From positions 24,244,001 to 24,308,000 of the forward strand of contig NC_087245.1 of assembly GCF_037042905.1 (NCBI RefSeq): a stretch of 64,000 nucleotides of DNA. The letters run 5' to 3'. Position 1 is the first letter of the stretch; every line of letters starts with the position of its first letter. The notes beneath the pieces are model-generated. The model was not told the origin of the DNA. It saw only the letters and a list, made by a program, of their open reading frames with translations, and did not search any database. The DNA is from Lytechinus pictus. Its lineage: Eukaryota. The translations under genes and the position numbers were made by a program. Shown here one piece after another: positions 1 to 64,000 of the stretch.

Positions 1-452
1 GCCAAGGTAGCATCCATCGGATTCTTAATATTCACACTCTCAAACTTAACCTTTGCAAAGAAATGCATATAATACCTAACTTGTTTGTATTTAAACCATG
101 GTATGTTCCGCATTATATTTGTAAGACAATTTGACCTTTTATGACTTTAAACGACCCATAACTGACCTATTCGTGATTTAAATGCCCAGTAATTCATATA
201 TTTGCATTTGATTTTACATTAGCTTAATTTCATACCAAACATGACATGTTAATTCCGTAAAATATGAAAATCATATATAAGAGGTATGTGAAAAAGTGGG
301 CGTGGCGAATGACGTCAATTAGAAAAAATGCCCAAGGGTGCCCAGGTGGCACCCGTAGGATTCTTGGAGTAGACACCCTATACTACAACTTCCAGCAAAA
401 AAAATCGCAGTCATGCCCAACTTGACGGTTATGTTGGGGTTCTACTTGACTA
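1..452. mobile_element. End of a TIR DNA transposon (TAGTC terminus, Academ-like) inserted in the 3' end of gene copy 1
   Basis: Homology to paralog 2 stops abruptly at 453. The terminus ...ttgacta and subterminal sequence resemble the right end of the 12615-15217 element. Confidence 0.6.
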
Positions 453-536
453 CTTGTTTTCATTAGCAATATCAGCACTGGGTCTCTCGTAGTTACTTGT
501 CGATGGCTGTTCTTCCTGTCTGTTTGGCTTTCGGCT

Positions 537-787
537 TCACATATGCGTTACCTTTCTCTTTTTGTCTGTATGCGCCACCCTACTTTCCGAATTGCTGAGG
601 GCATCTTCAAGGAAATTCAGCAACTCAATACTTTTTTCTTCATCTTCCAAGCAATTGTTTTTCGTGTAATTTTCGAAAAAGTACACGTTCTCATTTACAT
701 CTTGGGTAGCAAGTTCTGTTTTGATGTCGTATCTTTCCGATTCGGTAAGCGATGCTGCATGGGTAATAACGATCATTGGGGGATGAC
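537..787 (-). CDS. Exon 10: GTPase G4/G5 region and C-terminus, truncated relative to the paralog
   Basis: HPPMIVITHAA...VYFFENYT...EEKSIELLNFLEDALSNSE...KVTHM*. Acceptor cattccag; TGA at 537-539. Confidence 0.85.
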
Positions 788-3700
788 CTGGAATGAGCAT
801 ACACAAAAACACTAACTTTGTATTTCTAGAAATCATAATTACCCATTTCAAACTTTTCTTTCAGACCAATATTAAGAATATCTAATAATGATAATAATAC
901 ACAGTTCTCGTGTAATAGAAACATGCCTAATGCCTCTACACGCTACCAAATATCCTCGGTGGCTGTTTCATCACGCATCAATCCTTCCCAAATTGTGAAA
1001 CTATACTAAAAATCCATTAGCCTAGGAATAGTTTATTGAGAAAATAATGAAAACAAATACATGTATCTGTAAGCAAAATTAGATAACATTTTGTTATCTA
1101 ATTTGAAAATTGTGTCAATAAATCAATAAACTTAGTAAGGAAGCATAAATGTTTACAATGGTTTCAGCACACGAATTATTCCCCTCACGTGAAAGTCCTT
1201 AATTCAAAGGCCGCTCAAGACATTTTGACAAAGACACTTGAGTATCGGAATAATGCTGCCAAATGATAATTTCCTCGATGTTTGTTGAAAAAAGTTATGT
1301 TATGTGTTTTAAGGGGAGCATAGTTTTATCATGCTACAAACAACTTGATGCTTATTTATAGCCAAGTAGACCTCATTGCTTATTTATAGTCAAGTAGACC
1401 TCATAATTAAGTCGATCATTAACATCACATCTTGTCGAATAATCACTGAGGTTGCTCGAAACCACTGTGATTACCTTTGCCACCCTTTAGTGAGATTTTT
1501 ATAAGATCTTATATGTGATTCATGAATGAGATCCAATCATCTGCTGGGCTAATTTTGCATTATCGGCATAATTTGTCTGCTTGTTTTGAGGCGGGGCAAA
1601 GAAGCAAATACATTTTGAATGTCATATGCCTCAACGGTTTCAGGGTGTCGAGAGTAACAATACCATACCGGTAAATTGCCAATTCGTCTACTGCCAACTC
1701 GTCCACTCACGACATGGTCTACTTTCATTTAGTCTTATGCCATTCCGTCCATCAACATTTCGTCTAACAACCATTTGGTCCATTAACCATTTGGTCCAGT
1801 CATCACTACGTCTAATCACCATTTCGTCTATGACAGTTTCGTCTCATAACCAGTTGGTCTAATATCCATTTCTTTTTCATTCATTTTGCACAATTCAAAA
1901 CTTAGTCCAATGAGACCACATGGTATATAGACTAAATGGCTATTGGACCAATTGGTCATTAGACGGAATGGCATTAGACTAAATGAAAATAGACCATGTG
2001 GTGAGTGGACGAACTGATGGTAGACCAAAATAATGATAGTAGACGAGTTGGCAATTGGACAAATTGGCATTAGACGAATTGGAAATAAACCTACATACCA
2101 GTGTGTTGCCTGACCTCTTTGGTGAAGTCCCCAATGAATCCAAGTCCGTATTGCCAATTGAATGGACTAGATGAAAAAGAAATTTTTTGTAATACAAATA
2201 CTTTAGAATAGAATGTATAATCTCAAAATCGGTTTACGGTACACCCTGAGTCATAGAAGGACTAAGAAAAGTGGATAGAGGTAGAAGTGAAATAGAAAGG
2301 CGAGAAAGTGGAAGATTAGAAAGTAGAGTATCTTTCTGAAATGAGGGTAGTACTTAGTTAGAATGGCTGTAAGCCAGACAAAAAAGTTGAGAGGCTTGAG
2401 TATAGTTAAAGAGATGAGAGAAGGCTGGCTTGAGTCGGCAAAATGAGTTGTAAAACAGGAGCAGGAGAGAATACTTTGGCAGGTTGACTGTCGACGTTTT
2501 CGGGCAGTCTGTATGTCCGTCTTAAAAAGTGACGGACAATCAACCTGCCCGAATGTCGAGTCTTCTCTCTTGCTCGATCTCAATGAACTTTCAAGTATGG
2601 GGAGGTGAGGGGATGTTAGTGTAACAATTTGAAGAAAAGGGAGGAACAAGAGTATCAGAATGAGAACAGTGGGTCGTTTAACCTTCTAATATCTTATCTG
2701 ATCATTCACCGTTTTTACCCAATGCCGCAAAAGGCCCAAATCAATAGATAACAAATATGTGAAAAGAAAATTATCAGTATATTGCACCATAAATTGTCGA
2801 ATTTCTACAATTCAACATAATTTAACTATGTAATTGCACTTACAATGCTCCTTTACAAAATCAGTAAAAAAAATTGTTGTTAATGACGGGGTGGGCGGTG
2901 GGTTCATCGGGGTTATGTGAATTTCAACGCACATTAGGCCTATATATAAGACATATTAAATCTGATTCTCTATTTGTAGCCTATACAGGGGCAGATCCAG
3001 CCTTCGCCAATAGGGGGGGGGGGCGGAATTTTTTTCGGCCATATTTTCCCCGATCGGCCGCTCAAAGATGATTTTGGTTTTTTTGAAGAGGTAGTCCTCA
3101 TAGTCACTTCTCAGTTTTATTCTTATGATTCAACATAAATATATAATATCATAATCCTTGTTTATACAATGCGAGCGCGAAGCGCGAGCTAATTTTGTGT
3201 GTGGAAATTGTATGTACTTTTTCCTAATATTTGAACATTCTGGGCAATGTTTCTTATCCTGTAAAAGATGCAACTAAAAGTGTATCCAACTAAATAATTA
3301 CTACGAACGCGAAGCGCGAACAGAAATGAACTGATGAAACAGGTACATGTTAAAGACTGTTTGTAGTTAGCCATGAAGACGTTACGTATTTTAAAAATCA
3401 AATAATGCGAGCGCGAAGCGCGAGCTGAAACATTTTGACATCTCTACCTACAGAATAAAAATTCTAAGCACTTTTATAACTTAAACATAATAGGTATATA
3501 ACTAAACAATTAATGCGAGCGCGAAGCGCGAGCGGAAAAATTTCGAGATTTATACCTAATGAACGAGACACTCTATTCATGTTTTGTAAATCATATAAAG
3601 GATGAGTTCTTGGGGATCTTCCTTACATCAATAATGCGAACGCAAGGCGCGAGCAGAATTTTTTTATATGTATACGTTTTGAACTGATCGAAAAGGTACC

Positions 3701-6700
3701 TGTTAAGACTGCTTGCACTTAGCCATAAAGACGTTACATATTTCAAAAATCAAATAATGCGAGCGCGAAGCGCGAGCTGAAACATTTTGACATTTCTACC
3801 TAAAGAATGGAAAATTTTGATCAATTTTTTTCATCGTGAACAGGATAGCTATGTAACTAAAAAAATCATGCGAGCGCAAAGCGCGAGCAGAAAAAAAATC
3901 GAGATCTAGACCTAAAAACGGGACACTCTATTCATGTTTTGTAAATCATGAAAAGAATGAGTAATAAGGGATCTTCCTACTTTAATAATGCGAGCACAAA
4001 GCGCGAGCTGAAAATTTTTGATATTGTGGCCTGAAACTGGATAATGATTTAAAAAGAGAACAAGTTGAGTATCTGAATAAACATACACGCGTGTGTTTCA
4101 TATTTAGACCTAGATTCTAGGCAATCTAAATACATCTTTTATCATGATAATCAAAGCGAGCGCGAAGTGCGATCTTAAACTATTTGATATTCCCACTGAA
4201 AAAAAGAGTCAATTTCTGCTCTATATTTCAAGCATTTTGTAGTACAATTGTGAGGTGGATATGGATCGCACTTAATAAAGATCTGATTTGTTCCATTATT
4301 ATTACTTTGAGTTTCGACATAGGACCAGTACATCCTTAGGACATGTCATCATATGAAAATGATGACTATCTTCATATTCCTCTTGCAAAGCGGAGATAAA
4401 ACAAAAGGGACAATTTAATTTCTAAATAAATATTTTATTCGTTAATGCACTAATGAGGGCGCAAAATCTGATGATATTATGGCCTAAAAACTGGACATTC
4501 CAAGCACTTTGTAATCATAAATAGGATGCATCAATTAATATATTTTTAACCATTAATGCCAGCGCAAATCGCAAGCCAAATATTTTGATAAACTGTCATG
4601 GAAAGAGGATTTTAAGTAGTTTGTTGTATAATTAGTATTGAGACATACATAACTCGCCAATCAAAATGAGAGCGTGCAGCGCCAGTTGATACGTTTTAAT
4701 AATCACACCTGAAAAGGAATATTTTGAAACTTTATGCAATACAAGAAAATAATAGGTACCTGGTAAATCAAACTTTGCGAGCGCGCAGCGCGAGCAGAAA
4801 ATGTTGATATTCAGACCATAAAACTGACATTTTTACAGAGCACTTAAAAAAAATCAATTTGTAAATCACACAAAATAATGAAAGTTCGATTTCCGAGGTG
4901 AAATATGTTTTGTATATTGACTTCCAAACTTGATATTTAAGTTCCATAATGAACAAGATATGAAAATCATCTAACAGGCAATGCAAGCGCGAAGCGCGAG
5001 CGAAAATTTTACATAGTGACATGAAAGATTTTCCAAGTCTTCCCCTCATCTTAGTACTTTATTAATTCGTCTTCCTCCTCTCTTTTCTTTCTTTCCTTTT
5101 TCCTTTTTTTGTTATTCTGCCCCTAGGGGGGGGGGGCCGCCCCCTGGATCCGCATATACTAAGTTGAAGTATAGGAGGCCTTTCGAAATTGACATAAACC
5201 TAATATGCTTAGATTCTGATATAGGTTGAAATTGACTTACGACTTCTTGTACACGAATACAGCACAATGTATTTCTTCCTGTTCACATGCCTTGATTTGT
5301 TCTATGTCTGGCCCGCGTTCTCCACCTGCCAGTATAATTAATGCAGTGATAAATGTTTCTATTTTATATATAATTCTTAATCGGATTGAAATAAAATATA
5401 AGGGGAAAAAATCCTTTCTTGGTTAGAAAAATAAAATATTCGGACTTGCATGGTCACTTAGTTTAAATCAAATATCAGTTTAAAAAAAGTACCTGTGTTA
5501 ACCCCAAAAAGGACTGGGCTATTTGAGATCTATTGAGGACGGGGGGACATGATGCCCACCCCCACCCCATTCTAATCTCGGCCGCCGTTCGCGCGATCGC
5601 GCCGAAATTTGGCACGCGCATTATTTATCGCATAAACTATAAGCCAATAAAAAAGTCTGAAGATAATCACTTTTTATTTATTAGGAATAAAATACCCAAA
5701 TTTATTCGTGAAAAACATTTTGTGCATATTTAACACCCAATTTCACTTCAAATTTGTCTTCCCTTTTTGCCAGATATTATCTTTGTAAGCTAATTTAAAG
5801 GTTTCCGCAAAGAAAAATTGCGAAAGCTAATTTTTTTTCCTTATGTATTTCTTCTTTTTCTATTTATTATGTATTTTTTCATCTTTTGTTTTTCGTTTTT
5901 TCAATGGAAATTACTACAGACCATTTAACAACTAAATTAAACCCTAAATTAATTAAGCAAACCAATTAGAACGAGTAAAATAATAACTTTTTATGAGATT
6001 TATCTCCCATAGACTTTGTAAACAAAGTATAAATATGAGCTAGTTTCGGCATGATATTGTCCCGTTAAAAGTCATATGTCTTCGCGATGCTTTCCCCGTA
6101 TGTCGCAAATTTGGTCTCGAAAGGTGCACGAGACTACAAAGAAAAAAGTCATGAAATTTTGCGGCGCTATGTTTTTGCGTTTCGGAAATATCGCGCGAAG
6201 CGTTGAGGAGAAAGGGCCATCATGCCTCCCAGTCCTTTTAGGGTTAAAGCTAGGGTGTACTTCATGAAGTAATGAAGAATTAGCAGAATTAAGGGGGGGG
6301 GGGGGGTCATAAACTGGAGTCATGCACCACAATTAAGAAATATTTAGCTGAACTGAAATGAAAGAATCATGAAAAATAAGGATCAGTAGAATATGAGATC
6401 AGTAATGGCAAGACATGTATTTTGTTTTGTCTCGCCCACTCATTTTTTTGTCTCGCCCACCAGAGGTGAAGGCGAGACTTAGGGATCCAAATGAACTCCG
6501 CAACGGTAAGTCACTTTTCAACCAAACTTGGATGGTAAATGTACTTAGGGGACCTGCATGTTATTCTGCAGTTGGAGGTCACATGGTAAGGCAAAGTTCA
6601 TTTTCAGGCTCTGGCGTATATCCGGTCCAAGCTATGGGGGATGGGGTGAAAGCAATTATATTGATCTGAAAATTTCAGGCCGACGTTAAAGTTTAGGTGC

Positions 6701-9700
6701 AAGACTCTCTTGTGACACAACTCTTCAACCATAAATCACTTTTCAACCAAACTTGGGTTGTTGATGTACTTAGGAGAATTGCACGTCATGGTGCAGTCAG
6801 AGGTGACATGGTAAGGTCAGAGATCATTTTCAGGTCAACATTAAAGTTTACGTGTAAGACTCTTTTATGACACATAACTCCGCAACCGTAATTCATTTTT
6901 CACCCAAACTTGGGTTGTCGATGTACTTAAGATACCTGCATGTTATGGTGCAGTCGGAGATCACATGGTACACCCTAAGAAATTCGGGTTCAATTCTACA
7001 TCCCTAGGGGTGCACAGGCTTGTCCCTATACGAGTACCCCTAGCGGTGCACACGTACACCCCGAATATGGGTGTACGTACAGTGTGCACCCCTATTTGGG
7101 GTGACCATCTGCACCTTAGAGGGTGTACACGTCTAGCCCTTAGGGTGCATAATGTACCCCCACCTGAAATAACAAAAAGGTTGTCGAGACTTCCGGAACA
7201 TTAATTCACTTTCTGTATCGATTTTAGTTACCCTAGTTGGGATTCGAACTCACCTCGTTTTATGTGTAGTCAAGATAGCGATATGATCCGATAATTTTTT
7301 GACTTGTGCTGATAGTTGTGATTCAAGTAGCTCTATTTACTAATTCTCCAAAAGTATACGTAATCAAACGTGTTTTTGAAACAATTATCATCACATAAAT
7401 AGTAAATATTAAAAAAATTATTTCACTTCGGTAAAGTGTGGCGTAAGTGCATTTCTATTTCGGGTAATCTTCCATCATAAATCAACTCTATCTATACCAT
7501 ACGTCTATCCGCGAGACTGGTGGGGTTCACGCAAAGAGGACATGGGTGTACAACAGACACGGACTCTCGCATAAGAGCTAACTTGCACCTCGATGGTATT
7601 AAGCGGTGTACGCACGTATCGTACACCCCATTTGCACGGGGATTTTTTAGTGTGTAAGGTCAAAGTTAAAGTTTACATGCAAGACTCTCTTATGACACAC
7701 AACTCCGCAACTGTAATTTATTTTGCACCCAAAACTTGGGTTGTAGATGTACTTAAGAGACCTGCATATCATGGCGCAGTCAGAGGTCACATGGTAGGGT
7801 AAAATGTCATTTTGAGGTCATTATTATGACATACCTCCACAACCGTAAATCACTTTTGAACCTAACCTGGGTTGTAGCTGTACCTAGGAGACCTGCATGT
7901 TATTGCGTACGGTCAAAGGTCATTTTGAGGTCAACATTATAAAGTTTTAATACGTGCAAGACTCTTATGACAAAAATTATTCCAGCCCAGTTATTTTACA
8001 ATGAACATTTAATACGATTCTGTTGCGTGCCCTCGATATTTATGGTTACTTTCACAAGTGGGCGAGACACATCATCGCTTATGCCTTGTTTTCATAATGG
8101 GACTTTCACAATTGCTCGTGCGATCGTTTGCGATCACTTGGTCCCAACATATGTTGCACAGAATCGCAACGGTTGTAAGCAGTCGCACCACCAATTGTGA
8201 AAGAGGCTTAACCCATTACCACAACTTGCCAACCATTTCCCTTGACTTAGCCTTTAACTCGTGCCACTTAACATCGCACGATTTAATAAGCCCCTTTCAC
8301 AATTGGTCTGCAACCATTGCGACCTTTTAGTCGCATGACAAACTGCAACAAGCATCAATCGCTATCTATCTCATAAGATCGCAGGAAGGCTTTCACAAAT
8401 ACAACAGCTGTCTTACAACAAAAGCGATTGGAACGCCGTTGCACGAGTAAGTCGCAATTGCTCCCATAAGAGTGGCTGTGCGTTCACATGCGAGTGTTGA
8501 CGAGTGATTGCGAGTGATTTTACGACCAATTGCATTGAGTCGTGAGAGTTGACTCGAGGTAATGTCATCGCCAGAACGATTGAATGAAACTGTTGCGAGT
8601 GTTCGTGCGAGTAATGTGAGGTATAAAACCTCCCTTAACACGAATTTGACATCAAAAGGCACAAATAAGACGAAACTATTAGATGAGGACCCCGAGAACG
8701 TTCGAAGCTCATTTTAACCCCCTATGTAGAACCCCGAGGAACGGTCGCATACATTCGCCGTAATTGATCGCAATATGATTGCCACGACTGATTTGATATG
8801 ACCTGATACGATCACTACGATTACGCCATGATTGATAGCACAGTTTTAATCGTGGAGCGAATCGTGAAAGTGGGAATTAGGTATGTCTTGTCGTGATCGG
8901 TCGTGGAACGATCTCATGGTCTATGTATTATCTCGCCCAGTCGCAAGACTGGTCTCTATGTCTGTATGTAGGTCGCTTGCGCACGTGCAAGTGTTGCACG
9001 ACCTTCAGTCGCGACCACTTAGTCGTGCCAACTCTCGCATTATTTCATGCAGCTTTGAACACTACTTGCACGACATTCGGACGACTGGTCGTACGATGTG
9101 ATGGAGGCGAGTCATTTTGATCGCGTTTGGATTTTGAACATGTTCATATTTCAGATGGGACTAATCACGACCACCTCTGGTTCGACTGGTCGCCTACAAA
9201 GACACCAAGCGATCGATTGTGCAACACTGTGAAAAGCAACGTTGCAGGCGGTCGCAAACTGATCGGGATATTGTGAAAGGGGCTTTACTCGTCCCATCGA
9301 GTAATAAGTTGAAGGAGTGCATTCATGAGTTGAACAACCGAGTTAGCATGTCATGCCCGATGTGCTTATTAGTCGACTTACGCTGTTACTAGTTGTGATT
9401 GATTGTCACTCTCTCAAGAAACTAGTATTCCGACATTACAATAATGGTTGATCTGTCAACACTGACTGCAGATATTGCTATAAATCAATAAAGTGACGAT
9501 CTAAAGATTTAATTAAAGGATAGTATAACTTACGAAGCTGAGCAGTTACTTCAGTCAGGTAATCTTTCTGGAAGTCGGCCATGCCTCGGTTGTCGAAAAT
9601 ATGAATGCTCTTAGTGAGCTTTAGGACAGTGCGTGCAGTGGTTTTTCCTCCACCAGATTCCTTGTCACCAACCACCTGACTTTCTTTATATTTGCCTGTT

Positions 9701-12700
9701 GATGAGAAGGGGAAAATCCCTTAATTTGGCAAAGAAATGATATGTTTCAGATCGTTGAATTTAACTGGGTAAATCGCAAAAAATATGGCCAATACCATTA
9801 CGCATTCATTTTCCTATTGCTTAATTTTAGTCATAAAGATCACCATCAGGGCCCCGTAATATGACACAAAGGTTTAATAGCGATTAAAGGGATGGTCCGG
9901 GCTGAAAATATTTATATCTAAATAAATAGAGTGAAATTCACAAAGCAAAATACTGAAAATTTCGTCGAAATCGGATAACAAATAACGAAGTTATTGAATT
10001 TTAAAGTTTATCAATCTTTTTTTAAAACAGTTAAATGTACATCGCCATGAATATTCATTAGGTGGGCTGATGATGTCACCCCACCACTGTCCTTTTTCTT
10101 ACGTTATTACATGAAATGATAAATGTTTCATTTTTTTCATACATGTGTAAAAGATGTGTATCCATTATGATGAAATAAGTTGCGGCAAAAAATAACTAAT
10201 GCACTTAATCAGTTGTCAATCCAACTGTTTTTAGTTCTTGGTAGAAATATTTTGAATAAACCTAATTTTGTATAATAAAATACAAAAGAATAAGTGGGGA
10301 TATGACATCACCAACCCAACTAATGAATATTCATAAAGACATGCCTAGAACTGCATGTTTCACCGGAATAATACAACTCTTTAAAATTCAATAACTTCGT
10401 TATTTGTTATCCGATTTTGATCAAATTTCCAGCATTTTGCTCTGTGAATTTTACTCTATTTATTGAGATATAAATATGTCCAGCCTGGACCATCCCTTAA
10501 ATCGTTAAATGAAATAGCCTATCAAGATCATCGTTGCATGCGCATTTCGCTCAGGAGACTGACTGGGAAACAATCAGAATTGTTCTTCCAAATTAGCGAT
10601 CAATCGCTAATCTTCGTGTTACGGGGCCCTGGTATATTAAATAACTTATGTCATTTATACAATCATACTTGTGTACAGAGAAAAATAGGAAAATATGTTC
10701 ATATCAATATTCTGATAAAGAAGATATTTGTTTTACATGTATGTAGAGTGGTCAATAAGTTATACTTCAAACTGCTATGTCCCTTTTGCCTCAAGAAATC
10801 ATTGAAGATTCTTTCTATTACCCTTAAAATGATTTTTTTCAATTTCTTTCTTTCCTTCTTATTAGTTCGCGCCTTCTTTTTTAATAATATGCCATAATGA
10901 TTGTAAGGCCTTACCTGTATATGCAAATTCAAGAGAATTTATGAAGGACGATTTTCCCGCACCCATTTCTCCAAACAAGCCGATGTGTGCAGACTTCACA
11001 TCGGATCCATCTCGCTTAAATTTGAAGTCCAGTAAACGTTTACGTAGATCAGCCAATTCTTCCTTAATATTTTCTGAAATGTGCAAAAGGGTCTTCAATT
11101 AAAAAAATAATGATAGCGGAAAGATGTTCATCAATGAATACTTAATATATTAGTAACATTAGTCAATCAAAAGGTCATTATTGCATTAAAATGGCAATCT
11201 TTTCAATTTTTTGTTGCATTTAAGCTTTGCAATGATTTGAATAAGATTAGGCTTATGAAATTATTATCCGCTCTACTACCTGTTAAACATCTGAAGAAAC
11301 TTGGAATTCGGACATTTACCCTGAAGCTATTATAGTTCTTGAAGTATCATTTACCAGGGAATCAAATTATCCAGCATGCATCCACCAAAATGAGATTTGC
11401 ATGCAAATACTCACGTAATCTCACTTCTTCTGGATCTGGTACAGGCATCGAATAGACTGATCTCAGACAAGGAATGACATTCAAGACTGCTTCACCTTAA
11501 AATAAAACGAAAAACAGGGGGTCTTAATTTTGTGTTTTTTACGGCAGATTTGCGAGTTGGTGTCTACTATAGAGAAAGGCATAAGATCTATGTGAATTTT
11601 CTAACAAGGTCTTAAGGCCTGGTCTCACTGGCTGACGGATACAAAACGAATTCATACAGGACACAGCGGACGAGCAAAATTTCGCGGGTGGATCCATCCG
11701 ATTTTCATCCGTTCCTGAAATGGACAAAGTTGTCGAAAACACAACGCAAAAGAACGGACATGGGTGGTATGTAGCGCGGATGTTAAACGGTTGTTCATCG
11801 GAACCTTGCGGATGAAAACGGATTGAAGCGGATGACAGCTCCAAACGGGTAACCGGGGGTTTTGAATACTTTATTTACGAGATGCATTCGCTTACATCCT
11901 TTTCTATTCCCGTGCTACTAACGATGTATAGACGTTCCATGTTCCTTATCTTTCCTCCCTATTTCCGCAGTTCAGCTTCATTGGATCTGATGCAGAGAGG
12001 ATACAGCAGATGCTTCACGGATGATAACGGACATGAAACGTTTGTTGCTCGTATATGTTGCGGATCTACATCATATCGGCGGGAAGTTCATCCGTTCAAG
12101 GCTTGGTCCCACTGCACTTACGAATGCAGAGATGATGTAAAACGGAAAAGTCTTGCCATCCGCTGGAAAACGTTTACGGTTATGTATCCGCTGTGTACTC
12201 TTTGCATACGTGTTTCATACGATCTATATCCATCGAGCATCCGTTCCCCCGGAGATTTTATTGTTCGCCCATTTAGTCTATTGTCTGGAGCGGATAAAAA
12301 ACGTATGGAGCATTGTTAAGCCCCTTTCACAATTGACGTATGACCAGTTTACGACCGCCTGCAACAGTTTTTTCTTGTTGTTGCACGATCGATCTCTTGG
12401 TGTCTTGCGAGCACTCGCAGTCAAGAATCAATCAATCAATCTACCAATCAACTTAAGGTGGTCATGACTAGTCGCATCTGAACTTTGAACATGTTCAAAC
12501 TCCAAACGCGATCAAATACGATCGATTCACTCGCATCAGATCGTACCATCGGTCGGGCGATCATCATGTGAGTGTTGTTCAACGTTGCACGACTTGATGC
12601 GAGAGGTTGCATAATAGTCCAGGATAGGCCCCATAGACAAGGGGTCGAACCTTGTTTTTTTAGATATACAATGTTTTTGGATGGTTTCTTGTCAATTCGA

Positions 12701-15700
12701 GGGTGCTGATTCCGAATCTGAATGATGCCACTCTTGTAACCTTGAGCATTTTCCGCAAATTGGCAAAATCCAATATGGCCGCCAAAATATGCAAATTACC
12801 CATGAAAATCATAAAATTGCCCACACATTAGCTATAAAATGCATGTAGTTGTTGTGCAGAAGTGAAATCCCAATTGGAAAAGCGATATTTGACAAAATAT
12901 TTATTTTATTGATATTCAAAATGGCCGCCATAACCCCTGTATACTTAATTATGTAGAATATGAATGGGGAAAAATATTTTTTCAAACAAGAGCACTATTA
13001 TTGCATGTGATTGTGACCTGCGAGTGGACTACTGTCTGAAAACATGACTATTAACAAAACTATGTCATTTGTATACTATCTAATGTGATAAATGCTGTAT
13101 TATGATATTCAAAATGGCTGTCATAGACCCATTATACTGTGTACAATATATAAAAGGGGACAAATAATTTTCACAACCTTTGAATTTGTTTGACTTTAAA
13201 ATGCCAATAACTGCGAAATATTGGTGTAACACTGTCTGACAACAAGGATTTATAACGAAACATATCATTTCCCTTGCAATTTCGGTAATTATGCTGCATG
13301 TTGACATTCAAAATGGCTGCCTTAGGCCCTATCTGTATGAACAAAGCGAATGAAGAAACTAATTTTCACAAGAGTAAAAACAATAAAATGAATGTAATTG
13401 TAATCTACGAGTGAAATATTGTCTAAAAACATGTTTTCTGGCGAAACATATCATTTCCTTTTTCATGCATGAGATAAATGCTGTATTGTAAAATTCAAAA
13501 TGGCCCATATGGGCCCTTACAGTAATATCTACAATGTAAATGGGGATAAATACTTTTGAAAGAATTAAGATTTGCCTGACTATGAAATCTATATAATTCT
13601 GTTGTATAAGGAAAATATTGTTTGAAAACGTGATTTTTTTAATGAAATATAACATTTCCTCTCCCATGTAGGTGATAAATACTGTATTTTGACTTTCAAA
13701 ACGGCCGCACAAGCCCCTACAAATTATGTAACATGCGTATAGGGAAACTAATCATCACCAGAATGAGAACCAAAAACGCACGTAACTATGTGATGTATAG
13801 GTAAAATTTTGTCTTGAACATGATTTCTGACTAAATGCATCACATAATGGTTGAGAAGGTAATAAAGGCCTTACTTTGAAATTCAAAATTGCTGCCATAG
13901 CCCAAAGTAGTATGTACATGTACATTGTAACTGGGGACAGATAATTTTGACAAAATTTTTACGATGAAAATGGCTTAATTTTGATGTAAGTGTTAAGTAT
14001 TGTCTAAACCCAATGATTTCTAACGAAATATATCATAGCTTGTGTCATAATGGTGATGAATGCAGCCTTTTAAAAATGAAAAATGGCCGCCATAGTCCCT
14101 TATCTTAATATGTACAATTTGAATGGGGAAAGATAATTTCCACAAAGAAACATATTGCAGCCATTTTGAAATTTAAATATAGCATTTATCACCTACATAA
14201 CATAAGAAATTATCTATTTGGTTACAAAATCATATTTTCAGACGATATTTCACTCAAACATGCAACACCATTTAGTCAAGCAAAGCCAAATTCTGTTAAA
14301 ATTATATGTTCCCATTCACAAAGTACATAATAGGCCTACCGCTAGGGCCTGTAGCGGCCATTTTGACTTTCAAAATACATTATTTATCACCTACCTGGCA
14401 GAATGAATGATATATCTTGTTAGAAATTATGTTTTCAGACAATATTTTACTCTTAAATCACAATTATATGCATGTTATGGTGCTGACTCCTGTGAAAATT
14501 GGTTTCCCAGATCGATTGTACATAATATAGTCAATGTCTTTTGGCGGCCATTTTGAAAGTAAAAATACATTATTTAACACAAATATGAAACCCGAATAAT
14601 ATATTTCTTTGCAAATTATATTTGAAGACAGTATTCCATTAATTTACCACAAAAAATAAACGTTTTAGTGCTCACCTTGTGATTTTTTTGTGTCACCATT
14701 CACATTGTACATAATAGTTTTAGGGCTTTTGGATGCCATTTTGAATATCAAAATACAGGATTTATCACATAACTGACATAACAAATGATATATATCGTTA
14801 GCAATCATGTTGTCAGACATTGCTTCACTCATAGATCATAATTACTTGCATTTCAGTGCTCAATTTTGTAAAAATTAATTTTCCCCATTCATATTGTACA
14901 GGGGTCTATGATGGCGGCCATTTTGATATCAAGAAAATAAATATTTTGAGAAAAATCATTTTTTTCAGATATTATTTCACTCCGGCAGCACAATTGCATG
15001 TACTTTATAGCCAATGTGTGGACAATTTTATGATTTTCATGGGTAATTTGAATATTTTGGCGGCCATATTGGATTTTGCCAATTTGCAGAAAATGCTTAA
15101 GGTTACACGAGTGGCATCATTCAGATTCGGAATCAGCACCCTCGAATTGACAAGAAACCATCAAAAAACATTGTATATATAAAAAAAACAAGGTTCGACC
15201 CCTTCTATCCTGGACTATAAGTAAGTAGTCGCATTTAGTGCTAGCGACCTATAGAGACCAGTCTTGCGACTGGGTGCGATAATATATAGGCCATATGACT
15301 GTTGCAAGACCTATCGCAACACGGCTAACAGCATTGCACCACTGTTGCATTCGCATGTATGAGACCGTTCCTCGGTGTTATAAAATAGGAGTTAAGAATA
15401 AATAAAAAGAGAGGGCAGAAAATATAAGAAAAAAAATTTATAAACTGCACGAAATCAAAAGGGAAAGATAAGTTTATATTTGGTTTTTTTTCTTTTAAAA
15501 CACAAATCAAACTTTTCCGAAATAAAACCTAGAGAAAATAGGGTGAAGGACATTCCTCCCTCAACAAATAGGCCCGTATACTGAATTCGCGTTTAAATTA
15601 CACTCTTCTAAGGTTGTGGTTTAATTATGGATAGCTAATTGTTACGTATATCTGTAATGGTGCAGGTTTAATTCATTTGCTCATTCAAACAAAAGGAAAT

Positions 15701-17926
15701 GTACCAACGCGCATACATACGCGCACCTAGCTCATTGCAGATTGGCTGACAGCCCATTGGAAGCCCCAAGCTATGACTGCTATACTACATTGCTCTGAGT
15801 TCGAATTGGTCTTATACCTCACATCAATCACTCGAACACCTGCACTGGTTTCATTCAAACGTACGAGCAATCGCATATGAAATAACTATATGGACGGATG
15901 CTCGATGGATAGAGCGTAACACCGTATGCAACAAGTACACATACAACGGTTGTATAGCGTTTTCCAACGGATGGCAAGATTTTATTTACGCTTTACATCC
16001 GCTTTGCAGTGCAGTGGGACCGTTCGTTTAAGCCCAGCGCACTACGCGATCCGATATGACACGATTTTTGCTTTTTAATAAATCACATTTTACATTAAAT
16101 ATGAAAGTTCCAAGAAGTGAAATAATTTTATTTGAAGCTCGGCATAATATTAGGAATAATGAAATCATATTTTTGATTTGCGGCAAGCCCTGTGGTCGGA
16201 GTAAAGTCCAAATCGGCTTCAAGTTGCAGCCGATGATGACGTCATTACGATTTGGAATCGAATTTTGTTTTATTCCTATACAGGGAGGCTCGAACTAGAC
16301 TGAATTTCGATTTCAGTAGTCCTACCCCTATTCTGAACTCTGATCGCTAAGATTTTATTGGATGGGATAACCATATTAAATGTTATTACAATTTCTTCGG
16401 ATCGCAACAAACGCATAGAGCGCTCTGAGCATTAGGTCTTAAATCCTTCTTTTATATAGACCCGGCCATTGCAAATGGAATTTTAATCATAGTAGCAAAA
16501 CTGATTTTGGTTTAGGAAAAAAAAATACGAGAATGGGGAATAAGTAAACAGTGTATATTTGAGAAATGAAGCAAATGCAAGTGATAGTCAAGGCAACAAA
16601 GGACATATGTCATGACTTTTCATCGTTGCCTTTGTTTGAGGGCAAAAAAATATGAAAAAATAACTTGTATAACATCGATTGTAAAATGGAATTCAATCAT
16701 AGTAGCAAAAACCATTTTGGTTAAAGAAAAAGAATAGGAGAATGGGGAATAAGTGAACCGTGTATATTTGAAAAATGAAGCAAATGCAAGTGGTAAATCA
16801 AGGCAACGAATGACATATGTCATGACTTTTCATCGTTGCCTTTTATTTGAGGTCAGAATTAATTTAAAAAAAAATACTTGTATAACATCGATAGGATGTT
16901 GTCCTAGGTTCACAAAAAAAGAAAAATATCATTTTGAATTTTGAGTTTAGCTTTGAACATGATTACTCTTCTTCTTCTATTTACTTTTTCTTGTCATTAT
17001 TTTGCTTTTGTTTGCATTATTATAAATAAAGGAGACCTTTACCGTGTTTACAGTCTACTTAAAATTCACGTTGGTATATATAGAGTGACTACAAAGAGTT
17101 AGTGATGTAGACCTACGTACATACAGCTTAAAGTTTTTCTATGTTAAATCTTTCTCCAATCATCTCAGATTTCTTAGGAGCTTTCTCTGTTTTTATGTTG
17201 ATTTCTCTTTGATAAGTAATATGAAATCAAATACCTAGGGGCGGTAGTTTTTTCTTCCTCCTTAGAACCAGCAAAGTCACAAATAAAGCGACTATTCCAA
17301 TGGCTATCAATAGCAGTATAACAGAGATATATATCGCAACCTTGCCTCCGACCCATAGTCCACTCCTCATAGGTTCAACGATCACTGCATCAAAGAAAAA
17401 AAAATCAAATTGAAAATAATGTAATAATAATCATTTCAGAAATGTAAAGAATAGTATTGACACATGGTGTGTTTTGAGTATGTTAACTTTCTTTCGAAAT
17501 TTAGGGTTTCTCTTTTGGGTGCGATATCCTACAGACTGGTTTATTTTTTAGATTCAATTGTTTTCCTCCCGTCCAGCTTTCCTTGTCTGCTTATTTCTTT
17601 TTAAAATATGGGCCTCATCCCTAGCCAGTAATCAAGCAGATTGAGAACTCGATTTCCAGGAGGCAAGGATCCATACCTGAACTAGATTTTATTTTTGCAT
17701 TCGATTCAAAGAGCTCGATGGTAACAGGAACATTTAACCCGTAGTCCTGGGCTTTCATTTGGACAACTCTAGTCTATACCAAACTATTAAAATAGTTTTT
17801 AATAAAATTTTTAGCCAACCCTGGCCAACATGCTGCCCACACATCTATTAGTTAAAATATGCCAAAACCGGGAATAAAAACTAATAATTGGGTAATTAAT
17901 TTGCTCAATTGGATAATAATCGCCCA

Positions 17927-17970
<44 letters not shown>

Positions 17971-20900
17971 ATGAATTTTTGTATGAATTTGTTGTGAATC
18001 AATATTTAAGCATTCTTTGACTATTCTTCATTATTGATTTGATTATCATTTGATTATCATTTTCTTTCCGTGACGGGGGACATACTTCGTTATTTTATCG
18101 TATATATATATGTGTGTGTGAGAGAGGCGTGAATATAATAGTACCAATCGCTTTGATCATTGTATATATTATGTGTGAAGAGTAAAGTAGAATCAAGGAT
18201 GAAAGATAGTATACACTATGTTGTAAAGCTTTCGGCCTCGACCTTCTTCAGTTTTAATTTGCTAAACAAAACAAATAAAGCAAATCATATATATATATAT
18301 GTATATATATATTTTTTTTAACCAACATACATTAGCCAACACAGGGGACAGTATCCAGGATGTTGCCCAACATATTAAGTGTGCATCCTCAAGTAACATA
18401 AAATGGCAACATGAAAATTATTGTTAAAGATCAATAATGACTTCCTCATATTTTCATAACTTCCTCAAGAGTTGAACTTTTGCTTCCAGTTTTTTTTCCT
18501 TTGTATTTTTAAAAGCAGTTCTATCCCGAGGATTTTCAATCCCTTTTTAGCTGGTGGGTGTTTCATAAAGCTGTTTGTTAAAGGTCAAGTCCACCCCAGG
18601 AAAATGCTGACTTGAATAAATAGAGAAAAATCAAACTAGCATAGTGCTGAAAATTTCACCAAAATCGGATGTAAAATAAGAAAGTTATGACATTTTAAAT
18701 TTTCGCTTATTTTTCACAAAACAGTGATATGCACAACTAGGTGAGTCAGTCGATCATGACCATTACTCACTATTTATTTTGTTTCGTATTGTCTGAATTA
18801 TACAATATTTCGATTTTTACAGATTTGACAATAATGGCCATCTTGAGTGAACCTTAAATTGTTTAAACAATAGAAATTTCATTATTCAGTGAGGAATAAA
18901 ACTTTGTTTCGCAGGACAATGATGAGAAAATTATAATAATTCATATTTCATATAATAACATTCAAAAGAAATAGTGAGTGGATGACGTCATAGTCTCCTC
19001 ATTTGCATACCAGCCAGGATGTGCATAATATAACTGTTTTTTTAAATAAAGCGAAACTTAAAAATGTCATAACTTTCTTATTTTACATCCGATTTTGATG
19101 AAATTTTCAGTGTTATACTTGTTGGATTTTTCTCTTTTTATTCAAATAAACTTTTTGTTGGGGTGGACTTGTCCTTTAAGTTACGAATGATTCTGCGATA
19201 ACTGGTTACACGATCTAAACGATATATCAATGTTGTAACCTAGCACGTAAAAGATGTTCAAGTCGTGCGTAACTTAGCGAACATCTTCTTGAAACACCCA
19301 CCAGGCAATTTATTGTTCCATATACCTGTCGACGGAGGTGGAACCAGCACAGTAACGGTTGTTGACATGTCAGTGCCATTGGTTGCATTGCCCCTTACCG
19401 TACAGGTGAAATTCTGTTCTTCGTCTTCTTTAGCAGCCACAGTGATGGTCGCCTCCTCTTCAGATCTACCATCGGGCAATGTCATCCGGGATGGATTTCC
19501 AAGGGGCTGCTTCACTTTACCCGATGACGTCCATTCAAGCGTTACATCGGGTTTGAAGCCACTGACAACACATTCCAGGTTAAAGGGATATGTGTTGGCT
19601 GCTTCAACGATGCACAGATGTTGGTGTGGGTTATTTGTTGACTGAGGGACACAATGTGTTACCTGAGGCATTGATGGAGATGCTGTGTAATGGAAAATAG
19701 ACCGAGTTTCGAGAAACAGTAAGTACAAGAAATTTCGTTTACTTGCCGTCATTCCCAAGATTATGTTACATATTGACCCAGTACACAGAAAACGTATCTG
19801 TATTAACCTATACCTTTGGGACGCCATTAAAAGCGTTTCTTTTTCTCGCTCTAAGGTGGTATAGCCTCTCTAACTTCTTATATTCTAAATCTTTAAAAGT
19901 ATTCTGGATAGATGAAAATGTCATCCGTTATTTTGTTAGAGGTTTATTTCAAAAGTGAAAACCCGGGCGCCCCTGTTTATCAGCCCTCCCTTCCCGAAAA
20001 AAAACCTTAATCGGCTGACTATCAAGTATGCACACAGTCGACTACTTACCGTAGATGGTGAGTTCAGAACTATTAACGTAACCATCTCCTGAATCAAGTT
20101 CTAATGTGCAAGTGTATTCTCCTTCGTCTGACACCGTTAAATTCAGGATATCGACTGAATAGTCACCATTCAAACGAAACCTTTCATCGAAGCTCACAAG
20201 TTCACCTTTGAAATACGATACTTTTGTTTCACCAGTGCTGTTCGTCCAGTACAATGCAAGGACATCCGTGTAGGGGAATTCACATGGGAGACGTACCGTC
20301 TCACCAAACCATCCTATTGCATGTTTTTCTGTATATACCCTGGCCAAACAACCTATGAAAAAAGTGAGAGGAGAAAGGTGATATTGAATTCTAAATGAAG
20401 AGTCATTGACTATTATCATTGAGCAAAACGAAATGATTCATTGAAAGTGCATTGTTTGTAAGTTAGGTCTATTTTTTTTAATGTATCTTGTCAGAGTCAA
20501 GACATCGACTTGAGTCAATGCAAGAGTATTTATTGGACTCACTGATAACACTTCAAGGAGCCAAATTGCTTCTATCATGCATGGCCGAACAATTTAGCCA
20601 TGTCTGAAAGAACTTATTAGCAAATATATATTGTGATGGCAACATCATACATACCACTATATAGATCATGAGCCAGTTTTGAAACTTGCTGACTTTGGTC
20701 GGGAGTTTTCTTTTGGGTTACAGTAAATGCATGGATTCTGATGATTGACTGACTTTTTCTACTTTATCGCCCTTTTACTTTTAGGCTGTATCTGTTGAAG
20801 GTAATCCAATAGAGCTCTTACTAATCAATATTGGACCCATTACGGATATCGTTTCTTTCATTTTAAATTGAACTAACCAACAATTCAATGTCTTGATGAG

Positions 20901-23900
20901 AAAGTATCTCATGTCAATTTAAGGGGGAAGGCTATAGTGACCCCTTTTGTATATCCTGGATATTACGAAGTTGCTCTTTAAGCAATAATAAATCATAGAC
21001 CATTTATCTTAACCTACATTATCTCTTTCGTCTCAGTTAGATGATCCATTTCAGAAATTACATTTAATTCTTGGTATCCTTGTTATACAGGCCAATATTA
21101 AGAGTTCGTATCTTGTTCATAATTTTGCAGTTTGTATAGACATAAGATTATTGTGTATTCTGCATCAAGACCCCACTCTTTCCCAGTAGTTTTGTTCAAT
21201 TCATTTCTTTTGTATAGGGGCGAGTCTAAGGTAATGCCCCCTCAGATGTCAAAAATTCATCTGATTTAAGGACGTTCCACAGTTATGTTTGTGCGCATCA
21301 TGATCTGCGCATATTTTACACTCTGCGCGCTGACGTCATAATGGATGAACTGCACTGCTTATTAATCACCTGTATAGGTATATGTTAGCTGATTTTTCTC
21401 CTAATCTGCACTAACTGCAGATCCGATGTGTTATTTTATGAAACTAATAAACTGGAATTATTCCATGGACCATTTTTTTTTATTCCTCTACAATCTCAAA
21501 ACAATTTTCTCTGTAGTGCTGCAAAAGTAAGATGATATGACCCCGAGTTTGAATAAATGGTAGAGTGGTTCGGAAATTTTCCTGACATGATACAAAGCTT
21601 TTGGCGCGTTTTGGGGGGTGTATTAAGAAACACATTTGCTCTAATAAGAGTGCTGATAGTTTGAAAACAAGCACATAAACCCATATTTTTTAAGGTTTGC
21701 ACCTCTTAGGTATACCTTCCTTTACAACCTTGCAAAGTTTGGTGAAAATGACATGGGTTTTGTATAAAGTGCAGCATTTCTTTTTCTTCTCAAGTTTGTT
21801 ATTGAAATTGGAAATTTTTTAGGTTTAGTGTTAGTTATCTTTCCCGCAATTTCTAAGAACTGAGAGTGCTGTTAGACTTAAATGAGCAAACAATTGAAAG
21901 AAATATAAATGAATTATCCATCTTAAGGATACAATTACTAATCATATTGCACAATTTGATGAAATTTTCATGGATTTTGATTGAGTAATAGACCTTTAAA
22001 CTCATTGTTGTGATCTCGTGGAGTCTAAAAATGCCAAATTATTTTGAATGCGCAATTCTTAAAAACATCCGTTTGGATTAACTTTGAAGCTCTGTATAAA
22101 AAAATCAAGCACATGGACCCATGTTAATTTTTGCATATTTGGAATATTCAGGTGCTAAAGTATCTATGTGCAAAGTATGATGGAAATGACATGGATTTTC
22201 AATGTTTGGGAGCAAGACTACGGAACCGTTCGCATTTTAGACGGTATTATCAGACTTTTACTTGTTTTCGGCGCATTTTGGGCTGTTTCAAGCCAACTTG
22301 CAACAGTTTAGACACTGATAGTTTAAAAAAGAGCACATGGACCCCATATTTTTAATATTTCAACGTCTTTAGAATATATTCCTCTATACGATTCTAGAGA
22401 GTAAGAGGAAAATGACATAGAGTTTTGAATGCTTGGAAGCAGAACTACGGAACCATTCGTATATAAATTAGACAGTCACGGGATTATCACACTTTTGCTT
22501 GTTTTCGGCGCATTTCGGGCCGTTTCAAGCCAACTCGCAACACTTTGGACACTGATAGTTTAAAGACGAGCTCATGGACCCCATATTTTTTAATAATTTA
22601 ATGTCTTCAGAATGAATTCCTCTACAAATCTAGAGAGTATGATGAAAATGACGTGGATTTTGAATGTTTGGGAGCGAAATAAGGAACCATTTGCATTTTA
22701 GAGGGTATTATTAGACTTTTGCATGCCTGTTTTCGGCGCATTTTAGGCGATTTTTAAGCCAACTTGCAACATTTTTTACATTAATAGTTTAAAAACGAGC
22801 ACATGGACCCCATATTTTTAATAATTTGATGTCTTCAGAATATATTCTTCTACAAATCTGGACAGTATGATGAAAATGACATGGATTTTGAATGCTTGGG
22901 AGCAAAATATGAAACCATTTGCATTTTAGACGGTATTATTTAATATACTTTTTGCTTGTTTTCGGCGCACATTCGGTGGATTTCAATATTTTCAAGCCAA
23001 ATCACAACACTTTGGACACCGATAGTTTAAAAACTAGCACATGGACCCCATATTTTTAACTTCCCTACACCTTTGATATGCATTCCTAAACAATTTAGCC
23101 GAATTTGATGAAAATGACATGGATTTTGAAAAAAAAGTGCAGCTTAAAAAATACTTTTTTTGGGGGGGGAATAGATTCACGTCTTTGACATGTTTGAAGA
23201 TTTGTTTTTCCGAGATTTTGCACCATTCTTGCCAAATGAGGGCGCTGCCGACTCCAAATAGATATAGTTTTACCAATTAAAATACTTTCTCTTACTTTGG
23301 TATACACTTTGTTATGTATCTTGAAAATTTGATGGACCCTGTATTGTCTCGTATGATTTACAATAATTGGTAAGATAGGATAAGCTCATTAGTTAAGAAA
23401 ATTATACGATTTTCTTGAACCACGTGTCCAATACGTAATGATTTGAGAAACTTTATGTTTTTTTTCTTTAAATATAAAACATTGACCTGATATATATTTT
23501 CAAAAGTTCTAATTTATTTACTCTGACTTCTGAAAAAAAAGAAAACTTATGTGTAAAAATTTAATTAGTCTTATTTATTTTTACTTTTTATGGTACTCTT
23601 TAATTTTTAGTGTACTCTTTTCAACGTTCATAACAAATTCACTGAACAACAAATTTTATCTAAATTGATTTCATATTTCATCATTTCATAACAAAAGAAA
23701 ATCACATATCTATGATTTTTGGCTGAAAACACATTTTGTATTGAAATAGTACACGAAAACACTAGTCTCCTTTATTTTTACTTATTAAAAAATGCTGTAT
23801 GGAACATCTGCCTCACATATGAAATATTACATATGCCTACAAACTGAAAGGGAAATGCATAATACAGTTGAATAGTTTAAAAACTATGTGAAGGTTTAAG

Positions 23901-24292
23901 AAAATAAAAATATTTGTCACTTCGGAACCGTGGTCACGGTTCTCTCGAGTTTGGTCTCAAGACTTTCAAGAAAAGAATTAAATTAAGAATTGTGACAATG
24001 AGATCATTTTGCAATGCAAAATTATCATATGAAATATCGAGGAGTGTACACGTCGAAGATAATTGAGAAAACAAACTAAGATTTTAATGATAAAAAAAAA
24101 ACTAATTCGTAAAAGAGGGAACTTTTATTTGGTTCCCTTACGTTATTGAGGTCTGTAACCGAAACAACAAAACTATTTTGTTTCCTGTGGGATTTTTTTT
24201 TTCTTTATGAATATTATTCTGTTATTTGTTCACCACAGAGACCTTGCATCGATTATTTTTATTATTAAAAGGTACAAGATGAAAAAAATATG

Positions 24293-24329
<37 letters not shown>

Positions 24330-25845
24330 CCTCAATTAGAAATCTGACTTTGATCGATAATTCCTTCTCGGTTTTAGTAAATATCAATGTGTAATTAATA
24401 TCAATGAATAGATCATTTAATTTTCTTTAAAATGATACCCTACATGATATGATTATGGTTCACATGGAGGCGCAGTGTCTTAAAATGTGGGGCAGGGTCA
24501 AAATTCAAAAGTTGCAAAATGACACAATATTGTTCTTTTTTCCGTGGTGATGAGTGAGTTTCTCAGTGGTTTCTTTTGGCTTTGATCGATGATTCCTCCT
24601 CGGTATTATAGTAAATATCATTGTGTTATTAATATCAATTAATAAATCTTTTAATTCTCTTTAAAATGATACTTTACACGATATGATTATGGTTCACATG
24701 GAGGTGAAGTGCCTTGAAATGTGGGGCAAGGTCAAAATTCAAAAGTTGCAAAATGACATAATATTGAAAGTCACTGTTCTTTTTTCAGTGGTGATGAGTG
24801 AGTTTCTCAGCGGTTTGTTTGTTTTAATTGTTTTCATGCACCTTAACATCAAAATTAACATGGAATCAGACATACCTCTGCACAAGCAAACACATAACAA
24901 ACAAACAAACATGCATGGGTATTTCAAACCACGACTCAAACCATGTTGTCTCACAGGACCATTGGGACAGAAGCAGGGGCTTGAATGGATTTCATCTCTA
25001 TTGACACAGACAAAAGAATCATGTTCTATATTCATGGTATTGACCCTTCATGACTATTTCTGCTCGTTTTGCAGCTTTTCAATTCAGACCTCATCCAAAA
25101 CTTTTGAATCCTGCTCTTTTCGTGATAGCATGATCATAACAAGCATGGTATCATTTTAAAGAGAATTAAATGATCTTTTGAGTAATATCAAATATGTTTT
25201 GTGTAAATTTGGGAGTTGGGAGAAATTAATGGCCATACTCAGATTTCCAAACTTTTTTTGCTCGTTTTGCAGCTTTTCAATTCAGACCTCATCCAAAACT
25301 TTTGAATCCTGCTCTTTTCGTGATAGCATGATCATAACAAGCATGGTATCATTTTAAAGAGAATTAAATTATCTTTTGAATAATATCAAATATGTTTTGT
25401 GTAAATTTGGGAGTTGGGAGAAATTAATGGCCATACTCAGATTTCCAAACTTTTTTTGCTCGTTTTGCAGTTTTTCAATTCAGACCTCATCCAAAACTTT
25501 TGAATCCTGCTCTTTTCGTGATTGCATGATTATAACAAGCATGGTATCATTTTAAAGATAATTAAATGATCTTTTGAATGATATCAAATATGTATTGTGT
25601 AAAATTTTGAGTTGGGAGAAATTAATGGCCAAACACAGATTTCCAAACTTTTTTTGCTCGTTTTGCAGTTTTTCAATTCAGACCTCATCCAAAACTTTTG
25701 AATCCTGCTCTTTTCGTGATTGCATGATCATAACAAGCATGGTATCATTTTAAAGAGAATTAAATGATCTTTTGAATGATATCAAATATGTATTGTGTAA
25801 AATTTGGAGTTGGGAGAAATTAATGGCCAAACACAGATTTCCAAA

Positions 25846-25882
<37 letters not shown>

Positions 25883-28800
25883 AAAGATGCGTTGCCAACA
25901 AAACTATTTGTGATTATATGTATATGCGCTGCCAAGATGGAGGAAGCGCACTGTAAAAGACGCATCTAAAGACACGTTGCCAACAAAATTATTTGTGATT
26001 ACATATATACATAATATATGCACGCTCACCAAATACACTAGCTTACACAATTGCATCCCAATAACAATACTTTCTCTCTTTCACTCTCTCTCCCACTATT
26101 TCTCTCACACACTCTCTTTCCCCCTCCGTTTCTCGCTCATGACTATTAAGATCAAAAGCCAGGAGAGGAGATCGAAAAGAATAATCACACTATAAATGAA
26201 ATAGTAACATATACCGTGTGAGTAAAAAAAAAGACACCTCACAAGTCCCCAATTTAAGGAAAAAATATGTCATGAACACATAATTATTATATATGGCCTG
26301 AAAATGTATGTTCTACCAAACAATTTGATACCATATTCATGTGGCATGTGCTAACGCTTAGATGATCAGAGGGGTTTTCTTTGCAGTGATGCAAAATTTT
26401 TTCTGCGCCAAAGTGAGGCATGACAGCAATGAATGAATCCAGTTGTCAATGATGCCATAATGTTACAAGGGCTGCATTAAAATCCGTTTCAAAATACCTT
26501 TTTAATAATTTGCTTTATAATTGTTTAATAAACACTTTTTAATATCAATTCTTAAATTAATTTCATTAAAAAAGGATTTGCAAATATGTTTACAAAATCA
26601 TGTATTATGACATCACTATTTGCATCTGGATTCATTCATTGCAGTCACGCCTTTGGCGCGAATCAAAATTTACATCACTGCAGCAGCTAGCAAAAAATAT
26701 CTACTGATCATCCATGCGTGAAGACATACCACATAAATATGGTATCAAATTAGTTGGGAGAAGATAGTCTTTCCAGCCACAAATAATTATTATGCCTTCA
26801 TGATATATTTTTCCGTAAATTGGGGATTTGTGAGGTGTCAAGTTTTTGTTTTACTCACACGGTAGTTTAAACTGCAGCTTAATTGGTTTAGACCTACATC
26901 ACAAGAGGAATCTGCAAATTACTTACTCATTCCAAGCTCATGGTAAGCAATCAGGAATGTGATCAGATAATCAATACGCAACTTTGCTCTCATTTTCTGT
27001 TCACTTTTACGCTTTTCACCTTCAAAATTATATCTTCCAAACAATTAACCTGTATGCATATCATTTGGGCACGCCACATCAATGTGCGTCGCACGGAACC
27101 TTACGAACATTCAACACTAGCTGTAGATATAGAAGACAAGGTCAAAGGGGACCGGGGTTTCCCTGCTTCGAACATTCGCACACTTTTGGAGTAGAGTTAA
27201 AACGTACCGCGAACGCGGGTGCGTGCATGCATGTGTGAATGTGCATCAGAGAAGGGCATGAAAACTAAACATGAAAACTAAACATGAAAACTAACTGGGT
27301 ATAATTCGAATGGTGAATTATAGATAGAAGGGGAAAAAACGGTTAGACCAGTAGGCTTATTCTTCTTTTACTGGTTTCAAGTATGTTTTTACTAAGCGGG
27401 CCAGTTGATTTTTAACTGGACCAGTATAAACCAACTGGAAAGCAGTACCTCAAGTGCATACCAGTTCAAGATAATTAGTAATACCAGCTATATTGTTTTC
27501 ATCAAACTGGTGTATGCTGGACCAGTATGACCAGTATTTTGTTCTACTGGTTTCAATTTACATTTTTACTTGGCCAGTTGATTTTTAACCGGACCAGTAA
27601 AAATCAATTGGAAACAAATTCCGTCAAATTGATACCAGTTCAAGAAAAGTAGTAATACCAGTTAAATTGTTTTCATCAAACTGTTGTCTGCCTGGACCAG
27701 TTTGGCCATTTTTTTTTTTTACTGGTTCCAGTATATTTGCACTGGGCCAGTTGATTTAAACTGGACCAGTAAAAATCAAGTGAAGACCAGTTATATCAAA
27801 TATATTGTTATTATCAATTATTGTTATCATTACTATTGTTATTATTATTTTCAATATTATCATTAATATGTTCATGAGTATTTTGATAATTATTTTCATT
27901 TTAATTATCGTTATGCTTAAGACATAAAACGAGATATATTCCCCTGATAAGTCAGCTCGTCTAATCTCAGTTCTTGTTTTAAATAAAATCTCGTCATGAC
28001 TAGTAATTGCACTAGTAGATGCTGCTGATCACGTGGTTTGCCTCATTTGCATATTTACATTTTTTTTGCCCCAAAAACAGTATTTAGAAAGAAATATCCA
28101 TGCAATGGCACTCATTGTTTTTTAACATTATAGATAAATGTGTGAACTAATTCACAATGAAAATGTGTAATTTTGCAATACAAATTTTTAAAAAAGCAGA
28201 AAGATTCCACAGCAAATTCACCAATCATGATATACGTATTACAAACTAAACGCGAAATGCCAGTGACGCCAGTAAGACCAGTTGAGTTTGATACCAGTAT
28301 ACACTTTACATCATCAGCATGATCACTGAGGCCAGTAACAAACTCCAGTATTCAAGACTATATTAAAATTCCACTGAAAAATTAACAGGAGACCAGTAAA
28401 TATAGACCAGTGTTACATACCAGTATAATTTTAACTGGACCAGTATGACATGTATGACCAGTTAGAGCAGTAAACAGATGTTCTTAATTCCAGAGTTACC
28501 AGTTGATTAAGCTCTCCCCTATCTCCATCTCTCTCCGTCTTTCTCTCTCTTTGTTTTTGACTTTCTATCTACTTGACTTATTTTTAGTATCTTTCATGGC
28601 TCACTTTGCCATCATTAATGTGTTTTTAAAAGTTATGCGATTTAAGAGATTTATATTTTATACCGTAAATGTAGAATGATATATGATTGTTGTGTGTGAG
28701 GAAGGTGAGCTTCTGTGCACTTGTATTAATAATAAAGCAAAAATAAACAAAATGCATAGTAGTGTTCATTCAACCTGAATATTTTAATATACCGTTGTTG

Positions 28801-30243
28801 TTGTTTTTTCGAGTTAAATTGACATTGAAACCTGTTTTAAAGCAATTAATAATAGAAATTTGAAATGGCTCTTCAGATTTGTATAATCTTCTTTAAAATC
28901 TTAACAATAACCGATTATGTACTAAATCAGGTTACAATTTTATTGTATTAGGTGTTTTACTGCAAACTGTGACTGTTGATCAATATGTCAATTATTATGA
29001 TTTATTCAAGGAAACCTACATAAACAACTCAACCATTCAAAAGCAGGGGCGGATCCAGGTTTTTCCAAAAAGAGAGGGACCCACTTTCCCGATAAAATCA
29101 GACAACCCCCCCCCCCCCAAAAAAAAGGGTTTCCACCTAAAATTGAAGGTATTTTACTCCGCGGAAAATCTGACAAGCAAAACAAAGGTCCTCACGTTCA
29201 AAAGGGAGGGGGGGCATATTTACATTACAAATTTTGATTATGGCTCTCAAGGGGGGGGGGGGGGGGCACGACCGGCCGTGCCCCTTTCGATCCGCCAGTG
29301 TTCAAAAGGTTTCCTTTCCATTTCGTTATGGTATTTGGTATTTTGCCTTGCTTTGTAAGTTTGAGGTTTGAAAAAAAAATCGAAACAAAATTTGGACACA
29401 ATAAATCAGTCAACAAATCAATAAACCGCATTCAGAAAGATTCACGTAAGTTTATAGAATAACGGTGGTATTATATAATATAGAGAGAACATAACTTTCA
29501 TTTCCGTGCTGCATAATGATAAGATACAAAAGCAGAGGGTTTAGTGATTTTCAAGACGGTCTTCTGTCTATATTTTTGCTTCCTGTAACAAATTAGAAAT
29601 ATATGAGATCCAGGCTAGGACCAATAGAAAATGGACCTAACGTTGTTTCAGATAAATGTATGTTTGTTTGTTTTTAGGTTTTTTGGGGGGAAGCAGTTTT
29701 GCATAACTGAACAGGCCTATACCCTGCAGCATAAAATAAAGAAAACCAATAAAGAAATAAATAATAAATAAATGCTCTTGATGGGCAAGTATACAATGAC
29801 GCTCTCCGCCGTACGCGCCACTGTGGGATCTATGCACTAGGTGGAAGCCCCGCCCCCATCCCTCCAATACAACAGCAAAACGTCGACCGTTTTCTTTACT
29901 CGAAAACCATCACCCCTCCCTTCCCCCATTATCTCAAGACCTATGGGATTCGGATTGCAATGTTATTCGCTATAAAAACAAGTAACGCGAAAGGAGTAAT
30001 GAATGTACACGTCGGTTTTAATAGCTCACCCGATAACCCAAGTATCAGGAAGCTAAATTGGCTTGCGAAAACTAATTCGACTACACACCTATGTACCATT
30101 GACAAAACATTAATGACTCATTACAGCACTTGTTCAACCAAAAACAAATTAAACGTCAGATATAACTTACCTCTAGTAAGGAAACATACTAACAGCAATG
30201 TGCTCAAATGGTTAAACCAAGATGCTTTTCCTATTTCATCCAT
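537..30243 (-). CDS. Spliced 10-exon gene (562 aa): signal peptide + IgV + IgC-type + TM + IFI44/IFI44L-like P-loop GTPase
   Basis: Exons 30171-30243, 20050-20352, 19326-19682, 17235-17384, 11415-11495, 10915-11073, 9534-9695, 5241-5325, 2099-2166, 537-787 sum to 1689 nt, one open frame ending in TGA. All introns are GT..AG; intron phases are 1,1,1,1,1,1,1,2,1. Linkage of the Ig/TM half to the GTPase half is inferred from phase compatibility, not from transcript data. Confidence 0.8.
1669..2091. mobile_element. Foldback/MITE built from short tandem motifs
   Basis: Ends ggtaaattgccaattcgtcta and tagacgaattggaaataaacc are inverted. Absent from the paralog at 60265-60272; tac is duplicated at the site. 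Confidence 0.8.
2099..2166 (-). CDS. Exon 9: PFNWQYGLGFIGDFTKEVRQHT
   Basis: Acceptor ttttcatctag, donor TG|gtatgt; 68 nt, phase 2-1. Conserved with identical boundaries in the paralog at 60274-60341. Confidence 0.85.
2986..5156 (+). mobile_element. ~2.1-kb non-autonomous hAT-like element with repeated gcgagcgcgaagcgcgagc motif
   Basis: Ends caggggcagatccag / ctggatccgc; reverse-orientation copy at 30679-32579. No clear TSD. Confidence 0.75.
5241..5325 (-). CDS. Exon 8: GERGPDIEQIKACEQEEIHCAVFVYKK
   Basis: IHCAVFV matches the IHC-hydrophobic strand typical of IFI44-like GTPases. Acceptor ctggcag, donor TC|gtaagt; 85 nt, phase 1-2. Confidence 0.85.
5502..6243. mobile_element. piggyBac-type MITE
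   Basis: TTAA|ccccaaaaaggactggg ... cccagtccttttaggg|TTAA. Confidence 0.8.
6443..8092 (+). mobile_element. Helentron-associated (HINE-like) element with internal tandem repeats
   Basis: T-run then gtctcgcccac...ggcgagac at the 5' end, subterminal gtgggcgagac near the 3' end, terminating in cttgtttt; internal repeats contain ggtcacatggtaaggtca. Confidence 0.6.
6971..7654. mobile_element. CAC..GTG-ended MITE (CMC/EnSpm-like) nested in the HINE-like element
   Basis: TA|caccctaagaaat ... attttttagtgtg|TA. The host motif cacatggta-aggtcaaag is restored on removal. Confidence 0.7.
8288..9285. mobile_element. TIR element (Harbinger-like termini)
   Basis: aagcccctttcacaat ... attgtgaaaggggctt. A related interrupted copy lies at 12318-15325. 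Confidence 0.7.
9534..9695 (-). CDS. Exon 7: GTPase G2/G3 exon
   Basis: KYKESQVVGDKESGGGKTTARTVLKLTKSIHIFDNRGMADF... has a G2 Thr candidate and hhhhDxxG (IHIFDNRG). Acceptor catcaacag, donor C|gtaagt; 162 nt. Confidence 0.88.
9888..10497. mobile_element. Kolobok-like MITE nested in a short MITE (9847-10631)
   Basis: TTAA|agggatggtcc ... ggaccatccc|TTAA. Host ends are cagggccccgtaa / ttacggggccctg. Confidence 0.75.
10915..11073 (-). CDS. Exon 6: GTPase G1/Walker A exon
   Basis: NIKEELADLRKRLLDF...HIGLFGEMGAGKSSFINSL contains GxxxxGKS followed by SFINS, as in IFI44-family proteins. Acceptor atttcag, donor AG|gtaagg; 159 nt. Confidence 0.9.
11415..11495 (-). CDS. Exon 5: juxtamembrane linker EAVLNVIPCLRSVYSMPVPDPEEVRL
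   Basis: Acceptor ttttattttaag, donor C|gtgagt; 81 nt, phase 1-1, no stop. In-frame ATG at 11448. Confidence 0.72.
11615..16022. mobile_element. Nested Harbinger-like non-autonomous elements in intron 4
   Basis: Left ends aggcctggtctcactg (11615) and aggcttggtcccactgcac (12099); right end gtgcagtgggacc (~16021). Contains further insertions. Confidence 0.55.
12615..15217. mobile_element. 2.6-kb foldback transposon with long TIRs (Academ-like, non-autonomous)
   Basis: TAA|tagtccaggatag ... ctatcctggacta|TAA (3-bp TSD). TIRs exceed 300 bp; internal ~190-bp repeats carrying aaaatggccgcc invert near 14150. Confidence 0.85.
17235..17384 (-). CDS. Exon 4: transmembrane helix and basic stop-transfer
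   Basis: Not in the supplied ORF track in this frame. Manual translation gives IVEPMRSGLWVGGK-VAIYISVILLLIAIGIVALFVTLLVL-RRKKKLPPL. Acceptor tttgatgcag, donor AG|gtattt; 150 nt, phase 1-1. Confidence 0.88.
18582..19175. mobile_element. Kolobok-like MITE nested in a short MITE (18551-19304)
   Basis: TTAA|aggtcaagtccacccc ... ggggtggacttgtcct|TTAA. Host ends ctggtgggtgtttca / tgaaacacccaccag; an uninterrupted host-family copy is at 44874-45054. Confidence 0.85.
19326..19682 (-). CDS. Exon 3: Ig C-type domain with short Pro/Ser/Thr stalk
   Basis: FNLECVVSGFKPDVTLEW...ATITV...QNFTCTVRG...TTVTVLVPPPST; sequons NFT, NAT, NGT. Acceptor acacag, donor AG|gtatat; 357 nt, phase 1-1. Confidence 0.88.
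20050..20352 (-). CDS. Exon 2: Ig V-type domain
   Basis: GETVRLPC...LYW...RF...DYSVDILNLTVSDEGEYTC...ELTIY shows the B-strand Cys, C-strand Trp and D-x-G-x-Y-x-C motif. Acceptor tttcatag, donor G|gtaagt; 303 nt, phase 1-1. Confidence 0.9.
22100..23130. repeat. Tandem array, ~230-bp unit, ~4.5 copies
   Basis: gcacatggaccc-like motif recurs near 22109, 22333, 22570, 22799 and 23037. Confidence 0.8.
25061..25850. repeat. Tandem array, 198-bp unit, 4 near-identical copies
   Basis: tgctcgttttgcag recurs near 25061, 25259, 25457 and 25655. Confidence 0.9.
26214..26862. mobile_element. Tc1/mariner-type MITE
   Basis: TA|ccgtgtgagtaaaa ... ttttactcacacgg|TA with long imperfect inverted arms. Confidence 0.85.
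26927..26993 (-). CDS. Candidate alternative exon 1b: leader MRAKLRIDYLITFLIAYHELGM(S)
   Basis: ATG in aaaATGa context at 26993, basic N-terminus then YLITFLIAY, donor GA|gtaagt, phase 1, in frame with exon 2. The hydrophobic core is weaker than in exon 1a. Confidence 0.5.
27138..27163. promoter_or_regulatory. Candidate promoter module: AAGGTCAAAGG + NF-kB-type site GGGGTTTCCC
   Basis: GGGGTTTCCC at 27154-27163 lies ~160 nt upstream of the exon 1b ATG, with the same motif order and near-identical spacing as 30408-30434. Confidence 0.45.
29044..29300. mobile_element. hAT-type MITE
   Basis: 8-bp TSD ttcaaaag on both sides; ends caggggcggatc / gatccgccagtg. Confidence 0.85.
30171..30243 (-). 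CDS. Exon 1a: signal peptide MDEIGKASWFNHLSTLLLVCFLTR(G)
   Basis: ATG at 30243, hydrophobic core LSTLLLVCFL, strong donor AG|gtaagt, phase 1. Joins exon 2 to give ...TRG-CLA, a plausible signal-peptidase site. Confidence 0.72.
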
Positions 30244-30407
30244 TACAAATTTCAGATTTCGATGAAAATAACCGACGTATCAATCAATCAATATAACGTT
30301 AACGCTTCCCTGTTCCATAAATGTGAGTAGAGTCTGTATGCGTTAAATGAAATGTAGTATGAGATATGTTTGCTCACACACGATTATTATCCATTATGTC
30401 CTGAGCG

Positions 30408-30434
30408 AAGGTCAAAGGCAACGTGGGATTTCCC
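30408..30434. promoter_or_regulatory. Candidate promoter module: AAGGTCAAAGG + NF-kB-type site GGGATTTCCC
   Basis: GGGATTTCCC at 30425-30434 fits the GGGRNNYYCC consensus and lies ~180 nt upstream of the exon 1a ATG. Confidence 0.45.
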
Positions 30435-30678
30435 GCTCTTCATAATGAAGCACATGACGCATTAGCGAGGGGAACCTAGAGGATGATAATGATATGATAG
30501 CCCCCCCCCCCCCACACACACGCAGACGCATATCCACAACCAACTCACACACACATACACACACCCCAATGTGGACACACGCGCGCACACACACACATCT
30601 TCCCACACACTACCTCTATCTCTCCATAGCTCTATGATCTCTCCATGGGAAAGCCAAGACTTCATACAAGTTAACAGC

Positions 30679-32579
30679 CATAGGCGGATCCAGGGGGGCC
30701 CGAGGGGCCCGACCCCCCCCCCTCTCCCCTATTGGCGGAGCAAAAAAAAGAAAAAAAGGGGGAAAGAAAGAAAAAAAGAAAGAGAAGAGAAAAGAGAGGA
30801 GAAAAAAAAAGAAGGGGAAACATAAGAGGGGGAAGACGAGTGAATAAAATAAAATGAGGGGAAGAAAATAATCAAAAAAATATTTCATGTCACTACATAA
30901 ACTTTTTGCTCGCGCTTCGCGCTCGCATTGCCTTTTAGGTGATTTACATATCTTGCTCAATATGGACTTTAAAATATCAAATTTTGAAGTCAATATACAA
31001 AACATATTTCTGCTTGGAAATCGAACTTTCATTATTTTGTTTGATTTACAAATTGATTTTTAAAAGTGCTCTGTCAGAATTTCTATTTCATGGTCTGGAT
31101 ATTAACATTTTCTGCTCGCGCTGCGCGCCCGGAAAATTTGATTTGTCAGGTACATATTATTTTCCTGTATTCCATAAGGTTCTCAAAATATCCCTATTCA
31201 GGTCAGATTGTCAACGCGTATCAGCTAGCGCTGCACGCTCGCATTTTGATTGGTGAGTTATGTATATCTCAATATTAATTCTAAAACAAACTACTTAAAA
31301 TCCCCATTTCATGACAGTTTATAAAAAAATTCGGCTCGCGATTTGCGCTCGCATTGACTGTTTAAAAGATATGAAGTCATGCATATCTTTTTCATAATTA
31401 CAAAAGTGCTTTAAATGTCCAGTTTTCAGGCCATAATATTAACAGATTTCGCGCTCTCATTAGGCTTATTAGATTAATAAAAAAAATATTAATTTAATAA
31501 TCAAATTGTCCCTTTTCAGAATGGAATATGGACAAGTTTAATATCGCGCTTAAGAAGAGAGAAGGAGAAATAGTCATCATTTTCATATGATGACATAATG
31601 TCCTTATAGAATGTCCCGGTCCTATGCCAAAACTCAAAGAAATAATAATGAAACATATCAGCTCTTTTTTAACTGTGATCTATCTCCACCTCACAATTTT
31701 TTCTACAAAGTACTAGAAATACAGAGCTTAAATCAAACCGTTTTCAGATCGGAATATCAAATGTTTTAAGCTTGCACTTCGCGATCGCTTTATTGATTTT
31801 CATGATAAAAAAGCTCTTTAGAATACCCAAATTCTAGGTCGAAATCAGATACGCAGCTTGTTCTCTATTTAAATCATTATCCAGTTTCAGATTACAAACT
31901 ATCAAAAAGTTTGTGCTCGCGTTTGGCGCTCGCAATTTTAATGTAGAAAGATTTCCAAGTACTCATCCTTTTCATGATTTACCACGAATGAATAGAGTGT
32001 CCCAATTTTAGGTGTAAATCTCGATTTTTTTTTTCCGCTACGCGCTCGCATCAATCATTTACTTATACACTTATCCTTTTAACGATTACAAAAAGTGCTT
32101 AGAATTTCCATTCTTCAGGTAGAAATATAAAAATTTTCAGCTCGCGCTTCGCGCTCGAATCATTTGATAGTTGAAATATGTAACGTATTCATGGCTAACA
32201 AGCAGCCGTTGCTAGATCCTTTTTTTATCAGATCAAAACGTATATATAAAAATTTCTGCTCGCGCTTCGCGCTCGCAGTAATTATGTAGCTGGATACGCA
32301 TCTCGTTTACGATCACAAACATTGCCCAGAATGTTTACATTTTAGGACAAAATACTTGAAATAAAAAAAGCTCGCGCTAGCACTATTTAAAAAAGGCTTA
32401 TGAGATTGATATATATCTATGTTGATTTATAAGAATAAAGCTTAGAAGTGACTTTTAGGACTACCCCTTCAAAGAAACAAAAACAAATCAACTTCGAGCG
32501 GCCGATCGGGATAAATGTTGCTTAAAAAATTCCGCCACCCCCCCCCCCCCCCTATTGGCGAAGGCTGGATCCGCCCCTG
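30679..32579 (-). mobile_element. Reverse-orientation copy of the 2986-5156 hAT-like element
   Basis: Ends in cccctattggcgaaggctggatccgcccctg, the reverse complement of the 2986 start apart from one mismatch; internal sequence is collinear. Confidence 0.8.
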
Positions 32580-32971
32580 GTATCCTACAGTTCAAAATAT
32601 TAATTACATATAGTTTTTATTTAGTATAAATATTCCAATATACTCTCACTTGTCATTATCTATTTCAATGAATCGTTGATTTTTTTTTGGTAAATGAACT
32701 TTCTTTGTGGTTCTAGCGTTTTGTTCTTAATCATTCAATTGTGGCTGCAGTTTCGGTATGAAAACAAATATCCTTGAAACGTTAATGACATTTACCTGAT
32801 GAAAATTGAAAATATCTCAAATCATGTACCATTTAGTCCATAAAACTTATTTATTCATATAATTTATATCACAAATTGTGTCATGTGTAATTCACTGTAT
32901 AAATGGGACAATCAAGATGTTTTATGTGGTAAGTGAGAATATGAATAATGTATGCACATATGGGTGTATCG

Positions 32972-33235
32972 CACTAGCGTACCTACGGGGGGGGGACAGA
33001 GGGGGCAGACAGCCCCCCCCCCCCTGACGAGTCACAACCCATGCATGAGACATATCCCTGCCCCCCTGACGAGTCGTGAAAACTAAATTTTTTTTTATTT
33101 TTTTTGCTTGTCATTTTTTTTACTGGTACGAAATCCTTTATTTGTGGTTGAAGACCTTTTTTTTTTTTTGCTTGTCAAATATTTTGGCGGACGAATTTGC
33201 CCCCCCCCCTGTGGAATACCCTAGGTACGCCACTT
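32972..33235. mobile_element. hAT-type MITE
   Basis: 8-bp TSD gtgtatcg; imperfect TIR gcgtaccta / taggtacgc. Confidence 0.8.
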
Positions 33236-34349
33236 GTGTATCGTAGGACTGTATGAACATCAATGTGCAGTATAGTATAGCAACCAGTCCGTCCAATCTA
33301 CACTATGAAGTTAGTTCATTAACTGTATAGTAAGATAGTAAGGGATAAGGACCACTCCATCCAAAAGAGGAGAAAAAATCTAAAAGACGAGGAAAAATTT
33401 GACAAGCAAAAAAAAAAAGGTTTTAACCAAAAATTAAGGGTATTTCTACCACAAAAAAATGACAAGCAAAACACGGCATTTTTACATTATAAATTTTAAT
33501 TATGCATCCCAAAAACGGGCCGGCATTGCCCCCTCCTCCTGGATCCGCCAGTAAAATTGGTAATAATAATACAAACAATATATATTTAAAAACATATAAT
33601 AAAAATAGTAATTAAAAAAAATAAAATGATATAAGATAAACGATAAAAATAGAAATAAAAAATAATAATTAAACGAAAATAATAATAATAGAGAGCGTAG
33701 TTGGCTCAGTCGGTAAAGCGTCTGTTTATCTAACCAAAGGTCGTGGATTCTCACCAGGGCGGATGACTGAAGCAGGCGTTGTGATCTCTCCCCTGCTCCA
33801 TGCACTACATATCTGTTTCGTCGACACAGCAATAATGCTGCTCCCACTCTTGAGGTACAAAGTGAAGTGATGTAGTGCTTATACAAGTTCATTTATGGGA
33901 AGTTCATGAAAGATTGTGACTAAGGAGGCATGACCAGTACACAATGGATTACATAGATCTAGAGTCTATTATTTGGGAACTTTCGCAAACCTCACGGACG
34001 CTAATATTAGTGTCCCCTAACACAAAAGTTAACGCTTAATCATACACTTGATTTTTAAGATTGAATGTACATTATAGTCAATAGAATCAAACGTAGAAAA
34101 CTGCTCTGCAATCAATGCTATTAAAGCTTTGTGTTACAGGGGGGTTACAGGCCCTACAGATCTGCTTTTCGTGTGCAAAATTCTTTCCCGCGACACCCGC
34201 ACCATACATGCGTGTACATTACGACTCAAGGCTGGAGATATTCGAAATGCAGGACCTACAATAGACTATGACGTGGATAAGAAAGAGGTTTTTCAAACAA
34301 ATCAAGTACATATTGAGTGAGGAAAAAGTTACTGAATTAAGGCTTAGAT

Positions 34350-35504
34350 CAGTGGCGTACCGTGGGTCACGGCATTGGGGGGGCACCAGCAAAAAATTTG
34401 AGTCACTTAGTGAGCTCGCGAAGCGCGCCCAATTGCCAGGTATACTGACCTAATAGAGACATTTTAAGGAGGGTGCCATTAAACGGATATGTATCTCAAA
34501 TAATGCGAGCGCGAAGCGCGAGCTTAAAATTTTTGATATTCAGACCTAAAAAGGAACACTATAATCAATCTTTTGTAATCATAATACGTACCTGTCTCGC
34601 TAAATAATGCGAGCACGAAGCGCGAGCTGAAATTTTTGTAAATATTGACCCCCAAACAGGAAGATTTTAATTCATTAAGAGTATACACATCTCACCATAG
34701 CCATCTAATGCGAGTACCAATAAGCGCTTGCTGATTTTGTTAGAATTACATCTAAACATCCACATAAAGCACTTGTAATCATGATTAACATACCCTTCTC
34801 ACTAATCAAATCTTGCGAGCGCGAAGCGCGAGCTGAAAATGTAGGAAATTCAGACCTGAAGAGGGGTTTTTAAGGCTTTTTTGTAAGAATTCACGAAGAC
34901 CATAAGTTCACTAACCAAATGATGCGAGCTGAAAATTTTTGATATTCACATCAGAAAAAAGGACATTTTAAGGACTGATTCTAGAAATTCATGGAGAGCA
35001 GACATACTTCACAAATCCACTACTGCGAATGTAAGCACGGACATGAAATGTTTTATATTAAGACCTTAATTAAAATGGGGCAATCACTTTAAGTAGTCAT
35101 GAAAAAAAGCATACTATTGTACATAAAACAATAACTCGAAGTGCGAGGAAATATATTTGGCAGTATTGTGTATATTGACTTGAAAACGGGAGGTTTCAGT
35201 ATGACAGGATTATATATCTCGTTAAACAGACAATGCGAGCACCAGGAACAATGAAGACATAGGCCCTGAGCAAATTATGTTTTGTAAAGTTATGAAAAAT
35301 GTTTCTTATGTAATATATTAAACATAACATAATTATGATATATTATAACATTATAATGACCAATAATGTATTCTTTCCCACTCCGTTTCTCTTCCTTTCT
35401 CTCTCTTTTCTCTCTTTCCCCGTTTTTTTTTTTTTTTTTGGTCAGCCGATGGGGGGGGGGGGGGCACGTGCCCCCCATGCCCCCCCCCCGTAGTTATGCC
35501 ACTG
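34350..35504. mobile_element. hAT-type non-autonomous element
   Basis: 8-bp TSD gcttagat; cagtggc...gccactg ends. Partial reverse copy at ~41200-41571. Confidence 0.85.
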
Positions 35505-35797
35505 GCTTAGATATAGATCATTACAGTCCATCGAATCGATATTGCATTTAATGTGGATTATTGGTGGATCTCTGGCAATTGATTCCATGGGTCAAATCAC
35601 CTCTCCAGCAGAAACCATTTCGCATGCGTTGATTATGTACACAGCATGTATACGCCTAAACAAGTAGTTACCTTGGTCTGAACACGTATCAGCCGAAATT
35701 TCTTTTGTTTACTCCTACACAAACGATATGCCTCTAGCACACAATGTAATGGGCATTATGTTTTACTTTCCCCAGAAATGGGGATTAGATTCGAATT

Positions 35798-36098
35798 CCC
35801 GGGGGGACGACTTCCATTGATGAGTGGATACCAGGCACGACCATGCGGTTTCGAAAAGCACCCAAAACAAGGGAAGCAAGACTTTTCCAGATTATGAAAA
35901 TGCATCTCTTAACAAGTATTTAGCTTGTGAAACCCTACAAGTATTGAAAACATATCCTCCTTTTCAGTATTTTAAACATCGTTTTTGTCACCCTTATAAC
36001 GTTACATAGGCCTATACGTAACGTACTTGCCCACTCTTTCCCTTTTTACGCGTGGTCGCGCCTGGTATCCACTCTTCAATGGAAGTGGGCCCCCCGGG
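35798..36098. mobile_element. MITE with ~50-bp TIRs (CCCGGG termini)
   Basis: acttccattgatgagtggataccaggc is inverted against gcctggtatccactcttcaatggaagt. A similar terminus type occurs at 52172-52636. Confidence 0.7.
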
Positions 36099-36429
36099 CG
36101 GCCTCTCGAGCTCTGGGCGGAATCAAATGTGGCTCTGGAAAGTCGTCCTAAATCGGATATATCGCTGTTACCATAGTAGCAACCAGAATTTTGCACACGG
36201 AACGCAGATTGAATGTTTTCGTTCAGATGCGAAACGAAAAAAATCTCATGTCACACAATATGCATTGCAGGACAGAGTTTCACGACCATGACGACGGGCC
36301 CAAAAGTCTCTTCCAAAATCAACTACCGTTGTAAATAAGCGTTCGCGTTCCTGAACGAAAGGTCGGGACTGACAGTTCGACGGATTAAAATAAACTATGA
36401 TGTCGAATAGGATTAAGGCTATTATTTGA

Positions 36430-36920
36430 TATTACACAGGAGGCCTTTGGTCCTTTGTCGGCAAGGTGTCGTCATCTCGTTTATACTTAAAATTTATTTA
36501 AAGAACCTAGATCAGTGTGACATATGAAAAACTGTTCAGTGATACAGAGGTTACATCTTTTTGAGGCAATTGAGTAAGCTTCGCACTTCCTTGATATTTT
36601 CCAATGGATGGAATATGGTATGTCGCTGTCTTTTAATGTCCATACGTATTGACTGAGGGTGGTGGTGATCCTTTACTGCTTGTTGTTGAAGCTGCTTGTG
36701 TGGTTATATCTCGTTTTGAATGTGTTCTCGGTGTGACCAGTATATGTTTCAATTTTGTTATTGTACTCCCTTGTGACTGTGGCTTGGTAGACAACGCTCT
36801 TGGCAAGACATTTTCCTTCAATTTGACATTGTGCGGGGTTTCTGCAGTTGCATTCACTGTTGTTTTTCATTGTGTCGTCTTGTGTTCTATGTTTGCTCAG
36901 TATCTGTTTATTGTTTGGGG
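36430..36920 (-). mobile_element. Degenerate Penelope-like retroelement fragment (GIY-YIG endonuclease region)
   Basis: CNCRNPAQCQIEGKCLAKSVVYQATV...ETYTGHTENTFKTRYNH, then after a stop ...YSIHWKI..KCEAYS..SKRCNLCITE, the characteristic PLE endonuclease C-terminus. Contains stops and frameshifts. Confidence 0.75.
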
Positions 36921-36971
36921 TGCCTCTTGGGGGGGGGGTGGGCGGGGGACGGTTGGATGTGCCCCTCCCTG

Positions 36972-37806
36972 CAGTGGCGTAGCTACGGGGGGGCTGGGGG
37001 GCACGTGCCCCCCCCCCCCCCCTGAAAAAAAAGGAAAGAAAAAAGGGAGAAGAAAATAAAAAAAGGAAAAGAAAAAGGAAAAGAAGAAGAAAGACAGAAG
37101 AAAAAAAGAAGAAGAAAATAAGAGGAGGAAGACGAGTGATTGAAATAATGTAATTAAGAAAAAACAAATCTTTTTATGTTACTATATACAATTTTTGCTG
37201 GCGCTTCGCGCCAGAATTGCCTGTTCGATGAGATTCATATCTTGCTCAATAGGCTGATATGGAGCAAGTTTTGAAGTCAATATGCAAAACATATTTTAGC
37301 TCGACATCGAGCTTTCATTATTTTTTTTCATTTACAAATTTAAGTGCTCTGTAAAATGTCCGTTTTGTGGTCTACATATATCAGCATTTTTAAGCTCACT
37401 GTAACTGTAAGCAGTCCTTAACAGGTCCCTTTTCGATAATGCTAGAACAGTTGATAAAAATTTCTGTTCGCGCTTGGCGCTCGCAGTAGCCATCTAGTTA
37501 CATACGAATCTTGTTCAGGATCACACATAACATTGCCCAGAAAATTAAATTAAAAATACATGAAAGTAAAAAAAAAAATTGCTCGCGCTTCGCGCTCGCA
37601 CTTTTTATCAGGCTTATGAGATTATTTCATGTTTATGTTGTTTTATAAGAATAAAACTAAGAAGTGACTGATATAGATGAAGATAATTTCGGGCCCCGTC
37701 CCCTATTGGCGAAAGTCGGATCCGCCCTTGTGACACATACACACACACACACCGGAAAATGGTCGGTGCCCCCCCCCCCCCGGGAAAAATCCTAGCTACG
37801 CCACTG
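36972..37806. mobile_element. hAT-type non-autonomous element
   Basis: 8-bp TSD cctccctg; TIR cagtggcgtagcta / tagctacgccactg. Confidence 0.88.
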
Positions 37807-38827
37807 CCTCCCTGTATTCACCACTGGGTTAGTCAGATGTATTGAACACCACTTACCTCCTGATCAGCTGATTTGTCCCCATGTAATGACTGAGCGGGCC
37901 AAATCTAGCATGAGACTCGTAAATATCCGAGTATTCCAGAACTCCATGACTAAAGGTAGACTGGACATAACCTTTTAGGGCTTTTGTTGGGGAATGTTTA
38001 GATTCTAATATTTTTTATTCAGCCTCTGGAGAGCAACTTTTTAAAAGTCCGAGTTACGTCTTGAAGCAGGAATCCCGCAACGAAGGCACTACAAGTCTTT
38101 TCATTTTGCATTCCCCATTATTTTGTTCATTATGAACAGTGAGGATTTCCCTAAAAGGATTTCTGCAGGAAAACGTGGTGCTGACTTTTAGAAAGGCGCC
38201 TTACATGACTTTGTACAGGTGTGTTGAACAATTTTGGAGCTGATCTCTAGCTGTTGATATGCCTTAAAATGCGGTCACAGAGCTTCATACGAATCTCACT
38301 GGTGACTGGTCATATGAATTCTTTGCAGTTTATTGCCAAAGTTTCCCAATCTTGGTGCACATATACATGTAGCTTATCACTTAAACTTCAAGAATGATAG
38401 CTTTGAAAAATCTTGTTTGAATATTTATTTATGAATATATGATAACTAATTACCTGTATATATGCAAATATATGTAAAAATGTTCATGGAATTCTAATGT
38501 TTTTCATTTGCGTTATTGTTTTCAGCAAGTTTGTTCAGCTTTTTAGTCAACATCTCTGTTATTATAGATGGCATAGAAGGAATAAAGTTCGTCATATTTT
38601 AGTTGTTTTTATTGTATATCTGATTAATTATGCATACACTGTACATGCAAATTTGGGAGTCAAGATTTTCCATGCATTCATTTGTTTTTAAATTCCTATG
38701 TATTTCTTTATTTTGTAGTCCGTTTATTATTTCATACATCTAGAGCTTATTAACACAATCACCATTCATTTGATCTTATGATAAACGTGGGGAATTTACA
38801 TGTAGTTTTGGAAGGACATTCATTTAA

Positions 38828-39677
38828 AGGACAAGTCCACCCCAACAAAAAGGTGAATTAAATAAAGGAGAAAAATCCAACAAGCATAACACTGAAAATT
38901 TAATCAAAATCGGATGTAAAATAAGTTTCACTAAAACAATTACATGTATATGCACATCCTGGTCAGTATGCGAATGAGGGGACTGATAACGTTACCCACT
39001 CACTATTTTTTTTTGTATTTCATTATATGAAATATGAAATACTTTAATTTCGTCCTCATTGTCATGTGAAGAAAAGATTTATTCCTCCCTGACCATGTGG
39101 ATAAACACTGTCTTGACATTATGTGGTTTAGTCAAGGTGGTCATTATTGCCAAACCTGTAAAAAATGAATAATGATAAATATTGTATAATTCAAACAATA
39201 AAAAAAACAAAAGAAATAGTGAGTGGGGGACATCATCGACTCTCACTTTGCACATTTGCATATCAATGAGTTGTGCATATAACTGTTTTGTGAAAAATTA
39301 GCAAAACTTTAAAATGTCATAACTTTCTTATTTTACATCCGATTTTGATTGATTGATTGATTGCATTTATTCTTTTTCATTCCAAAATTTAACAAAAGTT
39401 ACAATGTATAGCAAAACACAAAAATATAATATACAGAAATGATAAAAGGGAACCCACTGGAAAGCAAAGCTTGTTAGTATGGGTTCCCTGCAATAAATAG
39501 TTAACTAAAGTATATCTTTGATCAATGAAATTCAAATCGTAAATTAAAAAGGTTTGTACAATGAAAAAGAATACTAGTGGGGTCAAGCTTTTTATGCCTA
39601 CTATGTTACAATTAACAAAAAATATAATATGATGAAATGTTTTGTGTTGTGCTTCTTTTCTGGGGTGGACTTGACCT
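38828..39677. mobile_element. Kolobok-like MITE with an internal insertion
   Basis: TTAA|aggacaagtccacccc ... ggggtggacttgacct|TTAA; same family as 18582-19175. Confidence 0.8.
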
Positions 39678-40152
39678 TTAATCAATAAAAAAACACAGGC
39701 GAAAATGTTTTTATTTGGGGTGCGCATCACAGAAATATGTTATTTTATCAACTCTGAAACATGCACCTGATTTTTACAGAATAGCCTCAAGTCAAAATAT
39801 GTGCAAGGTGCCGAGGTTTAAAAAAAACAGTAATGATGTCTAAGCAAACATACAAAAGATTGTGTTGCAGAGTGATTGCGAAAAAATTGTGGGGGCTGTT
39901 TTCTCAGACCCCTTCTCTATCTTTTTTAGTAAAGAGCATAAACTTGTGGTAAACTCAGATTAATGATCTGTTGAAACTAAAACTAACTTTGAAATTCTTT
40001 TTGCACAATTAATAACCTAAAAACATAATCAAGACTATAATAAATTTATAGAAATTTTGCCGGAAAAAAAAGTATCAGAGAAAGTTATGGCAAATATTAA
40101 TGAATGAAAGTAAGAGTCTTTCCTGTGTTTTGTTTGTCATATCTTGTATCAC

Positions 40153-40359
40153 CTGTATGGGATTATTGTGTATTGATATTTACCAATATTCATTCATACA
40201 TGTATTGAAGAATTTCTGTATCTGTATGGGATTATTGTGTATTGATATTTACCAATATTCATTCATACATGTATTGAAGAATTTCTGTATCTGTATGGGA
40301 TTATTGTGTATTGATATTTACCAATATTCATTCATACATGTATTGAAGAATTTCTGTAT
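40153..40359. repeat. 69-bp minisatellite, 3 copies
   Basis: ctgtatgggattattgtg recurs at 40153, 40222 and 40291. Confidence 0.95.
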
Positions 40360-41974
40360 TTGTAGAACTTTGTCATTTATTTGAAAAAAATATATATTAT
40401 ACTTTGACTATTTTTGTTAATGTAACCCTAGCAAGGATAGATATGCTTAAGATCTGGAAGAACACTTAAAATTATCTCAAGAAGCATCTGTTATGTAGAT
40501 ATGATTGTCTACACAGTCATAATCTATTTTTACAAATTTTGAATAACCAAATGTCATTATTATGAAGTAACTATGAAATTTCTTACCTTGTTTTACACGT
40601 GTCTTTGTAATGTATGTCTTATAGTACTATGACTCCCCCCCCCCCCCCGAAAAAAAAACAAAAAAATCTAATGTAAAGGTTGTTATTATTTTTATTGGTA
40701 TTTATTTCAACATGTGTACCACAATATTTGTTGAATGTGTTTTATATAAATGTTTGTAAAGTGTTGTGTGAATACATCAGATTTGCAATTTGTTTTAATA
40801 ATGTGTGCTGCATTATCCCAGAAGATAGGGATACAGGTATATCATAAATACATCATATCATTCATTAGGAAGAAAAGAAGGGGTAAAGTTTATGGGAGGG
40901 GAATAGGGATCCGATAATAAAAGAAGAATGATCGTGATGATTCAATCGAAATTTTAATGATTATAATAATGGTAATGATAGTGCTAATGATAATGATGTT
41001 ATTGTAAATGATGATGATGATGATATAGTTCCTAGATGATTGTAATATTGATGATTATAACCTATACAAGGCATTTTAGCAGATGAATAAATGTCATATT
41101 TTGCTCGCTTCTTTCAATCCGAGACCGACGAGGTAAACATTTGCCATGTTGCCCTTCCCGGGCTTTGCCCATAGGAATCCTTGGCACTCGCATTTGATGA
41201 CTATGGTGAGATATATACTCTTAATGGATTCCTTTTAAAAAAAGTCCTTAAAACATCCCTGTTTGGGGTCAATATATACAAAAATGTCAGCTCGCGCTTC
41301 GCGCTCACAATGTTTGTTTAGCTAGACAGGTACGTATCATGATTACAAATATTTGCTTATAATGCTCTTTTTAGGTCTGAATATCAAAAATATCAGCTCG
41401 TAGCTTCGCGCTCGCATTATTTGATCAGTGACATACATATCCGTTTAATGGCACTGTCCTTAAAATGTCTTAGGTCAGTATACCTAGCAACTAAGCGCGA
41501 AGCGCGCTCAAAGTGACTCAAATTTTTTGCTGGTGCCCCCAACCAATGCCGTAACCCACGGTTCGACACTGGTTATAAGTAATAATGATATGGAAAATCA
41601 CAGATGGTGATAATGATGGGGCTAATAACAATCTTGCAAGTCCGTTTGCCATATACCACTTACATCTAACAGAAACTGGTAATTATGAAAACTTTGAACT
41701 ACTGCATGCTGCTCAATTTCTTAAATGTATTTTTTTTAATGTGATACAGTGTTATAGTACACGTATGTATTCCATATTTCATTCATGAATCCTGTTCCAG
41801 TATGATCCATTCCAAAGTAAAAAAAAATGTAATAAAAGTTTAATTTATATGGTGCTACTTTTACCCCAGTTTTAGCTCGAGCTGCCTGTACTTTGTTGGT
41901 AATTGCTTTTTTTTCTTCATACATTTGCACTGCAGTCATGTCGAGCTTGCATGTTATAAAGATGATTTTCTCGT

Positions 41975-42199
41975 GAGGTGTTGTGGCTCAGTGGATAAGT
42001 CTCCAGGATTTGAACCACAAGGTCCATAGTTCGATTCCCACAGCGGCTGGACGTTTATGTGCTTTTGCTACTCTCCACCCAGGTGCAGTAAATGGGTACC
42101 TGCTCAGTAGCTGTGCTAAAGCTGTGGTAATAGTATGCAGCACTTAAAAACATTGTATTAAAGGCTATATAAGTGTTGCATATTATTATCAATTATTAT
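41975..42199 (+). mobile_element. tRNA-derived SINE
   Basis: Box A tggctcagtgg, box B gttcgattccc, body cacccaggtg..taaatgggtacc, (att)n-like tail. Second copy at 57607-57883. Confidence 0.75.
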
Positions 42200-42792
42200 G
42201 AGAGTAGTTTTAATGTTTGGATACCCTTCTCAATGCAGCCCAATTTACATAGTGCATTCGTTGATTTTATTTTTGTTTTAAATTCAGAACGTTATGAAGA
42301 AAATTTGTATTGTCCAACAGTACGCAAATTGCGACACAGTACTAACTAAATAAATATGGATGATAATGGTAATTGTGTGTTTTTGTGAGAGTATTCATTG
42401 GAATGACATACTCCTGTTGTGTTGATCATTGTGTGTTGAATGTTAAAAAGTGATACTCCAGGCTGAAAATCATATGATTTGAACATGAAGAAATGTTGGT
42501 GAGGAAGTGGGGTTGTGAGATTAAGGGGAGGTATTTGAATACTGGAAAAGATGGAGAAAAAAATTATTACGTGAATCACGACGATTTGATACAATACAGT
42601 CGATCCTTGGACCCTTTGCATTTTAAAATATATTATACCACTTTAAGTGAAGCTGCACATAATAATTATTAAGTACAAATTTCATTTCAATACACACCAA
42701 TAGTCACACCCACGAAACCGACTCCAGACGACAAAAGCAATGCGTTATAAGTGTGGTTGTATTACAAAGTACAAGCCAAGCGCACACAGTTA

Positions 42793-43292
42793 CACTTCGT
42801 AATTCCGAAGGTTCTTTATTCCGAAGGTTCGTAATTCCGAAACACGTAAATTGCGTATATACCACGATGTTCGTTAGTCCGAAAACGTAAAAGGGTTCGT
42901 TAATCCGAACATTTGAGGCGTTATTCCGAAGGTTCGATAATGCGAAAGCGGAATAAGGTTCGATGTTCCGAAGGTTCATTAATCCGAAAACGAAATAAGG
43001 TTCGTTGTTCCGAAGGTTCGTTAATCCGAAAACGAAATAAGGTTCGTTGTTTCGAAAACGAAATAAGGTTCGTTAGTCATTTCGTTTTCGGACTAACGAA
43101 CCTTCGGAATTACGAACCTCATTTCGTTTTCGGATTAAGGAACCTTCGGAATTACCAACCTCACTTCTTTTTCGGACTAACGAACCTTCGGAATTACGAA
43201 CCTCATTTCGTTTTCGGACCAACGAAACTTCGGAATTACGAACCTTCGGAAATACGAATCTTCGGAATAACGAACATTCGGAATTACGAATG
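42793..43292. mobile_element. Foldback element of short tandem repeats
   Basis: Left-arm ttccgaaggttcgt repeats invert to acgaaccttcggaa repeats at ~43075; flanked by TA. Confidence 0.8.
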
Positions 43293-45173
43293 TATGCGAG
43301 CGCACACGATGCGAATCGCTACGATCCGAATTACAAGAAATTGTAATAACATTTGGTATGGACATTCATACAAATGAAATCTTTGCGATCAGAGATAAGA
43401 ATAGTGGTAAGACGACTAAAATCAAAATCCAGTCAAGTTATAGTCTCCCTGAAGGAATAAAAGCAAATTCAATTCCAAATCGTTATCGGCAGCGAATTGA
43501 AGCAGATTTGGACTTTACTCCGACCACAGGGCTTGCCGCAAAGCAAAATTATGATTTTATTATTCCTAACATGATGCCGAACTTCAAGTAAAATAGATTT
43601 ACTTCTTGGAACTTTCATTTTTCATGCAAAATGCGAATTATTAAAAAAAAATCGCGTCGTATAGACCAGTTCGTAGTTACTTCTGGGCAATTTTGGTCAA
43701 ATGACCTTTCATTTCTTTCATTATGATAGGCAGATTTCAAAGCAAGATATTACGTAAGCTTGCCTTACATAGCAGGATGAAGAAATTGAATAGACCAGGT
43801 GACTAGAATAGCACACAAATTTGTTGCATTCCTACTTTGAATGCATATCATAGCTTGTTGCACAATGTACTTGGCAAACTGTGAAATACCAGTCGTTCGT
43901 GGACGCATTGTTGTTTTTTGTGGATGTAAATGAAAACCACAATTCAAAAGAATATATGAATAATCAAGACATCAAAGTTGGTGCTTATCTCATTAGATTT
44001 TAAACCACCATGTCACTTTAGTACAAATGACCTTCCTCTGATCGTGCGTAGAATCTTTTGATCATGCGCAGAAAGGAACTACGAACTGGCTTATTGGATC
44101 GTATAGTGTGCACTGGGCTTTATAAGTACACACCGTGCTTAAGAAATTAGATGATTTTATACATTGTCTATTAAAGTTAATACATGGATCAAGGCAAATG
44201 GCGAACGTAGTAATATATCACCAGACACTTGTTGAATATCTCAGTAATTTGGTTAATATAAACGTGCATCAATACAATATTGTTTGATACACGGTGGTCA
44301 TGGAACATTATTTTATAAGCATTGAAGAAAAAAGTATTAACCATGAATAAGTACATGTGTAGCCTCAAGAGAATCTTAATGCACCACCACAAACGATTAT
44401 ACATTATTATCATTATTATACATTACTTCCATGGTAGCATTCAGCGAGGATGGAAAGGGAGCAATCCCCCCCCCCCCCCCGACTAAAAAAAGAAAAGAAA
44501 AGAATCTGCGTACGGCCATGATGTCATGCCTTTTTTATATTTATGATTTTCAAAGGTATAATAATTCCACTATTCCGCTACTAGATTGTCTGAAACAGGC
44601 AAAAGGAAAAAACGTTCTTCATTAATAGTGCATTTGAATTCTCCAAAAATGTAAGAGTAGATATAAAATGCATAGATAGAATTGAAGTAACCTAATTGCG
44701 ACTTGTACCAAAATAAACCATTGTAATAAAAAAATCTTATGTAAATCAAGGAAAGATTCAATGTCATGGATGGATGAGTTACAAAAAATAAGAGCATTAA
44801 TTTTCAGTTGTCTTTTACAATTACAATCCAGATAAATGGAGTTTGCAAACATATCCTTAAGTAGAAGTTACATCTGGTGGGAGTTTCATAAAGCTGTTCT
44901 TAAGTTAAGAGCGACTTTAAGAACGGCTGGCGATCCTTTTTTACGCGAAAAAACCATCGTCAGTGGTGTATATACCATTTACCAAAAGAAAGGATCACCA
45001 GTCGTTCTTAAAGTCGCTCTTATCTTACGAACACCTTTATGAAACACCCACCAGGACTTCATCTCTATCAAGTTAATTCTAAACCCTACAGAAAACTTGC
45101 ATTTGTAATAATGAAATGCATTGACAAAAATAACGAAAAATACGATTATTAACAATATCTACTGTATATGTAT

Positions 45174-45988
45174 GAAGAGTTTAGTTGCAAAAGGGTTCGG
45201 TCCACTTTTTACCATTCTGAGAAAAACCATGTTTTTTATTTTCACTTACTGCAATACTCTTACGAGAAACTAAATTGTCATGATGTACTACCCTATCATG
45301 TGAACATAAACTTGGGTATAAAAGAAATCTACCTGTCTCCATTTTTTCTATATATATATTCTTTAAAAAATTATCATTGTGGACCTAACCCCTTTAGCAA
45401 CTAAACTGAAATGAATCCAATCTATTTTGATTGAAAAGGTGATTTTTCTTTACCACTTTTGTTCACGTTTTCATGTGAATTTTTTTTTTTTTCATCAGAA
45501 CGACAAAACATTTAGAAGTTTTGAGACAGAACACAATAAAAATTTATGAACAATGGACCTAACCCCTTTTGACAAATGAGCTCTTCAGAATAGTTTGTTT
45601 GCAAAAGGGGTTAGGTCCACTCCACGAAGATCATTTTTTTTTATCCTCCCATATTGCAATAAAAAAATCTTAATTTTCGTGATACCCTACCATGAGAACA
45701 TAAAATTGGGTATAAAAGAAATCCATCTGTCTTCATAATTTTGTAAATATTCATTTCCGAAAAAAAATCTGTGTGGACCTAACCCCTTTTGCAACTAAAC
45801 TGAAACGGACCTAACCCCTTTTGAAAAAAAGTGGTTTTTATTTGCCATTTTAGATCACTTTTTAATGGGAATTTCAACTTTTCTTTGGTATCATCTTAAA
45901 GAGCTCCTAAAAGTCTATGCATTTAGACAAAAAAAAAAATCAAATTTGATGAAAAATGGACCTAACCCCTTTTGCAAGTGAGCTCTTC
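45174..45988. mobile_element. Two adjacent related TIR units (gaagag..ttgcaaaaggg / ggacctaacccctttt..gagctcttc)
   Basis: ggacctaacccctttt is repeated; inverted ends at 45174, ~45586 and 45988. Confidence 0.6.
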
Positions 45989-46957
45989 ATATGTTGAGAG
46001 TATTTAGTCCAAATACACGTCCACCGACAGAGAACTTTCAAAGAATGTACCGGCGATATGAGCTACAAAATAATAAAGTTGTTTGGCGTTTCTCAATATA
46101 TTCAAGGACGGACAAATTGCATATATCCTTTACTGATCCGCCTCAACTGTTTACTAATTTACATTTATAAAGGGGAAAACAACGAGAGTGTTGGTTTCGG
46201 TGATTTACACTTTGGCATGATTATATTAGTCCGGGGGCTGGGGGAGTTTATTCAGCTGATCGGGTACAAAAGGTTTGATGGTCCCAACATGTTGGCATGA
46301 TATCAGTGGTCAAGGAAATATGTTGCTGCCGGGTCATATCCTGTACGAAAGGCCCAGAGGACCCCATTTTTGTCGGCCATCTTGGATTTTTCATGAAAAT
46401 CAATTATTTTCAATTTTTCGCACAAACAAATGAAAAAAAAAAAATACGCATTTCACAATGATTTAGATAGTATAAATCGATTGCAATCGTTTGCTAAACA
46501 GTCCTGTTAATATTTTTTGATAAATGTAAGAATTTATGCCAAAATTTCCATGTTTTTAGGCAAAGATTTGCATGTGCATTGATATCTTTCTGTTTTGTCA
46601 TTAATATCAACAATTAATGCAAAATATCAGCACTCTACACGAAAGAGGATATATTAACGAGAACATTGATATGCTTCATGACCGTATTAATGTCTTAACT
46701 TGCTTATATATAGGGAAAATACCCGCAAATGTATTCCCCGATATTGCGATAAAATGACACCAAAAAGCAACCTCCGTCATAGTCACACTAGAGATACCGA
46801 CTACAATGCGCTCGCTGGCTTGCCTTTCAAAAGAGTACAATAGACTCGATCGGTCTTGCCTCACCTTTGTTGGTGTGACTAGCGCGCATAAATGCATGTA
46901 ATTAGCGTCGCGTTAGAAAAGTGTATATTACATATATGGGTATGGGGGCAAAAGGCG

Positions 46958-48150
46958 TTTTTGTCTCGCCTGCATAGCAGAGCGAGACTATAGGCGCCGC
47001 TTTTCCGACGGCGACGGCGGCGGCGGCGGCGGCGGCGTCAACATCAAATCTTAACCTAAGGTTAAGTTTTTGAAATGACATCATAACTTAGAAAGTATAT
47101 AGACATAGTTCATGAAACTTAGACATAAGGTTAATCAAGTATTACTGAACATCCTGCCTGAGTTTCAGGTCACATGACCAAGGTCAAAGGTCATTTAGGG
47201 TCAATGAACTTTGACCATGTTGGGAGAATTATTTTCAAAATCTTAACCGAAGGTTAAGTTTTTGAAATGACATCATAACTTAGAAAGTGTATGGACCTAG
47301 TTCATGAAACTTGGGCATAAGGTTAATCAAGTATTAGTGAACATCCTGCTCGAGTTTCAGGTCACGTGACCAAGGTCAAAGGTCATTTAGGGTCAATGAA
47401 CTTTGGTCAAGTTGGGGGTATTTGTTGAATTACTATCATAACTTTAAAAATTTATGGATCTAGTTCATGAAACTTGGACATATAGTTAATCAAGTATTAG
47501 TGAACATCCTTCCTGAGTTTCAGGTCACATGACCAAGGTCAAAGGTCATTTAGGGTCAATGAACTTTGGCCAAGTTGGGGGTATTTGTTGAATTACCATC
47601 ATAACTTTGAAAGTTTATGGATCTAGTTCATGAAACTTGGACATTAGGTTAATCAAGTACCACTGAATATCCTGTGCGAGTTTCAGGTCACATGACCATG
47701 GTCAATGGTCATTTAAGGTCAATGAACTTTGGCCGTGTTGGGGGTATTTGTTAAATTACCATCTGAAAGTTTATGGATCTAGTTCATAAAACTTGGGATA
47801 TAAGAGTAATCAAGTATCACTGAACATCCCCTGTGAGTTTCAGGTCACAAAACCAAGGTCAAAGGTCAGTTAAGGTCAATAAAATTAGGCCATGTTGGGG
47901 TAATTGTTGAATTGCCATCATTACTTTGAAAGTTTATAGATAGAGTGAATGAAATGTGGACATGGGTGTAGTTGACAAGTCTTAAGTCACCGTTCAAATG
48001 TCATTTATGGTCAATGAACGTGGTATTAATATGTCATTATATGAATGGTGTTTTTGTGAATGATTATTTTATAGTATTTTTCAAAGTTAGCACTGCTGCT
48101 ATATTAAATTGCGTAATGCAGGCGAGACTGCCAGAGGCGTTCCACTTGTT
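46958..48150 (+). mobile_element. Helentron-associated (HINE-like) element with ~162-bp internal tandem repeats
   Basis: ttttt-gtctcgcctgc...gcgagac 5' hairpin, (gcg)n run, five ggtcacatgaccaaggtcaaaggtca-type units, 3' gcaggcgagac...cacttgtt. Confidence 0.7.
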
Positions 48151-48329
48151 TACATATTAAATAACTTTTATGTTAATGAAACCTCTTGGAAAAAGTAAGA
48201 GGAGGCATTGCTCTGCATGTCGCAAGCAATTACATTCGGGCACCTTAAAACATAGTCCCGCAAGAGCCTGTCGAAGGTACCCCACCCTTATCCGAAGCTT
48301 GACTATTAAAATATCTTGCCTTTTGGAGC

Positions 48330-51300
48330 CCTCAATGTGGCAAAATGATGCTTCGGGTAGGTAAAACACAACATTTATCTTCTTGAAGTCACTTAGAGAC
48401 GGAAGAGTAGGCTTTTCTCTATCAGCAATATTTAAAGAAGTGAGGGCACAGCAAAGCCTACCCTCTCAGGGGGGCTGCCCCAAGTCACCCAGCCCCTTTT
48501 TCGTATTTTGCCAATTTCTCGGAAAATTCGACATTTTGGAACCACATTGATAAAAACAGTGATTCTACTATGTATTGAAGCCACTTTTATTGTTTTTAAC
48601 CACTTGGAGACAAAAGAGTAGAAATTCTTCTATCTACTACATATAAGGAATTGCTGGAAAATTGAAGCCACCCCCGTCAGTGGGTTGCCGAAGACACCAT
48701 CCCCTTTTTCCGTATTTTGCAAATTTATGGAAAAATCTGCAAATATGGAGCCCCCAATGAGGCTAAAGGGTGTTTCTGCTAAAAAGCAATCATTTTCATT
48801 GTCTTCAAACCACATGAAGACAAAAGAATTGCCTTCCCTCTATCAGTTACATATAAAGAAATTCTGGTACAGCAAAGCTTACCCCCGTCAGGGGCTCCTG
48901 AAATTACCCACCCCTTTTCTCTTGGATTACCCTTTTACTAGAAAATCTGCGAATTTGGAGCCCACATTGAGGCAAAAAGATGTTTCTCCTATTATAGCAA
49001 ACCACTTTCATTGTCTAAACACCACTTGGATAAAAAGTGGTATTTTTTATATCTGCTTCATATAACGAATTGCTGGCACATCAAAGCCTACCCCCTCAGG
49101 GGGCGGCTGAAGTCACACAACCCCCAATTTTGCATTTTAACAATTTATAGGAAAATCTGTCAATTTGGAGCCCCCATTGAGGCTAAAGGGTGTTTCTGCT
49201 AAAAAGCAATCCTTTTCATTGTCTTCAAACCACATGGAGACAAAAGAGTTGCCTTCCCTCTATCAGTTACATATAAAGAAATTCTGGTACAGCAAAGCCC
49301 ACCCCTGTCAAGAGCTCCCGACATTACCCAACCCTTTTCCGTATTTTACCTTTTTATTAGAATATCTGCAAATTTGGAGCCCACATTGAGGCACAAAGAT
49401 GTTTCTCCTAATAGCAAACCACTTTCATTGTCCCCTTGGATGCAAAAAGTAGTTATTTTCTCTATCTGCTACATTATAACGAAGTGCTGGCACATCGAAG
49501 CCTTACCCCCTCGGGCACGGCTAAAGTAACCCAATCCTTATTTCGTATATTGCCAATTTCTAAGAAAATTCGCCATTTTGGAGCCTCATTGAGACAAACG
49601 GTGTTTCTGCTTTGCAGAAAGTCACTTTTATTGTTTTGTAACTCATGGGAGACAAAAGAGTAGGATTTTCTCCATCAACTTCATTTCAAGACGTGCTCGC
49701 ACACAGAAGCCCACCCCCGTCATAGGCTGCTGAATCCCCCACCCTTTTGCCTATTTTCCCACTTTATCAGTTTATTGAATAATTCGCAGTTTTTGACCCC
49801 CTCGTTCACTCCCAGGCAAAATAGCATTCCTGCTATATAATGAAGCCAATTTGATTTTTTTAAAGCAACTTAAAGATGAAAAAATAGGCTTTCTTCTATC
49901 AGCTACATGCACAAAACGTGCTGGCGCATCGAAGCTACTCAATTCAGGGGCTGTTGAAGTCACCCCACCTTTTTTGCCTATTTTCCCTCTTTATTGGAAA
50001 ATTCTCAGTGTTTAGCCCCATTGATGCAAAAAAGGTATTTCTGTTATGAAGTAAAACCACTTTTATTATTATAACTTCCCTGGGCTTGGGGATGAAAGAG
50101 TAGGCTCTTTAAATAAAGAAGGGCTGGCACATCGACGCCTACCCTCTTCAGGGGCTGCCGAATATTAAGTCACCCCATCTTGTTTATCCATTTTGTCTAA
50201 TTATTACAAAATTCGTCATTTGGAGTCACCATTGAGGCAAAGGGCGTTTCTGATATAATAATAAAGTCACTTTTATTTTTTTTAACCACCTGGAAATGAA
50301 AAAGAAGGCTTTATTATATATATCAGCTACATAATTTATAAAAAGGTGCTGGCACATCGATGCCTACCCTCTTCAGTGGCTTCAAATTGGAAGATTTTCC
50401 CATAAATTGGCAAAATACGGAAAGAGGGCGGGGGACTTCAACAGCCCCCTGAGGGGCTAGGCTTTGATGGACCAGCACCTCGTTATATGTAGCAGATAAA
50501 GAAAATACTACTTTTTTGTATCCAAGTGGTTTTAAGACAATGAAAGCGGTTCGCTATATAGGAGAAACATCTTTTTGCCTCAATATGGGCTCCAAATTTG
50601 CAAATTTTCTAATAAAAAGGTAAAATACGGAAAAGAGGTGGGTAATTTCAGGAGCCCCTGACGGGGATAGGCTTTGGTGTACCAGCACTTCTTTATATGT
50701 AACTGATAGAGGAAAGGCAACTCTTTCGTCTCCATGTGGTTTGAAGACAATGAAAATAATTGCTTTTTAGCAGAAACACCTTTTAGCCTCAGTGGGGGCC
50801 CAAAGTTTCCAGATTTTCTAATAAAAAAGTAAAATACGGAAAAGGGGTGGGTGATTTCGGGAGCCACTGACGGGGGGAGGCTTAGGTGTGCGAGCGCGTC
50901 TTCAAATGAAGCTGATAGAGAAAATCCTACCTTTTCGTCTCCCAGGAGTTACAAAGCAATAAAAGTGACTTTTCTGCAAAGCAGAAACGTCGTTTGTCAT
51001 GTTTGTCTCAATGGGGCTCCAAAATGGCGAATTTTCCTAGAAATGGGCAATATACGAAATAGGGGTTGGGTTACTTTAGCCCTGCCCTGAGGGGGTAAGG
51101 CTTCGATGTGCCAGCACTTCGTTATAATGTAGCAGATAGAGAAAATAACTACCTTTTGCATCCAAGGGGACAATGAAAGTGGTTTGCTATTAGGATAAAC
51201 ATCTTTGTGCCTCAATGTGGGCTCCAAATTCGCAGATTTTATAATAAAAAGGTAAAATACGGAAAAGGGTTGGGTAATTTCGGGAGCCCTTGACAGGGGT

Positions 51301-51851
51301 GGGCTTTGCTGTACCAGCACTTCTCTATATGTACCTGATAGAATAAATGCTACTCTTTTGTCTCCATGTGGTTTTAAGAAAATGAAAAAGGATTGCTTTT
51401 TAGCAGAAACACCCTTTAGCCTCATTGGGGGCTCCAAATTTGCAGATTTTTCCATGAATTGGCAAAATACGGAAAAAGGGGATGGTGTCTTCGGTAACCC
51501 ACTGACGGGGGTGGCTTCAATTTTCCAGCAATTCTTTATATGTAGTAGATAGAAGAACTTCTACTCTTTTGTCTCCAAGTGGTTTAAAACAATAAAAGTG
51601 GCTTCACTACAGAATAGAATCACTGTTTTTATCAATGTGGTTCCAAAATGTCGAATTTTCCAAGAAATTGGCAAAATACGAAAAAGGGGCTGGGTGACTT
51701 GGGGCAGACCCCTGAGAGGGTAGGCTTTGCTGTGCCCTCACTTCTTTAAATGTAGCTGATAGAGAATAGCCTACTCTTCCGTCTCTAAGTGACTTCAAGA
51801 AGATAAATGTTGTTTTTTACCTATCCGAAGCATCATTTTGCCACATTGAGG
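48330..51851. repeat. 3.5-kb inverted repeat made of ~210-bp tandem units
   Basis: cctcaatgtggcaaaatgatgcttcg at 48330 is the reverse complement of 51826-51851. About 10 units run forward and about 7 in reverse, switching at ~50385. Confidence 0.9.
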
Positions 51852-54010
51852 ACAACTTTATGCAGTTTTTAACCCAGGCTCATATAATTTGGTGATAATA
51901 CTAGCATGGCTCCCGGGAAGCCTAATGATTTTGAGGTCAAAAGGTCATCGGTCAAGGTCACAATGACATGCTTTCTGATAAGTCTGAAGTCCTTGTAAAC
52001 GCGATAATTTCAGTTTAACTTAACCTAGGCTCATATAATTTGGTGTATTATTATACTAGCATTTATCCCAGGAATTATATTGATTTTGAGGTCAAAGGTC
52101 AAGTCGCCACCTTCCACTTTTCTTGCTTGACCAATAACTCTTTTCAGTTCCGCGTTACAGGCGGCGTATTGCCCGGGGGGGGGGGGGGCAGTTAAATGTA
52201 TTGCTGTATTCACGCGTGGTCAAATTATTTCCAAACACCCGCTAAACGAGTTTTTCTCTGTGTGCAAAATAACCCCCTAAACAATTATTTCGCGGGCTTT
52301 ATTTACACTTTTTCGCCCCTAAACAAGTTGTCGCCAGAATATGATAACCACGGGAAAAAGCTTGGGGGAGAAAACAATACCCTAAACACGTTTGGCTAGT
52401 CATTAAAAAAAAAATTGGAAAAAATCATACCCTAGATAAGTTTGACCCTGCGAGTAACCATTGACCAGTCTTTCAAAACTACCACTTTTTTAAAATCGGT
52501 GTTTTGATACCCTTAACTAGTGCAAGCGAAGCCCGCGTCTAAAACTGAATAAAAAACACCCCTTTAAACGCGTTTATTTATTTTTTTTTTGTCGCGCGTG
52601 TGTACAGCACTACTTTTTGACTTCACATTCACCCGGGCGTATTATGTGCTCGCCCCAGCGACACTCTTGTTAATACAAGCAAACAAAATAGAAAACAGTA
52701 TAAGTGAAGGGTTATCGATTACCCATCAAAGAATATATAATTCTGAATCATTACGGAGAGCATCTACCCCCGTATGTCATGTAATTTGAATTTCTATATG
52801 ATTCATTTTTTAATCATTCTGCAAAATTTATTCAGTTCGCTTTTCGCCTTCCAGGCACAGGTGGCGCCAAACAAATTTCTAAACGTGTGGGAAAAGCATC
52901 ATTATTTTGTGTGAAACTTTATTCTTTTTATCCACGTAATTACCTTACTTTTACCCTTACGACTGCAGCCTGGATTTAAATGCAGCAGTTTATGTGAGTT
53001 TAACATTCCTTTTAAAGTAGAAGAACGGTTCGAGTTATTTTTACACAAAGTATATGTAAAAAGGTTATGCCAATCTTATTTACATCGCGTAACATAATAT
53101 ATACACATCAGTAAAAATGTAATACATAATTATAACTAGCAAATTATACGGGTATATATTTATCCACCATCCAAAGACGGAATTATCATTTGTTTATGTT
53201 TTCCCACCTGCAATAATATTCACAAAAATAGAGTAGAAGAAATATGAATACAACATAACAGTATAAGTTGGTGGAAAACTACCATCACAATTATTAATCA
53301 GAAAATGAAGAAAAAAATCACAATTTCATGATCACATTTAGAAAAAAAGAATGATTAAAGATTATTACAAAATATTTGTCTTTACTCTCTATTGCTACTG
53401 ATTAAGACCGGATGGCGAAAGTGAGGTTAGATAACTCAGTACTGATGAGATTGCAAGAAACAAAATATGCAAACAATAATAAATGTATGTAATAATATCA
53501 ACAAATGTAATGTTATCAAAATTCGATTCCTATGGGTTTTTTAACCGCACTCCGGATGTGAAGCTCCAAGGGTGAGTGGGCAGGGAGAAACAGTGTCCTC
53601 ATTGCTGTTTTGATAAGCACGATCTCCTTTTTCAACGTCCACTTTTCCTTATTACACCGTAAAAACGCAGTGTAAAATTTCATAAAACGCTATTCTATAT
53701 AAAACTTACAGTACTGGTATAGTTGTTTTTGATAATTAAACACTGAAAATCAATTTTTGTTGTTTAACAATTTAACCATTTAAACAGCTACGCAAGGTTC
53801 ATAGTAAATGTTAATAATTAATGTATGAATGAAATAAATTAGATAATAATACATACATGTACGGCAATATGAAATAATTCTGATTTCATGAAATGATATG
53901 AAAAAAGAGGCAAGTGCGGACGTGATATCTACAGCCCGCCAACTGCATAATCATTACGGCATGCATATAAAGGTTTTCACAAAATATTGCTTGATTTTTA
54001 ATTTCAATGT

Positions 54011-54076
<66 letters not shown>

Positions 54077-57000
54077 TGTAAATATATATATGATATTCAG
54101 AATCTATGCAAGTCCATAGTTATTGAAACGAAATTATAATTTTTTGTTTTCTGGCGATGGAGAAAAAAAACTTGAACGGAAGAGAAAGAGAGGGAGAGGG
54201 AGATCCAGATTGAAATAGGCCATGTACACTAATTTCAATAGGGCTATTCATACGCCACATCTCGGGTCCCTATGGACAGACTCCCACCAACGTTTGGTTG
54301 TGAACGTTTTTATCAAGCATAATGCATATAGAGCCTTAACATAAGACGTTGAAAAGCAACGTTGTTTTTGTTTTTACGTCGTCCTCTATTGGCATTCTAG
54401 ACGGACCCGTGGAGGTGAGAAGTGGAGGGGTGGATTTGGATAATGGGAATGATGGGGGGGGGGTGGAGGCAACTTAGCCATCATTACGAGAATCACAACC
54501 ATGACAACGATTTGATATAATACAGTCAATCCTTAGGTCATGTGCATATTTTGAATCTTTATTAAACCACTTATTTAAGCCAAGTTGCACATAATCATCA
54601 AATACAAAGTTCACTGCAATTACACACCATTATATGCTACAGTCACACTGCCCGCGAAACCGACTCCAGGGCCCCGTCTTACAAAGGGTTAGGATTGATC
54701 CGATCTAATCTCAAGTATATGGAAATCCATCAATGTCATAATTTTTTCTTCAGGAAATTTGCTCAATGTCCTTTGAAAACAAAGAGAAGCATACTGGATT
54801 GTCAAGGAAACAGTGAATGTATGAATACACGTCATTTCTATTGAGAAAATATTTTGAACAAATATTTATTTTAGATGTTGACGTTAATTGCTGGCTTGAT
54901 TTCCATAGTTGCGATTGACCGGATCAATCAACTCTTTGTAAAATGGGTCCTAGACGACAAAAGCAGTCCGTTATGAATCGATCTGTTTATAGTTCGTGTG
55001 GCTATAGCATTACAAAATACATAGATCCAATGTTAAGTACACATAGTGTTAAAAAATCAGATGTTTTATAGTGTCTAAAGTATGTACATGGATCAAGGCA
55101 AACGTAGTAATATATCACCAGGCCCTTAAATATCTCAATAATTTTATTAATACAAACATGCATCAACACAATTTATTATTTGATACGCGGTGGTCATGGC
55201 GGTAGCACGAAAACATTTTATTGTATATAATAAGTGTTGGATAAAAAAATTGACATTGCATCTATAAGTGCATGTGTAGCCTTGAGAATTTCGATGCACC
55301 ACCACCACCACCAATTATACATTTTATTATATATGGTCGCATTCAGCGGAGATGGAAAAGAGGCTCCCCCGAAATTTTGAAAACATCCATCCGCACCCCC
55401 TACTTAAAAAAACCCAATATCTGCGTTTTCTGATCCTTATGATTTCCAAAGGTATCATAATGATTCAACTCGTCCGTTATTGTCTGAAACAGGCAATAGG
55501 AGAAAACATTCTTGATTGTGCATTTGAATTCTTCAAAAACACAAGAGTAGATATAAAATTAATTAAAAAAATTAAAGTCAATTAAGTTAATTGCGACTTG
55601 TACCTGTAAACTGTGGTGTTAAAACTGACACCAGTTGGTGTTAATAGAGGACCACATCCTGAGGTGTTAAATTACACCCTCGAGATTGGACATAACACCA
55701 AAGAACGTAAAATTTCCCGGTCATATCATGGTATGAACAGGCGTAATGGTGTAATGCAGGGCCAGATAGTGTGTATCGGTCAGAATTTATCTTTTTTTAA
55801 GTTGCGAGCGAGCGAGCAAAATTTTTGACATTTTTAATACAAAAATCCGATTTTGTGATATCCAGAGAATAATATATTTCACCCTTCTCCCTTTCCATTC
55901 CTTTTTTTGTGTGGTCTGTATGCCACTGTGAACAGGATTCTTTGCGGTAGTAGCGTGGAGAGTATAAAAAAAAAGAGGGGCGCAGTATGGCGTATGTGCT
56001 AAAAAAAACTACTCAATATAAATCCCGAGCGAGCGAAGCGAGCGAGAAAAAAATCACCTTTTCATGAGAATATTACTTTGAGATAAGTTTTGACATTATA
56101 TTCAGTAAAAACTTACATCCTACACTTTTCCTTTGCTTTGCTCTCCTCGTTTTTTGTTCTTGGTTGTAGAACTTTTGGAGGCCATGGCCCAACCCTACCA
56201 TACTCGTATATGACAGTGCGCTTTGCGGTTGGGGTCCGGGGCGGAGCCCCCGGAACTTCTTGTCATCAAAGCCATTTAAACCTCACAGATTGCCGCTATT
56301 TTAATCAAATATCGCGGGTATATACATAATTATTATAGCTTTTACACAACACATTTAATCAACCCAGTTGCGTAATGAACCAAATATTTTGAGGGGACAC
56401 AACATAGCAATGTGGGAATATTTGTTAAAAGTCGCCAGCGATTAGAGCGAGCTGGAAAAAAAGATTGCCTATTAAAATGAAATTCTAATAATATGATAGA
56501 TTTTATTTATTCAGCAAAATGTACATTTCATTGTTTCCATTCATTTCATTATACGTTGTCTCCTATAATTTCTTTTATTTCATCTTGGGTGTGGAACCCC
56601 CCCCCCCCCCCACCACCACGCCTGTACGCCAGTGATTGAACGTAAAGTTTAATGTAGGAAGGGTCCCTATAGGGGGAAGTTATAGAGCCAATTAAAGGTT
56701 ATAGATGAAGAGCCCCTACTGCTTGGGGTCTGGGGCAAAGCCCCGGTAGCTTATTTGCATACAATTTAGCACTGAAGCTTATTGCAGTCCATCTTTCTTC
56801 CCGCTCTTTATTTTCAATCCACGGCAGCCCGGCCGTGTTATGAATTTGTTTTTCTTGTCCCTTTTTTCGTTTTCCACTTTAGCTTTTGACTAATTCCATT
56901 CTAACTTCATTTCCCGGTATTGTTGGCCATTTTGTTATCTTTAAATTTATTTCCCATCATGCTATTGCATTACATATAGGCCTATTTCGGAATGACTTGC

Positions 57001-57606
57001 TCTTTCTCAAATGTTCTTCTTTCGTTCATTTTCACGCTTTCCTTCCTTTTCCATAAAAAATACTCTTTCTTCGCTTTCTTTTCACTTTTCCCTTTCCTTT
57101 TCCTCCTTTCCATTTCCCCTTTCCTTTCTTTCTTTCTCCCTCCCTTTTATCTTTTTCCCGTTTTTTATTTTCCCGGTGGAATCTGCCAGGGGGGCAGCTT
57201 GCCCCCCTGTCCCCCCCCCCCCCCCGCCTGTTACGCCACTGGGGATTTTTACAAAACACTCCGGGATGTGAAATAAGCTCCCGGGGTAGGTGGGGCAGTC
57301 GGCAGGGAGAAACAGTGTCCTCTTTGCCGTTTTGATAAGCGCGATCCCTGTTCCGTTTTGTGACAACACAGCAAAAATCCTTTTTAACATTTTATACAAT
57401 GCTGTTTCATACGAACCTTACAGTAGTCGTTTAATAGCTTAAACAATGTTTGATTTATTGAGAATTAAACATTAAAATTTTAATTGTTGCTTAAGAATTT
57501 ATACACTTGTTTAAACCGTTTAAACAACTACTGTGAGGTTCATACAGTAAACACAGTTCTAAAAGGCACTTTTACTGTGTACATCTACACCGCACTATTT
57601 TTGTAA

Positions 57607-57883
57607 AGGTGTTGTGGCTCAGTGGATTAGTCTTCAGACTTTGAACCACAAGGTTCGGGGTTCAAACCCCACCGCAGGGCTCGCGTCCTTTGCCAAAGCG
57701 TTTATCTACATTTGCCACAATTCATCCAGGTGTAGTAAATAGGTACCCAATAGGAAATAATTACTTGAATGCTCTAGCGGCCCATAAGCATGATAAGAGT
57801 CGTCGTGCCGGGGTAATAGTATGCAGCGCTTAGTAAAATTCGTATTAAGCCTATAGATGTTGCATATTATCATTATTATCATT
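57607..57883 (+). mobile_element. tRNA-derived SINE
   Basis: Same head and body as 41975-42199; box A and box B present. Confidence 0.75.
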
Positions 57884-58039
57884 CTGTCAAGTGTCTCAGA
57901 GATTGTGGACATTCCTCTTTACTTGGCTTTCGTTTGTCTGTTCCACCTTTGGTGCCTATTGATTATACTGATTCATTTTAGAGAATTATGATAAACTTTG
58001 TTTTCATATCGCTGACCATGACTGTGAACGAACTACACG

Positions 58040-58713
58040 ACAAGTGGAGCTCCTCTGGCAGTCTCGCCTGCATTACGCGATTCAATGTAGCAGCAGTGCT
58101 GACTTTAAAAACGGCTGAAGAATAATTATTTGCAAAACACCATTCATAATTATGGTGATAAAACAATATATGAATTTTGACCTTGATCATGTGACTTAAG
58201 ATTTGTGTTAGATGATCAGTGATACCTGATTACCCCAATGTCCACTCTTCATGAACTATATATATCCATAAACTTTCAAAGTTATGATGGCAATTCAAAT
58301 AATACCCCCAATTTGGCCAAAGTTCATTGACCTTAAATGATCTTTGACCTTGGTCATGTGACCTGAAACTCGCACAGGATGTTCAGTGATACTTGATTAC
58401 TCTAATATGTCGCAGTTCCATGAACCATATCCATAAACTTTCAAAGATATGATGGCAATTCAACTAATACCCTAATATGGCAAAAGTTCATTGACCTTGT
58501 TCTTAAATGACCTTTGACCTCCGTTATGTGACCTGAAACTTATGCAGGATGTTCATTGATATACTTGATTACCCTTATATCCAAATTTTATAAACTAGGT
58601 CCTTATAATGACGTTTCAAAAACTTAACCTTGGGTTAAGATTTAAATATTGAAAATGTCGCCGCTGCCGCCGTCGGAAAAGTGGTGCTTATAGTCTCGCT
58701 TTGCTATGCAAAA
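58040..58713 (-). mobile_element. HINE-like element (family of 46958-48150)
   Basis: Reverse-complement ends and internal repeats; lies ~110 nt 3' of the paralog 2 stop codon. Confidence 0.75.
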
Positions 58714-58824
58714 GTGGGTTTGTCCAAGAGTCTTTTGTGCTTATAATCATCGTTCCGTATAAACCAAGCACACACCAATCATTAAGCTCGAGATCTCACG
58801 TACAAAAAAAAATGAGCGAAAAAG

Positions 58825-59219
58825 TCATTTTCCCCACCACCAAGATGAGAGCCTTCCAAATAATCCCTTCTTTTCATTAGCATTATCAGCACTGGGTTTC
58901 TCGTCGTTACTTGTCGACGGCTGCTCTTCCTGTCTGTGTTTCTTCTCTTTCTTTGCCTTGGCTTTTGGCTTCACAGGCGTTACCCTTTTCCTTCTGTCTG
59001 TATGCGCCACACTAAGTTCTGAATTGATGAGGGCATCTTCAAGGAACTTCAGCAACTCAATACTTTTTTCTTCATCTTCCAAAGAATTGTTTTTCGTGTA
59101 ATTTTCGAAAAAGTACACATTCTCACGTACATCTTGGGTAGCAAGTTCTGTTTTGATGTCGTCTCTTTCCGATTCGGTAAGCGATGCTGCATGGGTAATA
59201 ACGATCATTGGGGGATGAC
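58825..59219 (-). CDS. Paralog 2, terminal exon (IFI44-like GTPase C-terminus with Lys-rich and Trp-rich tail)
   Basis: Near-identical to 537-787 but open for a further ~48 aa to ...KKGLFGRLSSWWWGK*. Same cattccag acceptor. Confidence 0.88.
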
Positions 59220-60273
59220 CTGGAATGAGTACACACAAAAAACACTAACTTTGTATTTCTAGAAACTATAATTATTCATTAGTTACTGGTTTTATTGACT
59301 TCAGCCATGTAAATGATGACTGCTGTTTCCAAACCTTAAGGAATATAAAATTGGGAAAAGAATGAATTCTGTGTCGCTTTTTTTAATGGCAATTAAGTTG
59401 ATTAAATATCGTTTGGTCGACCCACCTCCCCCCCCCCCTCGATTGCTCGTTAAACCACTCCTGATTTTAACTTAACCAATAAATTATAAAAAAAATAAAA
59501 CAATATTAAGAATGTCTAATAATGATAACGAATATAAGTTCTTGTGTAATAAATACATGTACAGGCCTAATGTCTCTATACGCTACCAAATATCCTCGGC
59601 GACTGTTTCATCAGGCATCGATCCTTCCCAAATTGTGAAACTATACTAAAAATCCATTAGCCTAGGGATAGTTTATTGAGAAAATAATGAAAACAAATAC
59701 ATGTATCTGTAAGCAAAAATTAGATAATATTTTGTACAACCTAAGAGGTTGTTATTTGTGTCAATAACTCAATAAACTTAAGGAAGCAAAAATGTTTGCA
59801 ATGGTTTCAGCACACGAATTATTCCCCACAAAGGCCGCTCAAGACATTTTCACAAAGACACTGGAGTATCGGAATAATTCTGCCAAATGATAATTTCCTA
59901 AATGTTTGTTGAAAAGGGGAATGTTATGTGTTTTAAGGGGAGCACAGTTTTATCGTGATACAAACAAATTGAGGCTTATAGTCAAGTAAACCTCATAATT
60001 ACGTCAATCATTAACATCGGATTTTGTCGAAAAATCACTGAGGTTGCTCGAAACCACTACAACTACCTTTGCCACCCTTAAGTTAGATCCTTATAAGATC
60101 ATATCTGTGATTCATGAATAGGATGTAATGAGATACAATCTGGGGGGTGGACTAATTTGCATTGTCGACATAATGTGTCGGCTTGTTTTGAAGAGGGTCA
60201 AAGAAGAAAATACATTTTAATGTCATATGCCTCGACGGTTTCAGGGTGTTGAGAGTAACAATACCATACATAC

Positions 60274-60341
60274 CAGTGTGTTGCCTGAGCTCTTTGGCGA
60301 AGTCCCCAATGAATCCAAGTCCGTATTGCCGGTTGAATTGA
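60274..60341 (-). CDS. Paralog 2, penultimate exon QFNRQYGLGFIGDFAKELRQHT
   Basis: 68-nt exon with the same splice sites and phases as 2099-2166. Upstream exons lie beyond the window: 63984-64000 matches 5172-5188, just 3' of exon 8 in copy 1. Confidence 0.85.
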
Positions 60342-61105
60342 CTAGATGAAAAAAATGAAATTGAAATACTTTAGAATAATATATTTATAGTCTTGGAACC
60401 GGTTAACGGTACACCCTGTGGTAGGTCCTAGCACGACTATGTACAGTGGATAGAGCTAGAAGTGAAATAGCGAGACGAGAAAGTGGAAGATTAGAAAGTA
60501 GAGTATCTTTCGGAAATGAGGGTAGTACTTAGTTAGAATGGCTGTAAACTAAAAAATAATAGAGTCTTGAGTATAGTTGGAGAGCTGAGAGAAGTCTGGC
60601 TTGATTCGGCAGGTTGAATTGTTGAATAGAAGCAGGAGAGAGTACTTGGATAGGTTGACTGTCGACTTTTCGGGCAGTTTGTCTGTCTGTCAAAAGACGG
60701 ACAGTCATGCTGTCTGAGACGTGGAGTCTTTTCTCCTGATCCTGTTCTACAACCATCCGAATGAACTCTTAAGTATGGGGAGGGGGGGGGGGGGTATGAG
60801 TAATGATATGAAGATTAAGGGACCGTGAAACAAGTGTATCATAGTGAGAACATTTGGATCGTGTAAATCTGTAATATCTTATCATTCACCGTTTTACTCA
60901 TTGTTGTCGCAAGAGGCCCATATCGATTATGTCAGTATATACATTTTTTTACAATTTAACATAATTACATTTTCTCGTTCGATTCGTAAATAAAATGACA
61001 TAAAAAAATCAAGTTATATTCTTTCTTGGGGGAGTGGGGCACTGTAATTACAATTTGGAGACCATGCTCCTCAACAAAATGAGTAGAAATGATTGGGTTT
61101 TTTAA

Positions 61106-62954
61106 AGGTTAAGTCCACCCCATAAAAATGTTGATTTGAATCAATAGAGACAAATCAATCGAGTACAACAATGACAATTTTATCAAAATCGGATGTAAAT
61201 AAAGAAAATAATGACATTTAAAAATTTGCTTAATTTTTTACAAAACTATATACATGTATGCCCAACTATGCCCACTATGCACTACAAATCGGACGCATCA
61301 ACAATGGTACGCTATAGGCTTCACGATCTGACATGAGAGTTGGTACATCATGTAACAAATTATTATTTGTATCCAAAAATAATTATGTAATCAACAAAAT
61401 TTAAAGATCTCCGTCCTCTCGTTTGATGAGGGAGGCGCGAACAAAAGTACATCAGAAATAACTTCCTTCTCACAGTGACCAGCAAATCTCATACTACCGT
61501 GGTGGAGATAGGTGGGTGGTCTTCATAAATTTCATCTTTTGTTTTGTGATCTCTCCGAGTAATATTTTGTACCCTCATTAAAAGTCAAATCCACCTCGTA
61601 AAAATATTGATTTGAATCAATAGAGAATAATCAGATAAGCGCAACGGTGAAAATTTCATCAAAATCGGATGTAAAATAAAAAGTTATGACATTTTAAATT
61701 CGCTTATTTTTCACAAAATAGTTATATGCACAATTTAGTCACATGCGAATGAGAGAATCGATAATGTCCCTGACTCACTATTTCTTTTCGTTTTTGTTTG
61801 AATTAAACAATATTTCAATTTTTACAGATTTGACAATAAGAACCAATTTGAAAGAACCATAAATTGTTAAACAATGGTAATTCCACATGTTCAGGGAGAA
61901 ATAAAAATTTGGTTTCACAGGACAATGAGGAAAAAATAAGAATATTTCATATTTTATATAATAAAATACAAAAGAAATAGTGAGTGAGTTGATGTCATCG
62001 ATTCCCTCATTTGCATACCGACCGGGATATGCATATAACTGTTTTGTGAAATTAAGCGAAACTTAAAAATGTCATAACTTTCTTATTTTACATCCGATTT
62101 TGATGATTTTTTTAAGTGTTATGCTTGATGGATTTTTCTCTTTCCATTCAAATCAACTTTTTATTAGGGTGAACTTGTCCTTTAAAGGTTGAGTATGTGT
62201 GCCATCTAGTCTATCTTTTCAGGACTTCTTGCATTCCATGCAAGAGCTTTCCTAAATAGAAAGTCTTTTCTTGAGTCGCATATGACATATGAACCTAAAT
62301 ACACTTGTTTGAGCTTGACCCCTTTCCTTCATTGATGCATGAGCATTAGTTCCATTAAGTCATGTACTCGGTCTTTTGGGAATTCAAGTAGAGGCCAAAC
62401 TTTGCAAATGCATCCTCTACTGCAAAAAGCAGTTCTTGTGCATCCTTCAAAAGAGCAGTAGTCAAAAACATGTGTGTTGGTCCCTACTAGTAGACATAGG
62501 TTTGACGTCCTTTTGTTCACACAGAATCTAGTTAATCTAGTGAATGCACAATTCAGTGATATGCAAATGAGAGAGTCAATGTCTCGATGATGTCCCTCAT
62601 TAATTATTTCTTCTTTTTTTTTATTGTTTAAATTATACCGTGTTTCAATTTTACATATTTGATAATAGGGACAAACTAGACTGAACCATTAAATCTTAAA
62701 ACAATAGAAATTAAATATGTTCAGGGAGGAATAAAACACAGGACAATGAGGTGAAAATCAGAATGAGTGGGTAACGACATCAGTCCCCTCGTTTGCATAC
62801 CGACCAGAGTGTTTATATAATTTTCTGTGAAATTATTAAAGTAAAACGTTCAAATGTCACATCTTTCTTATTTTACACCCGATTTTTAATGAAATTTTGG
62901 ACTTCTTTTTTTTATTCAGTCAAATCAACTTTTCCGTGGGGGTGGATTTGTCCA
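61106..62954. mobile_element. Kolobok-like MITE interrupted by unrelated sequence that holds a second Kolobok-like copy (61582-62181)
   Basis: Two TTAA-flanked left ends (61106, 61582) and two right ends (62181, 62954). Confidence 0.65.
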
Positions 62955-62994
62955 TTAAGTTTAAGATTAAAATTATTTACGCGCGTACAGTTAA

Positions 62995-63863
62995 AACAAG
63001 TGGAGCTCATGGGGCAGTCTCCCCTGCATTACGCGATTCAAAATAGCAACAGCGCTGACTTTGAAAAAGACAATGGAATATTTATTCACTAAAGACATCA
63101 TTAATATGATGATAAAATACTATGTTCACTGACCCTAAATGACATTTGACCGTGATCTTGTGGCCTGACTTATGCAAGATGGTTAGTGATTCTTGATTAC
63201 CCTTATAAACAAATATAAGTCTACAAAAAAACTTTCAAAGTTATGATGGCAATTAAAATAATATCTCCAAAATGGCCAAAGTTCATTGACTTTAAATGAC
63301 CTTTAATTGGCCTTGGTCATGTGACCTGAAACTCAAGCAGCATGTTCATTGCTACTTGACTACTCTTATGTCACAGTTTCATGAACTAGATCTATATACT
63401 TTCAAAGGTTTGACATTTAAAAAAACTTAACCTTGGTAAAGATTTCATTTTGATTCCCCAAAAGAATCTAAGTTCATTGACCCTAAATGGCCTTTGACTT
63501 TGGTCATGAGACCTGAAAATTAAGCAAGATATGCATTGCTACTTGATTACTCTAATGTCCAAGTTTCATAAACTAGATCCACAAACTTCCAAAGTTATGA
63601 GGACATTTCAACAAACACCCCCCAACATGGTCAAAGTTCATTGACCCTAAATGACCTTGGACCTTGGTCATGTGACCTAAAATCATGCAGAATTTTAGGA
63701 ATACTTGATTACCCTTTTGTCAAAGTTTAATAAACTTTGTCCATATGCTTTTTAAAGTTTGATGACATTTCAAAAACTTAACCTTAAGATTTCGATGTTG
63801 ACGCCGCCGCCGTCGCAAAAGAGGAGCCTAGTCTCGCTCTGCTAAGCAGGTCATACAAAAAAA
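62995..63863 (-). mobile_element. HINE-like element (family of 46958-48150)
   Basis: Begins aacaagtggagc, contains tgaccttggtcatgtgacctgaaa repeats, and ends agtctcgctctgcta..caaaaaaa. Confidence 0.75.
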
Positions 63864-64000
63864 GGGGTGGGTAAACGGGATAATAAGAAATTCACCGCAT
63901 ATAGCAAGCCTATATGCATAAGCCAATATTTTAATTCTTAGTCCAATTTACAACATATATCTCACATGTGTAAGATCCAGTACTAGGAGGCCTTTCAAAA

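Follow-up and report, generated by a model that had tools for sequence, protein, structure and literature searches.

The 64,000-nucleotide stretch of Lytechinus pictus DNA analysed here (the window) carries on its minus strand a ten-exon gene, in which 9/9 introns are bounded by GT..AG and the exon end phases are 1,1,1,1,1,1,1,2,1. Joined, the exons form a 1,689-nt frame encoding 562 aa and a stop, and the resulting protein is the same at 562/562 positions as RefSeq XP_063954878.1 (P0005), a Lytechinus pictus record labelled 'uncharacterized'. This bears out the single 562-aa frame with canonical splice sites that an earlier note had assembled by reading the DNA. The features of the window, which also holds the end of a tandem paralogue, are as follows:

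30171..30243, minus strand: exon 1, leader with the predicted signal peptide (aa 1-24); matches RefSeq P0005
26927..26993, minus strand: candidate alternative first exon, running from ATG to a phase-1 GT donor and sharing the frame of exon 2
20050..20352, minus strand: exon 2, IgV (C48-C106; Pfam V-set)
19326..19682, minus strand: exon 3, IgC-type domain (C163-C219) with extra cysteines C136 and C149 (Pfam C2-set_2, C1-set)
17235..17384, minus strand: exon 4, stalk, transmembrane (TM) helix V260-L285 and RRKKK stop-transfer, from hydropathy and AlphaFold helix 257-287
11415..11495, minus strand: exon 5, juxtamembrane linker, missing from the P0018/P0020 subfamily
10915..11073, minus strand: exon 6, N-terminal helix of the GTPase domain and P-loop G1 (G356-S363)
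9534..9695, minus strand: exon 7, G2 (T393) and G3 (DNRG, 409-412)
5241..5325, minus strand: exon 8, IHCAVFV strand, with the counterpart IHCVVYV in IFI44-like proteins
2099..2166, minus strand: exon 9, helix preceding G4
537..787, minus strand: exon 10, G4 (THAA, 488-491), ENY (518-520) and C-terminal helix
58825..60341, minus strand: last two exons of the tandem paralogue (60341-60274 and 59219-58825)

The candidate first exon is homologous to RefSeq's alternative leader of the tandem paralogue (tblastn, 91% to P0008 residues 1-23).

A single gene for an Ig-TM-GTPase protein

The domain order of the 562-aa protein is signal peptide, IgV, IgC, TM and GTPase-fold domain, the signal peptide being predicted from a hydrophobic N-terminus, a property of most homologues, and from its separate leader exon. 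The IgV domain matches the Pfam V-set model at E 1.7e-11 to 1.3e-10, and all four IgC cysteines (C163, C219, C136, C149) are invariant in 9 aligned sequences. Six sequons lie on the ectodomain (N62, 95, 118, 216, 224, 227) and one more, N519, on the cytosolic side, while the hydrophobic run V260-L285 spans 26 aa (best 19-residue hydropathy 3.31) and is directly followed by RRKKK (286-290). The predicted topology is that of a type I membrane protein. The two Ig domains with six sequons, the hydrophobic helix with its basic flank and the P-loop-domain motifs named in the earlier note were all located.

The tandem paralogue, a protein of 609 aa (P0006), has the same ten exons as the window gene, eight of them outside the window, and a distant paralogue with 38-52% identity over matched exons has matching intron positions; the gene structure is therefore not due to chance. 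The open frame and a dN/dS below 1 rule out a pseudogene. Given that RefSeq records are computational models, that the 5.7-kb intron 4 contains 8 AATAAA words and that the same genome also encodes soluble members of the clade, it could be argued that two adjacent genes, one for an Ig-TM protein and one for a soluble GTPase, were joined wrongly by gene prediction. Against this, exon order, strand and phases are conserved at three loci, the same fusion is annotated in five species, and there is no Met between linker M311 and P-loop M358 that could start the whole domain from exon 6. Furthermore, an intron-free fused ORF of 528 aa from a relative (43% identity) occurs on Logan contigs of 1,741 and 1,950 nt, which, being short compared with related genomic loci of >20 kb, probably represent spliced transcripts of that relative. 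A search of sequencing runs for the window gene itself listed no matching run on record as RNA, 19 matching runs whose kind is unrecorded or guessed, the largest share being 0.59, and three raw RNA runs included for their species label; none of these is given weight as evidence. Ig and GTPase exons also share one strand at no fewer than six loci (at least six) in the Lytechinus pictus genome. Wrong joining is thus highly improbable, and the Ig-TM-GTPase architecture taken by itself can be held with great confidence. The one fused gene proposed earlier is upheld by the RefSeq identity, the paralogue exons and the Logan ORFs, its signal peptide as a prediction; the gene is real, and belongs to a sea-urchin family for which the literature search found no earlier description.

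The cytoplasmic domain and its kinship with IFI44

The P-loop part scores under every Pfam cut-off (best match RsgA_GTPase, E 2.2e-5), which accounts for the database labels naming only Ig or uncharacterized. Its domain model has a pLDDT of 89.4, and the fold comparison with GTPases suggested in the earlier note placed septin and GIMAP proteins at Foldseek ranks 1-8 (TM 0.45-0.56). By VIA structural comparison Toc33 (Z 13.9; rmsd 3.8 over 200 residues) lies no more than 1 from many unrelated GTPases, and dimerising GTPases are not singled out: a small GTPase chain belonging to a tubulin-cofactor complex (9edr_G) comes first at Z 14.6, with many Ras-like GTPases at 12-13. The domain combines the TRAFAC-type features of a GTPase fold, a G1 of the form GxxxxGKS, a G2 Thr and a G3 DxxG. 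The guanine-specificity motif G4, (N/T)KxD, is missing: the protein has THAA at this site, and in the subfamily the Thr is conserved and the Asp absent. Across the Ig clade, the G4 Asp is present in 7/20 rows covering the site and the G3 Asp is absent in three rows, suggesting that some members may be inactive. Neither NCBIfam nor PADLOC has a match for the window domain; weak P-loop matches to them occur in at most 10 of 64 members and are not accepted as a prokaryotic link.

An end-to-end HHalign match (98.6%, E 5.5e-16, 234 columns) relates the domain to P0153, the 'interferon-induced protein 44-like' of Halichoeres trimaculatus used for comparison, which the family profile also picked up at E 2.6e-10; the Atlas cluster assignment is likewise 'interferon-induced protein 44-like' (0.96). 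The motifs differ, in that IFI44-branch domains have TKxD in 9/9 and DTMG or DTCG in 7/9 cases, as against THAA and DNRG in the window protein. A Pfam TLD match is present in P0153 and absent from P0005, as it is from four other IFI44-branch proteins; the TLDc domain is thus not universal on that branch. In two unrooted trees, with human IFI44 not among the taxa, the IFI44 rows group on a long branch of their own (support 99 and 100/99) with the Ig-TM rows outside it, and the Ig-TM-bearing domains fall on one branch (90/91). Motifs and trees together rule out a true IFI44 orthologue: as judged from sequence, the window domain is an IFI44-related branch of its own and not canonical IFI44. Hence the earlier description as an IFI44-like GTPase holds for kinship and fold, and fails for the canonical branch and the G4 Asp.

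Selection, tails and the distribution of the family

Homologues with Ig, TM and GTPase parts occur in three urchin genera (Lytechinus, Strongylocentrotus, Diadema), and among the best 150 of 425 matches the fusion is seen in sea urchins only, so that the invertebrate receptor class proposed earlier spans several urchin genera and, in this sample, nothing wider. A homologue search restricted to proteins of 738-2105 aa gave no match, and on contig C8 no Ig exon turned up in two 10-kb regions lying upstream of P-loop exons, which contained only the remnant of a reverse transcriptase.

The window gene and its tandem paralogue diverge with a dN/dS of 0.49, rising to 0.62 for the GTPase domain, whereas the IgV exon is identical at 97/98 positions with a dN/dS of 0.04, on small counts (1 non-synonymous vs 7 synonymous). 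Gene conversion as the cause of this identity is ruled out, given that the IgV dS of 0.117 equals the gene average of 0.114. With the counts small, a near-frozen IgV beside such a GTPase domain appears unlike a diversifying pathogen sensor. Strong purifying selection may rather point to a fixed, probably self, ligand, as would befit an Ig-superfamily protein that serves adhesion or cell recognition, in development or the nervous system no less than in immunity, and whose P-loop domain is not a switch but a scaffold that binds nucleotide, or a pseudo-GTPase. This would be consistent with the degenerate G4, with ectodomain sequence matches that include SYG-2, roughest, CADM and JAM-A, and with excerpts of PMC6712396, in which human IFI44 reportedly acts via FKBP5 binding and GTPase turnover is not mentioned. 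However, in 9 aligned sequences with identities as low as 34%, G1, the G2 Thr and G3 do not vary, and the family is expanded with an Ig number varying from one to several, as often in immune families; we consider this explanation rather unlikely.

Tails of a CaaX-like or Trp-rich kind are frequent at the C-terminus of relatives, and the family looks membrane-targeted in view of an excess of Cys at -4 (28/96 proteins, vs a Cys frequency of 1.8%). The tandem paralogue keeps its Trp-rich tail; the window copy has lost it through a 2-nt insertion in exon 10 that introduces an early stop, and may therefore be a reduced-function copy. Relatives without Ig domains use tails of the CaaX-like or Trp-rich kind, and five of them are fused to GBP domains or share a branch with such fusions. 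Such tailed relatives, together with the presence of IRG proteins among the best PDB profile matches (E 4.6e-7), would suit a protein of an internal membrane (ER, endosome or phagosome) with lumenal Ig domains, whose Ig-TM part serves mainly to bring an IRG/GBP-like effector GTPase there. Yet the six ectodomain sequons and the B7-like ectodomain of two domains are what is usual in a surface protein, and several Ig-TM members keep the tail anchor too, indicating that Ig-TM is not a mere replacement anchor. An internal location thus appears improbable.

A possible receptor GTPase and its known counterparts

Sequence and models together show the gene structure, the domain order, the family, the GTPase fold and intact G1-G3. 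As to function, we tentatively propose a B7/butyrophilin-like receptor in which clustering switches a dimerising GTPase, a mechanism that as a whole is plausible if somewhat short of probable. The starting point would have been a soluble IFI44-related GTPase (G3 = DNRG), in many cases tail-anchored, that was joined, probably once and by phase-1 exon shuffling, to an SP-IgV-IgC-TM module. The ectodomain would bind a cell-surface or microbial ligand, upon which receptors would cluster and their G domains meet beneath the membrane. There they might form dimers and turn over GTP (ATP being an alternative, given the missing G4 Asp) in the style of septin, GIMAP and Toc-type GTPases, which are known to dimerise and turn over GTP. 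The conserved Arg411 is a candidate catalytic finger, and the output could be a local membrane or cytoskeletal response during cell contact or phagocytosis. The THAA in place of a G4 with Asp would count against such a switch. A homodimer prediction with GTP/Mg, run without alignment, scored 0.00 and speaks neither for nor against dimerisation.

Signalling could also run the other way, as in butyrophilins, which signal inside-out: the cytoplasmic domain would sense an intracellular cue (a nucleotide, metabolite or pathogen product) and rearrange or pair ectodomains, with the two tandem paralogues perhaps forming a heterodimer, and another cell would read the result. The best full-model Foldseek match is the BTN3A1-BTN3A2-BTN2A1 complex, butyrophilins take 7/10 top rows, the S. 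purpuratus homologue is named 'butyrophilin subfamily 2 member A2' in RefSeq, and the tandem pair combines near-identical IgV domains with diverging cytoplasmic domains and one shortened tail. Nevertheless, the structural match covers only the common IgV-IgC ectodomain, at 16-19% identity and a full-model pLDDT of 64.4; CD80 and PD-L1 score like butyrophilins; B30.2 is absent; and we know of no urchin counter-receptor. We regard inside-out signalling as distinctly unlikely.

Receptors that cross the membrane once and have a kinase, phosphatase or cyclase domain of their own are textbook cases; to our knowledge there is none with an intrinsic GTPase beneath an Ig ectodomain. That single-pass receptor GTPases form an undescribed class, with Ig ectodomains directly controlling an intrinsic IFI44-related GTPase in an expanded urchin family, is a possibility we raise with some doubt. 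If true, they would be analogous to receptor kinases and receptor cyclases, would bring to light a sister family of IFI44, CaaX-anchored and as yet unnamed, and would offer a ligand-switchable handle on the role of IFI44-type domains, whose biochemistry is poorly defined and whose activation a natural receptor fusion makes directly testable by clustering. The window protein may thus be a receptor carrying its own molecular switch, with human antiviral IFI44 a distant relative of its inner domain.

Among known systems, the dimerising GTPases Toc33/34, GIMAPs, septins, IRGs and GBPs match the window domain in fold at 13-19% identity; they are anchored to membranes by TM or CaaX, and we know of none with an extracellular Ig ectodomain. 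Butyrophilin and B7 proteins (BTN2A1, BTN3A1, CD80, PD-L1) share the SP-IgV-IgC-TM layout and are the best ectodomain structural matches; apart from its low identity to them, the window protein has the extra conserved cysteine pair C136/C149. Butyrophilins carry a folded cytoplasmic sensor domain; P0005 has no Pfam B30.2/SPRY match, a P-loop fold occupying that region, which rules out a butyrophilin identity. IFI44 and IFI44L have a homologous P-loop domain with a common N-terminal helix, GxxxxGKS, IHC-V strand, G4 strand and NY motif, and are unlike it in their 17-24% identity, separate branch, G3, G4 and TLDc. Excerpts of PMC6712396 describe human IFI44 as cytoplasmic, mentioning neither ectodomain nor TM, and as having a domain that binds GTP while lacking homology to GTPases (2019), against which a clear GTPase fold is modelled here for an IFI44-homologous domain.

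A literature search, with two key 2006 urchin immune-genome papers outside its reach, found no description of an Ig-TM-GTPase architecture and 0 papers for six LOC ids. The earlier note's remark that it knew of no described protein with this architecture therefore stands for the exact combination and not for its elements. Sea-urchin IgV-IgC1 putative transmembrane receptors, alike in ectodomain class and organism group, are mentioned in the review PMC3308324, whose excerpts name no cytoplasmic GTPase domain; window-family genes may be among those models. The fusion further suggests that some of these IgV-IgC receptors, on record since the sea-urchin genome project, have a cytoplasmic output. 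NACHT has no match in P0005, none of the 73 listed genome NACHT matches lies at the window locus, and a by-eye comparison of NACHT positions with Ig matches established no shared-ectodomain link. The closest described case, going by excerpts of PMC8699970, is AjNLRC4 (Ig-TM-NACHT) of the sea cucumber Apostichopus japonicus, an echinoderm membrane protein whose extracellular Ig domains reportedly bind microbes and which is reported to dimerise on infection and drive phagocytosis. It likewise couples Ig domains to an intracellular P-loop NTPase, and differs in being longer, with two TM segments and a NACHT (STAND-class ATPase), where the window protein has one TM and a TRAFAC-type GTPase fold. 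Together the two proteins hint at a repeated coupling of Ig sensors to P-loop NTPases in echinoderms.

Structure of the gene and its product

Nine GT-AG introns join ten minus-strand exons of the window (30243-537; exon end phases 1,1,1,1,1,1,1,2,1) into 562 codons and a stop, and the product matches the Lytechinus pictus RefSeq protein XP_063954878.1 ('uncharacterized protein LOC129264846') at every residue, bearing out the fused frame proposed in an earlier note. Pfam detects a V-set and a C-type Ig domain; the ectodomain carries six sequons and is followed by a 26-residue hydrophobic run (260-285) and RRKKK, so that the extracellular and transmembrane (TM) layout described there from sequence also stands. 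Hydropathy and a separate exon point to a putative N-terminal signal peptide, and the cytoplasmic half falls below every cut-off of the Pfam scan.

Strong, if indirect, evidence from relatives, paralogues and selection argues that the Ig-TM and GTPase exons constitute one gene. Five annotated species carry the fusion (L. pictus, L. variegatus, Strongylocentrotus purpuratus, Diadema setosum and D. antillarum), in models that are computational and hence not fully independent. Furthermore, a complete Ig-Ig-TM-GTPase protein of 528 aa is encoded on each of two Logan contigs 1,741 and 1,950 nt long (P0018, P0021; 43% identical to the window protein). Related genes stretch over more than 20 kb of genome, from which we infer that the contigs are spliced transcripts. 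Two adjacent genes, one Ig-TM and one GTPase, could have been merged by computational annotation; set against these contigs, that alternative is very improbable.

Minus-strand matches at 26927-26993 and 20820-20840 correspond to alternative first exons in RefSeq models of the tandem paralogue (P0007, P0008) and an older model of the window gene (P0001), and may represent alternative promoters or leaders. Satellite-like arrays (units of 210, 163-192, 42, 198 and 228 bp) and palindromic MITE-like repeats occupy 48278-51870, 46958-48151, 42791-43294, 25053-25850, 22166-23130 and 12614-15218; these repeats contain no long ORFs, and the repeat content is ordinary.

A cytoplasmic GTPase domain related to IFI44

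An AlphaFold model of the cytoplasmic domain (pLDDT 89.4) assumes a TRAFAC-type GTPase fold, confirming the P-loop domain suspected earlier. Foldseek ranks septin and GIMAP at the top, and in VIA-align the top match is 9edr_G (Z 14.6), a small GTPase chain within a tubulin-cofactor complex, ahead of Toc33 (Z 13.9) and numerous further structures with Z of 12-13. The model suggests a dimerising GTPase subclass without singling it out, since many GTPases score near Toc33; no sequence-close solved structure was found for the domain (best E 6e-8, partial).

Third place in an Atlas features search went to a cluster labelled 'interferon-induced protein 44-like' (0.96), and the profile built from 64 family sequences could be aligned across 234 columns to a named IFI44-like protein of a fish (98.6%, E 5.5e-16). 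Pairwise comparisons with domains of the IFI44 branch nevertheless give 17-24% identity. In both a quick tree (111 rows, 14 isoform or near-copy ids having been dropped beforehand) and a careful tree (49 chosen rows), the nine IFI44-type domains form a separate long branch (support 99 and 100/99; unrooted). Ig-TM proteins, interspersed with a small number of rows that have a TM only or the domain only, fall on one side of a branch (92; 90/91); this fits a single origin, though the trees are unrooted and support stays under the tool's star level. The window protein displays GEMGAGKS at G1, Thr393 at G2, DNRG at G3, THAA at G4 (TKxD in all nine IFI44 rows) and an ENY motif versus KNY or VNY in IFI44 rows; the G3 arginine is found in 17 of 22 Ig-clade, 70 of 80 other and one of nine IFI44 rows. 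Taken together, the alignment, low identity, separate branch and differing motifs indicate a domain related to IFI44 but not canonical IFI44; the earlier label 'IFI44-like GTPase' holds for homology and fails for the canonical type. P0041, P0044 and P0097 branch together, have lost the G3 Asp (NYKG) and show a degenerate G4; they are likely pseudo-GTPases inside the clade.

Of the 96 family members outside IFI44 in which the domain extends to ENY, 28 have a Cys four residues from the end (strict CaaX pattern in 15; Cys frequency 1.8%) and nine have at least two Trp within the last 15 residues; none of the five IFI44 proteins has a CaaX-type Cys or Trp-rich end. From these tails the family looks membrane-targeted with or without Ig. 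The tandem paralogue has a Trp-rich tail, which the window copy has lost by a 2-nt insertion producing a stop, then a 20-nt deletion; its L. variegatus orthologue also ends short. The window copy looks dependent on its TM alone for membrane anchoring. An effector targeted to an organelle would accommodate the tails, less readily the sequon-bearing ectodomain, and appears distinctly improbable.

Paralogues and range of the family

The tandem paralogue (P0006), whose last two exons (60341-58825) lie in the window, likewise has ten exons, translating exactly to its RefSeq model; a third locus, which lies at a distance of 4.6 Mb and encodes a single Ig domain, has matching intron positions. Comparison of the window copy with the tandem paralogue across 552 codons gives a dN/dS of 0.49, with one non-synonymous and seven synonymous changes in the IgV (0.04) versus 33 and 14 in the GTPase domain (0.62). 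Small as these counts are, IgV near-constancy against GTPase divergence suggests that the ligand is fixed and the outputs diverge, and would count against a diversifying pathogen sensor. Introns of the tandem duplication (453-2745 versus 58867-60927) retain 78-87% identity, and a ~410-bp inverted-repeat element (1675-2086) in intron 9 is present only in the window copy.

A profile of four GTPase domains searched against 1.84 billion representatives gave 425 matches (E<=0.001). Among the best 150 of these 425, hydropathy picks out a TM-like segment just ahead of the domain in 18 and an N-terminal hydrophobic stretch alone in two. Pfam recovered Ig domains in 11 of 31 chosen matches (10 of the 11 also with TM) and in two further proteins (P0002, P0020); ectodomains across the family contain one to several Ig domains. 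All nine TM-bearing matches looked up by name are from sea urchins; a tenth (P0025) corresponds to the third L. pictus locus. Exon matches reveal at least six loci in the L. pictus genome with Ig and GTPase exons in order on the same strand:

C1, three loci, one strand per locus, Ig and GTPase exons
C8, 1.70 Mb, one strand, Ig and GTPase exons
C8, 1.77-1.79 Mb, one strand, Ig and GTPase exons
C8, 14.97-14.99 Mb, one strand, Ig and GTPase exons

More P-loop exons, including those of soluble members, lie on C8, C10, C13 and C30. About nine of the same clade form two clusters, apparently an inverted duplication, at G000:C8 31.0-31.4 and 35.7-36.0 Mb (L004, L009, L044, L045); the two 10-kb stretches checked upstream of such exons contained no Ig exon, and P0069, a related protein, has a TM and no Ig match. 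Dozens of related IgV exons cluster on C8, C9, C10 and C11. The best 150 of 425 also include a sizeable, unnamed family of 'DNRG' GTPases related to IFI44 (e.g. P0033, P0043, P0049, P0054, P0086), of interest in its own right, with mostly stand-alone, often CaaX-ended members of 250-350 aa and fusions to GBP, TIR or vWA domains (Pfam, among the 31 scanned). Current S. purpuratus RefSeq models P0010-P0012, named butyrophilin, change frame directly before the ENY motif. The end is intact in older models and in a Logan protein (P0004/P0013/P0014/P0016), suggesting an assembly indel or allele.

Possible mechanism and known systems

Dimer activation of GTPases, TM-anchored GTPases and butyrophilin signalling form the general background here. 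We tentatively favour, at somewhat under even probability for the whole mechanism, outside-in control: ligand would cluster the receptors and bring the G domains together, which would then form dimers and turn nucleotide over, Arg411 being a candidate finger. Because G4 lacks its Asp, the nucleotide might be GTP or ATP, and the activity is itself putative. An adhesion receptor with a cytoplasmic scaffold domain would tolerate that loss, less obviously explaining the retained P-loop, and is unlikely though plausible. The full-length model is weak (pLDDT 64.4), and its ectodomain best matches butyrophilins, CD80 and PD-L1; butyrophilin-like inside-out sensing would suit these matches more than the GTPase fold, and we think it rather unlikely.

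The Ig-TM-GTPase architecture and gene family are real, conserved and apparently undescribed, being masked in databases by Ig or butyrophilin labels. No description was found in the literature searched, which thinly covers subscription papers and excludes the 2006 sea-urchin immune-genome papers and supplements, and six family gene ids gave no literature match. That the family is a new receptor class is a minority possibility, albeit a substantial one. A review passage records IgV-IgC1 transmembrane receptors in sea urchins and names no cytoplasmic domain for them (PMC3308324), and another paper places IFI44 in the cytoplasm, describing a GTP-binding domain and reporting FKBP5 binding (PMC6712396). 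The earlier note knew of no described protein of this kind, which holds for Ig-TM-GTPase in this literature, but Ig-TM-NTPase receptors have a precedent in AjNLRC4, described as a sea-cucumber membrane receptor with Ig outside and NACHT inside that dimerises and promotes phagocytosis (PMC8699970). Both combine an Ig ectodomain, a membrane location, predicted for the window protein, and an intracellular NTPase in an echinoderm, but the NTPase of AjNLRC4 belongs to another class than that of the window protein.
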